Origin: Candidatus Bathyarchaeota archaeon
GTDB lineage: Archaea; Thermoproteota; Bathyarchaeia; Bathyarchaeales; Bathycorpusculaceae
Assembly: GCA_963775685.1 (NCBI GenBank)
Contig: CAVZJV010000014.1
Span: 608,001-672,000 of the forward strand
Direction: 5' to 3'
Length of the DNA stretch: 64,000 nt
Under the pieces are notes generated by a model. The model saw nothing but the letters and a program-made list of their open reading frames with translations. It searched no databases and was not told the origin of the DNA. Positions 1 through 64,000 of the stretch are shown here, in pieces (the first letter of the stretch is position 1; the number at the start of each line of letters is the position of its first letter). The translations under genes were made by a program, and so were the position numbers.

Positions 1-532
1 ACATTGCATTGTTCTTGTGAATTTCTCGGTAGATGTTATCTATTGCCCATTCAATAGCTTCCGTGGAGATTACGCGTAAATTGATTTTCCAGGTGGCAAA
101 TAAATACTGGATTGTGAGCATGACTTTTTCGTCTAATGGGTTGTCAACAGCCAAATCGATGGCTGGCCCGTTTATTTCTAAAGGAATGACTTTGTATCTG
201 CTTATTATAGGATAAGGGAGAACTGTTATAAGCTTGCTTTTTTGTTCGTTCTTATAAATCTCCCTTATCTTGGAGTACTCTAGAAATGGTAGTCCGGTTT
301 TTAAAGCAAGGTCGTGGAAAAAATTTTCCGGGATTTCTATTTTGCCTTTTCTTAAGGTTGGGATGATTTCTTCGACTGTTAATTGAGAGTGCTCTATTTG
401 CTCTGTTCTGACTCCGTGTGCTTTGAGAAGGTTAATTATTTCTTTTTTACCCAGCGTTTCCTTGGTGGATGTGTCTATTATTGCTGCATTGGCGGGTATC
501 TCGACTTCAACTGACACGGACAGTCTCTTCAA
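1..532 (-). CDS. N-terminal part (runs off the window) of a protein with a T2SSE_N/GspE-N (MshEN-associated) domain; possibly a GT2 glycosyltransferase fusion
   Basis: Absent from the ORF track. Manual translation from TTG 532 is open to position 1: MKRLSVSVEVEIP...LALKTGLPFLEY...LPYPIISRYKVIPLEINGPAIDLAVDNPLDEKV...WAIDNIY, which resembles the GspE/PilB N-terminal domain. Confidence 0.6.
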   Translation of the reverse strand, partial: MKRLSVSVEVEIPANAAIIDTSTKETLGKKEIINLLKAHGVRTEQIEHSQLTVEEIIPTLRKGKIEIPENFFHDLALKTGLPFLEYSKIREIYKNEQKSKLITVLPYPIISRYKVIPLEINGPAIDLAVDNPLDEKVMLTIQYLFATWKINLRVISTEAIEWAIDNIYREIHKNNAM

Positions 533-869
533 ATTGATTTATACGTCACACACCAACATAATGTATCTTACTTCTCACTACTAAGTACTCTAACTACATA
601 ATTTACTCAAACAGAATACACAAATTTGTTAACAACGAAAAAAAATTGAACCCCCTACCTTATCCAAGAATTTTAAAGTCAAATAAATACGAAGAAGTTG
701 GCTTTGAACATATTATCGCCTGAGGAAATCATCAACATATTCAAGAACCAGAAATAACATTGGAAAGAAAAAAGAGCAAAACCCTGAGAAATGTCAAGAA
801 TTCAGAGAAAAATGTATATCAAGGTTAACACCAATTTAGTTCAGAAAACAATTTAGTTAGGGGAATACT

Positions 870-1433
870 TTGAAAAGTATGGTAGAGTTTAGATGGCATG
901 GTAGAGGCGGGCAAGGCGCTTGGACGGCCAGCGAACTTTTGGCAAGAACAGCCCTCGATGAAGGCAAGTACATTCAATCTTTTCCAGAGTTTGGACCTGA
1001 AAGAATGGGCGCACCCGTAACTGCTTTTACAAGAATCAGCACTAGACCAATACGGTTGCATTGTGCAATCTATGACCCAGATGTTGTTGTAGTTTTAGAC
1101 AACACTCTGCTTAAAAGTGTGCCAGTTACTTCTGGATTAAACCGCGATGAAGACATCTTAATTATCAACTCAAGTGAAGAACCTTCGGCCTTAAAAGAAA
1201 ACCTTCGCATTACAAAAGGAAAAGTCTGGACAGTTCCAGCAACCGAGATAGCCATTAGAATTTTGGGTGCTCCCATCACAAATACGGCACTTTTGGGTGT
1301 TGTCGCCAAAGCTACTGAAATAGTGACTTTAGAAGGGATAGAAAAAACTTTGAAAGGACGCTTTAGACAAGACTTGGCAGAGAAAAACTTTGCAGTCATA
1401 AATGAAGCCTACAAGGAGGCAAAAGTGGAATGA
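870..1433 (+). CDS. porG: Pyruvate/2-oxoacid:ferredoxin oxidoreductase gamma subunit
   Basis: EFRWHGRGGQG and FPEFGPERMGAPV motifs; first gene of a gamma-delta-alpha-beta operon. Confidence 0.93.
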   Translation: MKSMVEFRWHGRGGQGAWTASELLARTALDEGKYIQSFPEFGPERMGAPVTAFTRISTRPIRLHCAIYDPDVVVVLDNTLLKSVPVTSGLNRDEDILIINSSEEPSALKENLRITKGKVWTVPATEIAIRILGAPITNTALLGVVAKATEIVTLEGIEKTLKGRFRQDLAEKNFAVINEAYKEAKVE

Positions 1434-1714
1434 GCAGCAAAGAAAAAACTTGGAAGGAAATATCTTTGGGCGGAGTCTGCTCAAAATCAAGCGTTGGATT
1501 CATGACTGGTGATTGGAAAACTTACATGCCAGTGCGAGACCTAGAAAAATGCACAGTATGCTTAACTTGTGTCATGTTTTGCCCGGAAGGCGCAATAGAC
1601 TGGCGTCCTGAAATGGGTAAAATCGATTTTGATTTTAGCTTCTGCAAAGGCTGCGGAATATGTGCTAACGAATGCCCAACTAAAGCGATAACCATGAAAA
1701 TGGAACAGGAGTAA
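1430..1714 (+). CDS. porD: Pyruvate/2-oxoacid:ferredoxin oxidoreductase delta subunit (2x[4Fe-4S])
   Basis: TGDWKT motif and two CxxCxxCxxxCP motifs; ATGA overlap with the gamma gene. Confidence 0.93.
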   Translation: MSSKEKTWKEISLGGVCSKSSVGFMTGDWKTYMPVRDLEKCTVCLTCVMFCPEGAIDWRPEMGKIDFDFSFCKGCGICANECPTKAITMKMEQE

Positions 1715-1719
1715 AATAA

Positions 1720-2952
1720 ATGCAAAAAACAGTTAGACAAGAAACTATGGGACTAAATGGTGATGAAGCTGTTGCTTATGCAGTTAAACAATCAGATGTT
1801 GACGTTGTTGCTGCGTACCCAATTACTCCACAAACAATCATAGTTGAGAAATACAGCGAGTATGTTGCAAATGGCGAGGTGCAAACGGAATTTGTTTGCA
1901 CCGAATCGGAACATAGCGCTATAACGGCTTGCCTAGCAGCATCAGCTACTGGCGCAAGAACTTTTACCGCAAGTGCTTCAGCTGGCTTAGCGTTAATGCA
2001 TGAAATGTTAACTGTGACATCTGGTTCTCGGGCACCGGTGGTCATGGCTGTTGCTAACCGAGCTCTGTCTTCCCCGCTTAACATTCACGGAGACCAATCG
2101 GACAGCATGGCGGAGCGGGATAGCGGATGGATCCAAATCTATGTTGAAAATGCACAGGAAGCCTACGACTCCATACTTCAAGCCTTCAAGATAGCTGAAG
2201 ATATCAGAGTTTCTTTGCCTATAATTATCGGCCTAGATGGTTTCACTCTGAGTCACACCCTTGAAAGAGTCGATACCCTCTCAGATCAAACAGTCAAAGA
2301 GTTCCTTGGAGAACGCCTGTTGCCCAACGTGCAGACACATGAAGGCAAGACAGTGCCCTACAAACTTGACCCAGACAACCCAATGACAATGGGACCGATT
2401 GCTCTGCAAAACTACTATTTTGAGTTTAAGAGGCAGCAAGACGAAGCGATGAAGAACGCTTTAAAGAAAATTCAAGAAACCAACAGTGAATTCGCAGAGA
2501 TAAGCGGTAGAAGCTACGGCAATGGACTTGTTGATTCTTACATGCTTGGCGACGCTGAAATCGCGGTAGTATGTGTCGGATCTACTGCAGGCACTCTTAA
2601 AGTAGTAGTTGACGCTTTAAGGCAAGAAGGAATTAAAGCAGGTCTCTTACGGTTACGTACATTTAGGCCTCTACCAGTCGAAGAACTACGAAACGCCCTC
2701 AAGAACGCCAAAGCAATTGCGGTTATGGACAAAAGTATGAGTTTTGGCGGTTTTGGAGGCGCAGTTTACCATGAAGTCAGGCACGCCCTCTACGATCTCC
2801 AAACACATCCGCCCGTTGTTAACTACATTTACGGGTTAGGTGGAAGAGACTCAAATCCAAGGGCATTCAGAACAATATTCGAAGACCTAATGAAAATAGC
2901 CAAAAGTGGCCGCATTGAAAAACAAATCAACTATTTTGGGTTGAGGGAATAA
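1720..2952 (+). CDS. porA: Pyruvate/2-oxoacid:ferredoxin oxidoreductase alpha subunit
   Basis: AAYPITPQT, ESEHSA, NRALSSPLNIHGDQSD, YGLGGRD. Confidence 0.95.
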   Translation: MQKTVRQETMGLNGDEAVAYAVKQSDVDVVAAYPITPQTIIVEKYSEYVANGEVQTEFVCTESEHSAITACLAASATGARTFTASASAGLALMHEMLTVTSGSRAPVVMAVANRALSSPLNIHGDQSDSMAERDSGWIQIYVENAQEAYDSILQAFKIAEDIRVSLPIIIGLDGFTLSHTLERVDTLSDQTVKEFLGERLLPNVQTHEGKTVPYKLDPDNPMTMGPIALQNYYFEFKRQQDEAMKNALKKIQETNSEFAEISGRSYGNGLVDSYMLGDAEIAVVCVGSTAGTLKVVVDALRQEGIKAGLLRLRTFRPLPVEELRNALKNAKAIAVMDKSMSFGGFGGAVYHEVRHALYDLQTHPPVVNYIYGLGGRDSNPRAFRTIFEDLMKIAKSGRIEKQINYFGLRE

Positions 2953-2966
2953 AGAGGAAAAACAAC

Positions 2967-3935
2967 ATGGCAACAATACAAGAATGGAAATTCACAGCAA
3001 AAGATATTGCATTAAAACCAGACCTTTTCCTTTCGGGACATAGAGCATGTGCAGGCTGTGGACCCGCAGCCGTGCTACGCCTAATAATGAAAGCGACACG
3101 TGGACCCACAATTGTGACTGAAGCAACAGGCTGCATGGAAGTGGTCTCCTCAATTTACCCCTATACGTCTTGGGCTCTGCCTTGGTTGCACACAGCCTTT
3201 GAAAATGCTGCCGCGAACGCTTCAGGCATTGATGCAGCGTTGAAGGCTATGCGAAGGAAAGGCAAAGTCAGACAAGAACACATCGACATCATTGCAATTG
3301 CAGGTGATGGCGGAACCTACGACATTGGTTTGCAAGCCCTTTCAGGTGCAATTGAACGTGGACATGATTTCCTGTTTGTATTATATGACAACGAAGGTTA
3401 CATGAATACTGGGATCCAAAGGAGCGGCGGAACACCGACAGGCGCGGCAACAACAACTACCCCAGCAGGATCAGTTATTCCTGGCAAGCTGGAAAAGAAA
3501 AAACCTATTAGCGAAATCATGCTGGCACACGAAATGGAATATGTAGCTACCGCAACACCCTACTACTGGAAAGATATGCTTACTAAAGTCCGCAAAGGCC
3601 TAGAAGTTGAAGGACCAGCATTCCTACACGTGTTCGCCCCGTGCCCAAGAGGCTGGAGAAGCGAACCCGCAAAAACCATAGAGTACAGCAAACTCGCGGT
3701 CGAGTCCTGTGTGTTCCCAGTTTGGGAAGCAGTGAACGGCAAAAGGCAGCTCTCTATTCCAAGCAAACTGATTGCGTTGGCACCCCAGAAGAAGAAGCCA
3801 GTGAAGGCGTATTTGGAGGGTCAGGGTAGGTTTAGGCACCTGTTTAAACCCCAAAACAGCCACATACTTGACGAAATCCAGCGCAGTACCGATGAGCGTT
3901 GGAACCGGCTTTTGCAGAAATGCGAACCCGCCTAA
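2967..3935 (+). CDS. porB: Pyruvate/2-oxoacid:ferredoxin oxidoreductase beta subunit (TPP-binding)
   Basis: GHRACAGCG, TGCMEV, GDGG...YDNEGYMNTGIQRS, PCPRGW. Confidence 0.95.
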   Translation: MATIQEWKFTAKDIALKPDLFLSGHRACAGCGPAAVLRLIMKATRGPTIVTEATGCMEVVSSIYPYTSWALPWLHTAFENAAANASGIDAALKAMRRKGKVRQEHIDIIAIAGDGGTYDIGLQALSGAIERGHDFLFVLYDNEGYMNTGIQRSGGTPTGAATTTTPAGSVIPGKLEKKKPISEIMLAHEMEYVATATPYYWKDMLTKVRKGLEVEGPAFLHVFAPCPRGWRSEPAKTIEYSKLAVESCVFPVWEAVNGKRQLSIPSKLIALAPQKKKPVKAYLEGQGRFRHLFKPQNSHILDEIQRSTDERWNRLLQKCEPA

Positions 3936-3950
3936 TTTTCTTTTTTTATA
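3936..3950 (+). terminator. Archaeal oligo-T terminator of the por operon
   Basis: TTTTCTTTTTTT directly after the porB stop. Confidence 0.55.
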
Positions 3951-4188
3951 GATTCTTGAGAAACGTATCGTCCGTTAGTTGGTTTGTTATGGCTAAAATA
4001 GATTTTATGAACCCTAATAGGCATTATCCACGTTTGTAACAGTCACTTGTTCCTTGAAAAGAAAGCGCTAATTTGTGAATGCGCTCAAGCATATTTATGT
4101 TGTTTTAAGCCAGAAAACATATAAGCAACAAAGCACACATGTGCTTAAGGTGAAACATGCATATAGCAAGTATGCACAGGTGAAACAA

Positions 4189-4593
4189 ATGCGTAGAAGT
4201 TTAACAGTAACCCCAGAAAACGACAAAAAAATTCTGCTAACAAAAGGGCGCTTCCTAACAGGAGACGCACCATTCGACATAGACTACACAACAATGGTTA
4301 ACATCTTCTTAGAACTAGGTTACAAACTAATGACCCAAGCATGGAGTGACAGCGCAAACCAAAAAGTCATCGTAGACAAAAACGAAATCACGGAATCTTT
4401 CAAAAAACACTTCTTTAACGCTGAACTCAAAGAAGAAGCAATAGGAGACTTAGTGACCGAAATCATATTCAAAAAATTCGTAGAACAAACAAATCAGGCC
4501 GCATGTAACCAAATCCAACAAGAACAGGTCCCCGCCCTGCCTGCAGAATCAACGAAATCAAAAGATACAAAAAAAGAAAAATACATCTCATAG
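4189..4593 (+). CDS. Hypothetical protein, possibly with an N-terminal ribbon-helix-helix, upstream of grpE
   Basis: ATG 4189 follows an AGGTGA RBS; MRRSLTV strand followed by two predicted helices; 25 bp from grpE. Confidence 0.55.
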   Translation: MRRSLTVTPENDKKILLTKGRFLTGDAPFDIDYTTMVNIFLELGYKLMTQAWSDSANQKVIVDKNEITESFKKHFFNAELKEEAIGDLVTEIIFKKFVEQTNQAACNQIQQEQVPALPAESTKSKDTKKEKYIS

Positions 4594-4618
4594 TTAATCC
4601 AAGAGGGACAAATCCGAT

Positions 4619-5158
4619 ATGATTGACAAAGATTCTAAGCCTGAAAAATTTGAAGAATTGCTAGAAAACGAGAAGAAACGATCCGAAGACTATCTGAATA
4701 GATTAAAGTATTTACAGTCAGATTTCGAAAACTTTAAGAAACGTTTCGACCGCGAAATGGAGCATGTAAAATGTTACTGCAATGAACGAATCATTATGCA
4801 ACTCTTGGATGTAGTTGACGAATTAGAACTCGCCGTGAAAAACGGGGAAATTTCTAGTCAATCCACCCAGAGTTTGTTGGAGGGAGTAGAAATGACCCTA
4901 AATAAGCTCAGAAAGGTTCTTGAGCAAGAAGGCGTTTCTGAAATACCCGACCCAAAAGGCAAACCTTTTGACTCCTTATTGCATAACGTAATCTGCACCG
5001 AGGAGCGAGAGGATGTTGCAGAATCGACCGTAGTCGATCAAATACGGAAAGGGTATATTTTGAGGGGGAGAGTAATTCGCCCCAGTATTGTCCGTGTGGC
5101 AATCAAACCAAAAAATCAAAGTAATGAAAATAACAAAATGGAGGAAAAACAAGAATGA
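4619..5158 (+). CDS. grpE: Nucleotide exchange factor GrpE
   Basis: [34 protein letters not shown]; overlaps the dnaK start. Confidence 0.95.
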
Positions 5159-7062
5159 GTCAAAAAACAAACCAAAAAGTTTTAGGTATAGATTTGGGAA
5201 CAACTAATTCAGCAGCCGCTATCTACGAGGGGGGACATGCCACAGTTATTCCGAGTGCTGAAGGCCCCACGATGGCTGGAAAAATGTTTCCGTCAGTTGT
5301 TGCCTTCACCAAAGATGGGCAACTTTTAGTTGGCGAACCAGCCAAACGCCAATCCACCACCAACCCCGAAGGTACCTTCTTTGAGATAAAACGCAAAATG
5401 GGCTCAGATTCTAAAGTTAACGCTTACGGCAAAGAATACAGCCCACAACAAATCTCAGCATTCATACTACAAAAGATAAAAAAAGACGCCGAAACCTACC
5501 TTGGAGGAAACATAAATAAAGCCGTCATCACCGTCCCAGCACACTTCAACGACAACCAACGCCAAGCAACCAAAGACGCGGGTGAAATCGCAGGGTTCGA
5601 AGTCATGCGCATTATCAACGAACCCACAGCAGCCTGTCTCGCATACGGCATAGACAAACTCCAGCAAGAAATGAAAATCCTTGTCTTCAGTTTCGGAGGC
5701 GGCACCCACGACGTCACATTAATGGACTTCGGCAAAGGAGTTTTCCAAGTTTTGAGCACCAGCGGCGACACACAGCTTGGGGGCACCGATGTTGACAGAG
5801 CGGTCATGGTTTACATCCTTGACGAGTTCAAACGTCAAACAGGTGTGGATGTCTCAGGTGATCGTATGGCAATGTCAAGACTAAAGGAAGCCGCAGAAAA
5901 AGCCAAAATCGAACTCTCCACCCTTATGAGCACCGACATTGACCTGCCATTCTTAACCGCAGACGCTTCGGGACCAAAACACCTACGCCTCAACTTAACC
6001 CGAACAAAACTGGAATCCCTCGCCCAACCCATCGTCGAACGTACAAGGCCTACACTACTAAAAGCACTCGAAGACGCTAAACTCAATCCACAACAAGTGG
6101 ACAAAATCATCTTGATCGGCGGTATGACAAGAATGCCCCTCGTACAACACTTCGTGGAGCAAATCTTGGGCAAAGCACCCGAACGTGGACTAGATCCTAT
6201 GGAGTGCGTAGCAATCGGCGCAGCTATCCAAGCAGGCGTCATAACAGGCGAAGTCACCGACCTATTACTCCTAGACGTTACCCCACTTACCTTAGGTCTT
6301 GAAACCATGGGAGGCGTCATGACAAAAGTCCTCGAGAAAAACACAACCATCCCCACAAAGCGCAGCCAAGTCTTCACGACAGCCGCAGACTTCCAAACCG
6401 CCGTCACCATCCATGTCTTACAGGGCGAACGCGCTATGTCAGCCGATAACGTCTCTTTGGGCATGTTCAATCTCGTCGACTTGCCGCCAGCACCAAGAGG
6501 GGTACCGCAGATTGAGGTAACCTTCGACATTGATGCCAACGGTATCCTAAACGTCACCGCCAAAGACCGCGGCACAGGCAAAGAAAACAAAATTCGCATC
6601 ACAGCCTCCACTAAACTGAGCAAAGAAGAAAAGGATCGTTTAATCAAAGACGCGGAACAATTCGCTGAGCAAGACCGCAAAAAGAAAGAAGAAGCGGAAA
6701 CCCGAAACAACGCCGACAGCCTTGTCTACACCGCCGACCGTACTAAAGCTGATCTTGCTGGAAAAATCAGCCCTGAAGAAGTCGCCAAAATCGACGCAGC
6801 CGTCACTGAACTTAAGAACGCCTTAGCCAGCAACGACATGGAACAGGTAAAAACCAAATCAGACGCGCTCCAGAAGGTTCTGCAAGAAGTCGGAACCAAG
6901 GTCTATCAACAAGCGGCTCAACAATATGCACAGCAACAACCAGGCCAACAGGCAGGTCCACAACCAGGCGCAGGACCTGACATGCCACCAAGCAGCGAAC
7001 CAGAAGAACAAGGCCCCGAAGGCGAACATGTAGTCGACTCAGAAGACTACAAAGTAAAGTAG
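5155..7062 (+). CDS. dnaK: Chaperone DnaK (Hsp70)
   Basis: [49 protein letters not shown]. Confidence 0.97.
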
Positions 7063-7538
7063 CCTTAGGCTACATCCCGCACTTTTTTTCTTTTGTATAC
7101 TTAGTTTTATCCTTCTCGAATTCTTTCACATCTTTTGCTTTAGGGAATAAAATTTGAACTTGGCAAGCTATCAGTGGCGTACATTTTGACTTTATGTGGA
7201 TGTTAAGGGTGTGAAGAAAGGGGGATAGGTCATCGTAAACTCTGTTTCTTTTCAAGAAGGACCAAATCTTGGTTTTCAATAAGGTAAGGAATGCCCTAAC
7301 CCTTTCCAACGATCCATTAATTAAGCCGACTATACAGGAGAAGCGCTAATGATTTTTTCGGTTTGCTCGGGGTCGAAAAAAATTGGGCTTCTATCATTTA
7401 TCAGCCAAACCTATGCTCGTTTCTATGACCATGGAACCTTTAGCAACAAAAAACAGTTAAAACGGGAAATACCTTAAATCCCAGTCTAAAGCATTGTATC
7501 AAAGTTCAAAAAATAGTTTAACTTAATGGTAAGATTGT

Positions 7539-8657
7539 ATGGCTGAAAAAAGGGATTATTACGAAGTTCTAGGGGTTAAAAAAGGCGCATCCAAAGACGA
7601 AATCAAGGATACCTATAGGAAACTTGCCATGCAGTTCCATCCGGACCGCAATAAAGATGTGGGCGCCGAGGAGCGGTTCAAAGAAATTAGTGAAGCATAT
7701 GCTGTGCTTAGCGACGATCAGAAACGGCAAACGTACGACAACCTTGGCCATCAGGGCTTTGATCAGCGTTATACTTCCGAGGATATTTTCCGCGGAGCAG
7801 ACTTTGACTCGGTCTTCCGCGATATGGGGTTTGGTGATTTATTCCGCAGCTTTTTTGGTGGTGGAGGATTTGGGGGCGGCTATGAGGAACGTAACCGAGG
7901 ACAAGACCTTGCCTTCAACCTTGAAATTGCACTTGAAGAAGCTGCAAGGGGCACAGAAAAAGAAATTGAAATTCCACGAACTGAACGGTGTGAGGTCTGC
8001 GGCGGTTCAGGTGCGAATCCAGGCACTTCAGCAAGGATATGCCCAAGATGCGGCGGTGCGGGCAAAATTCAGAACATGCGCAAAGCAGGCTTTGCTACGT
8101 ACGTGCAGGTGACTCCTTGTCCAACATGTAAAGGCAAAGGCAAACTTATAGATTCCCCATGCTCCAACTGCCATGGCGCGGGTCTAGTTAGGCGGCGACG
8201 TAAAATCACCGTGAAAATTCCCATGGGCATCGATGAAGGCTACCAGCTGCGTCTTCGGGGCGAAGGTGACTTTGCACCCAATGACGGTGAACCAGGAGAC
8301 CTATACGTTGTGGTTCATGTAAAGCAGCATCCGCAATTTATTCGGGAAGGAGACGACCTCTGGCACGTAACCATAATCACTTATCCGCAGGCAGCTTTGG
8401 GCGCAGATATTTCTGTGCCAACCCTTGACGGAACAACAACCATAAAAATCCATCCCGGAACCCAAGTAGGAGAAACCTTAACTCTTCGAGGCAAAGGAAT
8501 GCCACGGTTTCGAGGTTATGGCAGAGGTGACTTGATATTGCGAATCGGTGTTTCGATTCCAGAAAAACTGACCAATCAACAGAGGGCGCTTTTAGAGCAG
8601 TTGGCAAAAGAATTCGGCAATGACGTTCAGATAAAGAACCGCAAATTCAGGCTCTAA
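7539..8657 (+). CDS. dnaJ: Chaperone DnaJ
   Basis: J-domain HPD, G/F-rich region, four CxxCxGxG repeats. Confidence 0.97.
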
Positions 8658-8727
8658 ACACTTCTGTCGAGCGGCGTTACAACAAAATTTTTAAACAAAC
8701 CCGCAGAACTAGAACTGGGGAAAAAAC

Positions 8728-9117
8728 ATGGCGCTTAACTTAGACTCAGCACTAATCAGCCTAATCGTTACCATAATCGTCAACATAATCTTCATTTCGC
8801 CAATCCTTTGGATTTCAGGCAGACTCTTAGTGGGCGGACAAAAAGCAAAGTTCACTGATGCCCTGTGGATAGTTGTTTTGGGAACCGTCATAAGCTCGAT
8901 TTTCGGCTACTTCTTCCAAGGAATCATCGCATCACTAATCCTTTTCGTAATAATTCTTGGCTTAGTTAAACACTTCTTCGACTGCGGATGGCTCAAAGCT
9001 TTTGCAATTAGCATCATAGCAGCAATAATCTATATTGTAATAGCGGTAATACTGGTGGAGCTAATCGGAATTGGCACAAGCTTGCTGCCCATCGGAAACG
9101 GATTCATGAAATTATAA
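8728..9117 (+). CDS. Small multi-pass membrane protein
   Basis: 129 aa, about four hydrophobic helices. Confidence 0.75.
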   Translation: MALNLDSALISLIVTIIVNIIFISPILWISGRLLVGGQKAKFTDALWIVVLGTVISSIFGYFFQGIIASLILFVIILGLVKHFFDCGWLKAFAISIIAAIIYIVIAVILVELIGIGTSLLPIGNGFMKL

Positions 9118-9261
9118 ACTACAAATCCCATTTTATATTTTTGTTAAATGCTTTTGTGACCTTTTGAAATAGAATTTAGTCTAATTTAGGTTTTTACGCA
9201 CATTCTAAGCTATGTGCAGCTTTGCTTAAGTTCAACTGTTCAATTTCTTCTAAAGCCGCCC

Positions 9262-9455
9262 TTAACGCTTTCTATGGGATTTGTTGTCTTCGCATTTTGT
9301 TTCTTCTTTTAGGAGTTGTACTAAGCGATAGTTAACGTAGGCTAAGAACTTCGGACGCCTTGTGAAGCGTAGGCTTCTTTTACTTTTAATCATTCTTAAA
9401 AAAGTAGTCGTAGACATCTGCCTTTACGGTTCCTTTTGTAGCCTTTTTTAAACAT
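9262..9455 (-). pseudogene. Degraded small DNA-binding-like protein gene
   Basis: Across frames: MFKKGYK...TVKADVYDYFF / LKVKEAYASQGVRS / AYVNYRLVQLLKEE, with indels and a stop. Confidence 0.4.
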
Positions 9456-9607
9456 CTTTTTTACCCATTACTGGATATTTAATGGAGCGTACATTATAAT
9501 GTTTCAGAATAAACCCGACAAAACACCTATCGCAGTACGGGCAAACGTTACACCGCTCCAAATATATAGCGCCTTAAAACAGCAAATATTGAAAGAAGGT
9601 TGACTTT

Positions 9608-9769
9608 TTGCCAAGAAAAGGAGACAAATGCATAACTATTGAAGAGGAATTACATGCGAATATTAAAAAACGAGCAAAAGAAACCAACCTAACAATAAAA
9701 GAATATATTGAATACTTGCTTGCAAAGGAAAAAAACGCCACAGCAAACAGTGATACCAATAATATTTAG
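9608..9769 (+). CDS. 53-aa ribbon-helix-helix-type DNA-binding protein
   Basis: Below the ORF-track cutoff: MPRKGDKCITIEEELHANIKKRAKETNLTIKEYIEYLLAKEK... Confidence 0.6.
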   Translation: MPRKGDKCITIEEELHANIKKRAKETNLTIKEYIEYLLAKEKNATANSDTNNI

Positions 9770-10381
9770 GACTTAATCGCTGTTCAGGTCAGAAAACCAA
9801 CACCAGAAAATTTTAAGCACTTCGACCATCATACGAAAACCTAAACGTAAAAGAAAAACATAAAACCCCAAAACATAGAGCACTAATAATAGCAAGCACA
9901 AAACCGCAGCCCGCTTCCCCAAACGCAAAATCTCCAAAACCAAAAAGCCGCATGGCAACTCACACTACCCACACCAACTAAGCCCACCTTTCCTTGCATA
10001 AAATTTTCTTAAACAATGAAGTACAAAAAAACCATCAAAAACCCCTTTATCCACAAAACACCTTCAAACAAACATGGGAAGCAATCCCCGAACAACTGTT
10101 TGGTTGGGTCAACATTGGCAAGACACGGAGGCTCCTAAGCCCTACAAAAAGACCTTTGCGCGTCGAAACCAAAACGTGATTTGACCCGCCAAGCATAAAT
10201 TCCCAATTCTGTTTTAATACGCTCCTGCGATGCTTGCAGTGAAATAGTTGGTAGTGGAATCAATTTTTGTTTCTATTCCATTTAAATGGATTTTCTTCCA
10301 TAGGTTTGGCTGGTTCTTTGTTAGCGATTCTTATTTAATAGCAACTATAAGAAAGGTTAAGCCTTGCATACTCTATCTTAG

Positions 10382-10753
10382 GTGCGATTAAAGTTGGATA
10401 AACATAAACATGACATAAAAAAAACCCGTGTGCACTTCGTAGAATTTGATGATGTTAACTTTTCTAAGTTGGTTAAGAGCACACGCTATTTTGGTGAGGG
10501 TAACTCTCGGGGGCGGAGGTTAGAGTTTGAGTTTGAGTATTGCCTTGATTGCGATTTGAGGTTGCTTGATGGGAAGCCAGTGATGACGAGGGATATTTTG
10601 CAGGATGAACTCGAAAAATTCGTTGTTCAAGCTAAGAAAAATCGCTTTGTGGATTCTGCGGAGGCGACTGTGCAGCATTCAGATTTTGATGTTCTGGAGC
10701 GGTTGATTAAGAACGCTTTAGAATTGGGTAAACTAAAAGAAAACAAAAAATAA
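10382..10753 (+). CDS. Hypothetical protein
   Basis: 123-aa ORF with protein-like composition, convergent with acs. Confidence 0.55.
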   Translation: MRLKLDKHKHDIKKTRVHFVEFDDVNFSKLVKSTRYFGEGNSRGRRLEFEFEYCLDCDLRLLDGKPVMTRDILQDELEKFVVQAKKNRFVDSAEATVQHSDFDVLERLIKNALELGKLKENKK

Positions 10754-10776
10754 AAAGAAAGAAGAAAAAGGTTGAT

Positions 10777-12741
10777 TTATGCCTTTTTCTCGAGCTGCTT
10801 GCGCAGTTCTGCGTATGTTGCTTTGATGTCTTCGATGCTGCCTTCGTCTTCTATGGTGCTGGTGTCGCCGAGTGGGGCGCCTGTTAATACTGCCTTTAGG
10901 AGTCTGCGCATGATTTTGCCGCTGCGGGTTTTTGGTAGCTTGGCAACGATTACTACGGCGTCTGGAGTTGCGATTGGACCGATTGTGGTTCTGACGTGTT
11001 TTTTGAGTTCTGCACTAAGTTCATCTGAGGGTGTGAATCCGCTGCGTAGGACTACAAATGCGACTGGGACTTCGCCTTTAACTGCGTCTTCTTTGCCCAT
11101 GACTGCTGCTTCAGATACTGCGGGGTGTGAGACTAATGCGCTTTCGAGTTCGACGGTGCCGATTCTGTGTCCCGCTACTTTGAGGACTTCGTCTGCTCTG
11201 CCAAGCAACCAGAAGTATCCGTCAGGGTCCCTGATTGCGTAGTCGCCGACATAATAGATTCCTGGCCATTTGCTGAAGTATGTTTGCTTGAAGCGGTCGG
11301 GGTCTTTCCAGACGGTTTGTAGCATTCCTGGCCAAGGTGACTTTATCACTAGGTAGCCTTTGGTTCCTTGTGGCACTGATTGTCCTTTTTCGTCGAAAAT
11401 GTCGGCGTTAACTGCTGGCAAGGGAAGCGTGGCTGAACCTGGTTTTAGTGGTGTAAGTTCTATGCCGGATGCAGGTGAAATCATGAATCCGCCTGTTTCT
11501 GTTTGCCACCAGGTGTCGATGATTGGTAAGCGTTCTTTGCCGATGACGCGGTAATACCATTTCCATGCTTCGGGGTTTATGGCTTCACCGACTGAGCCTA
11601 AGAGGCGTAGGGTGCTGAGGTCGTGTTTTAGTGGAAGTGCTTCGCCGAACTTCATGAACATGCGGACAGCGGTTGGTGTGCCGTATAGTATGGTAATGCC
11701 GTGGGTTTCAATCATTTGCCACCAGCGGTCTTGTCCTGGATAATCAGGTGTGCCTTCGAAGAGGAAAGCGGTGATTCCCAAGCTTAAGGGTGCATATACA
11801 TTGTAGGTGTGACCAGTAATCCAGCCGATGTCTGCAACACACCAGTAAATGTCTTCGTCGTTGGGGTTAAATGCCCATTTCAAGGTCCAGTAAGCCCAAA
11901 CTAAGTACCCGCCTGTGCCGTGTTGTACGCCCTTTGGTTTTCCAGTGGTGCCTGAAGTGTAGAGAATGAACAGTGGGTCGGTTGATTTCATGCTTTCTGG
12001 TTCGACGTATGCGTTTGCACCGGCTGCTGTCAACGCGTCGTGGTACCAAACGTCTCTGCCTTCCTTCATTTGGATTGGTTGACCCGTGCGTTTGACAACG
12101 ATGACTTTCTGGATGTTTGGCATCAGGGGTGCTGCTTTGTCTGCATTGTCTTTTATTCCGACTGGTTTGCCTCTGCGGAAGCTGCCGTCTGCTGTTACAA
12201 GGATTTTTGCTCCACAGTCGTTGACTCTGTCTGCAAGTGCTTCAGCGCTAAAGCCTGAGAAAACTACTGCGTGGACGCCTCCGATTCGTGCGGTTGCAAG
12301 CAAAGTTATTGGCAACTCTGGAATAACTGGCAGGAAAACTGCGACGCGGTCGCCTTTTTCGACGCCGGAGTCTTTTAGGGCTTTTGCGAGTTTGTTTACT
12401 TCACGGTATAGTTGGTAGTAAGTGTAAGTTTTTACTTCACCCATTTCGCCTTCCCAAATGTAGGCGATTTTGTTTTTGCGTGCGGATTTTACGTGTCGGT
12501 CAAGTGCATTGTATGTTATATTGAGTTCTCCATCGGGGAACCATTTGTAGAACGGCGGGTTCGAGTCATCCAAAATTTTAGTAGGTGTCTTGAACCAGTC
12601 GATGGCTTTTGCTTTTTCTGCCCAGAACTCTTGCGGGTTTTTTATGGATTCTTCCCATAACTGTTTGCGTATTTCTCCAGAAGAAACCTTTGCAATACTT
12701 GGACTGTACTTTTCGTTGAAAGGTAAACTAGCTTCTGACAT
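10777..12741 (-). CDS. acs: Acetyl-CoA synthetase (AMP-forming)
   Basis: YTSGTTGKPKG, DTWWQTETGG, GRADEV, PKTRSGKIMRR. Confidence 0.96.
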   Translation of the reverse strand: MSEASLPFNEKYSPSIAKVSSGEIRKQLWEESIKNPQEFWAEKAKAIDWFKTPTKILDDSNPPFYKWFPDGELNITYNALDRHVKSARKNKIAYIWEGEMGEVKTYTYYQLYREVNKLAKALKDSGVEKGDRVAVFLPVIPELPITLLATARIGGVHAVVFSGFSAEALADRVNDCGAKILVTADGSFRRGKPVGIKDNADKAAPLMPNIQKVIVVKRTGQPIQMKEGRDVWYHDALTAAGANAYVEPESMKSTDPLFILYTSGTTGKPKGVQHGTGGYLVWAYWTLKWAFNPNDEDIYWCVADIGWITGHTYNVYAPLSLGITAFLFEGTPDYPGQDRWWQMIETHGITILYGTPTAVRMFMKFGEALPLKHDLSTLRLLGSVGEAINPEAWKWYYRVIGKERLPIIDTWWQTETGGFMISPASGIELTPLKPGSATLPLPAVNADIFDEKGQSVPQGTKGYLVIKSPWPGMLQTVWKDPDRFKQTYFSKWPGIYYVGDYAIRDPDGYFWLLGRADEVLKVAGHRIGTVELESALVSHPAVSEAAVMGKEDAVKGEVPVAFVVLRSGFTPSDELSAELKKHVRTTIGPIATPDAVVIVAKLPKTRSGKIMRRLLKAVLTGAPLGDTSTIEDEGSIEDIKATYAELRKQLEKKA

Positions 12742-12938
12742 ATGCTATCATTTCCTATAGATGCTGGGAACATTAAGTCCTTAAGAATATAAGTTTTTTC
12801 AACAAAAACGAACAAAACAAAAAACAATTAAATCATTTTTACATCAATACCATAAAAGAGTTATTTTGTGAGCGAATGGCGTCTGAAAACATTTGAAAAG
12901 CAAAATTAAAAAATAAAAAAAGGAAATGGAAAATACTT

Positions 12939-13535
12939 TTATTTTACTGGAACAATTGGCAGAACTGTTTTTCCGTTTGCTTCATTTAGAACTTCTGCGA
13001 GACCAAGATAGACTGCGCTTCCGCCGCATATGACGCCTTCGATTCCTGTGATTGTATTGAATGTTACATCTCCAAATAGGATTGGGTTGCCAGTTAGTTC
13101 TCTTATTGTCAGCATGAAGAACAATATTGCTAAGCTCATGAATACAAATTGCAGTGTGCGGTTAGCCTTTAGGGTACCAAAGAACATTGCGAAGGTAAAT
13201 AGTCCCCACATAAAGAAGTACGCTGCCATCGATGCTTCGTTTGGTGCTACTAATCCAGGAATGAATGTTACTTTTGGCAGAACAAGCAGAAGAACCAATG
13301 ACCACCAGAAGAAGCCGTAAGAGCTGAAAGCGACCATGCCAAAGGTGTTGCCTTTCTTGAATTCCATGGCGCCAACGAGTATCTGTGCTAAGCCGCCGAA
13401 AGCTATGCCCATAGCTAAAATCATTGTGTCAAGTGGAAAAATGCCTGCGTTGTGCAGATTCAAAAGGACAGTTGTAAGTCCGAAGCCTAAGAGTCCCAAA
13501 GGAGCAGGATTAGCTAATTTCTGTATTATACTCAT
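12939..13535 (-). CDS. satP: Acetate uptake transporter, SatP/GPR1/FUN34/YaaH family
   Basis: [13 protein letters not shown] and SYGFFW signatures; directly upstream of acs. Confidence 0.92.
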
Positions 13536-13583
13536 TTCTATGTTTCCCCGAGTTGATGTTTTAACTGAATTCTGCAAGGTTTT

Positions 13584-16367
13584 TTATAAAGCTTTGGAAG
13601 CTGAAACGTTTCTCTTTCTTGATGTAACGTATTTGCCGACTTCCAGAGCAGTAAACACGGTAACTGCAAATAATCCAGCGACTACCCAATCAACCAGTTC
13701 AGGCGAATGCACATCGAAGAGACCCTGCAGACCGGGCACATAGAGGATAACCAACTGCAAAGCGAATGACGAGGCGACAGCAACCCAGAGAAACTTGTTC
13801 TTGAAGGGACCAACTTTGAAAACCGGGTATTTTAATGAGCGGCAGGAGAGGGCTACGGCTAATTCCATCATTACCATGGCTGTAAAAAGCGTTGTACGAG
13901 CCTCAGCCAAGTAATCTTTACCCGACTGAACGCCAAGCCATGGTTGATTAGCAAAGTATGCAGTAAGCAATAAAGCAGTCATGAAGATCGGCACTATGGT
14001 TAAGTAAACTTTGACATCTCCGCTAAATACTCCTTCGTTGGGTTTACGGGGTGCTCGCTGCATCAAATCGGGGTCGCCGGGGTCTAATCCTAAAGCGATG
14101 GCGGGCAAACCGTCTGTAACGAGGTTAATCCAAAGAATCTGCACCGCGGTTAAAGCTATAGCTGCTTCGTTGATTGTTCCAGCACTTGACCCAGGGGAAA
14201 TGATTCGGGCCAGGTAGGGTACACTGACCACAGCAAAGAACATCACCAAAATTTCCATGATATTGCACTGCAACAGGTAAGTTAGATATTTTTTAATGTT
14301 TTCATAGATTTCTCTGCCTTCCCTGACGGCTTTAACAATGCTTGCAAAGTTATCATCTGCCAAAACCATGTCAGCGGCTTCTTTCGAAACCTCCGTGCCT
14401 GTTATCCCCATTGCGATGCCAATGTCACTCATTTTCAAGGCAGGTGCATCGTTAACGCCATCACCCGTCATCGCAACCACGTCACCTTTTTTCTTCCAAG
14501 CCTTAACAATCCGAGTTTTATGCTCTGGAGCAACACGGGCATAAATTACCACAGCCTCAACTACTTTGGCAAGTTCCTCATCAGCCATCTCTTCAAGTTC
14601 CTGCCCCGTTAATACTTGACCTTTTAGCTCTGTTTCACCCAACAGTTTAAGTTCCTTGGCAACTGCAATGGCGGTGAGTTCGTGGTCGCCAGTAATCATA
14701 ACTACGCGTATTCCTGCGTTTTTGCATATAGCTATGGCGTCTTTGACTTCTGGACGAGAAGGATCAATCATGGCCATGATGCCGACAAAGATAAAATCAT
14801 CTTCTATTTGCTCACCGAATTGCTTCATATTGGCGGATAGTCTCTTGTAGGCAAAACCAAGGTTTCTTAGGGCTTGCAGAGCCAAGGTTTCGGTGACTTT
14901 GAAGTGTTTAGCGATGATTTCTTGGGTTAAAGGCTGCACTTTTCCTTCCAATAAGATTTTGCTGCATCGCTCCAAAACTATTTCAGGCGCACCTTTCATG
15001 TAAGCAACATTTTTCCCTTTTTTGGTGTGTATGGTAGTCATCCGTTTTCTTTCAGATGAAAATGGAACTTCGGCAACACGCGGCTCCTGCGTTTCCAACT
15101 CCTCTTTGGCGATTCCCGCTTTCTTTGCCGCAACAACCAGTGCACCTTCTGTAGGGTCGCCTTTCACTGTCCATTTGCCTGATTTTGGGTCTTTTTCTAA
15201 GTTTGAGTCGTTACATAATACTGCAATTTTAAGCAGCGTTTTGAGGCTCTCATTAAGCGTCTCTGCTCTTTCTTTAAATTGGAATTCTCCTTGAGGAGCA
15301 TAGCCTATTCCTGTGACTTTTATTATTTGGTTATCTACATAGATTCGTTGAACTGTCATTTCGCCTTTGGTCATGGTTCCTGTTTTGTCGCTGCAGATAA
15401 CGCTGGTGCTTCCAAGTGTTTCCACAGCGGGCAACCGTTTAACGATGGTGTTGACTTTAGCCATACGGTACATACCTATGGCAAGGGCACCCGTTATAAT
15501 AGCAGGTAACGCTTCAGGAACAGCGGCAACCGCGAGGCTGATGGCCCAAAGAGCCATTTTAACTATGTCACGGTGCTCAACAAGGACTGCTACTCCACCT
15601 ACACTTAACGCAACAACTAAAGCTAAAATTCCAATCCATTTACCTACACTACCCATTCTTTTTTCCAATGGCGTCTTCTCTTGAGGCGCAGCTTGAACCA
15701 TTTCCGCGATCTTTCCGAATTCAGTTTTCATACCCGTGCTGGTTACTAATGCTTTGCCTCTTCCGTATACAACCACCGTTCCAGTGAAAACCATGTTGTA
15801 TCGGTCGTTTAGCAGTGTAGCTTCGGGCAGCGATAAGATGGATTTGTTCACTGGCGCAGATTCCCCAGTTAATGATGCCTCGTCGTCTTTCATCATGAAG
15901 GATTCCAGAATTCTAGCATCTGCAGGAATTTTATCTCCAGTGTAGAGCAGAATGATATCGCCCGGAACAAGTTGGCTGGCGGGTATCTTCACTTCTTTGC
16001 CGTCACGGAGGACATTTGCGGTTGGTGCGGTCATTTTTTTAAGGGCTTCTACAGCTTTTTCGCTGCGGTATTCTTGGGAGAACCCCAAAACGGCACTTGC
16101 AATAACGATGGCGATGATAATGACCGCGTCCGTTACTTCTCCCACAGCAAACGAGAGCCCTGTTGCAATTAGCAAAATAATCATGAGCAAGTTGGTAAAT
16201 TGGCCGAGCAGAAGCTTGAAGGGTGAGGCGCTTTTTTCTTTTTTTATTTCGTTGGGTCCATTTATTTTGAGGCGTTCCTGGGCTTCCTGAGTAGTTAATC
16301 CGTCAACAGTGACGTTTAGCTCTACCATGGCTTCTTCAGCAGTTTCATTATGCCACTGTTTGGCCAT
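13584..16367 (-). CDS. Cation-transporting P-type ATPase (P2A, Ca2+-type)
   Basis: LTGES, AVPEALP, CSDKTGT, KGAPE, TGDGVNDAPAL, QILWINLVTDG. Confidence 0.93.
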   Translation of the reverse strand: MAKQWHNETAEEAMVELNVTVDGLTTQEAQERLKINGPNEIKKEKSASPFKLLLGQFTNLLMIILLIATGLSFAVGEVTDAVIIIAIVIASAVLGFSQEYRSEKAVEALKKMTAPTANVLRDGKEVKIPASQLVPGDIILLYTGDKIPADARILESFMMKDDEASLTGESAPVNKSILSLPEATLLNDRYNMVFTGTVVVYGRGKALVTSTGMKTEFGKIAEMVQAAPQEKTPLEKRMGSVGKWIGILALVVALSVGGVAVLVEHRDIVKMALWAISLAVAAVPEALPAIITGALAIGMYRMAKVNTIVKRLPAVETLGSTSVICSDKTGTMTKGEMTVQRIYVDNQIIKVTGIGYAPQGEFQFKERAETLNESLKTLLKIAVLCNDSNLEKDPKSGKWTVKGDPTEGALVVAAKKAGIAKEELETQEPRVAEVPFSSERKRMTTIHTKKGKNVAYMKGAPEIVLERCSKILLEGKVQPLTQEIIAKHFKVTETLALQALRNLGFAYKRLSANMKQFGEQIEDDFIFVGIMAMIDPSRPEVKDAIAICKNAGIRVVMITGDHELTAIAVAKELKLLGETELKGQVLTGQELEEMADEELAKVVEAVVIYARVAPEHKTRIVKAWKKKGDVVAMTGDGVNDAPALKMSDIGIAMGITGTEVSKEAADMVLADDNFASIVKAVREGREIYENIKKYLTYLLQCNIMEILVMFFAVVSVPYLARIISPGSSAGTINEAAIALTAVQILWINLVTDGLPAIALGLDPGDPDLMQRAPRKPNEGVFSGDVKVYLTIVPIFMTALLLTAYFANQPWLGVQSGKDYLAEARTTLFTAMVMMELAVALSCRSLKYPVFKVGPFKNKFLWVAVASSFALQLVILYVPGLQGLFDVHSPELVDWVVAGLFAVTVFTALEVGKYVTSRKRNVSASKAL

Positions 16368-16932
16368 TTTTGTTTTCCTCGTTGAGTTTTTTATTATAGT
16401 AAATTACGCTGTGCTTGTAGAGTGAGATAACGCCAATAAAGAGAACGACTAAACTGAGAAGATATAGACTCCAAGCAAAGGGAAATCCGAAGCTGATAAT
16501 TTGCTTTTGCCATTCCCAAGGCAAAACGGGTTGGCTTTGAAGCGGCCATGCCCCGATTATTTGATAGGAGAACCCAAAAGTGGCTAACAATATGGCAACA
16601 TATTGTTTATCGGCGCTCGATTCTGGGCTTATTTTGCGTATGCTATATAGGCAAAGCATAACGGCGCCTATAACTAATGCTGGGAAACTGGTTGCAAAGA
16701 ATATGGAGTTGAAAAAGTTTCTTGGCAAAAAAGGCGAAATTGAGGTGGATGAGTAAATTGCGGCGACTTGTTCCCAGTCAGCTATTGTTGGGGAGTTGAG
16801 AATTACCGATGAGAGATAGAATACACCATATGCTGCTAAAAACAAGCCAAGCGACACCCAGTGGCTTTTGGTGTAACTGGAAACCCTGTTAAGGTAGCTT
16901 GCTTGTTTCTGGCAACTGACATTCATTGGCAT
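16348..16932 (-). CDS. Membrane protein overlapping the start of the P-type ATPase gene
   Basis: About four TM helices; 3' end overlaps the ATPase start by 20 bp. Confidence 0.7.
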   Translation of the reverse strand: MPMNVSCQKQASYLNRVSSYTKSHWVSLGLFLAAYGVFYLSSVILNSPTIADWEQVAAIYSSTSISPFLPRNFFNSIFFATSFPALVIGAVMLCLYSIRKISPESSADKQYVAILLATFGFSYQIIGAWPLQSQPVLPWEWQKQIISFGFPFAWSLYLLSLVVLFIGVISLYKHSVIYYNKKLNEENKNGQTVA

Positions 16933-17073
16933 GCCTGTCTTTAGTTGTTTTAGTGTATCTGAAAGATATATTAGTTTTTAAGAGCTATCTCGAATTTCTT
17001 TTGTTTTTGTTTAGCCAAAAAGTTATTATGACAAAGTGACATATTTACAGCCTATACTTTTTGGTGTCTTAAA

Positions 17074-17772
17074 ATGAATTTTGAAACCAAATTTCAGGAA
17101 ATAATACAGCGAACTCATGATGTTACTAGCTTTAGGTTTCCGCGTCCCGCTGAGTTTGATTATAAGCCTGGGCAGTTCTTTTTTGTCACCCTTAAACAAG
17201 GCGATAAAGAGTTAAAAAAACATTTTAGCTTCAGCAGTAGCCCAACGGAAAAAGACCACATTGAATTCACCAAAAAATTAACCGACCACGAATATTCGAT
17301 TGCGCTTAAAGCTGCAAAAGTCGGCGATTGGGCACACATAGAAGCACCGTTTGGGCAATTCACCTTTGAAGGCGAATACCCAAAAATCGCTTTGCTCGGT
17401 GGAGGTATCGGGATTACCCCGTTTATGAGTTACTGCAAAAACGCCGCAGACAAGGGCTTGGGCAGCAAAATAACACTTTTCTATGGTTGCCGCACGCCAG
17501 AAGACATAGCGTTCAGACGGGAGTTCGAGGAATTGGCGAGACAAAACAAAAACATAAAGTTAGTCTTCACTGTTAACCAACCTACTCCTGACTGGAACGG
17601 AGCGACAGGCATAATCAACGCCGACATCATTAAGCAGCAACTGCCCGACTACGAAGAAAACATGTTTTATACTTGTGGACCGCCGCCGATGGTTGATGCA
17701 ATGGAAAAGCTTGTTGTAGGCCTGGGGCTGCCGAAAGAAAAGTTGAAACGAGAGTTTTTTTCAGGTTACTGA
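17074..17772 (+). CDS. FAD/NAD(P)-binding oxidoreductase (ferredoxin-NADP+ reductase-like)
   Basis: YKPGQF, HFSFSS, GGGIGITPF, YTCGPPPM. Confidence 0.88.
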   Translation: MNFETKFQEIIQRTHDVTSFRFPRPAEFDYKPGQFFFVTLKQGDKELKKHFSFSSSPTEKDHIEFTKKLTDHEYSIALKAAKVGDWAHIEAPFGQFTFEGEYPKIALLGGGIGITPFMSYCKNAADKGLGSKITLFYGCRTPEDIAFRREFEELARQNKNIKLVFTVNQPTPDWNGATGIINADIIKQQLPDYEENMFYTCGPPPMVDAMEKLVVGLGLPKEKLKREFFSGY

Positions 17773-17786
17773 TAAGGAAAAGGAGT

Positions 17787-19070
17787 TTAGGGGTAGAACC
17801 TGCGGGTGGTTCTGGGGAATGGGATAGCGTCGATGATGTTGTCTAAGTCCAGCATCCAGACCAGCAGCCGCTCTAAGCCCAAACCAAACCCCACATGTGG
17901 CACGGTGCCGTAACGACGCAGGTCAAGGTACCACTCATAATCTTCAGGTTTCAACCCTTGAGCTTTCATGCGCTCGATGAGGGTGTCTTTGTTGTCTTCT
18001 CTTGCCCCTCCTGTGCTGATTTCGCCTATTCTTGGCACCATCATGTCCACAGACATCGCAACTTCCGGGTGGTCAGCGTAGGTTTTGCAGTAGAAGGCTT
18101 TAATTTCAGTAGGGTAATCATGGACAAAAAAAGGTTTGCCGAAGTCTTCTGCTAAAACCTTTTCGTCCTCGTAACCGAGGTCAGAGCCCCAATTTAAAGC
18201 TGGATTTTTGGGTTTTAGGCGGTCAATTGCTTCCTTGTAGGTTATTCTTGGGAAAGGTGTCGTGACTGATTTTAATTTCTCAATGTTAGCGCCCAATTCC
18301 TTGAATTCTTTTGGGCATTTCTCTCCGATGGTTTGGCAAACATGAGTCATCAAGCCCTCCTCAAACTTCATCAAATCATTCATATCTGCAAAAGGCCACT
18401 CGCCCTCGATGTGCCAGTACTCGGTTAAATGGCGGATTGTTCGGCTTTTTTCCGCGCGGAACGAGGGCGCGATGCAGTAGACTTTTTCGAGGGAATATAT
18501 TAGAATTTCAAGGTAAAGTTGGCTACTCTGGGTTAAGTATAGGTCTTGGTCAAAATATTTTAATCCAAACAGTGTTGAGCCGCCTTCGACTGCTGCAGAA
18601 ATAAACATGGGAGGAGAAACCTCAGTGTAGGTTTGAGTTTTGAAGTATTCGCGTGCAGCCTCTAACACGTCGCCGCGGACCTTCATAACAAGATTCATTT
18701 TTCGGCTTCTAAGCCAAAGGTGACGCATGTCACGAATGAATTCTTCACTTTTATCTTTGGAGATAGGGAAAGTTTCCGCTAACCCGATAATGCTTAGGTT
18801 TTCTGCGCCGATTTCAAAGCCGCCTGGAGCACGCTTATCCTCTTTCGCCGTACCTTCAAGCGAAAGGGAAGACTCAATGGTTATTTTTTGTGCTTCGCTC
18901 CAGCAGAGGCAGGTTTTCTTTACCGTGCATTGGACTACGCCTGAGGAGTCACGGATTACTAAAAAGATGAGTTCTTTGCCTTCACGTTTTCGGTACACCC
19001 AACCGCGAACTGTAACTTTTTTGTCCGTACATTTGCCGTCTAATATTTCGTTTATTTTAACCAAAGCCAT
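17787..19070 (-). CDS. asnS: Asparagine--tRNA ligase
   Basis: OB-fold VRGWV, LTQSSQLYLE, FRAEKSRTIRHLTEYW, PHVGFGLGLER. Confidence 0.92.
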   Translation of the reverse strand: MALVKINEILDGKCTDKKVTVRGWVYRKREGKELIFLVIRDSSGVVQCTVKKTCLCWSEAQKITIESSLSLEGTAKEDKRAPGGFEIGAENLSIIGLAETFPISKDKSEEFIRDMRHLWLRSRKMNLVMKVRGDVLEAAREYFKTQTYTEVSPPMFISAAVEGGSTLFGLKYFDQDLYLTQSSQLYLEILIYSLEKVYCIAPSFRAEKSRTIRHLTEYWHIEGEWPFADMNDLMKFEEGLMTHVCQTIGEKCPKEFKELGANIEKLKSVTTPFPRITYKEAIDRLKPKNPALNWGSDLGYEDEKVLAEDFGKPFFVHDYPTEIKAFYCKTYADHPEVAMSVDMMVPRIGEISTGGAREDNKDTLIERMKAQGLKPEDYEWYLDLRRYGTVPHVGFGLGLERLLVWMLDLDNIIDAIPFPRTTRRFYP

Positions 19071-19208
19071 CGGGCATCAACTATTTCCTGTATTACTTGT
19101 TTTCAAACCTAAATGCCTATCGATTCCTGCTTCCATTAGACAACTTTGATTAAAAATTATCCTTTCAACAATTACAAGAAAGCTTTTAGCTGTTTGAGCT
19201 CTTTGTTA

Positions 19209-19312
19209 GGTTTGCTGAGACCCTGGACGACAAAGAGAGAAAAGAACGCAAATGCAAATTCGTTTTGGAAGGTTGTAAGTCCCATTAATTTTAACCAGAG
19301 CTTACTCAGCCC
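19209..19312 (-). repeat. Structured repeat element, copy A (downstream of beta-propeller gene P1)
   Basis: Minus strand GGGCTGAG-TAA-GCTCTGG...AACG-A-ATTTGCATTT-G-CGTT...CCAGGGT-CTCAGC-AAACC; homologous to copies B-F. Confidence 0.85.
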
Positions 19313-19389
19313 GCTTCTTGTTTTTCATTGCGTTTTTGAACTAAAAAAGGGGAAGGATTGTTTTGTTTGTTTTGTTTGATGTTGACTGT

Positions 19390-22131
19390 TTAGGGTCGCT
19401 TTCTTAACAACAGAATTGCCAGCAAAGCCCCAACTATGGCGATAGCAACAATGATACCTGCAACGGCCGGGACAAAGTATTGATCAGTAACAGACTGAAC
19501 CACTTCCGCAGTAGGAACTGGTGTTGGCGCTGCTGGATCAACGTTAAAAGCGGTGACTGCATGCGATGGCCAGTAAGACTCACTTCCGGCAAATGTGGCA
19601 GTGACTGTAAATTGTCCATCGATATCTGGCATCCAATCAAAACTGTAGAACCCATCAGCGTTAGCAGTGGTTGTACCGATCTCTCTTTGGTTACCATTAG
19701 CATCAATAACACTTAAGGTAACAGTTACGCCAGTTACGTTTGTTGGGCGTGGCTTTTCCATGTAGACATATTCCATCCATGCACTCTGGCTCTCATCCGA
19801 AACCGCTGGAACCCCATTGGGGAATCGCATACCATTCACTGATTGCGTTGTGCCTGGTGAAACGTCGGTCACTGTGCCTTTTATCATTGCGCTATTTCCA
19901 CTTTGCACTACGTCGTTGGTAACTTCAACTGTCATGGTACTTGGTCCTTTGCCGACAGCATAGACTTGATGGTCATAGTTATTCCAGTAGGTTAATACTC
20001 CGTCTCCAAGTGCAAATGTTGCGGGATGAGCCCAGCCTAGCATGTTCCAGACGATATCGCCGGTAGTGAGGTTAAAGACTCTAACCTTAGCACCCTTCAG
20101 AAGCGGGGTATCAGCTGAGTGCTCATGAGTTCCAATGAAAACTTTACCGTCAGCAGTTAAGCCGTGAAATACAGTGTAGTACTTGAAAATCTCGCCGCCC
20201 GTAAGAGCTGCCTGCTTCCAGAGCAACTCACCAGTATGCAAATCATAACAGAAAACATGCCCAGTATAGCCAGCAGTAATCAGTTTACCATCATAGATCG
20301 ATGATCCAAAGACGTTCATGAGACTGACCCAGGTATAGTAGCCAAATGGGTTGATATCAGATTGCGGTGCAGAGGTCCAAAGCAGATTTCCAGTATAAAC
20401 ATCAAAGCCCAGCCAAGTAAGCGATGGCATCTCCTGCATTACAAAAACGCCCTCGCCAGCGCGGATAAAAAGCCTCTGAATGACTTCATTGTTACTAACA
20501 AAGGTCATATCATAGTTCTTCATCCAAAGCATACGTCCTTCTTCGCCTGGTTTTAAGCTGACAGCAAATAGCGTTGAAACATCTTGGTTGTGATAGTAAA
20601 GTGAACTTGTGCCTGCTCTTGGTAGTGTACCGTTGCTTCCTAGCAGATAATCGCCACGCACTACCTGTAGAATAGTTGGGTTCCAATTTGAGGGCATAGT
20701 TGTTGATATTGAAACATTAAAGTCCCAAGTCGGTATGTCGGGTTGGTTGGGTGCTGTAGACGGTACTCGGATGAGGCTTGCAAGGCTTGCGTTAAATGTT
20801 CCACTTGTCTGATAGGCGAATACTCTAGACGAGTTCCATTCAAATAGTCGCCAGTCACTGCCTTCTCTTTGAATTATGTAGCGTAACTGCTCGCCTTTTG
20901 GACCAGCAACGATAGTGCCTGACGGAACAGAGTTGATGGATAGTGTTGTGGGGGTGGTTCCATAACGCGGATGAATTGCAGTGCCGAAGTTGTTTGAGAA
21001 TATGTAGCCTGGATTAATGACGCCGTGTTGGTTCATGTCATCATATTCAACGTAGTATCCAAAAGATGGACTTGCACTCATGGTTTGGTTGCGCCAGACT
21101 TCCTGACCAGTCTTAAGATCAACACATACCCAAGCGCCTCCAGAACCAGACCAAGTTATTGGTTCTTGGTAGTAGAGCCGACCGTACATGATGATCGATT
21201 GACCGTTGAATCTGGTTTGGTATTGGTGTCCTGCGTTAAAGACTTGTCCTTCTCTATCGCCCAAAAAGGCGTTTGCGTCTCCGCCGACAACTCCACCATC
21301 CTCAGTTGGTTTAGTCCACAAAATATGTCCGCTGTTTGGTGCAGTTCCTTGCGTCTGAACTCTGTTATCGGAGCTCCCAAAGTCAGTGTCGGCAGCACTG
21401 TTGAGCCAGTTTGAGGAAACTGCGCCCCAAGTATTGTCCTGCCCTTCAATTGGTCTAGCCCAGTATTCTGTTGGGAGCGGATAGTACGTAATAGCACTTG
21501 TTGAAATAGGGTCTTGCTGCACCGCCACTATGTAGGTGCGGTTGCTTGACAAGAAAGTAACTCCATAGTAGTCTCGGCCTGCGAGCGGGTAGCTACTGCT
21601 ATCGTTCCCTGCTTCTTTAAAGATCCAGTTAAGTTGTTCGAATACGACCATCACAGAGTAGTTGCCGATTGCATCGGGTGTGTACTTAGTATATGTTGTC
21701 CCTGTAGAGTCAGAAGTCAACGAACCGGATGAAGGAAGTGTTTCTGTTAATCCATCAGGTTTAGTTATTACTACATGGTATTTGTATCGGATGTCGTTGG
21801 TGTCTTGGGCTTGATAGGGAACCTGGGGGTTGAATATTACCATAGTAAATTCCTGGCCAACACCCAGTGGGTTTGGCGAAATTGTACTAAAGACCCATGT
21901 TGGAATTTGGTCGTGATATCGGTTCCAAAGAGTAAGCCTAGTAGTTGATGCGTTAGCGTCGAGATTCCAAGTCATGCCTGCGTTGATTGCATCTGCAGTT
22001 GCCTGGTTGTAGTTGATTCCGTTAATTACTTCCGCTGTTACGGTTGGTTGTGGTGCTAACATTGTCGCCATAGATGTTACTAGAATTATAGCGATAATAG
22101 TTGCCAAAGTTTGGTTTTTAGATATTCGCAT
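19390..22131 (-). CDS. Secreted, membrane-anchored PQQ-like beta-propeller surface protein (P1)
   Basis: Signal peptide from ATG 22131 (MRISKNQTLATII), PNPLGVGQ, PTEYWARP, HILWTKP..GGVVGG, DxxTGxxxW repeats, Ig-like C-terminus, TM anchor ending LRKRP. Confidence 0.88.
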   Translation of the reverse strand: MRISKNQTLATIIAIILVTSMATMLAPQPTVTAEVINGINYNQATADAINAGMTWNLDANASTTRLTLWNRYHDQIPTWVFSTISPNPLGVGQEFTMVIFNPQVPYQAQDTNDIRYKYHVVITKPDGLTETLPSSGSLTSDSTGTTYTKYTPDAIGNYSVMVVFEQLNWIFKEAGNDSSSYPLAGRDYYGVTFLSSNRTYIVAVQQDPISTSAITYYPLPTEYWARPIEGQDNTWGAVSSNWLNSAADTDFGSSDNRVQTQGTAPNSGHILWTKPTEDGGVVGGDANAFLGDREGQVFNAGHQYQTRFNGQSIIMYGRLYYQEPITWSGSGGAWVCVDLKTGQEVWRNQTMSASPSFGYYVEYDDMNQHGVINPGYIFSNNFGTAIHPRYGTTPTTLSINSVPSGTIVAGPKGEQLRYIIQREGSDWRLFEWNSSRVFAYQTSGTFNASLASLIRVPSTAPNQPDIPTWDFNVSISTTMPSNWNPTILQVVRGDYLLGSNGTLPRAGTSSLYYHNQDVSTLFAVSLKPGEEGRMLWMKNYDMTFVSNNEVIQRLFIRAGEGVFVMQEMPSLTWLGFDVYTGNLLWTSAPQSDINPFGYYTWVSLMNVFGSSIYDGKLITAGYTGHVFCYDLHTGELLWKQAALTGGEIFKYYTVFHGLTADGKVFIGTHEHSADTPLLKGAKVRVFNLTTGDIVWNMLGWAHPATFALGDGVLTYWNNYDHQVYAVGKGPSTMTVEVTNDVVQSGNSAMIKGTVTDVSPGTTQSVNGMRFPNGVPAVSDESQSAWMEYVYMEKPRPTNVTGVTVTLSVIDANGNQREIGTTTANADGFYSFDWMPDIDGQFTVTATFAGSESYWPSHAVTAFNVDPAAPTPVPTAEVVQSVTDQYFVPAVAGIIVAIAIVGALLAILLLRKRP

Positions 22132-22154
22132 TTTTTTAATTCTCCAAAGTTTAT

Positions 22155-22184
22155 AGAGTGTCCTTTCCGTAGAAAAGACACTCT
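22155..22184 (-). other. 13-bp hairpin with a cUACGg (UNCG) tetraloop in the P1 leader
   Basis: Minus strand AGAGTGTCTTTTC-TACG-GAAAGGACACTCT, between the TATA-like box and the RBS. Confidence 0.7.
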
Positions 22185-22209
22185 GCCTGCCATCTATCCA
22201 CAAGTTTGC

Positions 22210-22249
22210 TTTTAAAATGGATTGGAAAGTGGACACTTACGACAAAAAT
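22210..22249 (-). promoter_or_regulatory. Conserved upstream motif and TATA-like box of P1
   Basis: TTTGTCGTAAGTGTCCACTT then TTTTAAAA; the same motif lies before P2, P4 and P5. Confidence 0.6.
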
Positions 22250-22387
22250 GGAGTTTGAGAGGAAGCGAAATTAGAACATTGGTTGATTAGTCAGTTGTTA
22301 ATCACACCATGAAAAATCTTGCTTAATTTTAAGCCATTTAAAAAAAGCAATGGACAAAAAATCTCTGAGCCTGTTTTAGCTACTTGA

Positions 22388-22486
22388 GGTTTCAGGGGCT
22401 GTGGACGGCAAGGAGAGAAAAGAACGAAAGTGCAAATGTAACGATTAGTAAACACTGTTAATGTTAACTATGAACCTCCTCATCCT
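22388..22486 (-). repeat. Structured repeat element, degenerate copy B (upstream of P1)
   Basis: Minus strand GGATGAG-GAGGTTC...TTTGCACTTTCGTTCTTTTCTCTCCTTGCCGTCCACAGCCCCTGAAACC; core very similar to copies A and F. Confidence 0.75.
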
Positions 22487-22702
22487 CATCAACACTCAAA
22501 TTCTAATTCTTTCATCATTTTATTTTTCAGACAACACCCCGAGTTCTTTGATCAGTTGTCCCTGCCTTGGACTCGATTTAGTTGATGTGTAAAGGTGATT
22601 GATAAGAGGCATTGACGTTAAAATATCGAGGGAATTGCGAAAAATTTATGAACACTTCACCTTAAAATGTGATGTGGGCAGGATTAAGAGAAAAAGTAGG
22701 GG

Positions 22703-23566
22703 TTGCTTATGGAAGAAGACTTTGTTGTCAAAATGGAAAGCTTTGGCTTTACGGTTAACCAGGCTAAAGTGTATTTGAGTATTGTACAATCAGGTAAAAC
22801 CCGGGTAGGAAAAATTTCAAAATCAACGCAGCTACATAGGCAAGACATTTACAAACTGTTGCCTAAACTTGAAAAAATGGGATTAATTACAAAAACAATT
22901 AACAAACCATTTATGATTGAAGCCATCCCAATCGAAAAAGCGCTAGAAACTTTAATTTCGAAAGAAAGAGAAAAATCCCACAAGCGAATTTCTCATTTGG
23001 AAAGTAACCTGAAAGAAATGGTAAATTCAATCCAGAGACAACCAGAAATTAAAGAAGAAACACGATTCAATCTTCTAAGCACCGATGAAGCCATAAGAAA
23101 CAGAGGAAGTCTAACTGTTAAGAAACTGAAAAAAGAGTGCCTCTTTGTAGTCAATCTCGAAAATATTCAAACACGTTCTGCGCATTTCCGCGAATTCCTC
23201 CAGGCAATTGCCCACACGAAAGCCAAAACAAAATTAATTGTTGTAACTAAAGAAGATAATGAGGCCGCTAAACAAGCTATTGAAAAAATAGCTCCATTCA
23301 ACGGTGAATTAACCGTCAAATCAATCGATAAAGCAACCTGTAAAAACTATCAAATCTTAGATAACAAGGAAATATGGATTGCTACCCAACAGAAAACGGA
23401 ATCGGGTCATCCTAGCATGCTTTGTACAAACGACCAGAACATAATTGACGTATATAAGGAGAGTTTCAGAAAAGCGTGGAATCGCAGTAAAGCAACGATC
23501 ACGCTTGGCATCACGATTTCATCATTCGCTTGCATCTCCCTTTCGCTTATGGATTTACTTGCCTAA
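22703..23566 (+). CDS. TrmB-family transcriptional regulator
   Basis: FGFTVNQAKVYL...HRQDIYKLLPKLEKMGLI wHTH plus a C-terminal effector domain; divergent from P1. Confidence 0.85.
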   Translation: MLMEEDFVVKMESFGFTVNQAKVYLSIVQSGKTRVGKISKSTQLHRQDIYKLLPKLEKMGLITKTINKPFMIEAIPIEKALETLISKEREKSHKRISHLESNLKEMVNSIQRQPEIKEETRFNLLSTDEAIRNRGSLTVKKLKKECLFVVNLENIQTRSAHFREFLQAIAHTKAKTKLIVVTKEDNEAAKQAIEKIAPFNGELTVKSIDKATCKNYQILDNKEIWIATQQKTESGHPSMLCTNDQNIIDVYKESFRKAWNRSKATITLGITISSFACISLSLMDLLA

Positions 23567-23589
23567 AAACAGTCCAAAGACTAGGCATT

Positions 23590-24834
23590 TTATGCTTCTT
23601 TAACGCTTGGCTCGTATACTTTCCAGTATACAAAAATCGAGAGCGGTATTGCTGTTGCAGCTAACATCAGAAATGGAAGCTGGGGAGAAACATAAGCGTA
23701 CAGGAATCCAACTACGAGTTGTAGGATGGCTTGCATCAGAAACATGAAAAACTGAAGGCAGCCCGTAACTGTTCCCCTTAAACCTCTGGGAACCAAATCA
23801 CCCATTAATACGGTGTAGCTGTTTAGCTGCAACAAATTGCCCAATCCAAAGAAGAAAAACGCAAGGAGAAGCATGTTAAAATCTGCGTTAATAAAAAGGA
23901 GCATACCTGGAACATACAGTAGATACCCAAGTATCAGGAAACGTTTTCTTCCTCTGACATCCATGCTTAATCCTGCTAGTATACCAGGGATTGCTATGGT
24001 TAGGTACCTGAAGGTAACGACGATAGCCCATTGCTCAAGTGACACTTTAAGGATTGAAGTTGCATAGACCACAAAATAGGTTTGGCAACTGACTACCAGC
24101 CCGTTTATGATTATGATCGCTAAAAAGAGGTTAAAGGCTGACCTTGGGACTTTTTGCCAAACAGAAATGCCTTCTTTTACTGATTTAGCATATCCGCGGA
24201 AAGCATTTTGGATACTGATTTTTGTTTTTTGTCCTGTTTGTGGCAATGTTTCTTTTAGTCTTAGCCTTAAGACACTTATAACAAAGTATGCGGCGGCTAC
24301 GAGGGTGTATGCTATGCGCATGCCTAAATCGAAGTGAAAAGCGGCAACCAAATATTGCGCAATAAGCGGGGCAGGCAAAAGGACTATAGTTGTTATGACT
24401 GATTGAAAACTAAAGCCCGCACCTCGGTTTTCAGGCGGCAGTGAATCGATAATCATAGCCATTAGGGCTGGCCCGTAGATGGAGCAAACGTTCTGAATCA
24501 ATAAGCCGATTAGAATAAACTGCCATGACGGGGCAAATATGAAAAACAGGCTGCCTATTGCTAACCCAAAAGTCATGGTGACTATGAGCCCTCGTCTGCC
24601 TTGTTTATCCGCTAAGTAGCCGCCAGGGAACTGGACAAGAGCAACCGCTATTGATCCCGCAAAGCCCATAACCGATAATAGAAATTTGTCTGCGCCAAGG
24701 CTCAAGTAGAAGAGACTTGAATAGGTATCGGGGATGGGTTGAACGGCAAATAGGATAATCCAGCTTAGAGTGATGAGTAAAAAGTTGCCTCTCAATACGG
24801 CGGAGTCTCCGCGGAATAGCGCTGACAACTTCAT
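23590..24834 (-). CDS. MFS transporter
   Basis: GGYLADKQGRR motif A, about 12 TM helices. Confidence 0.9.
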   Translation of the reverse strand: MKLSALFRGDSAVLRGNFLLITLSWIILFAVQPIPDTYSSLFYLSLGADKFLLSVMGFAGSIAVALVQFPGGYLADKQGRRGLIVTMTFGLAIGSLFFIFAPSWQFILIGLLIQNVCSIYGPALMAMIIDSLPPENRGAGFSFQSVITTIVLLPAPLIAQYLVAAFHFDLGMRIAYTLVAAAYFVISVLRLRLKETLPQTGQKTKISIQNAFRGYAKSVKEGISVWQKVPRSAFNLFLAIIIINGLVVSCQTYFVVYATSILKVSLEQWAIVVTFRYLTIAIPGILAGLSMDVRGRKRFLILGYLLYVPGMLLFINADFNMLLLAFFFFGLGNLLQLNSYTVLMGDLVPRGLRGTVTGCLQFFMFLMQAILQLVVGFLYAYVSPQLPFLMLAATAIPLSIFVYWKVYEPSVKEA

Positions 24835-24946
24835 TACCGATAAAAATTAGTTAAGAATTATTTAAATTAAGAGAGCCAACCGCTGAAAACGATCCTAAAA
24901 AATCATTTACTGTTTTACTGCCCACAATTCTTAAATCGCCCCTGCA

Positions 24947-26341
24947 ATGAGCATAATTAGACTATCAAAAATGAAAAGCGTTCAAGAAGGAAAATTCAAG
25001 CTCAAAGCACTAAAAATTTCAGCTACTGCAATTTTTAGCGTAGTAATAGTTGAGGTTACGGTTGGCTTTCTTGTTAATAGTTTAGCGATAATGAGTGACG
25101 GCTTACATGCCTTACTCGATGCACTATCTAGCTTAATGCTGTTTTTTGCAGTTCGAGCCGCAATGAAGCCTGCTGACGAAGAACACACATATGGACATGA
25201 AAAGTTCGAGACCATAGGCGGATTAATAGGTGGTATAGTCTTAATCGCCGTTGCACTCTTAATTTTCTACGAAGCTGCTTTGAGACTTATAGAGCCCCCG
25301 CATCTTGTTGCAGGTATAGAATATGCTGGTTTTGTCGCAGTCGGCTACGCGCTTTTCATTGCTTCTCTTAGAGTTACGGTCTTCAAGAAATTCCAACATG
25401 TTGAGAGCCCCTCGATGAAAGCAGGCTTCTACGACGCTGTCTCCGATTTAAGCTCAACTCTTATAGCACTATTAGGTTTTGGCTTAGCCACATTGGGCTT
25501 TACTGGCGGCGACTCCTTCGCATCCATTTTCCTTGGAGTAATGCTTACCTACTTAAGCATCAAACTTGTAAAATTCAGCGTAATGGAGCTAAGCGACACC
25601 ACTTCAAGAGAGCTCGTGGAGAAAACGAGGAAAATAATTCTATCTTGTGAAGGCGTTGTTAAAACAGAAAACCTAAAAGTTCGAAAGGTAAGCTCAAAGA
25701 TTTTTGTTGAAGCATCAGTTCAAGTTCCCAACCTAATGAGTTTGGAAGAAGCGCATGCTTTAGCCTCAAAAATCGAATCATGCTTAAAAGATTCATTAAC
25801 AAACGTGGACGCTACCATCCACATTGAACCCTCTGACAAAGAGAAAAAAATGGACCATCTAATCGAGAAACTCGCAATAGTTGACGGTGTCATAGAAGTT
25901 CATGAAATCTCCACCATCTTTGTTGGTGGAAAACTCTACATTACTTTGCATGCCTATGTTAATCCTGAACTGTCAGTGGAAGAGGCACATAAAATTGCCG
26001 AAAACATCGAAAGCAGAATGGAGGCTGAAATTAAGTCGCTTGAAAATGTTACGGTTCACATTGAACCGGCAGGCGTCGCCATTCCTGTGGCAGAGGTGAA
26101 TGAGGCGCAACTCCGAAAAGTCGTTAATGATGTTGCTAAAAATATTTTGGGTAACCTTCGGATTAAGCGGGTGGTGACTTATGCTGCAGGTGGCAAACGC
26201 TACATAAACATTGATTGTTGCTTTACAAAGCATGTTCAGATTAAGGAGGCACATTCACTGGCATCGCAGGTTGAGAAAGAAACTAAAGAGCACTTTACCA
26301 ACGTTGTGGTTACGGTCCACATTGAGCCAGAATGCCCCTAA
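24947..26341 (+). CDS. Cation diffusion facilitator with three C-terminal dimerization domains
   Basis: SDGLHALLD, HTYGHEKFE; three repeats of E(E)AH...T(I/V)HIEP. Confidence 0.9.
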   Translation: MSIIRLSKMKSVQEGKFKLKALKISATAIFSVVIVEVTVGFLVNSLAIMSDGLHALLDALSSLMLFFAVRAAMKPADEEHTYGHEKFETIGGLIGGIVLIAVALLIFYEAALRLIEPPHLVAGIEYAGFVAVGYALFIASLRVTVFKKFQHVESPSMKAGFYDAVSDLSSTLIALLGFGLATLGFTGGDSFASIFLGVMLTYLSIKLVKFSVMELSDTTSRELVEKTRKIILSCEGVVKTENLKVRKVSSKIFVEASVQVPNLMSLEEAHALASKIESCLKDSLTNVDATIHIEPSDKEKKMDHLIEKLAIVDGVIEVHEISTIFVGGKLYITLHAYVNPELSVEEAHKIAENIESRMEAEIKSLENVTVHIEPAGVAIPVAEVNEAQLRKVVNDVAKNILGNLRIKRVVTYAAGGKRYINIDCCFTKHVQIKEAHSLASQVEKETKEHFTNVVVTVHIEPECP

Positions 26342-26479
26342 CCTAAAGAATGTTAAAAAACAAAACAAGCCGAACAAAAAAAGAAAGTTAACTAAGATAC
26401 GAAAATAATTTTAGCAAATAAATTGAGAGCCAAGAAGTAAAATTAAGGATTAAAGTAAAAAAAATAAAAAAGGATGGAT

Positions 26480-27229
26480 TTATTTTGTTTTGCGTCGGTA
26501 AACAATTGTTCCGAATGCAACTGCGACTAACGCTAAAGCAATTCCGACTGTTGCTATGCTTGAAAACTCTGGTACTGTTGGTGTTGGTTCAGTTGTGCCT
26601 TCAGGAGTGAAGACTGGCTGGTAGCTGAAGGTGTTTCCATATCCGTGGTCAACTGTGTATGGGTTATCTGTCGGAGTGGCTGTGTAGGGGTATCCACCAT
26701 GGCTTAGGTTTGGTCCTGAAATGACCCAGTGTGAGAATACCCAGCCGCTCTCAGGGGTTGCTGTTAGCATAAGTGAAGTAGCATCAGCCATCGCATAGGT
26801 CCCTGGCACTGGAGTCGTCGTTCCTCCTGCGCCAGTTAAGACGACTACGATTGCTGCTGTGGCCATGTTAGATGGAAGATTTGAAACGCCTGGTGGGGGT
26901 AGGAGGGGCGAGAAAATCGCTTGTGCATTGTAAGTTGTTCCGCCAAGAACTGGAAGTGTAACAGGGTTTTCAGAAACTACGCTGGATCCCGCATCAGTTG
27001 AAATTATCCAATATTGGAAAACGGATGCAGGGTCGGGGGTTGCTGTAAATGTTACTTGGGTGCCGTCTGGATAGGTGGTTGTTCCGGATGGGTCTGTTGT
27101 TCCGCCAAGTGAAGGCGTAACGATTACTGTGGCTTGGGTTTGTGCTTTTACGCTTACGCTTGCAAACGCCGCAATTACTAAAAGTGATGTTAGCAAAGTC
27201 AAAGCAAATATTTTTTTAGATTTAACCAT
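26480..27229 (-). CDS. Surface protein with InlB B-repeat-like domains and a PEF-CTERM sorting signal
   Basis: Signal peptide, two GGTT.P...TATP...F..W repeats, C-terminal VPEF + TM + RRKTK. Confidence 0.8.
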   Translation of the reverse strand: MVKSKKIFALTLLTSLLVIAAFASVSVKAQTQATVIVTPSLGGTTDPSGTTTYPDGTQVTFTATPDPASVFQYWIISTDAGSSVVSENPVTLPVLGGTTYNAQAIFSPLLPPPGVSNLPSNMATAAIVVVLTGAGGTTTPVPGTYAMADATSLMLTATPESGWVFSHWVISGPNLSHGGYPYTATPTDNPYTVDHGYGNTFSYQPVFTPEGTTEPTPTVPEFSSIATVGIALALVAVAFGTIVYRRKTK

Positions 27230-27495
27230 TTTATTATTTCTCCAAAATAGCATGCTTGCTTGTTTTCAATTTAACCAAATTTTATTATATTTAACTTTGT
27301 GATTGTGCCTAGACAGTAACAAGTAAACGTATGCTTCTTTGTGATCACAGCTAATTATCGCTTTTCAAATCCCAATCCCAAAAATTTTATGAAATTGCTC
27401 AGTTTGGCTGTTTTCTTTGAAAAAATATTTTCGCATAAGCTTTTAATGCTTAATATTGTTTACTATCTTAGACTGTAATTGAGGGTGCAGGGAGA

Positions 27496-29724
27496 ATGCT
27501 GTCTCGTTCGGCGGTAGTTAAACTTAAAGCAATTCTAATAATCGACTTGATGATTGTGGGTGCAGCTGCAGGGGTCTACTTTTATTTTCAATCAGAGGGT
27601 CTGATTGCGAATGGGGCTAAACCAGCCACATTTACCCTGTCCGACTTGACTGTTGATCCGCTTGAAGCTTTTGTAGGCGAATCAGTTCAAATTTCTGTTA
27701 ATTTGACAAACATTGGCGATTTAGAAGGCAACCAAACAATAAATCTTGAAATTAATAGCGCAATAAAAGACACAACCAACGTTACTCTATCAGGCAATTC
27801 TACGCAGATAATCGATTTCACCGACATAGAATTGGCCGATGGAAACTACAGCGTAAAAGTTGGCGACCTTACAGGAACATTTCTCATTAAACCCTCACCA
27901 CCAGAATCCAGTAAAATCATACTATCAAACTTTATCAGTGACCCCTATGAAATTTGGGCTAACGAAAACGTCACTTTAACTGCCAATGCAATGAACCCTT
28001 CAAGTGAAAATGACAAATTAACCGTAAAAGCAATAATTGACGACGTTATTGTGGGCACTCAGGTCATCTCATTGGAGGCTGGGGCAAGCCAAACCGTACG
28101 AATCACAATTAACGCTTCAGACATAGATGAAGGAAAACATACAGCAAAACTAAACACACTGGCGGGTTCATTTGTTGTCGTAAAAGCTGGTTACCATACG
28201 CTTACCATTAACCGTTCAGGCGGCGGCTCCAAAGCATTACCCTTTACCCTAAATGGAGAAGATCACCTGACTGCTTACCAAGCATTATTGCCTGTAGGCG
28301 AATACAGCATTGCAGTACCTAACCCCTTTAATGTTGGGACAGGTGTGCTGGAATTTTCGTATTGGAGCGACGGTAACACTAGCCCGTCGAGAACTTTCAC
28401 TTTAAGTGGCCGCATGATTCTGGTTGTAACTTACACGTTAATCAGTGGGTATGCATCTTGTCCTTCATTATATGTGTGGAATGGGACTGGATACTCTTAT
28501 GTTACTGATGTTTCAAACCCAGGTTGGCTTGGATACATCAGCCACATCAACTCTGACGGCCAAGTTGTGTTCGGAGGCGGAAACCCCTGGGACTACGTCA
28601 AGCTGGACAGCAGTTTGGTGGCGGCAAACAACGGAAACTTTGACATGACTCTTGCCCAACAATGGAACGAACTCTACTACCTCGATTCAGCCTACTTGCT
28701 GGTGGTTGACCACCCAGCTGGAACCGACGCCTACACATCCATGACTAACTACCTAAACAAAGGCTCAACAGGTCAAATCTACACAACAAGCAACGGCACA
28801 CTAGTAGCGCCTATCAGCGCCACAAACGAACAAGGACAAGATGTTCTCGCTCAAATCCTACTTAAAGACGGATTATACACACCAGGTATCAGCGGAACTG
28901 AAAGCACTTCATGGGAAAATATATCCCTTAACAAGTTAACTTTAGACTTAGGCAATTTAGCGGGTGCACCAGCAATTAAGCTTGTAATAACAGGAATGGT
29001 TGATTGGGGTCTTGCCGACACATACTATGCGTGGATAAGCCAGTTCAAAGACGCAGCTACCCAAAGTATTTTACCCGACGGCACCCAAATCATGCCTGCG
29101 CCCTATATGGAGATCAAAGATGCAAACGGCAATTGGATACGCGCTCCTCAAGACCGACAGATACCGCTACCTTCAGACTACAACTCCCGAACCTTCACCG
29201 TGGACTTAACAGGGTTATTCCCCACGGACGTTAATGATTGCCAAGTTAGATTCACCAACTTCTGGAATGTAACCTATGATTACATCGGAATAGATACAAC
29301 ACCACAACAGACAACAACCATACAAAAACTTGTCCCCACCTCGGCAGAATTCAGCCAAATGTGGGAAACACAATCCAGCGCTACCGGAGCATTCACAAGA
29401 TACGGCGATGTAACAGCGTTGCTTCAAGACGCTGACGACCTGTTCGTGATTGGGCGGCAAGGCGACCAGGTCAGCATGCTTTTCTCAACCGCCAACCTAA
29501 CCGCACCAGAGCAAGGTGTTGTTCGTGACTACTTCTTTGTGGTTGCTTGCTGGTTTAAGGACCCCATAGGCGAATGGGGATACGGCTTCAACTTCTCAGT
29601 AGATCCGATGCCTTTTATGGCTATGAGCGGATTCCCATATCCTACAACCGAGAGTTACCCCTATGATGCAGCGCATTTAGCATATATCCAACAATACAAC
29701 ACCCGGCTAATCACCTTACCATAA
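27496..29724 (+). CDS. Membrane-anchored extracellular protein with CARDB-like domains and an SCP-LYxWNG domain
   Basis: N-terminal TM, two GExVxISVxxTNxG Ig-like repeats, ASCPSLYVWNG, YGDVTALL...GD. Confidence 0.75.
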   Translation: MLSRSAVVKLKAILIIDLMIVGAAAGVYFYFQSEGLIANGAKPATFTLSDLTVDPLEAFVGESVQISVNLTNIGDLEGNQTINLEINSAIKDTTNVTLSGNSTQIIDFTDIELADGNYSVKVGDLTGTFLIKPSPPESSKIILSNFISDPYEIWANENVTLTANAMNPSSENDKLTVKAIIDDVIVGTQVISLEAGASQTVRITINASDIDEGKHTAKLNTLAGSFVVVKAGYHTLTINRSGGGSKALPFTLNGEDHLTAYQALLPVGEYSIAVPNPFNVGTGVLEFSYWSDGNTSPSRTFTLSGRMILVVTYTLISGYASCPSLYVWNGTGYSYVTDVSNPGWLGYISHINSDGQVVFGGGNPWDYVKLDSSLVAANNGNFDMTLAQQWNELYYLDSAYLLVVDHPAGTDAYTSMTNYLNKGSTGQIYTTSNGTLVAPISATNEQGQDVLAQILLKDGLYTPGISGTESTSWENISLNKLTLDLGNLAGAPAIKLVITGMVDWGLADTYYAWISQFKDAATQSILPDGTQIMPAPYMEIKDANGNWIRAPQDRQIPLPSDYNSRTFTVDLTGLFPTDVNDCQVRFTNFWNVTYDYIGIDTTPQQTTTIQKLVPTSAEFSQMWETQSSATGAFTRYGDVTALLQDADDLFVIGRQGDQVSMLFSTANLTAPEQGVVRDYFFVVACWFKDPIGEWGYGFNFSVDPMPFMAMSGFPYPTTESYPYDAAHLAYIQQYNTRLITLP

Positions 29725-29847
29725 CCCTCTTCTCCTTTTTTGTGCAGCTAAAAGAAAAAAAACATACAAGACTCAAAAATTATGTAAGATTTAAATGGTT
29801 TCACCCTTATTATTTGCTCTAATAACCCATTCAGCGAGACCTCTTGC

Positions 29848-30546
29848 ATGTCGGTGATACCTGAAATATCTAATCCATACATAGGCTCATTCGCTATAGG
29901 TTTAATCTATGGATTAGGAGTCTGTACCGCCTCATGTCTTCCTGTCGTCGCAGGTTACATCGCTGGCATAGGCGCGGGTTTCCGCAAAGGTGTCAAAGTT
30001 ACATTGATTTTTAATTCTGGAAGAGTCTTGGCATACGCTTTGATTGGATTATTAATTGGGTTATTAAGTGGACTGATAACTTTGGTGGAGCCAGATGTTT
30101 TGTCACCTTTTCAAATTTACTCCTCAATAATCTTTGGCGCAATAACAATCGCGATTGGCGCATGGATGCTTCTAAAAGCAAGAAAGCCAAATAAATGCAG
30201 CATCAAAGGCGCCAACATGCCACCTTCGGGCAAAATGAAACGCTATGGGTTTGATTTTGGCGCTTTCACTCTTGGTTTAAGCAGAGGCTTAATTATTTGT
30301 CCGCCTCTGGTTTCACTATTGCTGCTTTATGCACTGCCCTTCTCTAGCCCGACCGGAACCATGACGTTAGCTATCCTGTTTGGGTTAGGAACCACAATCT
30401 CTCCACTTTTGGTATTGGGTGGTGTTACGGGTTGGCTATTCAACAAGGCACCGTTGTTTCGGAAGTGGATTTCCGTGGCAGGCGCAGCTGTGTTGATAGC
30501 GTTTGGAGCATTTACGATGGTTGGGTCATTAATTCAGATAACATAA
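29848..30546 (+). CDS. DsbD_2/CcdA-like (TauE/SafE-like) membrane protein
   Basis: CTASCLP, FNSGRVLAY, GLIICPP, FGLGT. Confidence 0.8.
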   Translation: MSVIPEISNPYIGSFAIGLIYGLGVCTASCLPVVAGYIAGIGAGFRKGVKVTLIFNSGRVLAYALIGLLIGLLSGLITLVEPDVLSPFQIYSSIIFGAITIAIGAWMLLKARKPNKCSIKGANMPPSGKMKRYGFDFGAFTLGLSRGLIICPPLVSLLLLYALPFSSPTGTMTLAILFGLGTTISPLLVLGGVTGWLFNKAPLFRKWISVAGAAVLIAFGAFTMVGSLIQIT

Positions 30547-30559
30547 TGAGGCGAAAAAC

Positions 30560-31561
30560 ATGTCGTTGCAAATAGTTGGAGACCTATTAAGGCTGACGGT
30601 GCTTGCGGGGCTTGGAGTAGCAGGGATACTGGCAGTTCTAATTTGGAAAAGAAACATGTCAATGCGGGTAACTTTTCTTAGGTTTGTTATCCAAGCGGTC
30701 TCCTTTGCAGCCATATTCTACATATTCACCTACACAATCCCATTACTTTACGTCCTGATTATTCTCCTAACAATGACCATCGTTATAGGAAAGTTTTATT
30801 GCGGTTGGCTATGCCCATTTGCCCTAATCATGGATTTAGAAAGCCTCTTACGAAAAGCCCTCAAAGTGCGCCACCGAATCATCCCTGACAAACTAAACAA
30901 AAGCCTCCACAAATTCCGATACGTTCTGCTGATGTTTTTCCTTCTCATACCCATCGCATTGTGGCTTTTGGACCCGCCGCCAGACACTAATTTCGCTGTT
31001 TTGTATGCTCAGCTTTTGGCAGGACCATTCCGCCCCTACAGCATACTGCTAGCGCCTCTCATACCAGTAGTAGTGTCCTGGACAACCGCTCCCCTTATAA
31101 TTGGCGGAATTAACTTCAGTTATCCCTACGTTCAAGACATCATAACTTGGACGGGAACAAGCCCTGGTCAAATCATAAGCGTTGTATTTGTCGGTTTAAC
31201 GCTCGTCGGTTCCTTCTTCACAAGACGACTATGGTGCCGCTTCTGCCCAACTGGCGTTTCATTGGCTGTTGTGAATAGGTTTAAGGGTTTTAAGTGGGCT
31301 CCTCTGCTACATATTGAGAAAGATGAAGAGAAGTGCACCAAATGCGGGGTTTGCAAACGAGTTTGCCCTGTGCAAGTTACTGAGGTGTACGAGCAAAAGG
31401 GCGGAAAAATAACTACCTCCCAATGCATGCTGTGCGCTCGATGCGTCGAAATGTGCCCATATGAAGGCACTTTAAAAGTAAAATTAGGCAATAAATCAAT
31501 GTTTGAGTCAAGAAACTGGTTAGAACAATCAAAAAGCCAAGAGGAAGAGAAGAAAGAATGA
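30560..31561 (+). CDS. NapH/MauN-like membrane 4Fe-4S protein
   Basis: YCGWLCP, WCRFCP and two CxxCxxCxxxCP motifs. Confidence 0.85.
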   Translation: MSLQIVGDLLRLTVLAGLGVAGILAVLIWKRNMSMRVTFLRFVIQAVSFAAIFYIFTYTIPLLYVLIILLTMTIVIGKFYCGWLCPFALIMDLESLLRKALKVRHRIIPDKLNKSLHKFRYVLLMFFLLIPIALWLLDPPPDTNFAVLYAQLLAGPFRPYSILLAPLIPVVVSWTTAPLIIGGINFSYPYVQDIITWTGTSPGQIISVVFVGLTLVGSFFTRRLWCRFCPTGVSLAVVNRFKGFKWAPLLHIEKDEEKCTKCGVCKRVCPVQVTEVYEQKGGKITTSQCMLCARCVEMCPYEGTLKVKLGNKSMFESRNWLEQSKSQEEEKKE

Positions 31562-32886
31562 GTGAACCCGTTGCAAAAAGATACATGCCTGAAGTTTCCA
31601 GAAAAGAAATCGAAGAACTCAAAAACACCGTGAAAACAGCCTCCCTAAAAATAATGGCTGACAACATTGAACGCATGAAAAAAGCCGATCCCCACAGACC
31701 TCAAGCAATGAAATACTTTGACGATATCTCAAATCTGTTTGGGCAACGTCAACAGGAGATTGCGGCAGAGAAAGAGAAAGGAAAAAAAGTCATCGGTTAC
31801 CTGTGCCTTTTTGCGCCAACTGAGCTTATTTTAGCTGCAGGCGCCATACCAGTACGAGTGAACTCGGGTTGGTATGACACCTCCAAGTTAGGCGACAGGG
31901 TTGTGCCCGTGGAGGTTTGCCCAGTTATCCGTTCAACCATAGGCGCCAAAATGATCGAACTCTCGCCTTTCCTTGAACAGAGCGATGCATTAATCAGCGT
32001 ATTAACATGTGACGGCATGACAAAACTCAGCGAAATCTTAAGCGATTACAAGATAATCTGGGGAATGAACGTACCCCGAATAAAAGACTCAACCCAATCA
32101 TTGCGTTTCTGGAATGACGAAATAAAACAAATGAAAAAGCAAATTGAACAGTTCACCGGTAATAAGATAACCCGTAAAAACCTAAAAGAAGCCATCGAAA
32201 CAAGCCACAGAGCCACAAAAGCGTTTCGCCGCCTCCAGGAATTACGCAAAGGCAACCCAGTTATTATGGGTAGGGACGCCATGTTGGTAAACCAAGCGTA
32301 CCAGTGGGATAACAAGAAGCGTTGGACAGAAAAAACTGAAGCCTTATGCGATGAACTTGAAGCGAGGGCGCAGCTGAAAGACTGGGTTTGCCCCCCAGAT
32401 ACTCCGAGAGTGATGGTGACTGGCACACCGATGTTCTGGCCTGACAACTGGAAATTGCCCAGTTTGGTTGAAGAAAGCAGTCCTCAAGGAATTATAGTAG
32501 CTGACGAACAATGCTCGGGCGAAAGAATCCTCAACGACCCTGTCGGTGTCGACGAATGGTCCATGGATGACATGTTAAACGCGATAAGCGACCGTTACTT
32601 GATGGCGTCCACATGCCCCTGCTTTACTAGCAAAGATGGCAACGAAGACCGAATAAACTGGCTTCTTAACAAAGTCAAAGACTGGAATATTCAAGGTGTA
32701 ATCTACTATGTGGTCCGCGGCTGTATGCTCTACGCAATGGAGTACACTAGAGTCAAAAAAGCGCTGGACAAAATAAACGTCCCAGTGTACTACCTTGACA
32801 CCGAATACACAAGAGAAGATGTTGGACAAATGAAGACCCGTGTGGAAGCGTTCCTTGAAATGTTAACGGCAAGAGTGGATTTCTAA
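31558..32886 (+). CDS. 2-hydroxyacyl-CoA dehydratase-family protein with a double-cubane cluster protein (DCCP)-type cysteine pattern
   Basis: GYLC, EVCP, TCDG, EQCSG, TCPC, GCxxY (seven Cys); GQMKTRVEAFLE. Confidence 0.8.
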   Translation: MSEPVAKRYMPEVSRKEIEELKNTVKTASLKIMADNIERMKKADPHRPQAMKYFDDISNLFGQRQQEIAAEKEKGKKVIGYLCLFAPTELILAAGAIPVRVNSGWYDTSKLGDRVVPVEVCPVIRSTIGAKMIELSPFLEQSDALISVLTCDGMTKLSEILSDYKIIWGMNVPRIKDSTQSLRFWNDEIKQMKKQIEQFTGNKITRKNLKEAIETSHRATKAFRRLQELRKGNPVIMGRDAMLVNQAYQWDNKKRWTEKTEALCDELEARAQLKDWVCPPDTPRVMVTGTPMFWPDNWKLPSLVEESSPQGIIVADEQCSGERILNDPVGVDEWSMDDMLNAISDRYLMASTCPCFTSKDGNEDRINWLLNKVKDWNIQGVIYYVVRGCMLYAMEYTRVKKALDKINVPVYYLDTEYTREDVGQMKTRVEAFLEMLTARVDF

Positions 32887-32887
32887 A

Positions 32888-33673
32888 ATGATAACAGTTG
32901 GAATGGACTTGGGCACGCAAAGAGTGCAAGTAGTAATTGTAAAAGAAGGCTGCGTAGTTGCAAGAACCACGGCTTTCTCGGGATTTGACCCCACCAAAGC
33001 TGCAGAACAAGCCGTTGATGAAGCCCTAAAGATAGCATGTCTAAAGCTTTCAGACGTCAATCACTTCGCTGCAACAGGTTCAGCCATAGATATGGCACCA
33101 TATGCAAACAGCAAAGTTAGCATGATGAGTGCAGACGCAAAAGCAGGCGTATACCTCGTCCCTAAAGCTCGAACAATCATAGATGTCGGAGCCGAAGAAG
33201 CTAGAGCTGTAAAGTGCGATGAGAAAGGAGTAATGGCAGATTTTGTAGTGAACGAGCGCTGTGCGGCAGGTGCTGGCGCTTTTATTGAAGCTATGGCAAG
33301 GGCTCTTGAGGTAAAGATTGAGGATCTTGGTCCACTGGCACTTAAAGCAGAGAGAGCAAGCCCCATAAATGCATCCTGCGTAATCTTCGGCGAATCAGAT
33401 GTGGTTTCACTTATTCACCGCCAGGAACCCAAACCAGAAATCGCGCGAGCCGTATATGATGCAATGGCAGACCGCGTTTCCTCCATGATTCATCGCTTAG
33501 GAATAAACCCTGAAGTAGTTCTAGTGGGTGGAGTTGCCAAAGACCCAGGTTTCGTAGCGTCCCTGAATAGAAAACTAGGGTTAACTGTCACGATTCCAGA
33601 GTACCCTGAATACGTGGGTGCGCTGGGCGCTGCACTGATAGCGGCTAACCGTCCAAAGGAGCTGCAGAAATGA
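32888..33673 (+). CDS. ASKHA Fe-S ATPase activator (HgdC/BcrAD/BadFG family), BzdP-like
   Basis: GMDLG, IDVGAEE, NERCAAGAG, SCVIFGES, GGVAK. Confidence 0.85.
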   Translation: MITVGMDLGTQRVQVVIVKEGCVVARTTAFSGFDPTKAAEQAVDEALKIACLKLSDVNHFAATGSAIDMAPYANSKVSMMSADAKAGVYLVPKARTIIDVGAEEARAVKCDEKGVMADFVVNERCAAGAGAFIEAMARALEVKIEDLGPLALKAERASPINASCVIFGESDVVSLIHRQEPKPEIARAVYDAMADRVSSMIHRLGINPEVVLVGGVAKDPGFVASLNRKLGLTVTIPEYPEYVGALGAALIAANRPKELQK

Positions 33674-34569
33674 GCGCTACACAACCGACAGAGTTTTGGC
33701 GTTGGCAAGAATACCACCGCGTAATTCCCAACAAGAAATGGACCTCCAAAGACATAATCACCGCAGGTGTCGACGTAGGGTCCGTTGGATCTAAAGCAGC
33801 CATTATGGTAAATGGTGAAGCCTACAGCTGGGGCATCACGCGCACAGGCGCCAACAGTCCAGAGAGCGCTAAAAAAGCCCTCGATTACGCCTTGGAAGGA
33901 ACCGGACTCAAAGTAGGCGACCTCAAGTACATCGTCGGCACAGGCTACGGACGCGTCAATGTACCCATGGCAAACAAAGCTATCACCGAAATTGCGTGCC
34001 ACGCTAAAGGTGCCAATTACATTTGGGGACCCCGCGTCCGGACCGTCCTTGACGTAGGCGGACAAGACATCAAAGCAATCCGCATTGACCAAACCGGCAG
34101 AGTCGTCTCGTTTTTGATGAATGACAAATGTGCAGCCGGCACAGGCAGAGGCATGGAAGTTTTTGCTGACCTTCTGCAGATTCCCATAGAACAAATCGGC
34201 GAAATCTCTCTTAAGGTCGAAAAAGAACCCGAACCCGTAAGCTGCACCTGTGTTGCCTTCGCTAAAACCGAAGCCATGGGACTACTTCGAAAGGGCTGGT
34301 CGAAAGAAAAAGTGTTAGCGGCATATACGCGAGCGATGGCTGTTCGTATGGCTAACCTCATAAACAGAGTTGGCCTAGAGAAGGAACTGGTAGTTACCGG
34401 TGGTCAATCAAAAAATATCGGCATCGTTAGCAGAATCGAAACTATCCTTGGCGTAAAGTGCCTACCTATGCCCCAATGGCGGGAGGGCGGTTTAGACCCG
34501 ATGGTTGCCGGCGCGTTGGGCGCTGCTTCACTTGCTAAAGCATTGTATGATAAAGCGCAGAAAGGATAG
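33670..34569 (+). CDS. ASKHA Fe-S ATPase activator, BzdQ-like
   Basis: N-terminal EFWRWQE extension, GVDVGSV, GTGYGR, TEIACHAKG, MNDKCAAGTG. Confidence 0.85.
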   Translation: MSATQPTEFWRWQEYHRVIPNKKWTSKDIITAGVDVGSVGSKAAIMVNGEAYSWGITRTGANSPESAKKALDYALEGTGLKVGDLKYIVGTGYGRVNVPMANKAITEIACHAKGANYIWGPRVRTVLDVGGQDIKAIRIDQTGRVVSFLMNDKCAAGTGRGMEVFADLLQIPIEQIGEISLKVEKEPEPVSCTCVAFAKTEAMGLLRKGWSKEKVLAAYTRAMAVRMANLINRVGLEKELVVTGGQSKNIGIVSRIETILGVKCLPMPQWREGGLDPMVAGALGAASLAKALYDKAQKG

Positions 34570-34576
34570 ATTGCTT

Positions 34577-34879
34577 GTGATTACGCATTATGGCTACTGT
34601 GATGGCTCAGGCGAATTCTACATCATTATTGACTCGGATAAATGCAACGGCTGTGGCAAATGTGTAAAAAATTGCCCCCAAGTAGCGCTTATACTTGAAA
34701 CTGAATTCATCGATCTTGAAGATAAAACCGTCGTAGCAATCTCTGAAGCGCACCGCAAAAAAATCAAATACACATGCAGCTCCTGTAATCCTCAAACCAA
34801 CAATACTCCCTGTGTGCTGGCTTGCGAGTTAAAAGCAATCAAATGCATCTGGAACCTCAGTAAGCCACCAATCTTATAA
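34577..34879 (+). CDS. Ferredoxin, BzdM-like (2x[4Fe-4S])
   Basis: MITHYGYCDGSGEFYIIIDSDKCNGCGKCVKNCP...CSSC...C...C; GTG start just after the BzdQ-like stop. Confidence 0.8.
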   Translation: MITHYGYCDGSGEFYIIIDSDKCNGCGKCVKNCPQVALILETEFIDLEDKTVVAISEAHRKKIKYTCSSCNPQTNNTPCVLACELKAIKCIWNLSKPPIL

Positions 34880-34997
34880 ACACAAAAACCTGATAAGGAT
34901 TCGGTAAAAAATGAAAAAGAAAACGCAACTTCAAGGGTCTGTTTATAAAACCAACAATTACTTCTTGACCCCCGCAATCACGACCATAGCGTTTCCC

Positions 34998-35930
34998 ATG
35001 TTAATTGGGAGAAAAAAACAACCAGAGTTGCCCACGGAAACAGCCCCCAAGCCCACCCCAAAACCTAAGGGGCTTACAGTAACAAAATACGAAATTGCGG
35101 ACAGTGTCTTGAAATTTTTTGATGCAAAAGGGTTTCTCAAAAAACGGTGGGTGATAATTAAAGAAATCCCTGTTTACAAGATAACAAGCATCGAGAGTTT
35201 TGGCAACGAAGTAACAATAGACTGGAACGACTCTGTTTTTTCGTTTGTTTCCAAGAAAAAAAATGAATCTTTCACCGAGTTGCGTGACCAGATTCGAGAT
35301 TTGCTTGAAAGACAGCAGCAAACTCTGAGCGCCACCTCAAAAGATAGCCTAAAAAAAATAGAGCTTTCACCCATAATTAATTCTTCAATCTCTATTGTTG
35401 ACTCATCATTCAACATTTTGATGGGTTTGCAACCAAAGATAGTTAACTGGACTCATCTGGAGGGCTATACGGACATTTTAGGGAGCAACTTGGACTTTAA
35501 AGGGCTATCGTTGGAAAAATTAAACTTAGATTTTGGATTTGTTTCTGCTGCCGTCAAAAAGCAGGCGCCTCAAGAGACAGCAAAAGAATCTTTCGAAATT
35601 CTAAAGAAGATTTACGGGTACTTTGACGACTTAAATCTCGATAACGACGTGAACGGTGGCAGCAGCATCGTGAAGAATGTGAAAGAGGTAATCTTTGCAT
35701 ATTATATATTGAACGATCTGATGCTTGGGAAAGTTATTGGTGTAGCGGACAGCGAGAAAGAGGTTTCAGCACTAGAGGGTGTCTTGTTGGAGCTGGCTAA
35801 TAAGTCAAATCTTAAGCTTAGCTTTGGGCAGCTCAAGGTTTGTTTGAACCAGATTGTTAGTGAAGGGTATAATGATGGCGTAATAGAGGATGCGCGTCTG
35901 ATTTTTAAGGATCAGTTAAAGTTGCTTTAG
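34998..35930 (+). CDS. Hypothetical protein
   Basis: Long ORF with no recognised motif. Confidence 0.65.
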   Translation: MLIGRKKQPELPTETAPKPTPKPKGLTVTKYEIADSVLKFFDAKGFLKKRWVIIKEIPVYKITSIESFGNEVTIDWNDSVFSFVSKKKNESFTELRDQIRDLLERQQQTLSATSKDSLKKIELSPIINSSISIVDSSFNILMGLQPKIVNWTHLEGYTDILGSNLDFKGLSLEKLNLDFGFVSAAVKKQAPQETAKESFEILKKIYGYFDDLNLDNDVNGGSSIVKNVKEVIFAYYILNDLMLGKVIGVADSEKEVSALEGVLLELANKSNLKLSFGQLKVCLNQIVSEGYNDGVIEDARLIFKDQLKLL

Positions 35931-36394
35931 GAGTGCGATAGATTAGAGACCCTTTAGACTGGCTTGTTTGGTTTTTGCGAAAGGTCAGATAATAACGCGT
36001 CTCACTTTAATTTGGATATAAGATAATGAACGATGAAATATTTCTAATCTATCATTGTTAACAGCTTTATTTACAACTAATTCTGATCTTGGAAAGTCCC
36101 CAATGGAACCTCCAGATAAGAAACCTCATTGAAACAAAAACTATCATACGAAAACCTCCGAGCGCTACCCGAAACCTCCGTCAGAACCGACCTGTTGTGA
36201 TATGGCGGCCCTTTAAAGCAAAGACTGACAATTTAGCAAAGCTCTCCGAAACCCTTAATCAAGCGGTGAATGTTGTCCGAAGACCAGCATTCAGTATTGA
36301 GTATTGATAATCAATATAACCTGTATTATTTGAGCATTCGCTAGCTTTATCTACCGAAAACATCAATTGAATGTAAGACAATTGGGGTAGAAAA

Positions 36395-36955
36395 ATGACA
36401 AAGAGTCCACAATCAAAAGATGACGCGCTCGAGGCATTAGACTTCATAGTCAACGTTTTAAAAGAACATGAAAAAGACTTAGATAAGCTCATTAATGAGT
36501 TAGCAACAGTCACCGAACAAATGGGAGACAACAGCGAACTAAACGCCAAAGTCAAAAAAGTAGAAGGAAAAATAGACACAATTCAAAAAGAAGTCACAAA
36601 CTTGGTAGGTCAACTATCCCGTGCACCTAATCAAGAATTGCCAACTACAACTTTTAGAGAACAGACAGTTGAAATGGCACCTTCATTTGCTTCCATAGCA
36701 ACTGGCTTGCCATCCACGATTTTGCGGTGCAAGCAGTGGGAGGATTTCCAAGTCTTGGCGGCTCGGGCTCAAACACTGTCTTTTAGCTATAAAGAAGATG
36801 AGAAGGTTTTCCAGGCAGACGCAATTAAGGGTAATCAAATCATCTCCTATAATGGAGCGCTTCCAAAGTTTTCATCTATTCTGAAGATGTGGCTGTCTAA
36901 GCAGCTTGATGTGGCTGAACGTAACGTTTTGGAAGGCGTTTTGACCGTAAATTAA
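36395..36955 (+). CDS. Hypothetical coiled-coil protein
   Basis: 186 aa with an N-terminal heptad pattern (ALDFIVNVLKEHEKDLDKLI). Confidence 0.7.
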   Translation: MTKSPQSKDDALEALDFIVNVLKEHEKDLDKLINELATVTEQMGDNSELNAKVKKVEGKIDTIQKEVTNLVGQLSRAPNQELPTTTFREQTVEMAPSFASIATGLPSTILRCKQWEDFQVLAARAQTLSFSYKEDEKVFQADAIKGNQIISYNGALPKFSSILKMWLSKQLDVAERNVLEGVLTVN

Positions 36956-37361
36956 GGTAGCTTACGCTGAATTCATATCTCCATTTTTTATTTTTGTTTC
37001 ACAAGGCTTATAAGTAATCTATAATATCTTAAGTCTTGTTAGTGATTGGATGGATTGGTTAAGGTTGAAGGCTACACCACTACGCCCAAAAAACAATTTC
37101 CGTTTTCGAAGCCTTCTCCTTTCTCCTCGATACGGATGGCAAGTGGACAGCCAACACACATAACCACCCATCCAAAAGCACTAACAAAAAAATCTCCAAA
37201 ACAATCCCTCATTATGATAGAACATAAATTAAGAGACAGGACACTGGAGAGGTCGCGACCCTTCAACATAGCACAGTTTCTCCGTTAAAAAAATGGCAGG
37301 CTATAGAAAAAAAAGCAAAGCTGAGTTCAATAAGGACGTCAAAAAATAAAAGAAAAATAGG

Positions 37362-37934
37362 CTAATAGTTCTCTGTCCAGACTTCAAAGTAGGCTTTGGA
37401 GTGATCACATGTTGGGCATTTATCTGGCGCTGAGTCACCTTCCATGACTAAGCCGCAGTTTCTGCACTTCCACTTGACTGGTTGATCCTTCTTGAATACT
37501 TTGCCTTGCTGTAAACTTTCAAGCAACTTGTTGTATCGACGTTCATGATAAGCTTCTACTTTTGCAACACTCCGAAAAGTCCAAGCAACATCTTTAAATC
37601 CTTCCTGTTCAGCAACCTCACCGAAGTTGGGGTAGAGTGTTCCCCACTCGAGTTTTTCTCCTTCAGCTGCCGCTTTAAGGTGATCGGCGGTCGAAGCGAT
37701 TACGCCTGCTGGATAGGTTGCTTTGATTTCAACCATTCCGCCTTTCAGATGCTTAAAGAATAACTCGGCATGTTCCTTCTCGTTACCTGCAGTTTCCTCA
37801 AAAATCGCCGCAATTTGCTCATACCCTTCTTTTTTGGCTACGCTGGCGAAGAATGTGTAGCGGTTACGTGCTTGAGATTCGCCAGCAAAGGCGGCTAGAA
37901 GGTTCTTTTCTGTTTGACTTCCAACAAAATTCAT
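37362..37934 (-). CDS. rbr: Rubrerythrin
   Basis: AFAGESQARNRY, EKEHA, EAYHE, C-terminal CRNCG...CPTC. Confidence 0.95.
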   Translation of the reverse strand: MNFVGSQTEKNLLAAFAGESQARNRYTFFASVAKKEGYEQIAAIFEETAGNEKEHAELFFKHLKGGMVEIKATYPAGVIASTADHLKAAAEGEKLEWGTLYPNFGEVAEQEGFKDVAWTFRSVAKVEAYHERRYNKLLESLQQGKVFKKDQPVKWKCRNCGLVMEGDSAPDKCPTCDHSKAYFEVWTENY

Positions 37935-38039
37935 ACTGTTTAACTCCTACCTTTTGATATCTGAAACCAAAATAAAAGTGTTCCCAGTTTTTTCTATATT
38001 AATGTGAACGCTTTTATTTTCCACCACTCATTAGTTGTA

Positions 38040-38107
38040 TGCCGGATGATGAGAAGGCATTAGCTTGACAACTTGTTGGATGACGGATCAGAGTTACTCA
38101 GACGGCA
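38040..38107 (+). ncRNA. C/D-box guide sRNA (dual guide, 23S rRNA H69/H71 region)
   Basis: Terminal stem TGCCG/CGGCA; box C ATGATGA 38046-52; guide GAAGGCATTAGC; D' TTGA; C'-like TGGATGA; guide CGGATCAGAGTTACT; D-like CAGA. Guides are antisense to AATGCCTT and GTAACTCTGA, recalled as neighbouring LSU rRNA sequences. Confidence 0.65.
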
Positions 38108-38160
38108 ACGTCTGGGAAACTTTATGTTGCGAAGAAGTATAAGGTTTCTCAGGCGAAAAG

Positions 38161-39459
38161 ATGAGAAAATACGCTAGAGAGTGGGTTCAAAATTATCCCA
38201 GCATCGCAAAAATCTATGAAGCAATCGCGGGCATCAGGCGAATGGGCTCCGAGGGCACAGTTGAGATTTATGTTAAGGGCGTAAAAGGTTTCGTTGAGTA
38301 TTTAGGCTATTCTGACCCTGAAACAGCGCTCCTAGCAATTAAAGAAGGCAAGATAAACGTCGAAGAGAAAGTAGACAAATTTATCGATTATGCATTAGAA
38401 GAACAAAATAAAGCTCACAATCACGTTCGTAATCATGTTTTTGGCGTCAAAAAATGGTTTGGGTTAAACGGTATCCAAATGGATTGGAAGAAAATTGAGC
38501 TACCAACCACGTCAGAAATCCGAGAAGAGGATCGAGCACCTACAAAAGATGAGCTAAAGAGTCTGCTTAATCATGGAACATCTCGAGACCGTGCGGTTAT
38601 TTTTTGTGATTCAAGCAGTGGTCTTAGGGCAGGTACTCTCTTTAGCTTAAAGAAAGGGGACTTAGACCCTAATTATCCAGATTTGGCACGTTTAACTGTT
38701 CAAAGGAAAAGAGGTAGAAAATTCACTAGTAAGCGACGAGGAACTGCGGGAAGGTTATTCTGCACTTTCATTACGCCCGAAGCAAAGACCGCTCTGCTGC
38801 AATACTTCGAGGAAAGAGAAGCAGCAGGAGAAGTCCTAACTGATGAATCACCTCTCATAGGCGATAATTATCATAAAGGCAAGTTCACAACCATAGAGGA
38901 TTACGAAAAGGTCTGGGCAAGAATCCTAAAGCGAGCAGGATTAGCCAAAAAATCAAACAAATGGTACGAGCTACATATTCATACGCTAAGAAAGTATTTC
39001 CGTTCAAACTGCATCGGAGTTGACGCCAGTTACCGAGAACGCTGGATGGGCCATAAAGGACTCTACCTTGACATGAGTTACTTTAAAGCTGATGAACCAA
39101 AGAATCTGGAAGAATACCGCAAAGTCATTCCGCATTTAACTATTCAGGCAACTCCAATAGAAGAGAAGAAACTACGGTCGAAGATGCTTCTCGACTTCGC
39201 AAGACTCCAAGGGTACGATGACAATCAACTGCAAAAACTAGGCGATGTTTTAGCAAGAGCCAAAGACGTTGATGAAGCCATAACAGAATTTAGACATCTG
39301 AACGAAGACAGCGCACAGACAGACAACAGAGCTCAAAGTAGAAGTGCAACTGGAAAGTACAGCGTCGTGAAGGGAGAAGGGGAACTTGTTAAACATTTAG
39401 ATGACGGCTGGAGTTTAATTCAGAGCCTAAGCGAAGAAAAGTTTCTAATGAAAATGTAG
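38161..39459 (+). CDS. Tyrosine recombinase/integrase
   Basis: Catalytic set SSGLR, HTLRKYF, WMGH, DMSY. Confidence 0.9.
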   Translation: MRKYAREWVQNYPSIAKIYEAIAGIRRMGSEGTVEIYVKGVKGFVEYLGYSDPETALLAIKEGKINVEEKVDKFIDYALEEQNKAHNHVRNHVFGVKKWFGLNGIQMDWKKIELPTTSEIREEDRAPTKDELKSLLNHGTSRDRAVIFCDSSSGLRAGTLFSLKKGDLDPNYPDLARLTVQRKRGRKFTSKRRGTAGRLFCTFITPEAKTALLQYFEEREAAGEVLTDESPLIGDNYHKGKFTTIEDYEKVWARILKRAGLAKKSNKWYELHIHTLRKYFRSNCIGVDASYRERWMGHKGLYLDMSYFKADEPKNLEEYRKVIPHLTIQATPIEEKKLRSKMLLDFARLQGYDDNQLQKLGDVLARAKDVDEAITEFRHLNEDSAQTDNRAQSRSATGKYSVVKGEGELVKHLDDGWSLIQSLSEEKFLMKM

Positions 39460-39802
39460 TTCATTATTTCTAGGAAATGATTGGGGGTCGTAGTCTAGTT
39501 TCGGTCTAGCAAACTGCTGTCGACATCGACAAAAGAATTTTCGTGTTTTGCAATCTCTCCTTTTTTCTAGAGAGATACCGTGGAGCGAACCTCTGACTAA
39601 ACTGCTGTTTTTCAGGATGCCATTATTTACCGTTTTTCTTGACATTATTCCTAATTATAGGAAATACGATTAACAGCATAGATAATATGGATGCTAACCC
39701 TATGTGTACTAGGCGCAGTATTGAAACAGCCAACCTGCGTGCCTTGTTGGAAAACACAAATGCTTTTAACCCTATTTCCCCCATAAAAAACTGGAGAAAA
39801 AA

Positions 39803-40865
39803 ATACGCAAGCCAAAATCAAGAAAATATTAGACGCAAGCGTTCGAGTAATAAGAGATTGCTGCTTGGAAAATGGAGCTATTGTTGCTGCAAATTGCTCC
39901 AAGGATTATTTTCCAAAGGAAGCTAAATATTATACGTATGTTTGGCCTAGAGATGCTTCTTTTACTTGTGTTGCCTCTGATATTCTTGGAATTGAAAATC
40001 AAGAGAGATTTTTTGATTGGTGCATAAGAAGGGCTGAGGGCTTTCAGAATAGTGGATTGTTTTTTGAGAAATATTACACTAATGGATTAAAAGCGCGTTT
40101 TAGATTTCAACCAGATCAAACTGGGTCCGTTCTTTGGGCAGTCTGGCATCATTTCAGAGATGATCTGAAGAAAGCTCTTCGTTACAAGAACTTGGTTGAA
40201 AAGGCTGCTAACGGTATATGTGACAAATGGAAAGGTGATCATTTTGCCGTCATCACAAGTGACTTGTGGGAGGAAAGGTCGACATTCCCTGATTTGAAGG
40301 AAAACTGGACTTATTCCTAGCTGCTTGCATCAAGGGGTTAGAATGTGCTAACGATATAGCGCCTAATGAGAGATGGATTGAAGTTGCTAACTTAATGCGG
40401 AAAAGGCTCGAAAATCATTGTCTATCTTACTATTTTAGGAGTTACGGTGACCTTAGCGATAAGAGAGTTGATGCTTCCCTTTTGGGTTTAGTTTACCCTT
40501 TTGAAATCTTTTCCCCAAATAATCCCAAAATCGTTGCAACCATCAAAGAGCTTGAGACTAAGTTGGTGGTTGATGGTGGCCTTCACCGGTATGAGCAAGA
40601 CGAATACGATGGTTGGATGTATGAAGAGCAGCATAGAATGAAAGGTTCTGGAGCATGGCCTTTACTCAACTTTTGGCTAAGCATTTACAACGCAAAGGCA
40701 GGTAACAAAGAAAAGGCCCTTCAGTACTATAACTGGGTCCTGGATAAAGTTGATAGCTTTATCCCTGAGCAAATATTTGATAACGATATTCAAATTTCAG
40801 TTAGTCCACTTTGCTGGAGTCACTCAATGTTCGTTTTAGCTAGCAAAGAATTGAATTATATTTAA
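39803..40865 (+). pseudogene. GH15 glucoamylase-like glycoside hydrolase, frameshifted (possibly a sequencing error)
   Basis: NGAIVAA, YVWPRDA, QPDQTG, DLWEE, VDASLLGL, GGLHRYEQDEY, PEQI, PLCWSH; frameshift near 40318. Confidence 0.8.
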
Positions 40866-41207
40866 GTTTCTTGGTGTTGGTTATCAAAGACTACTGACAA
40901 TTTTTAGGTTCAAGTTTATGAATTATGTGTTTGAACCAAGCATAGATGTATACTACTCCTAAAACACCAAAACCAAATAGTGACACATAGAATAACCATC
41001 AAGCACTTGGAAAAAAAGAGATTACTTCATTTCTAGTTATTGCCATTAGGACAATTTAAAAAAAATGGAGACTTCATTGAAGCAGATTGCTGGACAGAGT
41101 CTCCGACAAACGTTGTTGCGAATTAACCAAATATAACCAAAATCAATCAAGAGATAACTGAATTTTGGCGTTTTTACGTTCCTTTTTTTAAGAGAAAATA
41201 AGAATTG

Positions 41208-41229
41208 ATTTTGTCGTCAGTGTACACTT
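41208..41229 (+). promoter_or_regulatory. Conserved upstream motif of P2
   Basis: ATTTTGTCGTCAGTGTACACTT, containing the palindrome AGTGTACACT. Confidence 0.6.
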
Positions 41230-41328
41230 GCCAATCTATATTATTAATCAAAAAGCTATAGACGATATTGAGCACTAAGTAAATCAATCGTTTACTTTTT
41301 GCTTAACCAAATTTGGAGAAAAGGAAAA

Positions 41329-43737
41329 ATGCAAAAAAAAGTAGCTACTATTGTATTAATAATACTATTAAGTATAACAGCTATCCCCTTGCTATCAACA
41401 ACTAAGGCTGCGACAACCTACAACTACCAAACCTTTGCTTATCTCTCTATTCGACCAAACCCTATAGGAGTCAACCAAGCTTTACTGATTAACTTTTGGA
41501 TAACACCGCCCATGCCTCAACCCGGCATTCTAGCACATGGTTACACAGTTGAAATCACACGTCCTGACGGAACCAAAGAAACTCTCGGACCATTTACTAG
41601 CATAAAGCAGACACCTCGATGTGGACCGAGTGGATACCAAAGACAGTTGGGACATATCAATTGAAAGTCATTTATCCAGGAGAAACAGTTCCCTCAGGAA
41701 CACCATATCAGAGCACCGTAATGACATCTACATTTTCAAGCAAGACAGTGGACACTTACGTTTTCGCTCCTGCTGAAAGTCCAGTAACAGAACTCATTGT
41801 ACAGGAAGAACCTATTCCTGGCTACCAACCAACTCCACTTCCAACAGAATATTGGGCACGCCCAGTATCAATCGAAAACAAAGAATGGGCCTCACTTATG
41901 GGTAACTGGGTAATGAGCAGTAACAGCCCTAATAGCGCATACTATCAGCCATATGGGGGAGGACCAGAATCGGCACACATTCTTTGGGTTAAAACCACTG
42001 GCAAAGGCGGTATAGTCGGCGACGTTTATGGAGATAGCGTATACAGCGGCGACCCACTAGGAACACGCGTTTACAGTATATGCAACTCGCTATTGCCGGA
42101 ATGGGGTACTACAGCGCACCCGATGGAGTACATTGTGTAAACTTGCGTACTGGAGAAGAGTTATGGGTTCAAAAAGGCATAACTCTGTCCCTTGCAATCG
42201 CTGAAAACTATCTTGTACGCGCTCAAGGTCCACCAGTCGATTCCTACAACGCATACTTGATGCAACTAGGTTCATATCTTTACAAATGGGATGCATACAC
42301 TGGTGAATTAATCGTCAACGTAACCGGCATGTCAGGAACCTACGACCCAACCCCCTACGACGCGGGCGACTGGGGTGTGCAAACATACGTTTACAGCACA
42401 CAGACACTTGGCGGTCAAAGATACCTAATTAAATGGACTCCGCAAGGCAATAGTAATAACTTCACCAGCAGAACCGTATACAATGTCACCTATCCGCTTG
42501 CTGGCATAACTGGAATATCGGGAAATTATGGCTTCTACTATGGCGTAACACCTAACACTGTTAACCCCTCAGGAGCGTTTGATATTAAAACAGGACAGAT
42601 AGTATGGATGAAAAACTACACTATCAACGAAGCACAGTTCTCAAGCGCTGGAACTCTAACTGAAGAGGGAATTTACGTCTATCCGAAATATTATGGTGAC
42701 CCCAATCAGCAGGGATTAAGACCACTGATGGCTATTGACATATCAAACGGGAACATTCTGTACGATTCCACTGTAACTACCTATCCTTGGGGAAGCTTTT
42801 GGAGCTACTCTAAAGCAGCAGCTTACGGTATGGTCTATTACCCAACCTACACAGGACATGTCTGGGCATTTGACGCAGCAACAGGTCAAGTTGTCTGGAA
42901 AGGCGGGTACAATCCAGTGGGCTATGAAACGCCCTATGGCTACCAACCTTTCTTTTCCTCGATTGCAGTTGCGGGCGAAAAAGTCTATGCTGGAAACGAC
43001 GAGCACAGTGAACAATCACCATATTATCAAGGAAAAGGAATGTGGTGTCTCGATGCTTACACGGGAGAAACAATATGGAACATAAGTTTCTGGTCACCGG
43101 GCTTTAACATGCAAGGACTCTTAGCCGACGGATTACTTGTGGCCACCAACTTCTATGACGGTCGCCAGTACGCCTTCGGTAAAGGCAAAGCGCAACTACA
43201 ATTGTAGCATCACCTGAAGTTACTATTCACGGATCTAGCGTACTGATAACGGGTACTGTAAATGATGTTTCCCCAAGCGCTAAAGATGACCGAGCAGTAG
43301 CATTGTATCCAAACGGTGTTCCATGTGTTTCTGAAGAGAGCCAAAGCGCATTCATGGAATATGTCTACATGCAAAAAGCAAAGCCAATGAACACAACCGG
43401 TGTTTCCGTAACATTAAGCGTTCTTGACTCCAATGGCAATTACAGAGACATAGGCACTGTAAACACTAACGCCGACGGGTACTACAGCTCAAACTGGACC
43501 CCTGACATCGATGGAACATACACTGTCTATGCTTCGTTTGCTGGCAGCACTTCCTATTGGCCATCTCATGCAATCGCAGCCTTCGCCGTTGACCCAACAT
43601 CGCAAACCCCAACACCAACAGCAGTTCCAGTTCAATCAATGGTGGATCAGTACTTCTTAACGGCTGTCATAGGCTTAGCGCTCGTAATCATCGCATGCTT
43701 TGCAGTAACGATTCTAATCCTTAGAAAACGACCCTAA
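41329..43737 (+). pseudogene. PQQ-like beta-propeller surface protein P2, about three frameshifts
   Basis: ORFs 41299-41664, 41619-42140, 42080-43207 and 43303-43737 join into one P1-like protein ending LRKRP. Confidence 0.85.
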
Positions 43738-44164
43738 AATCTAACTTCCTCTTTTTCTTTTTTGAAAAAGCTATTAGCTTAATCAAACATAATTGCGATT
43801 GTTGTCTTGTTCTGTGTTGTCTTAAAATAGCTTACTCTCTGAACTACCGGTTGTAATTTTTAATTTTAAGATAAGCGGTTAAAGGTGATTACTTTTGAAA
43901 ACAAGGATTGATATACTCCGAAAAAAGTACATTTTGGTTTCAATTCTTTTTTTCAAATATTTTAGGCTGAACTAATTCAAATTTAGCTATGTTCTTTAAC
44001 GCTCATTGACCGCCATTAATTTTTTATTGATAAAAAACTTACAATAATATTATAAACTAAACCAGTAATAAAATCTAATTGAATTGGGCAAGGGCATAAG
44101 TACGTAATTATTTAATGATTATGTTTTTTGTTCAATTTAAAAACAAAAAAAAGGAAAAGAAAAA

Positions 44165-46651
44165 ATGCTGAATTTAAAAAGTAAAACTATGGCTATTTTG
44201 ATTGCTATAATTCTAATGATAACCACCTTCTCTGTTTCAATTATGGCGGATGTACCTGTTGCAAATGCCCTAACTCATACTGAGTCCGATACAAATGCCT
44301 TCATAACTGTCAGTCCTAACCCCATCGGGGTTGGTCAGACAATGTTCATAATGTACTGGCTAATCCAGGCTAATCCGCTGTCAGCAGATAACTTGGAAAC
44401 TGTCTGGAAGGATTACACCTTGTTAATCACAAAACCCGATGGAACAACTGAAACTATAATAAAGAACGCCAATGCAGCGGCAGGCCAAGCTACAACATAC
44501 GTTCCTGACAAAATCGGCACCTACACTTTCAAATTTACTTTCCCTGGCCAGCAAGTAAATAGCTCAACAATTGATAATTATTATAGAAGCAGTAATGCCA
44601 CAACCACATGTACAGTGCAAGAAGAACCGATCGCTTCACTACCTCAAAACCCGCTTCCAAACGATTATTGGCAGCGCCCGGTAAACTGGGAAAACCAAGC
44701 ATGGAACTCAATCACAGGAAACTGGTTCGGTGACATCCATCTTTGGGAGAATTGGCAAGCACATGGAAAAACTCAAGGCCTCAATCCCGACACCGTGTCT
44801 CCTCAAAGTGCTCACGTACTATGGACGTTACCCATAGCTGACGGAGGACAAATCGGAGGATCAATGTATAGCGACAACGACAAAAGCAACTATTTCGTTG
44901 GCAAATCATACAAAGAGTATTGGACTCCACCGGTTATCATCAACGGAGTAATGTATTACAATAGTCCTCTTGGTATACCACCGCGCACAGGAGTTACCGC
45001 TGTAGACTTACGTACTGGAAAAGAAATATGGCATAACGAAGCAATTCCATCAATTTCATTTGGCACAGTCTACTCCGAGCATAACCCAAACGAAGTAGGA
45101 GGCTGGCCATACCTATGGTCAACAGGCGCGAACTATACAATGTATGATGCAAACACAGGAAGAAAAATTCTTGACGTCACCGGCATGTCAGGCACTCCAA
45201 TCATAGATGCAACAGGACAGTTACTTGTTTACAGATTGCAAGCAATTAACGTAACTCACGGGTTCTTATCTATGTGGAATGCAAGCAGAGGTACAGGAAG
45301 CACCGGAAATTCTCCTTGGGATAGTTGGAGCTATGATACACCTGCAGGAGGCGTCCTTACCTATGCAAAAGGAATTCAATGGAACGTTACAGTACCAATA
45401 TTTCCGCAGACCGGAAAAACAGTTGCTATCTGGGGCATAAATGACGGTGTAGTACTAGTAACTGGAGAGCAAGCAATCCAAGACTATCAAACAGAGGCAG
45501 GCTATAGCGCGTTAACAGGTGAACTTCTATGGAATACAAACCGATCGATAGGAATGCTCCATGAAACTTCCGCCCTTGTACCAGGACCCATTGCAAACGG
45601 AATCTATACAGAACACAACAAAGAAGTTGGCACCTATTGGGCTTTTGATATACATACAGGTAAACAACTTTGGGTAAGTGAACCAGATCCCAATGCTTGG
45701 AACATTTTTACCAGACAGGGAATTGGTGATGGTAACGTCTTTATGATGGCAGGAGTGGCTTCAGGAAGAGCATACAATGCCAGCACAGGTGCACTTGAGT
45801 GGGAGTTTTTTGCTCCACAAGCAGGGTTGGAAGCTGTCACGCCAACTTATCCTTTCGAAGGAATGTATAACTGTTTGGTCGGCGGCGGAATGACCTTCTT
45901 AGCGGTAACTGACAGCCACGGCGATCAGCTATTCAGAGGGGCAAAAATGTACGCTATCAACATGACAACCGGAGCGGAAGAATGGAGCATCGACGGATTC
46001 TACGGTGAAGCGCACGGAGGAGGACACGCAATGGCAGACGGGTACCTCGTAGCACACAACATGTATGACAATCAAGTCTATATCATCGGTAAAGGTCAAT
46101 CAGCGACTACAATCACTGCACCAACGATTGGTTCAACGCTTGGTTCTACCGTACTGTTACAGGGCACAGTTACAGATCAATCGCCAGGTCAAACATGCTT
46201 AGGAATACCCGCTGCAGGTACACCAGCAATCTCTGATGCAAGCATGAGTGAGTGGACTTCTTACCTCTATATGCAGAAGCAAAAACCCACAAACGCAACG
46301 GGGGTTCCAGTATCAATAGATGCAATCGATCCAAATGGCAACTTAATACACCTTGGCGATGTTACAAGCGATGCAAGCGGTCAATATAGTCTCGCATTAA
46401 ATACTAACACGCTTGCTGCAGGTGCAGGTACATACAAAGTTATCGTAAGCTTCGCAGGCTCCAAATCTTATTTCAGTTCATCCGCACAAACCTCTCTCTG
46501 CGTTACAGAAGCAGCGCCAACAACCGCTTCAGCACCTGTTGCAGCAGTATCCATGGCTGACCAATATTTCATCCCTGCAGTTGCGACAATCATCCTTGCA
46601 ATCGCTATAGGTTTCGCAGTAACAATACTAGTCCTTAGGAAGCGACCATAA
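44165..46651 (+). CDS. PQQ-like beta-propeller surface protein P3 (intact)
   Basis: Signal peptide, PNPIGVGQ, PNDYWQRP, propeller repeats, YMQKQKPTNATGVPV, TM anchor LRKRP. Confidence 0.9.
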   Translation: MLNLKSKTMAILIAIILMITTFSVSIMADVPVANALTHTESDTNAFITVSPNPIGVGQTMFIMYWLIQANPLSADNLETVWKDYTLLITKPDGTTETIIKNANAAAGQATTYVPDKIGTYTFKFTFPGQQVNSSTIDNYYRSSNATTTCTVQEEPIASLPQNPLPNDYWQRPVNWENQAWNSITGNWFGDIHLWENWQAHGKTQGLNPDTVSPQSAHVLWTLPIADGGQIGGSMYSDNDKSNYFVGKSYKEYWTPPVIINGVMYYNSPLGIPPRTGVTAVDLRTGKEIWHNEAIPSISFGTVYSEHNPNEVGGWPYLWSTGANYTMYDANTGRKILDVTGMSGTPIIDATGQLLVYRLQAINVTHGFLSMWNASRGTGSTGNSPWDSWSYDTPAGGVLTYAKGIQWNVTVPIFPQTGKTVAIWGINDGVVLVTGEQAIQDYQTEAGYSALTGELLWNTNRSIGMLHETSALVPGPIANGIYTEHNKEVGTYWAFDIHTGKQLWVSEPDPNAWNIFTRQGIGDGNVFMMAGVASGRAYNASTGALEWEFFAPQAGLEAVTPTYPFEGMYNCLVGGGMTFLAVTDSHGDQLFRGAKMYAINMTTGAEEWSIDGFYGEAHGGGHAMADGYLVAHNMYDNQVYIIGKGQSATTITAPTIGSTLGSTVLLQGTVTDQSPGQTCLGIPAAGTPAISDASMSEWTSYLYMQKQKPTNATGVPVSIDAIDPNGNLIHLGDVTSDASGQYSLALNTNTLAAGAGTYKVIVSFAGSKSYFSSSAQTSLCVTEAAPTTASAPVAAVSMADQYFIPAVATIILAIAIGFAVTILVLRKRP

Positions 46652-46820
46652 ATAAAGAAAAACATACAAACAATCATTTCCTCTTTTTTTAGTTCTAGTC
46701 GAATAATAAATCGTTTTACTAAGCGGGCGATAACTAATCTGAGGCGTATGTTTTCCTTTTCATTCTCTTTTTGGCAATAGCTTTTGCTCTACCAAGAATT
46801 CCCCTAATCTCTTCAATTTG

Positions 46821-47112
46821 TTAATCACTTATTTCGCCCAATTCCACCGAATCAGATATAGCTTTCAATTCAAGTCCCGACGGAATCAAGCTTCCTTGCT
46901 TTACGTAAGTTTCAGCAGGCTCAAGCTCTTTGTGCAAGATTCTCTTAATTCTGCCAGAGAAAACCATTTCATCAATAAGCTTCACCATGCCATCTTCAGG
47001 AACGTCCAGTCTTTGCACACCATAGTTGATTAGATCGGTTTTCTTTGTGTTCCCAAAAGTGCACAGATAGGAAATGATTTTCTGCTCCAAACTCGAAAAC
47101 GATTTTTCCATT
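46821..47112 (-). CDS. Small winged-helix-like hypothetical protein
   Basis: MEKSFSSLEQKIISYLCTFGNTKKTDLINYG...LIDEMVFSGRIKR. Confidence 0.5.
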
Positions 47113-47501
47113 TTAGCGCCCATTTTTCGTTTATCTATAAGCAAATTTAAGTCTTCATAACATGAAAATTGATTTCTTCTCTGGTAGCGAGTCAACAAAT
47201 AATATTAAAACTCCTTGGAAGTTTAACGTCACCAATCTTGCTGGTTCACACATAGTTTTCTAGAAACAAATTCACTATCCGCCCTTGATTTTGATTTAGA
47301 AAATTTTTCTCATTTTGCGTGCCACTTCTTTCTCGATTTTCACATTTGACACACTATTCGGCGGAACATACCCCGAGTGGTGATGTCTCCCGCGCAACTC
47401 TTCCCTTTTTTTCTTAAGCATTTATTTTTGCCATAAGAAAGAGGTAGCCTAACTTCCACAAAAAAATTTTGAATTTAGGAAGTTAGTATCGTAGTCCATC
47501 T

Positions 47502-47625
47502 TGGGGGCTCGTTGTCTAATTACGGACACAACTTTTGATGGATATATCACCCGCAAGACCCTATTTGTATGTACGGGTTGCATTTGCTCTTTTCTACTAT
47601 TTCGGTTCTAGAGCCCCAGCAAACC
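47502..47625 (+). repeat. Structured repeat element, copy C (upstream of P4)
   Basis: TGGGGGCTC...GGTTGCATTTGCTCTTTTCT...TAGAGCCCCAGCAAACC. Confidence 0.75.
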
Positions 47626-47667
47626 AACCTGGCACTTTCTATTCAATTCTTAGCATATAAAGAAGTG

Positions 47668-47708
47668 ATTTGTCAGAAGGAGCACTTGTTACAACATTTC
47701 TTAAACAA
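47668..47708 (+). promoter_or_regulatory. Conserved promoter block of P4 (near-identical to that of P5)
   Basis: ATTTGTCAGAAGGAGCACTTGTTACAACATTTCTTAAACAA. Confidence 0.7.
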
Positions 47709-47755
47709 ACCGAGAAGCAATATAGTAATTACTGAATAAAGGAGAAAACAAAAAA

Positions 47756-50384
47756 TTGCTAAATCTAAAAAACAAAAGCTTAGCTATTTTGATTGCAACA
47801 CTCTTAACAATTTCTATGGGAACTTCAATGCTTATATTACCAAATGCTAACGCACATACGCCTCCATATGAAATTCCAACATATGCCTACATCAGTGTTC
47901 AACCTAACCCCAGTTGGAGCAGGTCAGCAAGTATCCCTTAACTTCTGGATTGACAAAGTACCACCCACCGCAAACCAAGCGTGGGGAGATAGATGGGGAA
48001 ATTTCACAGTGAAAGTTACCCATCCTGATGGAACAATAGAAAATCTAGGACCTTTCACAGCTGATGCCGCTGGAGGAGCACACGCATGGTACACGCCCAG
48101 CACCGTAGGCAACTACACATTTATTTTCACTTTTGGAGGGCAAACATTGGCAGGCAACAATCTATGTCCAGGGTTCACTGCTGCTTCATATCCGAACATT
48201 GGCGATCATTATGCATCAAGCACTAGCGTACCTTATGTCTTGAACGTAGGGCAAGAGCCAACACCAATTCTACCTAACAATCCGCTTCCAACAAGCTACT
48301 GGCAACGCCCCATATTCTCAAACAACTTAGCTTGGTACCAGGTCAGCGGAAACTGGCTTGGTGGCGGCACCGGAGGAAATTCGGGATGTCAATACAATTC
48401 TACCTCAAACTATGTTCCATATTCTACAGCGCCAAATACAGCCCACATAGTTTGGACAAGGGAATACGCGCCTGGGAGGGCTCATCGGCGGCGAATTCGG
48501 CGGCAACATGGTTGACAGCATGATGATGTCAACTTCACAGTACGAGTGCAAGTTTGCGGGAGTAGTCATCAAACGGAGTACTTTACCGTACTTTGGAGCC
48601 GGGTAGTTTGAGAAACTATATGGGCTGGGAAGCAATAAACTTGCGAACTGGAGAACAAATATGGTGGCAGAATCAGTCATACACTAAATGGCTAAGGATG
48701 GGTCAAATCTTTGACTATGTGTCACCCAACCAATATGGCGGACTAGCCGACTTGTGGAGCGTTGAGGACACTGTAGCGCCAAACACTGGTCAAACATGGG
48801 GCATGTATGATGCAATGACCGGCGGCTGGATATTATCTATAGTCAATGCCACAAACCCAACCTGGGCATATGGAGAACGCGGTGAGCTACTAGGCTACTA
48901 CATCAATTCAGCCACAAAAACACTGAATATGTGGAACTCAACCAGATGCCTATTATTAGGACAAAATCCAATGCAAGTTGCCGTTTCAACTGAAGACAAC
49001 TGGCAATGGAGACCAAAAGCAGGTGCAGAAATCGACTTCAAAGTCGGAATACAATGGGCAAAACCCTTGGCAACAACCATGGTAGCCGACAACGGAACAA
49101 CAGTAGATATTTAAGATTGATGCCTGAAAAATCCGGAACTACAGCTTACCCTATGGCAATAACCAAAGTCAATAGCGTAGTAATGGTAGGTAACAGCGGA
49201 GCCGGAGGCAGATTCCAGCAACCAAGGTTCATAGTGAATGAAGCCTATGACCCGATAACAGGCGATTTGAAATGGGGTCCGACAACAATAGAATTAGATC
49301 CATGGTCTAGGATGTCAATGAGTTCTTATGGACAGGGCGTCTTCACTATATTTACTTATGAAACTCAGACAATCAGCGCCTACAGCCAAGCGACAGGACA
49401 GAAGCTATGGGGACCCGTACAGCTAACAACGCCTAATAATCCATGGGGATACTACCTTACGCAATCGATTATTGGTTATGACAAACTCTTTGTGACTGAC
49501 TTCGGAGGAAATGTCCATTGTCTCGAACTTGAAACTAGAAAATTTCTATGGAAGACCAACACTAATGATGTTGCACAAAGAGGTCCAGCAGGAGCAAATA
49601 CTCCTTATGGTATATGGACTATCGCCAACATTCTCTGCTTAGCCGACGGAAAACTTTTCACCATGGGCGGCCACCATACAGTCCACCACTTTTCAACGGC
49701 GGCGAATTAATCGCGTGGAACGCAACTACTGGAGAAAAGGTATCGAGTGATTTGCTTTTGCCATCACAAACAGCGCTAACGGTGTACTATCAGACGGCTA
49801 TCTAGTATACCAAACGCTTATGACAACCGACTTTACTGCTACGCCAAAGGTCTATCAGCCACCACCGTCTCAGCACCAGATCAGCTATCCCAGAGCGATC
49901 TTCTGTGTTGATAAAAGGCACAGTAACCGATCAGTCTCCAGGACAAACTTGCCTAGGGAGTACCTGGAAAGGGAACACCAGCAATAGCCGACGAAAGCAT
50001 GACCGAATGGATGGAATACCTCTACCCAACAACCTATGCCAACAAACGCAACTGGAGTACCAGTTAACATCGATGCCATAGATGCCAACGGCAACTACCG
50101 AAACATCGGAACTGCAACAAGCGATACAACCGGAGCATTGAGTTTAGCTGGAAACCAGATATTCCAGGAAATACACAGTGATCGCCACTTTCCCAGGAAC
50201 AGAAGCGTACTATTCATCAGCTCAGGAAACAAGCTTTGTAGTCGACCCAGTGACGCAAACAGTATCACCGCAACCAGTAGCCAAGCACCAACTACTATGT
50301 ACATAATGGGTGCAGCAATTGCAATTATCGTTGCAATCGCCGTTGTTTCGTCATAACAATACTTGTTTTAGGAAGCGACCTTAA
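47756..50384 (+). pseudogene. PQQ-like beta-propeller surface protein P4, multiply frameshifted
   Basis: At least six overlapping ORF fragments with P1/P3 motifs, ending RKRP-stop at 50384. Confidence 0.85.
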
Positions 50385-50450
50385 AAATGTCATACAAAAA
50401 TCTATCTTTCCCCTTTTTTAGTCTTTTAAAAACATTGGAGAACAAGACGA

Positions 50451-50545
50451 GGGCTGAGAAGGCTCTGGAACAATTAACGAAATAGCCATAGTAAAAGAGC
50501 TTTTGCATTTGCTCTTTTCTTAAAAGCCGGAGTCACAGCAACCCC
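50451..50545 (+). repeat. Structured repeat element, copy D (downstream of P4)
   Basis: GGGCTGAGAAGGCTCTGG...AAAAGAGC-TTTTGCATTT-GCTCTTTT...CCGGAGTC-ACAGCAACC. Confidence 0.85.
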
Positions 50546-50927
50546 ATGATTCTTCAGCAAAAATGTTCCTTGAAACCGTTTTTTAAAGCATAAAAGTGTA
50601 CTGGTAGGATTTGAACCCAGGCGAAAGTGGAGATATCACCCGCAAAACCCCTTTTTTCTTTTCTATTTTGTTAGACGTATGCTTTTAAAATTTATTAACG
50701 AGCCATTTCTGCAAATTAATAAATTTTGAGCCAAGTGCGAGCTTTACTCTTTGGGTCCTTCTAAAATATCTGTTAATCGACCGCTTATCATTACCGATGG
50801 GTCAAAATTGAGTGATCGTTAGGTCGGTCTTTGTCAGTTGTACTTTATACAATATTCTGGATCTTAAGAACGATAAAAATCGTTGGAAAACAAACAAACA
50901 CACAAAAAAACCCACGAAGAAAAGATA

Positions 50928-51033
50928 GGGGCTGAATGGGCTCTGGGTTTAGTTCAAGATACCTATCCATAGTTTGTCGTGGAGAACGTTTGCATTTCGC
51001 TCTTCTCCAAAGACTCCAGAGCCTAAGCAAACC
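50928..51033 (+). repeat. Structured repeat element, copy E (upstream of P5)
   Basis: GGGGCTGAATGGGCTCTGG...GGAGAACG-TTTGCATTT-CGCTCTTCTCC...CCAGAGCCTAAGCAAACC. Confidence 0.85.
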
Positions 51034-51076
51034 AACCGATTTTTCTATCCAATTTTTTAGTATATAAGAAATGTTG

Positions 51077-51118
51077 ATTTTGTCAGAAGAAGTACTTGTT
51101 ACAACATTTCTTAAACAA
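51077..51118 (+). promoter_or_regulatory. Conserved promoter block of P5
   Basis: ATTTTGTCAGAAGAAGTACTTGTTACAACATTTCTTAAACAA. Confidence 0.7.
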
Positions 51119-51162
51119 ATCAAATCTAATATAGTAATTACAGATAAAAGGAAAGAACAAAA

Positions 51163-53655
51163 ATGTTGAATCTAAAAAATAAAACTTTGACAATTTCAAT
51201 TGCTTTGCTTTTAGCATTTTCGATGATCGCTTTGCCTATCGCAGCTAACGTACCTACACATCACAAGTCAACCCACGCATATGTAAGCGCTACCCCCAAT
51301 CCAATCGGTGTCGGACAAGAAACCCTCATACACTTAGGCATCACCGACGAATTACAAGATGTTACATACGGCTGGGAAGGATTAACCGTAACAGTTACCC
51401 GACCAGACAATACAACAACAACCCTTGGTCCTTTCAGAACCGACGCTACGGGCGGAACAGGCACAATTTTCGTACCAGACCAAGTAGGCACGTACATCCT
51501 ACAGGTAAACTTCCCACCACAATGGTTCAACTGGACTACCAACGGCGGAGCCGACATCTGGTATGAAGCAAGCACAAGCGAAAAACTTGCATTAGTTGTT
51601 GACCTAACACCTGACAAATTCTACCCCGGACAACCATTACCAACAGAATATTGGACTCGACCAATCGACGATCAACTTAGGGACTGGTATCAAGTCGCTC
51701 GTGCCTGGCTAGGCTTCTTCAGCTGGCCGCACTTGGAGAGTTCGTTGAGAACAATGATACGCACTGAAACATCACACATTCTATGGGCAAAACCACAAAC
51801 AGTTGGCGGTTTAGTTGGGGACCCATACGGCACAGAAGGCTTCGAGAACGGAGACGCATATGAAGGTCTATGGGGCTACGGCTCACCAGTAATAATCGAC
51901 GGAATAATCTACTACAACAACGACAAAGACGGAGGGATTCTGGAATCGAGCACACCGTCTCAGCGATTGACCTACGCACAGGCGCAGAAATCTGGAACAG
52001 AGCACTTATCGGACCAGACAACATATCCCGATCACTTACATTCGGACAAATCTTATCCTTCAACTCATACAACTACCAAGGCGCATTCTCGTATCTCTGG
52101 GCAACAAGCGACAGCACATGGAATGCATTTGACCCCTTCTCAGGACGATTTGAATATGGCATGACTAACGTACCATCAGGCACACAAATACGCGGACCAA
52201 ACGGAGAAATACTCATCTACACAGTAGATACCACACACAACTGGATGACTCTTTGGAACTCAACCAAAGTCGTCAGCGATTCTGGCAGCTTCTTGCGCAA
52301 CGGCATGGCTTCAACCTACAAAGTAGCTTGGTCTGCTGACCGCAACGGAGGATACATGTGGAACGTAACTATACCCAATGACTTGCCCGGCGGAGCAAAC
52401 GTAGCATACTTAGACGACATAGTTGTAGGCTCAGAATTGCAATCCAGAACAGCGACAGCCAACATCTTAGGTCTCACAGGCAGCCCAATGATTCTGGGCA
52501 CTCAACGTTAAAACTGGTCAAGAAGGGCAACTACTCTACCAGAAATCATGGCAACCACCAACAGACAACCTCTCTATAACATTCGAGAAATCAAGTCTGG
52601 TCGACAACGTATTCACCATCTATAGCAAAGAACTACGCTCACACATTGCCTTTAACATGCACACAGGCGAACAAATGTGGGGGCCAACCACGCCAGATAC
52701 TATCTACAGACCTTTGGTCTTCAGAGCAACTTTGCATATGGTAAACTCTACGTAACAGGGTACGGCGGAATCGTTTACTGCTACGACGCAAAATCAGGCA
52801 ACCTTGTATGGAACTATACAGTCGTCGAACCATTTGGCGGCTCAGAAGTTCATGGAGCAACAATTGGCCAACATCAATACAGTTCATAGCAGACGGCAAA
52901 ATCTACTAGCAAACTCAGAGCACTCAGCCAACCAACCATTGCCAAGAGGCGGACCATTTTTAGCGCTCGATGCAGAAAACGGCAGTGTTGTCTTAGAATC
53001 GACGGCGCATTCCGTCAACCACGTTGGGCTGGGCAAGCCGGCATGGCAGATGGCATAATTGCTCTATTCAACACCTACGACAGCAAATCTACGGAGTCGG
53101 TAAGAGTCCAAGCCAAACAACTGTGACTGCATCACCGAAAATTTCAGAGTTCGGAAACAGCGTCTTAATTGAGGGTACAGTTCCCGAACTTCAGCAGGCA
53201 CACAGGATTCTCGTGTAACAGCACGTTTCCCCAACGGTGTAGCAGCAGTATCCGACGACAGCATGAATGACTGGATGCTATATGTCTATATGCAATTTGC
53301 ACGTCCAACAAACACAACTCGTTCCAGTAGAACTTAGCGTTATCGACACAAACGGCAACGAGCGAACAATCGGCACAACAACAAGCGACTCCAGTGGAAC
53401 ATTCAGTTATCAATGGACTCCTGACATCACAGGCAAATATACCGTTACAGCTACTTTCGCAGGCACCAACAGCTACTGGCCATCATATTCAGAAACCACC
53501 TTCGCAGTTGACCCCGCAACGTCAACACCAATCCCACTGAACCAGTTGTACAATCAGCTGATCAATACTTTATTCCTGCAGTCGCAGGCATAATCGTTGC
53601 AATCGCAATAGTTGGGGCTTTAATCGTACTCTTGATGCTTAGAAAGCGAGCATAA
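51163..53655 (+). pseudogene. PQQ-like beta-propeller surface protein P5, multiply frameshifted
   Basis: Fragments with PNPIGVGQ, PTEYWTRP, HILWAKP, WTPDITG; ends RKRA-stop at 53655. Confidence 0.85.
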
Positions 53656-53717
53656 AAAGAATATGCAACCAAAAAACAACCCATCCTTTTTTAGTCAAAA
53701 AGCAATGAAAGAAAACT

Positions 53718-53813
53718 GGGCTGAGAAGGCTCTGATCAAACTAACAGTGGCCTACTCACTGTAAACGCATTTGCATTTGCGTTTCTCTCCTTGCCCCAGA
53801 GCCTCAGCAAACC
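53718..53813 (+). repeat. Structured repeat element, copy F (downstream of P5; cleanest copy)
   Basis: GGGCTGAGAAGGCTCTG..ACAGTG-GCCTACT-CACTGT-AAACGCA-TTTGCATT-TGCGTTT..CAGAGCCTCAGCAAACC. Confidence 0.88.
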
Positions 53814-53899
53814 AGTTTTCTATTCATTATTGGCACCTTGAATATTGAGTATAAATCCTAATAAATCTCGAGCTACAGAAAGTTATTCAGGAAGTTGTT

Positions 53900-54808
53900 T
53901 TGCCTGATTTTCTTGTTGGCACGGGCGGTTGGGCTTACTTCAAAGTTCCAAACAAGCCATTTCTAAAAGCATACAGCGAACTATTCAATTTTGTAGAAGT
54001 CAACTACACTTTCTACGAGTACCCAAATGCTCATTTGGTTGAGAGATGGCGAAAAACAGTGCCTGAAAGCTTCACTTTTTCAGTTCGGTGCCACCAAGAC
54101 TTAACTCACAACAATGGGTTTTGTGCCGACGAGTCAGGCTTACGAAATATTTTATCAAATGCGAAGCTACTGTGACATCCTATGCGCGCCATATTTGGTT
54201 TTGGAAACACCCGCAAAATACGTGATAGACCAAGAGAACGCAAAGGATGCACGGGATTTTTTTCTTCCTTGAATTTTAATGGGCTAAGGCTTGTATGGGA
54301 ATACCGGGCACCTATTACTCAAAAAATCATGGACCTCATGGAGGACTTTGGCATAATTCAATGCGTTGACCTGTCGAGGCAATACCCAAGTTATGATCCA
54401 GATGTTGCGTATTCAAGGTTGTTTGGGAAGGGCAACAACATTTACCAGTTTACCGACGATGAATTGGCGGAAATTGACCAAAAAGCCCAAGAAACCAATT
54501 CTAAAACAGTAATATTGTCTTATCGCGCAAGGATGAATACTGACGCTGCTCGTTTTCTGCACTACAAGGGTACTGGCAAGTTTCTTCCAGTCACGGCTTA
54601 CACCGGTGTTGATTCTGCAAGAGCAGTCCTATCAGAAGACGCCACTTTTCCATCTACAAAAGCTGAGTTGAAAGCGGAACAGGACTGGAAAGTCATCGAC
54701 ATAACCCCGGAGAAAAGAGCGCATCTTGCTGAGGTTCTTGAAAAAATACCTGACAAAAAATATTCAAACCTAGAAGATGTCATAACAGAGTTGAGGGCGG
54801 TCTTTTGA
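53900..54808 (+). pseudogene. DUF72-family protein with a C-terminal DUF2795-like extension, frameshifted
   Basis: VGTGGW, FVEVNYTFY, FTFSVRCHQDLTH, YSRLFG; C-terminal FPSTKAEL...KYSNLEDV. Confidence 0.75.
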
Positions 54809-55627
54809 CTGAAGAGAACATCTTTCTTGGTACCTGGGGGTGGAGCTACAAGGAATGGGAGGCAACTTCTACCAAAAGAAAAATATTGAAAGCAAGCTTC
54901 GAGCTTACTCTAGGGTTTTCAAGACCGCTGAAATAGATTCAACCTTCTATCGCAACCCATCCAAGGGAACGGTCATGGGTTGGCTGAAGTATTCTCCGAG
55001 CGACTTTATTTTTTCTGCTAAACTGCCAAAAACCATAACTCATGACAAAGTGCTTGGGTTGAAAAAAGATGTTAAAGCTGATTTAGAAGTATTTTTGGAT
55101 TTGATGCGTCCCCTGCAGCTTGGAGGAAAACTCGCTTGTTTGCTTATTCAGCTGCCTCCAAAATACTCATACAACCCAAAGAACCTTGAAGCGTTCTTCC
55201 AAATACTCGACCCAACATTTAGGTATGCCGTAGAGTTCCGAAACATGACATGGCTACTCCCAGCAACTGAAACCTTCGCACTCCTGAAGCAGTACGGAGT
55301 TGCTTACACGATTGTGGATGAGCCGCTTCTGCCTCCGGAAATGCATCTGACGGCTGATTTTGCATATTTCAGATGGCATGGCAAAGGAAAAGACATCTGG
55401 TTTGATTACCGATACAGCGAAAGGAGCAGCCCTGGGTTCCAAAGGTCCAGGAAACAGCCAAAAACGTCAAAAAAGTCTATGGATACTTCAACAACCACTA
55501 TCAGGGTTACGCTCCAGAGAATTGCCTATGCTTACTTGAAAAGCTTGGACTGTTATCTGATACTCAAAAAAAGGTTAAAGAAAAGTCAAAGATTAAGCAG
55601 TCGCAACTGGGTGCCTACTTTGGTTAA
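54805..55627 (+). pseudogene. Second DUF72-family protein, frameshifted
   Basis: LGTWGWSYKEW, AEIDSTFY, AKLPKTITH, QLPP, AVEFR, YFRWHG, YFNNH. Confidence 0.8.
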
Positions 55628-55759
55628 GACTTAACTGCACAGCTTAATCAAAACCAACTGCGTAAGTGAAAACACTTTAACCCAACTCTCCAGTATACTT
55701 GCAAGCAGTTTCAACGTCACAGTTTTTAAAGTCACTCAGCAAATAATTGTTCGAGCTCT

Positions 55760-55930
55760 ATGGTAGATTTGTCTAGGCCTTGCGATGCTTGCGGGAAAAT
55801 GGTTGGCGGCGGAGTCTATTCATGCCCTAAATGCCAGATTTACTTCTGCTTCTACTGCGCATGCCAACTTCCAAACACTAACAATACAATAAAGAAAGAA
55901 TGCCCAATGTGCGGTGGAAAATTCGAGTAG
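55760..55930 (+). CDS. 56-aa Cys-rich zinc-finger protein (four CxxC)
   Basis: MVDLSRPCDACGKMVGGGVYSCPKCQIYFCFYCACQ...ECPMCGGKFE. Confidence 0.7.
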   Translation: MVDLSRPCDACGKMVGGGVYSCPKCQIYFCFYCACQLPNTNNTIKKECPMCGGKFE

Positions 55931-56041
55931 TGGATATACCTTCATAGCCAAACTGAATATTTACTAAAAATTGCCCGTCTACATCCTAATTAGCAACCCT
56001 CAGATCATACGAGGAAACATGGAAAACTGGAAAATAACTCG

Positions 56042-56129
56042 TTATGGACATGCAAGCAAAGGAAAAGGGAATACAAGAATAAACTCTGAAATAAAAAACA
56101 GTCTTAGCAGAAACCGCATAACCGTTTCC
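56042..56129 (-). repeat. Dispersed ~85-bp repeat, copy 1, encoding a 25-aa hydrophobic peptide
   Basis: ORF 56119-56042 MRFLLRLFFISEFILVFPFPLLACP; DNA similar to 57918-58001 and 58533-58622. Confidence 0.65.
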
Positions 56130-56248
56130 TTACAATTTGTTAAGCCTTGGATCAAAATTTAGTCTCCCACACACCATTTCAACGTCAGCTATCATCTTTA
56201 GAACAAAGGGATGCAAACGGAACGTGCTTTGTTTGACGAGAATACATG

Positions 56249-56332
56249 TGAATGTTGTTTCATCCTGTAACAACTTAATGTTATAAACTGAATGTTGTTT
56301 CATCCTGTAACAACTTAATGTTATAAACTGAA
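56249..56332. repeat. Perfect 40-bp tandem duplication
   Basis: TGAATGTTGTTTCATCCTGTAACAACTTAATGTTATAAAC x2, then TGAA. Confidence 0.95.
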
Positions 56333-56361
56333 ACGCTCAAATGATAAATAAGGTAAAATAA

Positions 56362-56602
56362 ATGGAACAAGCCCAAGCATACAAATTGGATTTGACTAAA
56401 ATAGAAGGAAACGGAGACTTCTCATGTCCAAGATGCAGAAGTACCATTTCACCGGATGAGACTACAGAAAAGACCTACTGCATTATAGAACCAAAAGTCA
56501 ATAAAAATGGGCTTGGAAGAACTGGTGATTAGCTGCAACATATGTAAAAGTCATATTCACTTGACTGGATTTTCTCTCTTGGATGAATTGTCTATTAAGT
56601 AA
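56362..56602 (+). pseudogene. Small zinc-ribbon protein, one frameshift
   Basis: MEQAQAYKLDLTKIEGNGDFSCPRC...NGL / EELVISCNICKSHIHLTGF. Confidence 0.65.
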
Positions 56603-56876
56603 AGTAACTCTCGAAAAACACTGATTTGCTTTTTGATTTTGTTCCAACCTTCCTAAGCAAATTTTAAGCCATTATAACTATTCTTACGGAACAAACCAAC
56701 CTTACTACAACAGCAACCCAGCACGGCCCTCAAGCACCAACTCCATCAGCAATGAAAGCGAGAATGACCTAACTCGGTCCCCTAAGGTGAATATTAGGTA
56801 GTTGACGAATCAAACTTTTGGTTATCTTTCTACACATGAAGACTGCAGCCTAAAAGAAGGGGGTTTTGCAGAAAAG

Positions 56877-57281
56877 TCAAAGCGGCAATTTTTTCTTGGT
56901 CACTCTGGATGCACGGTAAAGTTCAAGTATTTCCCATGTTGCATTGGAAACTTTCAAGTTTGAGCCATTGAAGTAGTCTATGTATTTGATTTCGCTACTT
57001 GGCTTAGCAACTCCGGAGGTTTCTATTAAGAAAACTTCATGGTTGTCGGTTAATGATTCATATTCAAAAAGAAACCTACAAACAACTGTTTCAAGAATAG
57101 TTTCTTCTTTAAGTTCTCTAATTGCTGCGTCTTTACGACTTTCACCTTTTTCTGCTCCGCCTCCAGGCAAATAAAAAGTACGATTATCATGGCTAACAAC
57201 AAGTATCCCCCTTAAAGCATCAACAATCGCGGTTCCTCGTCTCCTTTTAGAAGCCAGCATATTGCATACTTGGCACACCAA
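56877..57281 (-). CDS. NUDIX hydrolase; an upstream Cys/His zinc-finger segment is cut off by an in-frame TAG at 57285-57287
   Basis: Nudix box LPGGGAEKGESRKDAAIRELKEET. Confidence 0.85.
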   Translation of the reverse strand: MVCQVCNMLASKRRRGTAIVDALRGILVVSHDNRTFYLPGGGAEKGESRKDAAIRELKEETILETVVCRFLFEYESLTDNHEVFLIETSGVAKPSSEIKYIDYFNGSNLKVSNATWEILELYRASRVTKKKLPL

Positions 57282-57712
57282 TTTCTAATAAGCAATACGC
57301 TCTACAAAATCTTGGATTTCTGCTCTATGCGTAGAGCAAACTACGCGTCCACATATGCAGACTTTAGGAGCAACCTTGATTTTTGAATATTTTCTTGTTT
57401 AAATTATTTGGGAAACTAAGATCAGGCTGAGGGTTAACCATTTTTTTAGAAAGTAAATAATGAATAATGAATGCAATATACAATAAATAGTAAATATTTT
57501 ATCAGGATAAATGACATATGCAAAATTACAAATAATTAGACAAACAATACATACATAATTTCTCTCTTTCACATTTTTCCTTTCTTTTCTCTTTTTTTTA
57601 GTAAAGTTTCATTTTTACGCTCCAAAAATAGTTCTTAGGGATTGAATCCTGCCTAAGTAGGAACCGAATAACCGTCTCGATGCAGTAAACGCGCCTATAA
57701 TCATGTATTATT

Positions 57713-57847
57713 TCAGCTTGTTAGTGCCGTTACAATTTCGCCTTCTACTTCATTTCTTAGATAAAGAAAACCAAAACCGAAAATGAAAACCATACTCAAC
57801 GTAAACAAAAAACCGCAAACTATAATGTAGATAATCAGCCACGGCAT
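57713..57847 (-). CDS. 44-aa single-TM peptide
   Basis: MPWLIIYIIVCGFLFTLSMVFIFGFGFLYLRNEVEGEIVTALTS after GAGGG. Confidence 0.45.
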   Translation of the reverse strand: MPWLIIYIIVCGFLFTLSMVFIFGFGFLYLRNEVEGEIVTALTS

Positions 57848-57917
57848 TTTTTTCCCTCAGTTAGCGTTAGCTTATTAGCTGTCTATGTTTAAAGCGTTTT
57901 CTAATGAAAAGGTCTGG

Positions 57918-58001
57918 TCATGCAAGCAAAGAAAAAGGCAATACAAGAATAAACAATGAAATAAAAAATAGCCTCAGTCGGAAACGAATAACTGTTTCCA
58001 A
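57918..58001 (-). repeat. Dispersed repeat, copy 2, encoding a 27-aa hydrophobic peptide
   Basis: TTG start; METVIRFRLRLFFISLFILVLPFSLLA. Confidence 0.65.
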
Positions 58002-58140
58002 TCAATATACAGTGAGTAAATAGAATAATTTTAGAGATTCTTGTATAAAATTTAAACCTCAAAAACTAAAACAACTTACGCTTTTATGTTAAATATTTGC
58101 TGAAAAATGGGGATGGTTGGCTGAAACTAATATTGTGTGC

Positions 58141-58452
58141 TTTAGGTTTTGTCGTTTTCGCCGACTATTTCAGCCATTTTCTTAATTCCGTTTTCGGCGT
58201 TTGCTCCCGTCCGAAAGCAAGTACATTGGCTTTTCGTTTCTTAGCAAATCAATGCAGTTTTAGAAATCATCCAAGTGATTGTGTATATTCTTATTTTGCG
58301 TGCCAGCCTGCGTCTGTGGGTAGAGTAGCCCCATTTGCATGAAAAATTAGTTGACCTATGTATTTTCCTGCGCTTTTCAGCCAAATTCTATGTGGAAACT
58401 TATTTGAAGAATACATTACTTCATACTCTTCGATTTTTATAGATTGTACCCA
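58141..58452 (-). pseudogene. Degraded ~100-aa hypothetical protein gene
   Basis: IEEYEVMYSSNKFPHRIWLKSAGKYIGQLIF...IDLLRNEKPMYLL...VGEND, with stops and frameshifts. Confidence 0.5.
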
Positions 58453-58532
58453 AACAAATCGCCACTATATTTTATATGCAGATAGAACTTAAATTCCTTA
58501 CGAGGTGGCTTGAAGGATTAGAGAATAACACG

Positions 58533-58622
58533 TTAAAGGAATGAAATTAGAGAACAAAGAAACACAAGAATAAACAATGTAATACGAAGCAGCCTTAGCC
58601 GAAAACGGATAGCCGCCTTCAT
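58533..58622 (-). repeat. Dispersed repeat, copy 3, encoding a 29-aa hydrophobic peptide
   Basis: MKAAIRFRLRLLRITLFILVFLCSLISFL. Confidence 0.6.
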
Positions 58623-58735
58623 ACGTGATATTCAAGCTATGCATTAAAATTTAATCTTTTTCCCCCTCTTGATTCTCACTAACTACTACTGCCCGTTTCT
58701 CTCATCTAACTACTCTCTACTTCTCTCTCTCTCCT

Positions 58736-59136
58736 TTAGCACACACAAGACAAACAAACAGACAAAGACAAACACGTCACAAAGAGTAGATCCGCAAAGT
58801 CTAAGCCAAGCTTAGCTTTTGTGAGGATTCTTTGTGTTTTCTTCCCCTTAGCCATAAATTCTATTTTACCACAATTAGGACATACATGCAGTAAGAGAGG
58901 AAGGATTATTTCTCCACTAACATCATACATGGAAGCTATACTAAGGATTTTTTCAATCCCTGAGAACCAACCATTCTGATTTTTACTTCATTACAGCTCA
59001 TTTCTGAACCACAAAGAGGGCATTTCAAAATTTCTATAATTTCTACCGCTTCAGCTTCGAGATTTTTGCTAAAACAGTAAGGACATACTTTTGCATTATC
59101 CGCTAAAATTTCCTCTCCACAGTTCAGACATTTCAT
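58736..59136 (-). pseudogene. Zinc-ribbon protein split into two ORFs
   Basis: CLNCG...CPYC...CPLCG / CPNCGKIEF. Confidence 0.55.
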
Positions 59137-59664
59137 AACAAATCAATTTATGTTCATATGTACTGTTTTGGTTTTAACCTTTTTGTTGTAAGCACGTACA
59201 CTATGTTATACATATTCTTGGTAGCAATTCTTTCTTTCCATTTCTAATATATTTCGCAAATAATAGAGTTTCACTAATCAATGTATCAATAATTTGTCTT
59301 TTTTTTAACCTTGATTCTTTCAAAACACTTAAATCCACAAAATTTCAGATACCGAACAGGTATCGTTTGGAGGTTTGATAGTCTCTGTCGCTTACAATAG
59401 ATACTATTTCCGTTAAGAAGTATATTCGTGCAGGACAGAACGTTTATGAAAAGTTTATAGTAGAAAAAGAAGCGAAGAAAGGAAGGTGGAAGGTTGCAGA
59501 GTAAATTCCAGATCTACAAAATGAAATCCTAATAAATTTGAAAATATAGAAATGTAACAAGGCAAAATGTTTGCCTATTTTCTCGTTGGGAAAGCGGTTG
59601 GGATTCCTTCAAAGCGCCAAACTAGATGATCTTCAAAAATAGAAACTAAAAAAGGTTGTACTTT

Positions 59665-59733
59665 TTACCATTCTTCTTCTTCCCATTCCTCGTCTTCAGT
59701 TTCTTCCCATTCCTCTTCCTCTATGAATATCAC
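59665..59733 (-). CDS. 22-aa Glu/Trp-rich acidic micro-peptide
   Basis: GAGGTGA RBS 8 nt before GTG; MIFIEEEEWEETEDEEWEEEEW. Confidence 0.5.
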   Translation of the reverse strand: MIFIEEEEWEETEDEEWEEEEW

Positions 59734-59948
59734 GTTCTTATTCACCTCACAACAAGCTGCAAAAGCTACCTGCCCCTTCAAAGCCTTAAGCATTTACATA
59801 CGTCAATTGACGTTAAAAATCGACAGGGAAACACCACTAATCATGCCTCAGGCAATTAATTTTCTATTCAAACTTATTTAAGAGAAACTTTTCCTTTGTT
59901 ATGTGATTTTCAATTGCCATTCTACCAACGCTAAGATATTTACCATTC

Positions 59949-60177
59949 ATTGACTATCAATATTCAAACGAGGAAATAGATGCGTGGGTGCCAAAAGGTC
60001 AGGAAACAAGCAAATCGGTAAAGAAGATTTATGGATTCTTCAACAACCTCTACCACGGTTATGTTCCTGAGAACAGTTTGTACTTGCTTGAAATACTCGG
60101 GTTGCTATCTGACTCTCAAAAGAAAGCTAAAAGAGAAGTCAAAGGTTAAGCAAGCTCAATTAGGGTTGTTTTTTTAG
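59949..60177 (+). pseudogene. Orphan 3' fragment of a DUF72 gene (diverged copy of 55400-55627)
   Basis: DYQYSNEEIDAWVPK.QETSKSVKKIYGFFNN..HGY.PEN.L.LLE.LGLLSDSQKK. Confidence 0.75.
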
Positions 60178-60195
60178 AACTCTTAACTGGTTACT

Positions 60196-60435
60196 TCAAA
60201 CGTGAATAAATTCAATCTCTTCTGTGTTTGCTATTTGAAATTGCGGGTTTTCTTTATTGAGTTTCTTGAAAAAGGATAATCTGTTTTCAAAGGCAGGTAC
60301 TAATTCATCTAACAAAATTGCTTGCATTTCAGGTGAGAGATCGGTTATTTCCTCTATGAACGTTTCCACGAACTCGTTTTTCAATTTTTTTCTTCGTTGG
60401 GTTGTATTATTCATGATTCTGCCCAGCTTTATCAT
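60196..60435 (-). CDS. Small hypothetical protein
   Basis: ~70-79 aa; LSPEMQAILLDELVPAFENRL. Confidence 0.55.
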   Translation of the reverse strand: MIKLGRIMNNTTQRRKKLKNEFVETFIEEITDLSPEMQAILLDELVPAFENRLSFFKKLNKENPQFQIANTEEIEFIHV

Positions 60436-60562
60436 GTTTCCCAGAGGCTTTAAGTTGTTTATGAATTTGAAATCAAGTGCGTTGTGATGGTTATTGATTT
60501 CTTAACTTTAAAGAGGTGGATATTCTCTATGCGTGGTATCTGTTGCCTAAGAACTACTCCTT

Positions 60563-61255
60563 TTATTCTTTTTTGTTGTATTCGTTCGCTTTTTTCATTT
60601 CACTGTCTAAGGGGTAGTTCTCCTCAAACATTGATGCAAGAAATCGAAGATTTTCAGGTACATAATTATTTATTTCGATAATTTTGGTGTACTTAACTTT
60701 AAAACGCTTAGCTACTTTAACCAGTTCCTTGCATACTTTGATGAACTCTTTGCGATTCTCTCTACTAACTGACTCATGAGTTAAAGAAGGTTTTATGACA
60801 GTCCTAACTATGTTGATGAGGTTCTCCGCTTTTTTAATTATTTGCGACATTTCTTTTTTCTTGATTACTTTGAATGGTTCATTACCATACAATTGTATAA
60901 ACCCATAAAATCCATCTGTAAATTCAATTTTATTTTTTGAACTGGTTTCACCTAATCGATTGATTAAGTCGAACGCTCTTGTATTGTATTCTCCCAATTC
61001 TTTCATATATCCTGTGTTTATTGAGATCTGTTTGCATTTATTTGCTAAAGACTCATATTCGGTTAATAGTTCGATATACTTTTTCTGAATTTGAATAAGA
61101 TGTTTTATTATTTCATTTATTTGCGTTCTTGTTGGCGCTATATGAATAGCCTCTATTAAAGGAATGAATTGACCATTAATTGCAGCCATAGAGTCAAAAG
61201 TCGCAGCGATAGAAATCATTTCAACTTTAAGAGCACTTTCCAAACGTTCCTTCAC
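60563..61255 (-). CDS. Helical hypothetical protein (reading frame extends ~100 bp further upstream)
   Basis: 230+ aa ORF in an AT-rich region. Confidence 0.6.
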   Translation of the reverse strand: MKERLESALKVEMISIAATFDSMAAINGQFIPLIEAIHIAPTRTQINEIIKHLIQIQKKYIELLTEYESLANKCKQISINTGYMKELGEYNTRAFDLINRLGETSSKNKIEFTDGFYGFIQLYGNEPFKVIKKKEMSQIIKKAENLINIVRTVIKPSLTHESVSRENRKEFIKVCKELVKVAKRFKVKYTKIIEINNYVPENLRFLASMFEENYPLDSEMKKANEYNKKE

Positions 61256-61533
61256 AAGAGTATTTTTCTGATGTTCAGTTATAACTAGAGCAATATCCCT
61301 AACTATTGGAAGGGTTGTGCTAATTACTGTAAGAGGAAGATTTTTGTTATCGCCCAGATTTATCCCCTTTTAGTTAATTGACCTTTGGGTTATTAATTAA
61401 TTTGCGGTGTAATCATTAAGAGGCTGAATTTGAACATATTCAACAATTGAGAAATGTCTTTTCAATTAGGAATAAAGAAGCGGAGCGACCCGCGCAAGCG
61501 GGAGCGGAGAGGTAATGCCTGCGGTCTTGGTTT

Positions 61534-62372
61534 TTAAATTGCTTCAAAATCAAAGAGGTCTTTTTTCCTTTGTATATTGGAAGGTTTCTGACAGAATTTT
61601 TTGATATATCTATACCAATCTTTTCTGACGTATTTTCTATCTCTCCATATTCTAATTTCACGCGCCTGTAAAAGCACCCAGTCAAGATCATCAAATCCAT
61701 ATTCAGTTTCAAGTTCCTTCCTTCGCGCATGACGTAATCCTTCCATAATCAATCTTTTTTCGTGTTGGTCTACATTTAATTTAGCTTCACCAGAAATTGT
61801 CTTTCTATTTATTGTATAATCCGTAATCTCATAATCTGAAGTTTTTGAAGATGCCGTATTTTACGATAGAATACCAATAATCAATACGTTTTTTGGGAAA
61901 AACATAGTTCGTCCCCAAGCTTTGAAAATAGTTATACAATTCTTTAGTCCAAGGGTCATCAAACACGCTATTAATTGGTAAACCAATAAGTCGATAAGGA
62001 GGTCCTTCGGTTGGTTCAAACTTCTGTTTTGAAATTTTTATTCTGAAAATTGCAACTTGAATTCTTTTTGAGAATTCACTAACTAAATCACTTGCATTAA
62101 TTTGTTTATTATCAATTTGTCTCATAAATTCCAAAAATCGTTTGAGTGTTGGTTCTGGCATATCTATTTCTTCAAGCCACGAATCGTCCCCTTTGGCAGT
62201 GGGTTACGTTCATGTTTCCAGAGCTTGGGTCACGTTTTGATGTTAATTCAGTCGGTCTTGGTATCCCTAATAAATAAAGAGCTTTTAGAAATATTTTGGT
62301 TTTAGGCTCAGGTACACTCTCTATACATTCACGTACTTCCATGTAATTTAGAGTATTCTTTTTTGTCTCCAT
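61534..62372 (-). pseudogene. Tyrosine recombinase-like gene split by frameshifts
   Basis: Three consecutive ORFs give LKALYLLGIPRPTE (catalytic R), YRLIGLP..DPWT..YVFP, LRHARRKELETEYGFD, and a distal Tyr. Confidence 0.6.
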
Positions 62373-62496
62373 AAGTAGATAGATAGTCTCAGTTACGGAT
62401 AAAAGATTTTTCTAAGCTATTTGGGAATTAGTATAATTATTTATAGCTCGTACAATAATTGTTCAAATTATCCTATTTGATAAAAAGGGAATCAGT

Positions 62497-63556
62497 TTGG
62501 GGGAAAAAAATAAAGTCAACGAAGCAGTTGAGTTGTACAGAGGGAATTTTGAGAGTTATAAGGACCTCGCATTAGCAGTTGACAATATTATTCGCCAAGT
62601 TTTAGACCAACAAGGAATAAATTACCATAGCATTACGAATAGACCGAAGGAAGTTGAACGATATAGAGAGAAGGCTTCAAAAGAAAAATATGATGATCCT
62701 AAGAATCAAATAATGGACATGGCTGGAGTGAGAATTATAACTTATATTGATTCAGATGCCAAAAAAGTTGAAAGAATTGTGAAATCATTGTTTGTTATAA
62801 TTCCTGAATACAGCAAAGATAAATCAGAGGAACTTGGAACAGATAGAGTGGGATATCGTTCGATTCATTGTATTTGCACCCTTGGAAAAGAAAGATTAGC
62901 TTTACCCGAAAATAGGGCTTACAGAAATCTTTTTTTTGAAATTCAAATTAGGACAATATTGCAACACGCGTGGGCAGAATTTGAACATGATAGAAACTAT
63001 AAATTTAAGGGTGTAGCTCCGAACGAAATTAGAAGAAGATTGTCTGTTGTAGCTGGAAGTCTAGAGCCTACTTGATTGGACTTTTGAATCGATATCTAAA
63101 GGTATTGATGAATATACTTCATTAATTAAGGAAAAGACAAAGTCAGGGGATTTTAGCGTTCCAATTACTTCGGCATCTCTAAGAGTTTATTTGCCACAGA
63201 AATTTTCTAAATTATTAGAAAATGGTTTGAAGCCTTACCAAGATGAAGAAAATGATATTAAAATGGTTAACGAGTTATCTGATGTAGGAATTTTGACTCT
63301 TGAGCAGTGGGATAAAGCAATTCCCAAAAATCTTATAGAAATGGCGATTAGACATAAAGTCTCTACAACATATTTGGGCTTGATTAGGGATATTATGATT
63401 CTTTTTAATGCGGAAACTTACTTTAAGAAAGCTTGGAAAGATTCATGGAAATATCTCGACAAGGAATCAGTTAGCCTGTTAGAAAATTACGGAATTTCAG
63501 AAGAAGAATTAAAAAAGTATCTTAAGAAAAGACCATATACCATCTACAATAGTTAA
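62497..63556 (+). CDS. RelA/SpoT-domain small alarmone synthetase-like protein, with a single frameshift near 63067
   Basis: RPK...EK, DMAGVRII, GYRSIH, EIQIRTILQHAWAEFEHD; removing one C restores LELLD...F and joins ORF 63191-63556. Confidence 0.85.
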
Positions 63557-63594
63557 TGAATAATATTTGATTTTTAGGTTGTGTTCTCCACTAT

Positions 63595-64000
63595 CTATTT
63601 CTTTGTGAAGAATTTAACTCCATCAAAGTCCATTTCAAAGTTGTAGCCTTTTGCTAATAATTGCTTAACCTCTACTATGTTTCTCGCTTCTGCCACTTGA
63701 TAATTCTCTTCGCCAGTTGTGATTAACTCTGATAAGACTTGTGTTTCTGTTTCCCTAACGGGTATATTGATTTCATTTTTATCTTTGATAAATGGATAAG
63801 CTTTCATGTATGCGTCTTTTAATCCTTCGTCTGCTGGTAAGCTGTAGGCATCTCGGCTATTGATTAATTGGGGTCCGAGTATTTGGTCTATCCAATTTGA
63901 GTTTTCCAGCTCTTTCTAAGTCCGTTTGAAGTTTCTTTCTAAGCTATGAGCTGACATTCTTTCTTCATTTACGCTTTCAAAAACTTCTCTCATTAATGAT
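63595..64000 (-). pseudogene. C-terminal part of a third tyrosine recombinase (frameshifted; runs off the window)
   Basis: Across frames: HSL/RKKLQTDLERAG/NSNWIDQILG/QLINSRDAYSLPADEGLKDAY; C-terminal tail resembles that of the 38161 integrase. Confidence 0.7.

Follow-up and report, generated by a model that had tools for sequence, protein, structure and literature searches.

Copies of a structured element lie beside beta-propeller genes

The window, that is, the whole 64,000-nucleotide stretch of DNA analysed here, carries the surface-protein genes P1, P4 and P5, all of the beta-propeller class, together with copies A to F of a structured element (Table 1). The C-terminus of P1 is a membrane anchor ending in RKRP, and P4 is 65–69% identical to an intact paralog at C14:789130. 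The original prediction counted six copies of one family; five of these (A, B, D, E and F) do belong to it, but C is merely a partial copy, with no match to either covariance model (E≤1e-3 or 1e-4) and with its 3' half alone homologous. The GGGGCUC/GAGCCCC stem that had been read as covariation in C forms as a plain stem, although the 5' part of the outer stem is absent. An insert in C resembles a tRNA-like fragment repeat (blastn), and the A/C-rich spacer preceding E resembles what would be left of the 3' end of a vanished gene.

Table 1 Genes and element copies in the window, with predicted features
Feature	Position in window	Strand	Description
P1	19390..22236	-	Intact, 948 aa, PQQ_2 beta-propeller + Ig-like surface protein
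P4	47756..50356	+	Beta-propeller paralog, at least 5 frame changes
P5	51163..53593	+	Beta-propeller paralog, several frame changes
Copy A	19205..19318	-	89 bits; 70 nt 3' of stop codon of P1
Copy A excised RNA	19304-19212	-	Predicted, 93 nt
Copy B	22383..22492	-	42-43 bits; 146 nt upstream of P1 ORF
Copy C	47523..47628	+	nhmmer, model positions 25-117; partial or rearranged
Copy D	50445..50548	+	78-81 bits; 89 nt past last open frame of frameshifted P4
Copy D lead-in	50406..50450	+	Conserved; read from sequence
Copy D lead-in tract	50406-50422	+	Pyrimidine/oligo-T, CTTTCCCCTTTTTTAGT
Copy D TATA-like stretch	50423-50432	+	A/T-rich; compared with TATA-like boxes of tRNA genes
Copy D leader	50433-50450	+	Purine-rich, motif CATTGGAGAA
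Copy D excised RNA	50459-50541	+	Predicted, 83 nt
Copy E	50923..51037	+	69-70 bits; 125 nt upstream of P5
Copy E excised RNA	50937-51030	+	Predicted, 94 nt
Copy F	53712..53817	+	85-88 bits (covariance model); best window copy, strictly canonical hBHBh'
Copy F outer h	53717-53719 / 53812-53814	+	Column-to-coordinate map
Copy F central 4-bp helix	53720-53723 / 53805-53808	+	GCUG / CAGC; column-to-coordinate map
Copy F bulges	53724-53726; 53809-53811	+	AGA; AAA; column-to-coordinate map
Copy F h'	53727-53735 / 53796-53804	+	Column-to-coordinate map
Copy F inner hairpin	53764-53783	+	Loop AUUUGCAUUU; column-to-coordinate map
Copy F pyrimidine tract	53784-53795	+	Column-to-coordinate map
Copy F excised RNA	53726-53810	+	Predicted, 85 nt

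Across the 3.06-Mb genome we found 32 copies (nhmmer, E<1e-3), spread over 2.5 Mb, and covariance models returned more than 200 matches in the genomes of relatives, which together exclude a chance origin of the family. Of 24 congeners sampled, 21 have the element, which ranges over two to three families of the order. In agreement with the original failure to recognise a known family, no Rfam family reached its gathering score anywhere in the window; at E≤1, 12 loci gave two matches (E 0.15 and 0.5), both outside the element, in a search that a circularly permuted relative would escape. The element has no counterpart in the literature searched.

At 22 of the 32 copies the element lies 46–131 nt past the 3' end of a co-oriented PQQ-type beta-propeller gene, in the order stop codon, oligo-T tract, element (at C14:747858, one of the 22, the position of the gene end was taken from the flanking sequence); five copies lie solely upstream of such a gene and five have none nearby. 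Among 28 loci of other genomes, 23 copies are downstream, two upstream only and three neither, and relatives of P1 carry the element directly behind the gene at 14 of 27 loci. The bracketing of P1, P4 and P5 on both sides, as first described, is therefore true in the window but not general; upstream copies are few and several are degenerate.

Locus comparison showed that the element is the best-conserved segment of the paralogous loci (mean pairwise identity 68%, compared with 58% for the coding 3' end and a background level of 49% just downstream). Homology between loci runs from the gene through the terminator into the element and ends exactly at the element's 3' edge. The interior motifs, a loop and a pyrimidine tract, are retained across genera; in G040, from another family of the order, the core of the outer stem is kept and the interior has diverged.

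The element is under selection as a single-stranded fold

We assessed covariation on 70 and on 105 distinct sequences. In the larger set, compensatory changes occur at 18 of 21 pairs and 90% of cells are paired, as against 37–53% with the partner slid, counts that lean towards the structure because the alignments were fitted to it; none of 500 shuffles reached the observed scores. The sense fold is better than the antisense fold in all six window copies (z-scores of -4.25 and -2.36, respectively, for copy F). Selection on a single-stranded fold, as originally proposed, is borne out, and the architecture described at the time, with its outer stem, bulge, A(A)ACC tail and inner hairpin of variable stem and near-fixed UUUGCAUUU loop, is present and backed by covariation.

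Two finer points of that description fared less well. The G-U wobbles attributed to the sense strand are weakly favoured in the outer helices (66 G-U against 49 A-C) but short of significance (binomial p=0.14). The likeness of the loop to a tRNA-Ala anticodon loop found no support: the loop has 9–10 nt, and ARAGORN reported no tRNA or tmRNA gene in the window.

Both arms of the element are conserved in sequence and inverted, as they would be in a double-stranded DNA signal made of inverted protein-binding half-sites or of the terminal inverted repeats of a MITE. However, the changes preserve pairing and not sequence: in the 9-bp inner helix (h') they are compensatory in nine of nine pairs, with 91% of cells paired, distinct pair variants coexist within one genome, and the inner hairpin covaries too. 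Homology moreover reaches upstream past the 5' arm. MITE-like inverted ends are present; near the orphan copies no transposase and, on an unsystematic inspection, no target duplication was found. We give a DNA-level signal of this kind scarcely any credence.

The outer stem is an archaeal bulge–helix–bulge

The outer stem is a canonical archaeal bulge–helix–bulge (BHB), the recognition structure of the splicing endonuclease EndA, an identity that the original prediction missed. A BHB consists of two 3-nt bulges on opposite strands with a 4-bp helix between them (PMC7714728); here, from the outside, a helix (h) is followed by an AAA bulge, a 4-bp GCUG/CAGC helix, an AG(A/U) bulge and the 9-bp helix h'. 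The first bulge has 3 nt in 106/106 copies (AGA 43, AGU 32, AAA 22, other 9) and the second in 105/106 (AAA 89). The central helix is 98.1% paired, and its near-constant sequence leaves it almost without covariation. In the RNAalifold structure, column 16 pairs with the U after the inner helix; in the seven copies in which this U has changed to C, column 16 is G in six. Because column 16 covaries with this partner, and column 13 is A in all 106 copies, the central helix has 4 bp and not 5.

The outer helix h is more variable, with at least two contiguous base pairs in 92/106 copies and at least three in 60/106; it is short, at 2 bp in 32/106 and below that in 14/106. The full hBHBh' arrangement is found in 80 of the 106 aligned copies, a proportion biased upward since the copies from other genomes are mostly best-scoring matches; within the complete set of this genome, 12/27 are strictly canonical and 20/27 have at most one defect. 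In the window, A (an A-C at the second h' pair in the strict BHB check), D and E (AAGC in place of CAGC) have one defect each. Copy B is degenerate, with one of four central-helix pairs left and four defects in total, and C, without the 5' GCUG-AGW part, has no BHB.

The polarity is that of known substrates. Read 5' to 3', each strand gives the central helix and then the bulge, as do the tRNA-Trp intron of this genome (GCGGG-CUCC-AGA.../...GGGG-AAA-CCCGU, read by eye) and its 16S processing stem (...CUCC-AAA.../...GGAG-CAA...); the antisense strand of the element has the mirror polarity. The bulge bases AGA/AAA are identical to those of the tRNA-Trp intron. The enzymes are also present: the genome has two EndA-domain genes (tRNA_int_endo, 98 and 85 bits) and one gene for RtcB (591 bits). 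The (alpha-beta)2 EndA enzymes of TACK archaea are described in the relevant part of PMC7714728 as broad in specificity. Of the alternatives first offered, an undescribed ncRNA or processing signal on the one hand and an attC/REP-like site on the other, it is the former that survives, made specific as a BHB.

The BHB core is conserved in sequence as well as in shape. EndA recognition alone would not need sequence, which hints at another constraint.

The main competing view has a structured RNA that escapes the splicing endonuclease and whose BHB likeness is incidental; it might act within the 3' UTR on stability or termination, or be a small linear RNA. The evidence from covariation and position applies to it too, the conserved core sequence suggests a sequence-specific partner other than EndA, many copies have a short outer helix, and 15 of the 27 copies of this genome are not strictly canonical. 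We nevertheless regard it as unlikely: almost every copy has the exact 3-nt/4-bp/3-nt geometry in the correct polarity, a feature that spans two families, the AGA/AAA bulges are those of the tRNA-Trp intron, and archaeal cells, on the account in PMC7714728, cut BHB motifs wherever present, a BHB in a Haloferax 5' UTR among them.

Position and descent argue against a mobile cassette or a selfish intron

Recombination could offer a different origin for the arrangement, in which the element, as an attC/REP-like site in single-stranded DNA, would excise, duplicate and shuffle surface-protein cassettes, perhaps through the tyrosine recombinase encoded at 38161. The element has indeed the form of a bulged hairpin that follows directly on an ORF, constant at its ends and variable between them; the recombinase gene adjoins a four-gene array, homology between loci ends precisely at the element's 3' edge, and different element subtypes stand beside close relatives of P1. 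The copies are, however, scattered over 2.5 Mb beside one family of long genes, whereas integrons, in the part of PMC9668308 that defines them, are arrays of short diverse cassettes with at least two attC sites within 4 kb. With so few upstream-only copies (5/32 here, 2/28 elsewhere), the cassettes are not bounded on both sides, and paired copies are the exception. As background, attC sites carry the core sites R''...AAC and GTT...R' at their ends. The element instead ends in GGGCUGAG...CUCAGCAAACCC (consensus), without AAC/GTT core sites, and we found neither the core sites, the array nor the IntI integrase of an integron in the element and its surroundings. The candidate enzyme fares no better, as the 38161 recombinase resembles XerA only weakly, with 52 bits where the XerA/integron-integrase model has its cut-off at 220. 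Recombination would also leave the unpaired motifs conserved in the interior, and the BHB polarity with its strand specificity, without a role, and we consider the cassette model, put forward in the original prediction, very improbable.

A selfish intron-like sequence, spliced out harmlessly through its BHB and spreading with or between paralogs without a host function, is a further reading, for which the spread of tRNA introns in Thermoproteales offers a precedent. Like such a sequence, the element is multi-copy, has decayed or half copies (B, C, C14:1075144 and C14:2279191) and has five orphans away from beta-propeller genes; close P1 relatives in other genomes, 73–83% identical, carry different subtypes, and copies next to frameshifted genes are no more decayed than copies next to intact genes (strictly canonical BHB in 5/8 and 6/14, respectively). 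Against this, the element keeps a fixed place and direction with respect to the gene; together with the homology that runs upstream into terminator and gene, this points to co-duplication rather than insertion. Neither a transposase nor a target duplication was seen near the orphan copies, and a junk interior would not need the loop and tract that are conserved across genera. A purely selfish origin is, in our view, quite improbable.

A predicted circular RNA and its possible role

The outer stem has the exact shape that EndA cuts, so that release as a small circular RNA is probable: we put at roughly 55% the probability that the element is an EndA substrate freed as a circle of about 75–110 nt. 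On this model the element would act at the RNA level, as a module appended at the 3' side of the genes in a large beta-propeller surface-protein family, and we predict the following path from transcription through cleavage and circularization to target.

Transcription would follow the sense strand of the gene, either running on through the oligo-T tract or starting at a TATA-like box that overlaps this tract. Read-through is uncertain because the tract separates gene from element; the putative promoter is proposed solely from its likeness to the TATA boxes of tRNA genes. The lead-in layout of copy D recurs in most copies, here and in other genomes, and T5+ runs are mildly enriched downstream (56/106, compared with 34/106 for A5+).

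In the transcript the ends would pair through the outer helix (2–5 bp, GG(G)/CC(C)), with the AAA bulge on the 3' strand; pairing would then continue through the 4-bp GCUG/CAGC helix and, past an AG(A/U) bulge in the 5' strand, through the 9-bp inner helix. EndA is predicted to cleave inside both bulges, and RtcB to ligate the products, re-joining the flanks and closing the circle at a junction where base 2 of the AAA bulge meets base 3 of AG(A/U). Junction and circle size would be specific to each copy, which makes the prediction a sharp one.

Such a circle would hold two inner hairpins and the near-fixed loop, together with CUUUUCUCC as an unpaired tract. This tract is the complement of the purine-rich ribosome-binding sites found in the family, and by way of it the circle may damp or coordinate translation of these genes. 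Against the start regions of 35 long beta-propeller genes the tract gave a median of -9.1 kcal/mol, and against those of 1943 other ORFs -5.8, a better pairing with the family that was, however, measured on paralogs that are not independent and that may reflect no more than purine-rich ribosome-binding sites. One could go further and suppose one circular small RNA gene, matured by the splicing enzyme, per paralog, about 30 circles together providing family-wide translational feedback by binding of tract to ribosome-binding site; we offer this as a long shot. If true, it would parallel surface-variation control at the level of RNA, with the tRNA-splicing machinery as its basis.

Comparison with known systems

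Known archaeal BHB introns and circular RNAs include tRNA introns, the processing stems of 16S and 23S rRNA, an intron in the crenarchaeal cbf5 pre-mRNA and one of 47 nt that lies in the 5' UTR of HVO_1309 in Haloferax. Like these, the element has 3-nt bulges on opposite strands of a 4-bp helix with helices flanking it, in the same polarity, and its predicted product is a circle of tRNA-intron size. Unlike them, it sits in the 3' flank of protein genes, past the oligo-T tract and outside tRNA, rRNA and coding sequence, it is present in dozens of copies per genome bound to one paralogous family, its interior and BHB core are conserved in sequence, and its cleavage is predicted. EndA substrates beyond tRNA and rRNA are rare, with one mRNA intron and one 5'-UTR intron in the section of PMC7714728 that treats them. 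If confirmed, the element would add dozens of RNAs bounded by BHBs, spread through the genome as one family and linked to a single class of protein gene, in an uncultured, globally abundant archaeal lineage; it would widen the role of EndA and RtcB from stable-RNA maturation to a dedicated class of circular small RNAs, and give a handle on the control of a very large, fast-diverging surface-protein family.

With integron attC sites, including archaeal ones as treated in part of PMC9668308, the element shares a length of about 100 nt, an imperfect hairpin fold and a place directly after an ORF; its ends are more constant than its centre, and copies within one genome resemble each other, as in attC sites. 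It differs in following a single 2.6-kb gene family at scattered loci, where no integron integrase was found.

Gene-linked small RNAs with C/U-rich anti-Shine-Dalgarno seeds form a general class. The element resembles them in its single-stranded tract beside a stable hairpin, complementary to GGAG-type ribosome-binding sites, and the complementarity is best with the start regions of its own family. In contrast to them, its predicted RNA is a circle that the splicing machinery would produce, and it is encoded not at one locus but in about 30 gene-linked copies.

The repeat family and its fold

The six stretches singled out by the original prediction align as a single family, in which 24 columns are invariant and mean column identity is 58%. 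Searched with a profile built from them, the window's own genome (3.06 Mb, 14 contigs; the window is C14:608001-672000) yielded 29 copies, and 32 after one iteration (E<1e-3). Of the window copies, covariance models built here recovered A, B, D, E and F; the sixth, copy C, consists of the 3' half alone, with a different 5' arm.

In alignments that were fitted to the covariance model and hence favour structure, 91.5% of cells were paired among 70 distinct copies and 90.0% among 105, with compensatory changes at 16 of 20 and 18 of 21 pairs, respectively; none of 500 shuffles reached the observed value for any measure, and sliding the partner by 1-3 columns lowered pairing to 26-53%. Subfamilies share the UUUGCAUUU loop of the inner hairpin but differ in its stem (ACGCA/UGCGU, AGAGC/GCUCU, AGAGG/CCUCU, GAGCG/CGCUC). 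With this covariation and 32 genomic copies, the family and the single-stranded fold originally proposed for it are real, and more widespread than the six copies first reported. The pairing-keeping changes in the long helix and inner hairpin would go unexplained by a MITE or by a signal in double-stranded DNA, and we saw neither a transposase nor a discrete insertion boundary.

The sense strand folds better than the antisense strand, relative to shuffles, in all six window copies. Taken as a strand test, the counts of G-U versus A-C were not significantly skewed in the outer helices (66 versus 49); the inner-hairpin count (63 versus 18) is unreliable because the alignment is loose there and the 3' arm is U-rich. 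We also considered a pseudoknot between leader and interior, in which GGAGAAAAG and AAAUGCA might pair with CUUUUCUCC and the UGCAUUU loop; the sequence there is of low complexity, which makes covariation uninformative.

Against Rfam, the window produced no hit that reached gathering score, and in 12 loci searched at E<=1 nothing fell on the element; ARAGORN called no tRNA in the window. The partly accessible literature on Bathyarchaeia non-coding RNA, integrons/attC, bulge-helix-bulge (BHB) circular RNA and the BHB mRNA intron/Cbf5 yielded no account of the element; PMC12918454 and PMC7714728 have circRNA tables that may be relevant. We rejected a small ORF at the 5' end (MGLRRLW...), which has a start codon in only 35 of 106 copies and would encode peptides of 6 to 70 aa, and a C/D-box RNA, since CUGA occurs at the 5' end but, by eye, without a box C/box D arrangement.

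Coordinates of element copies and other features (window positions, or contigs C13 and C14 of the same genome)
Feature	Location	Strand	Remarks
Copy A	window 19205-19318	-	covariance model; predicted RNA 19304-19212, 93 nt
Copy B	window 22383-22492	-	covariance model; badly decayed
Copy D	window 50445-50548		covariance model; predicted RNA 50459-50541, 83 nt
Copy E	window 50923-51037		covariance model; predicted RNA 50937-51030, 94 nt
Copy F	window 53712-53817		covariance model; predicted RNA 53726-53810, 85 nt
Truncated element	C14:1247732-1247819	-	
P2	window 41299-43737		frame-broken
P4	window 47756-50356	+	frame-broken
P5	window 51163-53593	+	frame-broken
41-nt block	window 47669-47709; 51079-51119		upstream of P4 and P5
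TrmB-type regulator gene	window 22703-23566		adjoins P1
Tyrosine recombinase gene	window 38161-39459		432 aa
Second short repeat	window 50597-50660; 47539-47561		the latter within copy C
Second short repeat	C14:73118-73170; 796664-796695; 800683-800715; 1461384-1461440; 1467723-1467756		
tRNA-Ser(CGA) gene	C14:1902286-1902409	-	37-nt intron
40-nt tandem duplication	window 56249-56328		perfect
92-nt direct repeats	window 56045-56136; 57915-58006; 58536-58627		66-100% identity
16S rRNA genes	C14:2431328-2432822; C13:15805-17300		
23S rRNA gene	C14:2234059-2237091		sole copy

A bulge-helix-bulge in the outer stem

In the model alignment, RNAalifold paired the A before GGCUC with the U after GAGCC (AU 53, GU 5, GC 5). 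One helix-step earlier, column 13 of the larger alignment is A in 106 of 106 copies; the partner is C in seven copies, six of which carry G in column 16. This pairing and the column 13/16 pattern define a 4-bp central helix between 3-nt bulges. That helix, GCUG/CAGC, is 98.1% paired and is flanked by the bulges AG(A/U) on the 5' strand and AAA on the 3' strand; the inner 9-bp helix has compensatory change at all pairs, and the outer helix, GG(G)/CC(C), is lengthened in some copies by covarying flanks (27 of 106 have 5 bp or more). All strict BHB criteria held in 80 of 106 copies, a share biased by copies from other genomes that are mostly top-scoring matches; in the complete set of the window's genome, 12 of 27 were strict and 20 of 27 had at most one defect.

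Cuts after base 2 of each bulge, in the manner of a tRNA intron, would release the element as a product of 75-109 nt (median 92.5 over the 80 strict copies). On the best-supported reading, to which we give slightly better than even odds, the element is an RNA module that is bounded by a BHB and follows surface-protein genes, and from which the archaeal splicing endonuclease EndA and the ligase RtcB would make a small circular RNA. The main rival reading is a structured RNA that EndA leaves uncut.

Position behind surface-protein genes

The beta-propeller paralog family is very large in the window's genome (74 ORF pieces, 35 of at least 800 aa), and its proteins have a signal-like N-terminus, PQQ_2-type beta-propeller and Ig-like domains and, at the C-terminus, a membrane anchor whose last residues are RKRP. 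Twenty-two of the 32 genome copies lie 46-131 nt past the stop codon of a family member in the same orientation (one of them, C14:747858, assigned from its flank); five are upstream-only and five have no member nearby. At 28 loci in other genomes the element was downstream in 23, upstream-only in two and without a member in three, and it lies directly behind the gene at 14 of 27 loci encoding relatives of P1, an intact beta-propeller gene of the window. Conversely, 19 of about 46 family 3' ends in the genome have a detectable element, and several more show decayed remnants.

The bracketing of genes by direct repeats in the original prediction is thus present in the window but is not the rule; tandem genes and lost neighbours make it a local effect, and copy E is preceded by an apparent remnant of a gene end. 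The attC-like cassette site, one of the explanations first offered, is not supported: it falls short on arrangement (set against the accessible part of PMC9668308), end motifs and enzyme. The tyrosine recombinase proposed to act on it adjoins a four-gene beta-propeller array and has only weak matches (Phage_integrase, E 2.4e-5; archaeal XerA model, 52 bits where the cut-off is 220).

The layout is the same across loci of one species and across species: stop codon, A/C-rich spacer, CTTTCCCCTTTTTTAGT, A/T-rich stretch, purine-rich leader (often GCAWTGGAGAA), element. Between paralogous loci, homology stops where the element ends on its 3' side. The element is the best-conserved segment, at 68% mean pairwise identity; the final 100 nt of the coding region reach 58%, and the stretch just past the element 49%, the level of shuffled background.

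P2, P4 and P5, three of the window's five beta-propeller genes, carry three to six frame-breaking changes each, while P1, P3 and the window's housekeeping genes are intact; fragmented members make up about one-third of the family genome-wide, and could be genuine pseudogenes or the product of homopolymer errors in a long-read assembly. Elements flanking frameshifted genes are kept no worse than those flanking intact ones, so we rejected a tie between element state and gene integrity. This equal upkeep, the occurrence of decayed copies and the different element subtypes borne by close P1 relatives in other genomes speak for a selfish intron-like element, a less likely reading that is compatible with the processing model and differs from it only on the product's use to the host.

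The blocks upstream of P4 and P5 are 95% identical and hold a palindrome-like TTGTTACAA; a similar block lies upstream of C14:2021443. They may form an operator bound by a regulator specific to this gene family. The gene next to P1 encodes a TrmB-type regulator.

Candidate transcription signals and a possible target

A T-run and an A-rich stretch 20-35 nt upstream of the element resemble the TATA-like boxes of tRNA genes and are a candidate promoter of its own; the alternative is that transcription of the gene runs on through the oligo-T tract. Runs of T5+ within 60 nt downstream (56 of 106 copies; A5+ in 34) vary in position and are uninformative as terminators.

The inner hairpin is separated from the 3' arm by a single-stranded CUUUUCUCC tract, and start regions of the beta-propeller family are purine-rich (AGGAGAAAGAAAA-AUG). 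Median pairing with the tract was -9.1 kcal/mol for 35 family genes versus -5.8 for 1943 other ORFs, and 86% versus 22% of start regions reached -8 kcal/mol or below. Because the paralogs are related by descent and start codons were called crudely, this complementarity is a hint, rather than a test, that the predicted circle might act on these start regions.

Distribution and neighbouring repeats

Within the genus, a first model matched 21 of the 24 other species examined; in other families, it matched one of 16 genomes. Roughly 400 hits were gathered in all. A second model, run with stricter filters on 150 other genomes drawn evenly from the order, matched 20 of 35 genomes in family f1 (six genera), 17 of 35 in f7 and one of 25 in f6; there were no matches in 55 genomes of nine further families, where absence from MAGs proves little. 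In one genome of a different family (16 matches), the interior is strongly diverged and the core AUGGGGCUGAAAAGGCUC...GAGCCUCAGCAAACCCAU is retained.

A second short repeat, in about 8-10 copies, resembles on its minus strand the 3' part of a tRNA, with a T-arm-like GGGTTCAAATCC preceded by GCGGGTGATATCTCC; several copies lie 100-150 nt or less downstream of BHB elements. ARAGORN does not call it a tRNA; it could be the relic of past integrations into tRNA genes, or else a gene resembling a tRNA half. The tRNA-Ser(CGA) gene lies 100 nt downstream of the element at C14:1902065, and its intron holds GAGGGCTGAG, possibly a coincidental likeness to the element's 5' end. The truncated element, which adjoins no beta-propeller gene, is located some 50 nt past the 3' end of a tRNA gene (flank GGTTCAAATCC...CCA). 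The 40-nt tandem duplication and the three-copy 92-nt repeats fall outside the element family.

Comparison with known processing systems

Polarity of a BHB matters, as the antisense strand gives the mirror form; the element has that of two genuine substrates in the same genome, the tRNA-Trp intron and the 16S processing stem. The former, which we take to sit at the canonical 37/38 position, reads by eye from the printed sequence GCGGG-CUCC-AGA ... GGGG-AAA-CCCGU, and the latter CUCC-AAA ... GGAG-CAA. The two 16S genes have identical upstream flanks and are unlinked to the 23S gene; the 16S processing stem has a canonical BHB and that of 23S an apparently relaxed one.

The genome encodes two endonuclease-domain proteins and one RtcB ligase, and the former fit the two-subunit splicing endonuclease of TACK archaea, which accepts relaxed motifs according to the accessible part of PMC7714728. 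BHB-type circular rRNA intermediates have been observed in some Bathyarchaeia, according to the available portion of PMC12918454. The predicted module would be a novel variant of a known processing system.

Follow-up and report, generated by a model that had tools for sequence, protein, structure and literature searches.

A box C/D sRNA gene with two predicted 23S rRNA targets is the probable attachment site of a clade of tyrosine integrases in Bathyarchaeia

Crenarchaeal C/D sRNAs directed at helices 68-71, which are called hotspots in the available parts of Dennis et al. 2015 (PMC4644070), include Sac-sR113 and Iho sR91, which target A2179, and Sac-sR125 and Iho sR109, which target A2204 (the Sac-sR113 target is printed as 'A21779' in the table of that paper and was taken as A2179). 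In yeast, A2256 (snR63) and A2280/2281 (snR13) are methylated, according to sections of PMC2794176 and PMC5199042. Among mobile elements, the closest described ones encode class II (pNOB8/lambda-type) integrases, for which sections of Badel et al. 2021 (PMC8371274) and Krupovic et al. 2019 (PMC6563490) describe a whole integrase gene adjoining the att site, a restored 3' end of the target and a short att repeat. The targets of these integrases and of tRNA-targeting islands are given there as tRNA genes, protein genes and intergenic regions, and neither snoRNAs nor sRNAs are mentioned among the targets in the available text of the two articles. Noncoding RNAs account for 13.5% of the provirus RNA targets in PMC13626063 and are not named in portions of its main text. 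The available parts of PMC4644070 report no crenarchaeal sRNA as an integration site, and our literature search, which covered mostly titles and abstracts outside subscription journals, returned no paper with a C/D sRNA as attB.

Here, we describe a locus in a 64,000-nt window (the whole stretch of DNA that was analysed) of a Candidatus Bathyarchaeota archaeon genome which, judging from comparative sequence analysis, would be both a dual-guide C/D sRNA gene and the attB of a clade of Bathyarchaeia integrases, a reading to which we assign a probability of about 0.8. As in the class II systems, a whole tyrosine recombinase gene, unsplit by att, adjoins the site, the 3' end of the target is restored and the att repeat is short; the difference lies in the target, which here is a C/D sRNA gene.

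The 68-bp sRNA gene lies at positions 38040..38107 of the forward strand, and all its parts were found where the original prediction of a dual-guide C/D sRNA had placed them. A 5-bp terminal stem, confirmed by a sequence check (TGCCG at 38040-44 and CGGCA at 38103-07), encloses box C (ATGATGA, 38046..38052), the pairing part of the D' guide (38054..38061), box D' (TTGA, 38065..38068), box C' (TGGATGA, 38077..38083), the pairing part of the D guide (38088..38098) and a variant box D (CAGA, 38099..38102). The arrangement is that of archaeal C/D RNAs, with a box C of the form RUGAUGA near the 5' end and internal C' and D' boxes. Across 30 homologous loci, box C reads ATGATGA in 26, ATGACGA in 3 and ATGAAGA in 1, box D' is TTGA in 26 and TAGA in 4, and the GATGA of box C' is found in all 30. 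Box D departs from the canonical CUGA in 28 of the 30 loci (CAGA in 21, CGGA in 7, CTGA in 2), always keeping the form CNGA and thus the GA; according to the available parts of PMC4644070, Sac-sR125, which is expressed in Sulfolobus, likewise has CAGA as its box D. One relative (L204) carries near-canonical versions of all four boxes. The terminal stem is identical in 63 of 78 distinct copies and can still pair in most of the remaining ones, including one case of a compensated change on both sides (TGCCA/TGGCA). A TATA-like box (38012..38017), which would belong to the sRNA promoter, is kept at a fixed distance in homologous loci, with TTTTAT or TCTTAT ending 22-25 nt before the stem (GCCG/GCCA) in 29 of 30; a sigma-70 promoter scan, using a model ill-suited to archaea, gave no match. 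The divergent upstream neighbour is a rubrerythrin gene (37362..37934, reverse strand; Pfam PF02915), as in most loci of the same genus, and fibrillarin, Nop5 and L7Ae are all encoded in this genome. Generic screens were less telling: a search of the sRNA against Rfam returned no family at gathering score and only chance matches by E-value, the folding energy of the 68-mer is unremarkable (z -0.77), and the single match of a genome-wide C/D regular expression yields no statistic, since the expression was tuned to this sRNA.

Both target sites are contained in the only 23S rRNA gene of the genome (C14:2234059-2237091). The D guide forms 11 contiguous Watson-Crick pairs with 23S positions 2030-2040, and the D' guide 8 pairs with positions 2058-2065. 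By the +5 rule, T38094 of the D guide is opposite A2034 and T38060 of the D' guide opposite A2059, so the two targets lie 25 nt apart in the organism's own 23S rRNA, much as the prediction had put it. Their counterparts in an alignment with one E. coli 23S record are positions 1911 and 1936; the helix-69 T residues of that record are at 1909, 1913 and 1915, with the helix-69 pseudouridines being named as 1911, 1915 and 1917 in sections of PMC2794176; the record thus runs two short at helix 69, and the targets correspond to A1913 and A1938. The same guide cores and the same two 23S positions appear in the pairs Sac-sR113/Iho sR91 and Sac-sR125/Iho sR109 (whose A2178 is E. coli A1912), going by the available parts of PMC4644070. 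In Sulfolobus and Ignicoccus, however, the two targets are served by separate sRNAs, whereas here one sRNA carries both guides, with that for A1938 placed at D' and shorter; in yeast, too, the equivalent positions belong to separate snoRNAs, snR63 and snR13.

The two targets differ in strength. A1913 has good support as a target: the 11-bp duplex exceeds the bar of about 9 pairs set beforehand and passes the plain rule of at least 9 Watson-Crick pairs over +5, and shuffled guides produced an 11-bp duplex over +5 anywhere in 23S and 16S rRNA in 8 of 3,000 trials. A1938 appears plausible as a target but weaker than A1913: its +5 position is paired, but the 8-bp duplex falls short of both the earlier bar and the plain rule, +5 is second from the duplex end, and most homologues have a mismatch at -3. 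The proposed extension of this guide by '(CT)' had to be given up because the rRNA there reads CCAAATGCCTT and leaves it unpaired. An 8-bp D' duplex arises anywhere in 489 of 3,000 shuffles, which is not significant alone, within approximately 100 nt of the real D target in 242 of 20,000, and both duplexes fall within 100 nt of each other in 2 of 3,000. Under the relaxed dual-guide rule described in parts of PMC6009581, the D' guide passes with a combined score, computed here, of 38 versus the 32 needed. With regard to eukaryotes, the equation of E. coli 1913 with yeast Am2256 follows from the sections of PMC2794176, while that of 1938 with Am2281 is by offset only, Am2280 and Am2281 both being methylated in yeast. 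The claim that these are sites shared with eukaryotes holds as far as the equivalent yeast positions go, but they are not special in this respect, since Sulfolobus and Ignicoccus sRNAs are predicted to target both. With crenarchaeal precedents for both methylation targets, the sRNA alone is ordinary, its particular trait being the presence of both guides on one molecule. As a separate observation, the order of the two guides is also that of their counterparts on the antisense strand of the 23S gene (C14:2236089-2236123, reverse strand, versus 38054-38097 in the window; 17 versus 26 nt apart), as if the sRNA had arisen from an inverted rRNA piece. The genome has two 16S genes (C14:2431328-2432822 and C13:15805-17300), both unlinked to the single 23S gene.

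Conservation in relatives was confirmed by BLAST with the whole sRNA, which at E ≤ 3.1e-5 matched 45 of 61 genomes (its own included), within the genus and in further families of the order. In all 30 homologous loci found by BLAST, the two guide cores are unchanged, with variation in the D'-C' spacer and at the guide edges; this invariance was counted on the BLAST-found loci, given that it is built into copies selected by pattern. The D-guide/box-D pattern matched 140 of 401 class genomes, mostly within the order, with few matches for the reversed control, and homologues outside the order were found in G321 and G066. The locus sets come from separate searches and overlap, and kin are not independent. 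A phylum-wide tally of the guide pattern (208/401) was discarded as void, since the 23S gene itself, read on its antisense strand, fits the pattern; all non-rRNA hits among the matches listed belong to the same class. In viral contigs, the sRNA pattern gave one match (L040), located inside a phage coding gene and attributable to chance.

Directly behind the sRNA, starting 53 nt 3' of its end, an open frame of 432 aa (38161..39459, forward strand) encodes a tyrosine integrase (phrog_1, E 1.8e-14; PF00589, E 2.4e-5, just under the cut-off; PDB 4A8E, E 4.9e-10). R156, H274, R277, H298 and Y307, which we take to be the catalytic residues of a tyrosine recombinase, are invariant in an alignment of eight integrases. 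The match to 4A8E, a 'XerC-like' recombinase and the only one obtained in PDB by sequence, covers fewer than 100 residues; the likeness to XerA/dif extends to arms around a 6-bp spacer, but unlike that system the element here is mobile and patchy, and its att repeats bound cargo. Three further, distant tyrosine recombinase matches (25-27% identity) lie at C14:568489-570806 and 1365618-1366367.

Searches with the same eight-sequence alignment, in which seven of the eight seeds are sRNA-adjacent and may thus favour that class, found 113 integrase loci, 8 of them distant (23-30% identity, other phyla) and 105 in-group. Among the latter, 63 have the sRNA 45-219 nt upstream and 14 have too little upstream DNA; the remaining loci show an rpl12-type site (11), the core only (5), an inverted core (1), another C/D-like RNA (1) or something else (10). 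Merged by protein (92), the corresponding numbers are 55, 13, 7, 5, 1, 1 and 10, so that, of the 79 distinct related integrases whose upstream DNA could be read, 55 are directly behind this sRNA and 18 beside neither sRNA nor core (7 rpl12-type, 1 other C/D-like RNA and 10 others, 3 of which are gene fragments). In a quick IQ-TREE run, for which 7 sequences under 250 aa were omitted and identical proteins merged, the in-group forms one clade (88 rows, SH-aLRT 98) and the rpl12-type group a subclade nested inside it (7 rows, SH-aLRT 99). From this nesting, the sRNA is likely the older target, with the root unsure and the outgroup branches long. The site of the nested subclade (L089:9612-9940; L087, L090, L092, L096, L124, L130, L131, L140, L145 and L179) is TATTCGGGTAA, at the end of an rpl12-like gene, presumably that of the ribosomal stalk protein, and it is reversed relative to the integrase in 8 of the 11 loci. 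Other arrangements were seen as well: a long-branch member of the clade directly follows another C/D-like RNA, which has two CTGA boxes (L170:1229-1290) and whose guides find no target over 7 bp in the rRNA of the present genome; an inverted core lies ahead of an integrase at L178:100-130; and two tandem partial cores occupy the far end of an element at L191:9001-9090. Integrase searches of viral contigs returned a single fragment (L192).

The last 21 bp of the sRNA gene (38087..38107, forward strand) recur on the same strand with one mismatch at C14:678236-678256, 32.1 kb downstream and 6.2 kb beyond the end of the window. This second copy is the sole other match in the genome at up to 2 mismatches, and the chance expectation of a match with up to 1 mismatch is 8e-5. 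The sRNA-borne copy would be attL and the distant one attR, the direct repeats bounding the 32.1-kb element and restoring the target gene. The element body behind the integrase (39460..64000 of the window, on to C14:678256) holds GH15 pieces, PQQ beta-propellers, DUF72, NUDIX and a RelA/SpoT-domain gene, many of its cargo ORFs being in pieces, which may reflect decay or assembly error. The replication genes of sister elements were not found inside it, and virion genes were absent among the ORFs scanned with Pfam or PHROGs, a scan outside which many small or broken ORFs fall. A small gene (~120 aa, HExxE motif) occurs once in this genome, near the right end of the element, and homologues of it were found in 18 other loci, almost all of which have the integrase or the core; in the Atlas it led to Bathyarchaeia clusters without names and weak peptidase leads only. 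The attR copy is interrupted by a 2,063-bp insert whose ends are purine-rich (L031:12174-14236; C14:676173-678235) and to which nothing similar was found in the rest of the genome or among the fetched loci; given this insert and the mismatch, the element here is probably ageing. Four DNA contig sets, in which the region is represented by scraps only, showed neither a joint nor a loose end at the att site, a result without bearing on excision. The radical SAM gene that flanks the site in relatives (see below) is not behind attR in this genome but 361 kb away (C14:1039701), so the right junction is without synteny confirmation here. Several PQQ beta-propeller surface protein genes are carried by elements of the closest integrase subclade (window 41299-53593; L035, L037, L060), and these elements may spread a large family of such proteins.

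In relatives, a whole sRNA and a partial copy occur on the same contig and strand, at a distance of 1.2 to 56 kb, in 14 records; behind the sRNA, an integrase or a remnant of one is found in 8 of these (G000, G002, G012, G381, G275, G230, L123, L167) and no integrase in the other 6 (G004, G031, G028, G057, G366, G423). The radical SAM gene lies 3' of the whole sRNA in 9 genomes (at 95-111 nt in 7) and 3' of the partial copy in 10 records (at 102-116 nt in 4). Empty sites with joined flanks are thus found for the family, but not for the right flank of the present genome. In the fetched stretches of G321, G364, G406 and G410:C9, no attR was detected. Replication-type genes of sister elements comprise a primase-helicase (L166) and ParB-like genes (L144, L148). 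The cargo at this sRNA is diverse: a 56-kb element (G275:C15:19716-76167; L045-L047) with tail sheath, baseplate J, GPD and spike-domain genes resembles a contractile injection locus, and one of 16.7 kb (G230:C5:548508-565231; L042) has an integrase remnant followed by genes for gas vesicles, Hsp70 and a CDC48-type ATPase. L034 (G028:C15:2800-6920) has two whole sRNA copies 4 kb apart with a partial copy between them, the second whole copy having a changed box C and TTGA as box D. Two integrase-less elements of 6.2 and 1.2 kb (L032 and L033, in G004 and G031) show extra arm dyads just behind the sRNA and are possible satellites moved in trans.

Comparison of filled and empty sites also clarifies the GCAA hairpin (arms 38097-104 and 38109-116) that the original prediction had seen as an RNA structure competing with box D. 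The hairpin is present where it was placed, but was misread: its downstream part belongs to an integrase arm acting at the DNA level and brought by the element (P', 38110..38120, pairing with 38093-38103), which is absent at empty sites. At integrase-adjacent sites, this 11-bp arm behind the sRNA has the consensus GGATGARWAAC, and its match to inverted GTTACTCAGAC averages 6.3/11 (n=44) versus 2.1/11 at sites without integrase (n=13), 'empty' being defined by us as loci with no integrase match or arm in about 1.5 kb. Box C' resembles the consensus and may itself act as an arm, and immediately ahead of the integrase start codon there is another arm-like site (38144..38154, forward strand), which might permit autoregulation. 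Two more arms, often around GTTAAC, stand ahead of the core at attR, so that attP would have four arms in alternating direction. Such a set is seen whole in L144, L148 and L186, which combine both element arms with the integrase, as expected of attP or of tandem copies; as these three are without terminal repeats, tandem copies fit too. The empty gene has only the two middle arms (box C' with the next bases, and the guide end with box D), flanking TCAGAG (38088-38093), and it is at TCAGAG that attL/attR identity begins. We infer that the core is probably a 10-6-10 arrangement around TCAGAG (putative left arm 38078-38087, right arm 38094-38103), with strand exchange falling within the D guide, between boxes C' and D. 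In L144, the core reads TAA-TCAGAG-TTA, which we take to resemble the inner ends of dif sites. A crossover at TCAGAG implies that box D at attL is supplied by the element. Among pairs of sites whose integrases are close but whose hosts differ, box D and its preceding base agree in 18 of 41, as compared with 2 of 8 pairs in which the host half is the same but the integrases are distant and a background of 354/1485; the direction is that expected of an element-borne box D, but the test is weak and the pairs are not independent. The same bases differ between attL and attR in G230, G397 and G057.

Several other readings have to be weighed against this one. On the RNA side, the D' guide could merely tether or chaperone the H70/71 region, leaving A1913 alone methylated. 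The short duplex with +5 next to its end, the variable and mostly unpaired positions -1 to -3, the farther pairing of the crenarchaeal guides for the A1938 site (Sac-sR125, Iho sR109) and the existence of conserved guides that do not methylate, reported in parts of Lui et al. 2018 (PMC6009581), all fit this, and yet +5 is Watson-Crick in 30/30 loci, its spacing to box D' is constant and the relaxed rule is satisfied, so we regard it as possible but doubtful. It is highly improbable, on the other hand, that there is no RNA gene and that a C/D RNA is mimicked by a recombination site or by an inverted fossil fragment of the rRNA gene. Such mimicry would agree with the antisense-like guide order, the non-canonical box D and the lack of an Rfam match, but not with the retention of the whole unit, 5' half included, in element-free genomes, nor with the fixed TATA-like box or a D guide in common with Sac-sR113 and Iho sR91, both with RNA-seq reads.

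On the integration side, the same att site might be used with strand exchange at a 6-bp spacer GGCAAC (38104-38109), the centre of an 11-6-11 dyad, in which case the element would supply the 3' stem only, and the guide and box D would stay as they are. No other dyad at attL is as perfect as this one, whose geometry is the dif-like 11-6-11 described in sections of PMC8371274; however, sites without integrase have no right arm (2.1/11), making attB a half site, the last two bases of GGCAAC differ between attL and attR in most pairs, and attL/attR identity extends 16 bp upstream, ending at TCAGAG. We thus find it unlikely. That the sRNA is an ordinary one, with the integrase and the distant repeat being incidental, could draw only on the unsupported right junction in this genome and is largely refuted by the chance expectation of the repeat (8e-5), the 55/79 integrases behind the sRNA and the empty and filled sites in relatives; we consider it scarcely credible.

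Under the favoured reading, in which the gene has two jobs, L7Ae, Nop5 and fibrillarin would assemble on the sRNA, if expressed, and the sRNP would methylate the ribose of A1913 in the helix 69 loop via the D guide and probably that of A1938 via the D' guide. At the same time, the 3' half of the gene would serve as attB for intact-type tyrosine integrases of one Bathyarchaeia clade. The final 20 bp (D guide, box D and 3' stem) would also be present on the element, so that integration would rebuild the sRNA at attL and place the integrase gene right behind it, leaving the displaced host 20 bp at attR. In the host, box C' would be the left arm and the guide end with box D the right arm, and attP would add one extra arm on each side, the downstream one making the hairpin, which in a read-through RNA folds back on the guide and box D with a computed -17.8 kcal/mol. 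More tentatively, and with odds that we place below even, the integrase may read box C' and box D as its core arms and cut inside the D guide, each incoming element rewriting box D. If true, this would account for the occurrence of CAGA, CGGA, TTGA and ATGA as box D, and methylation of A1913 could be tuned or abolished by it; since boxes C' and D are common to all C/D sRNAs, such genes would also offer a ready supply of landing sites, a possibility at which the switch in L170 hints.

What is new, then, as far as these comparisons indicate, is a C/D sRNA in the role of attachment site for a dedicated integrase clade, a role usually played by tRNA genes. An rRNA methylation guide would hereby join tRNA genes, protein genes and intergenic regions among the archaeal attachment sites. 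Elements of this kind escape island-finding programs that start from tRNA genes, and some of the att sites published as 'intergenic' may in fact be sRNA genes that were never annotated. With its 20 bp and its presence across the order, the site is a candidate tool for genetic integration. For the Bathyarchaeia themselves, an abundant uncultured class, it would constitute a hotspot for cargo that includes surface beta-propellers, gas vesicle genes, a tail-like injection locus and restriction genes.
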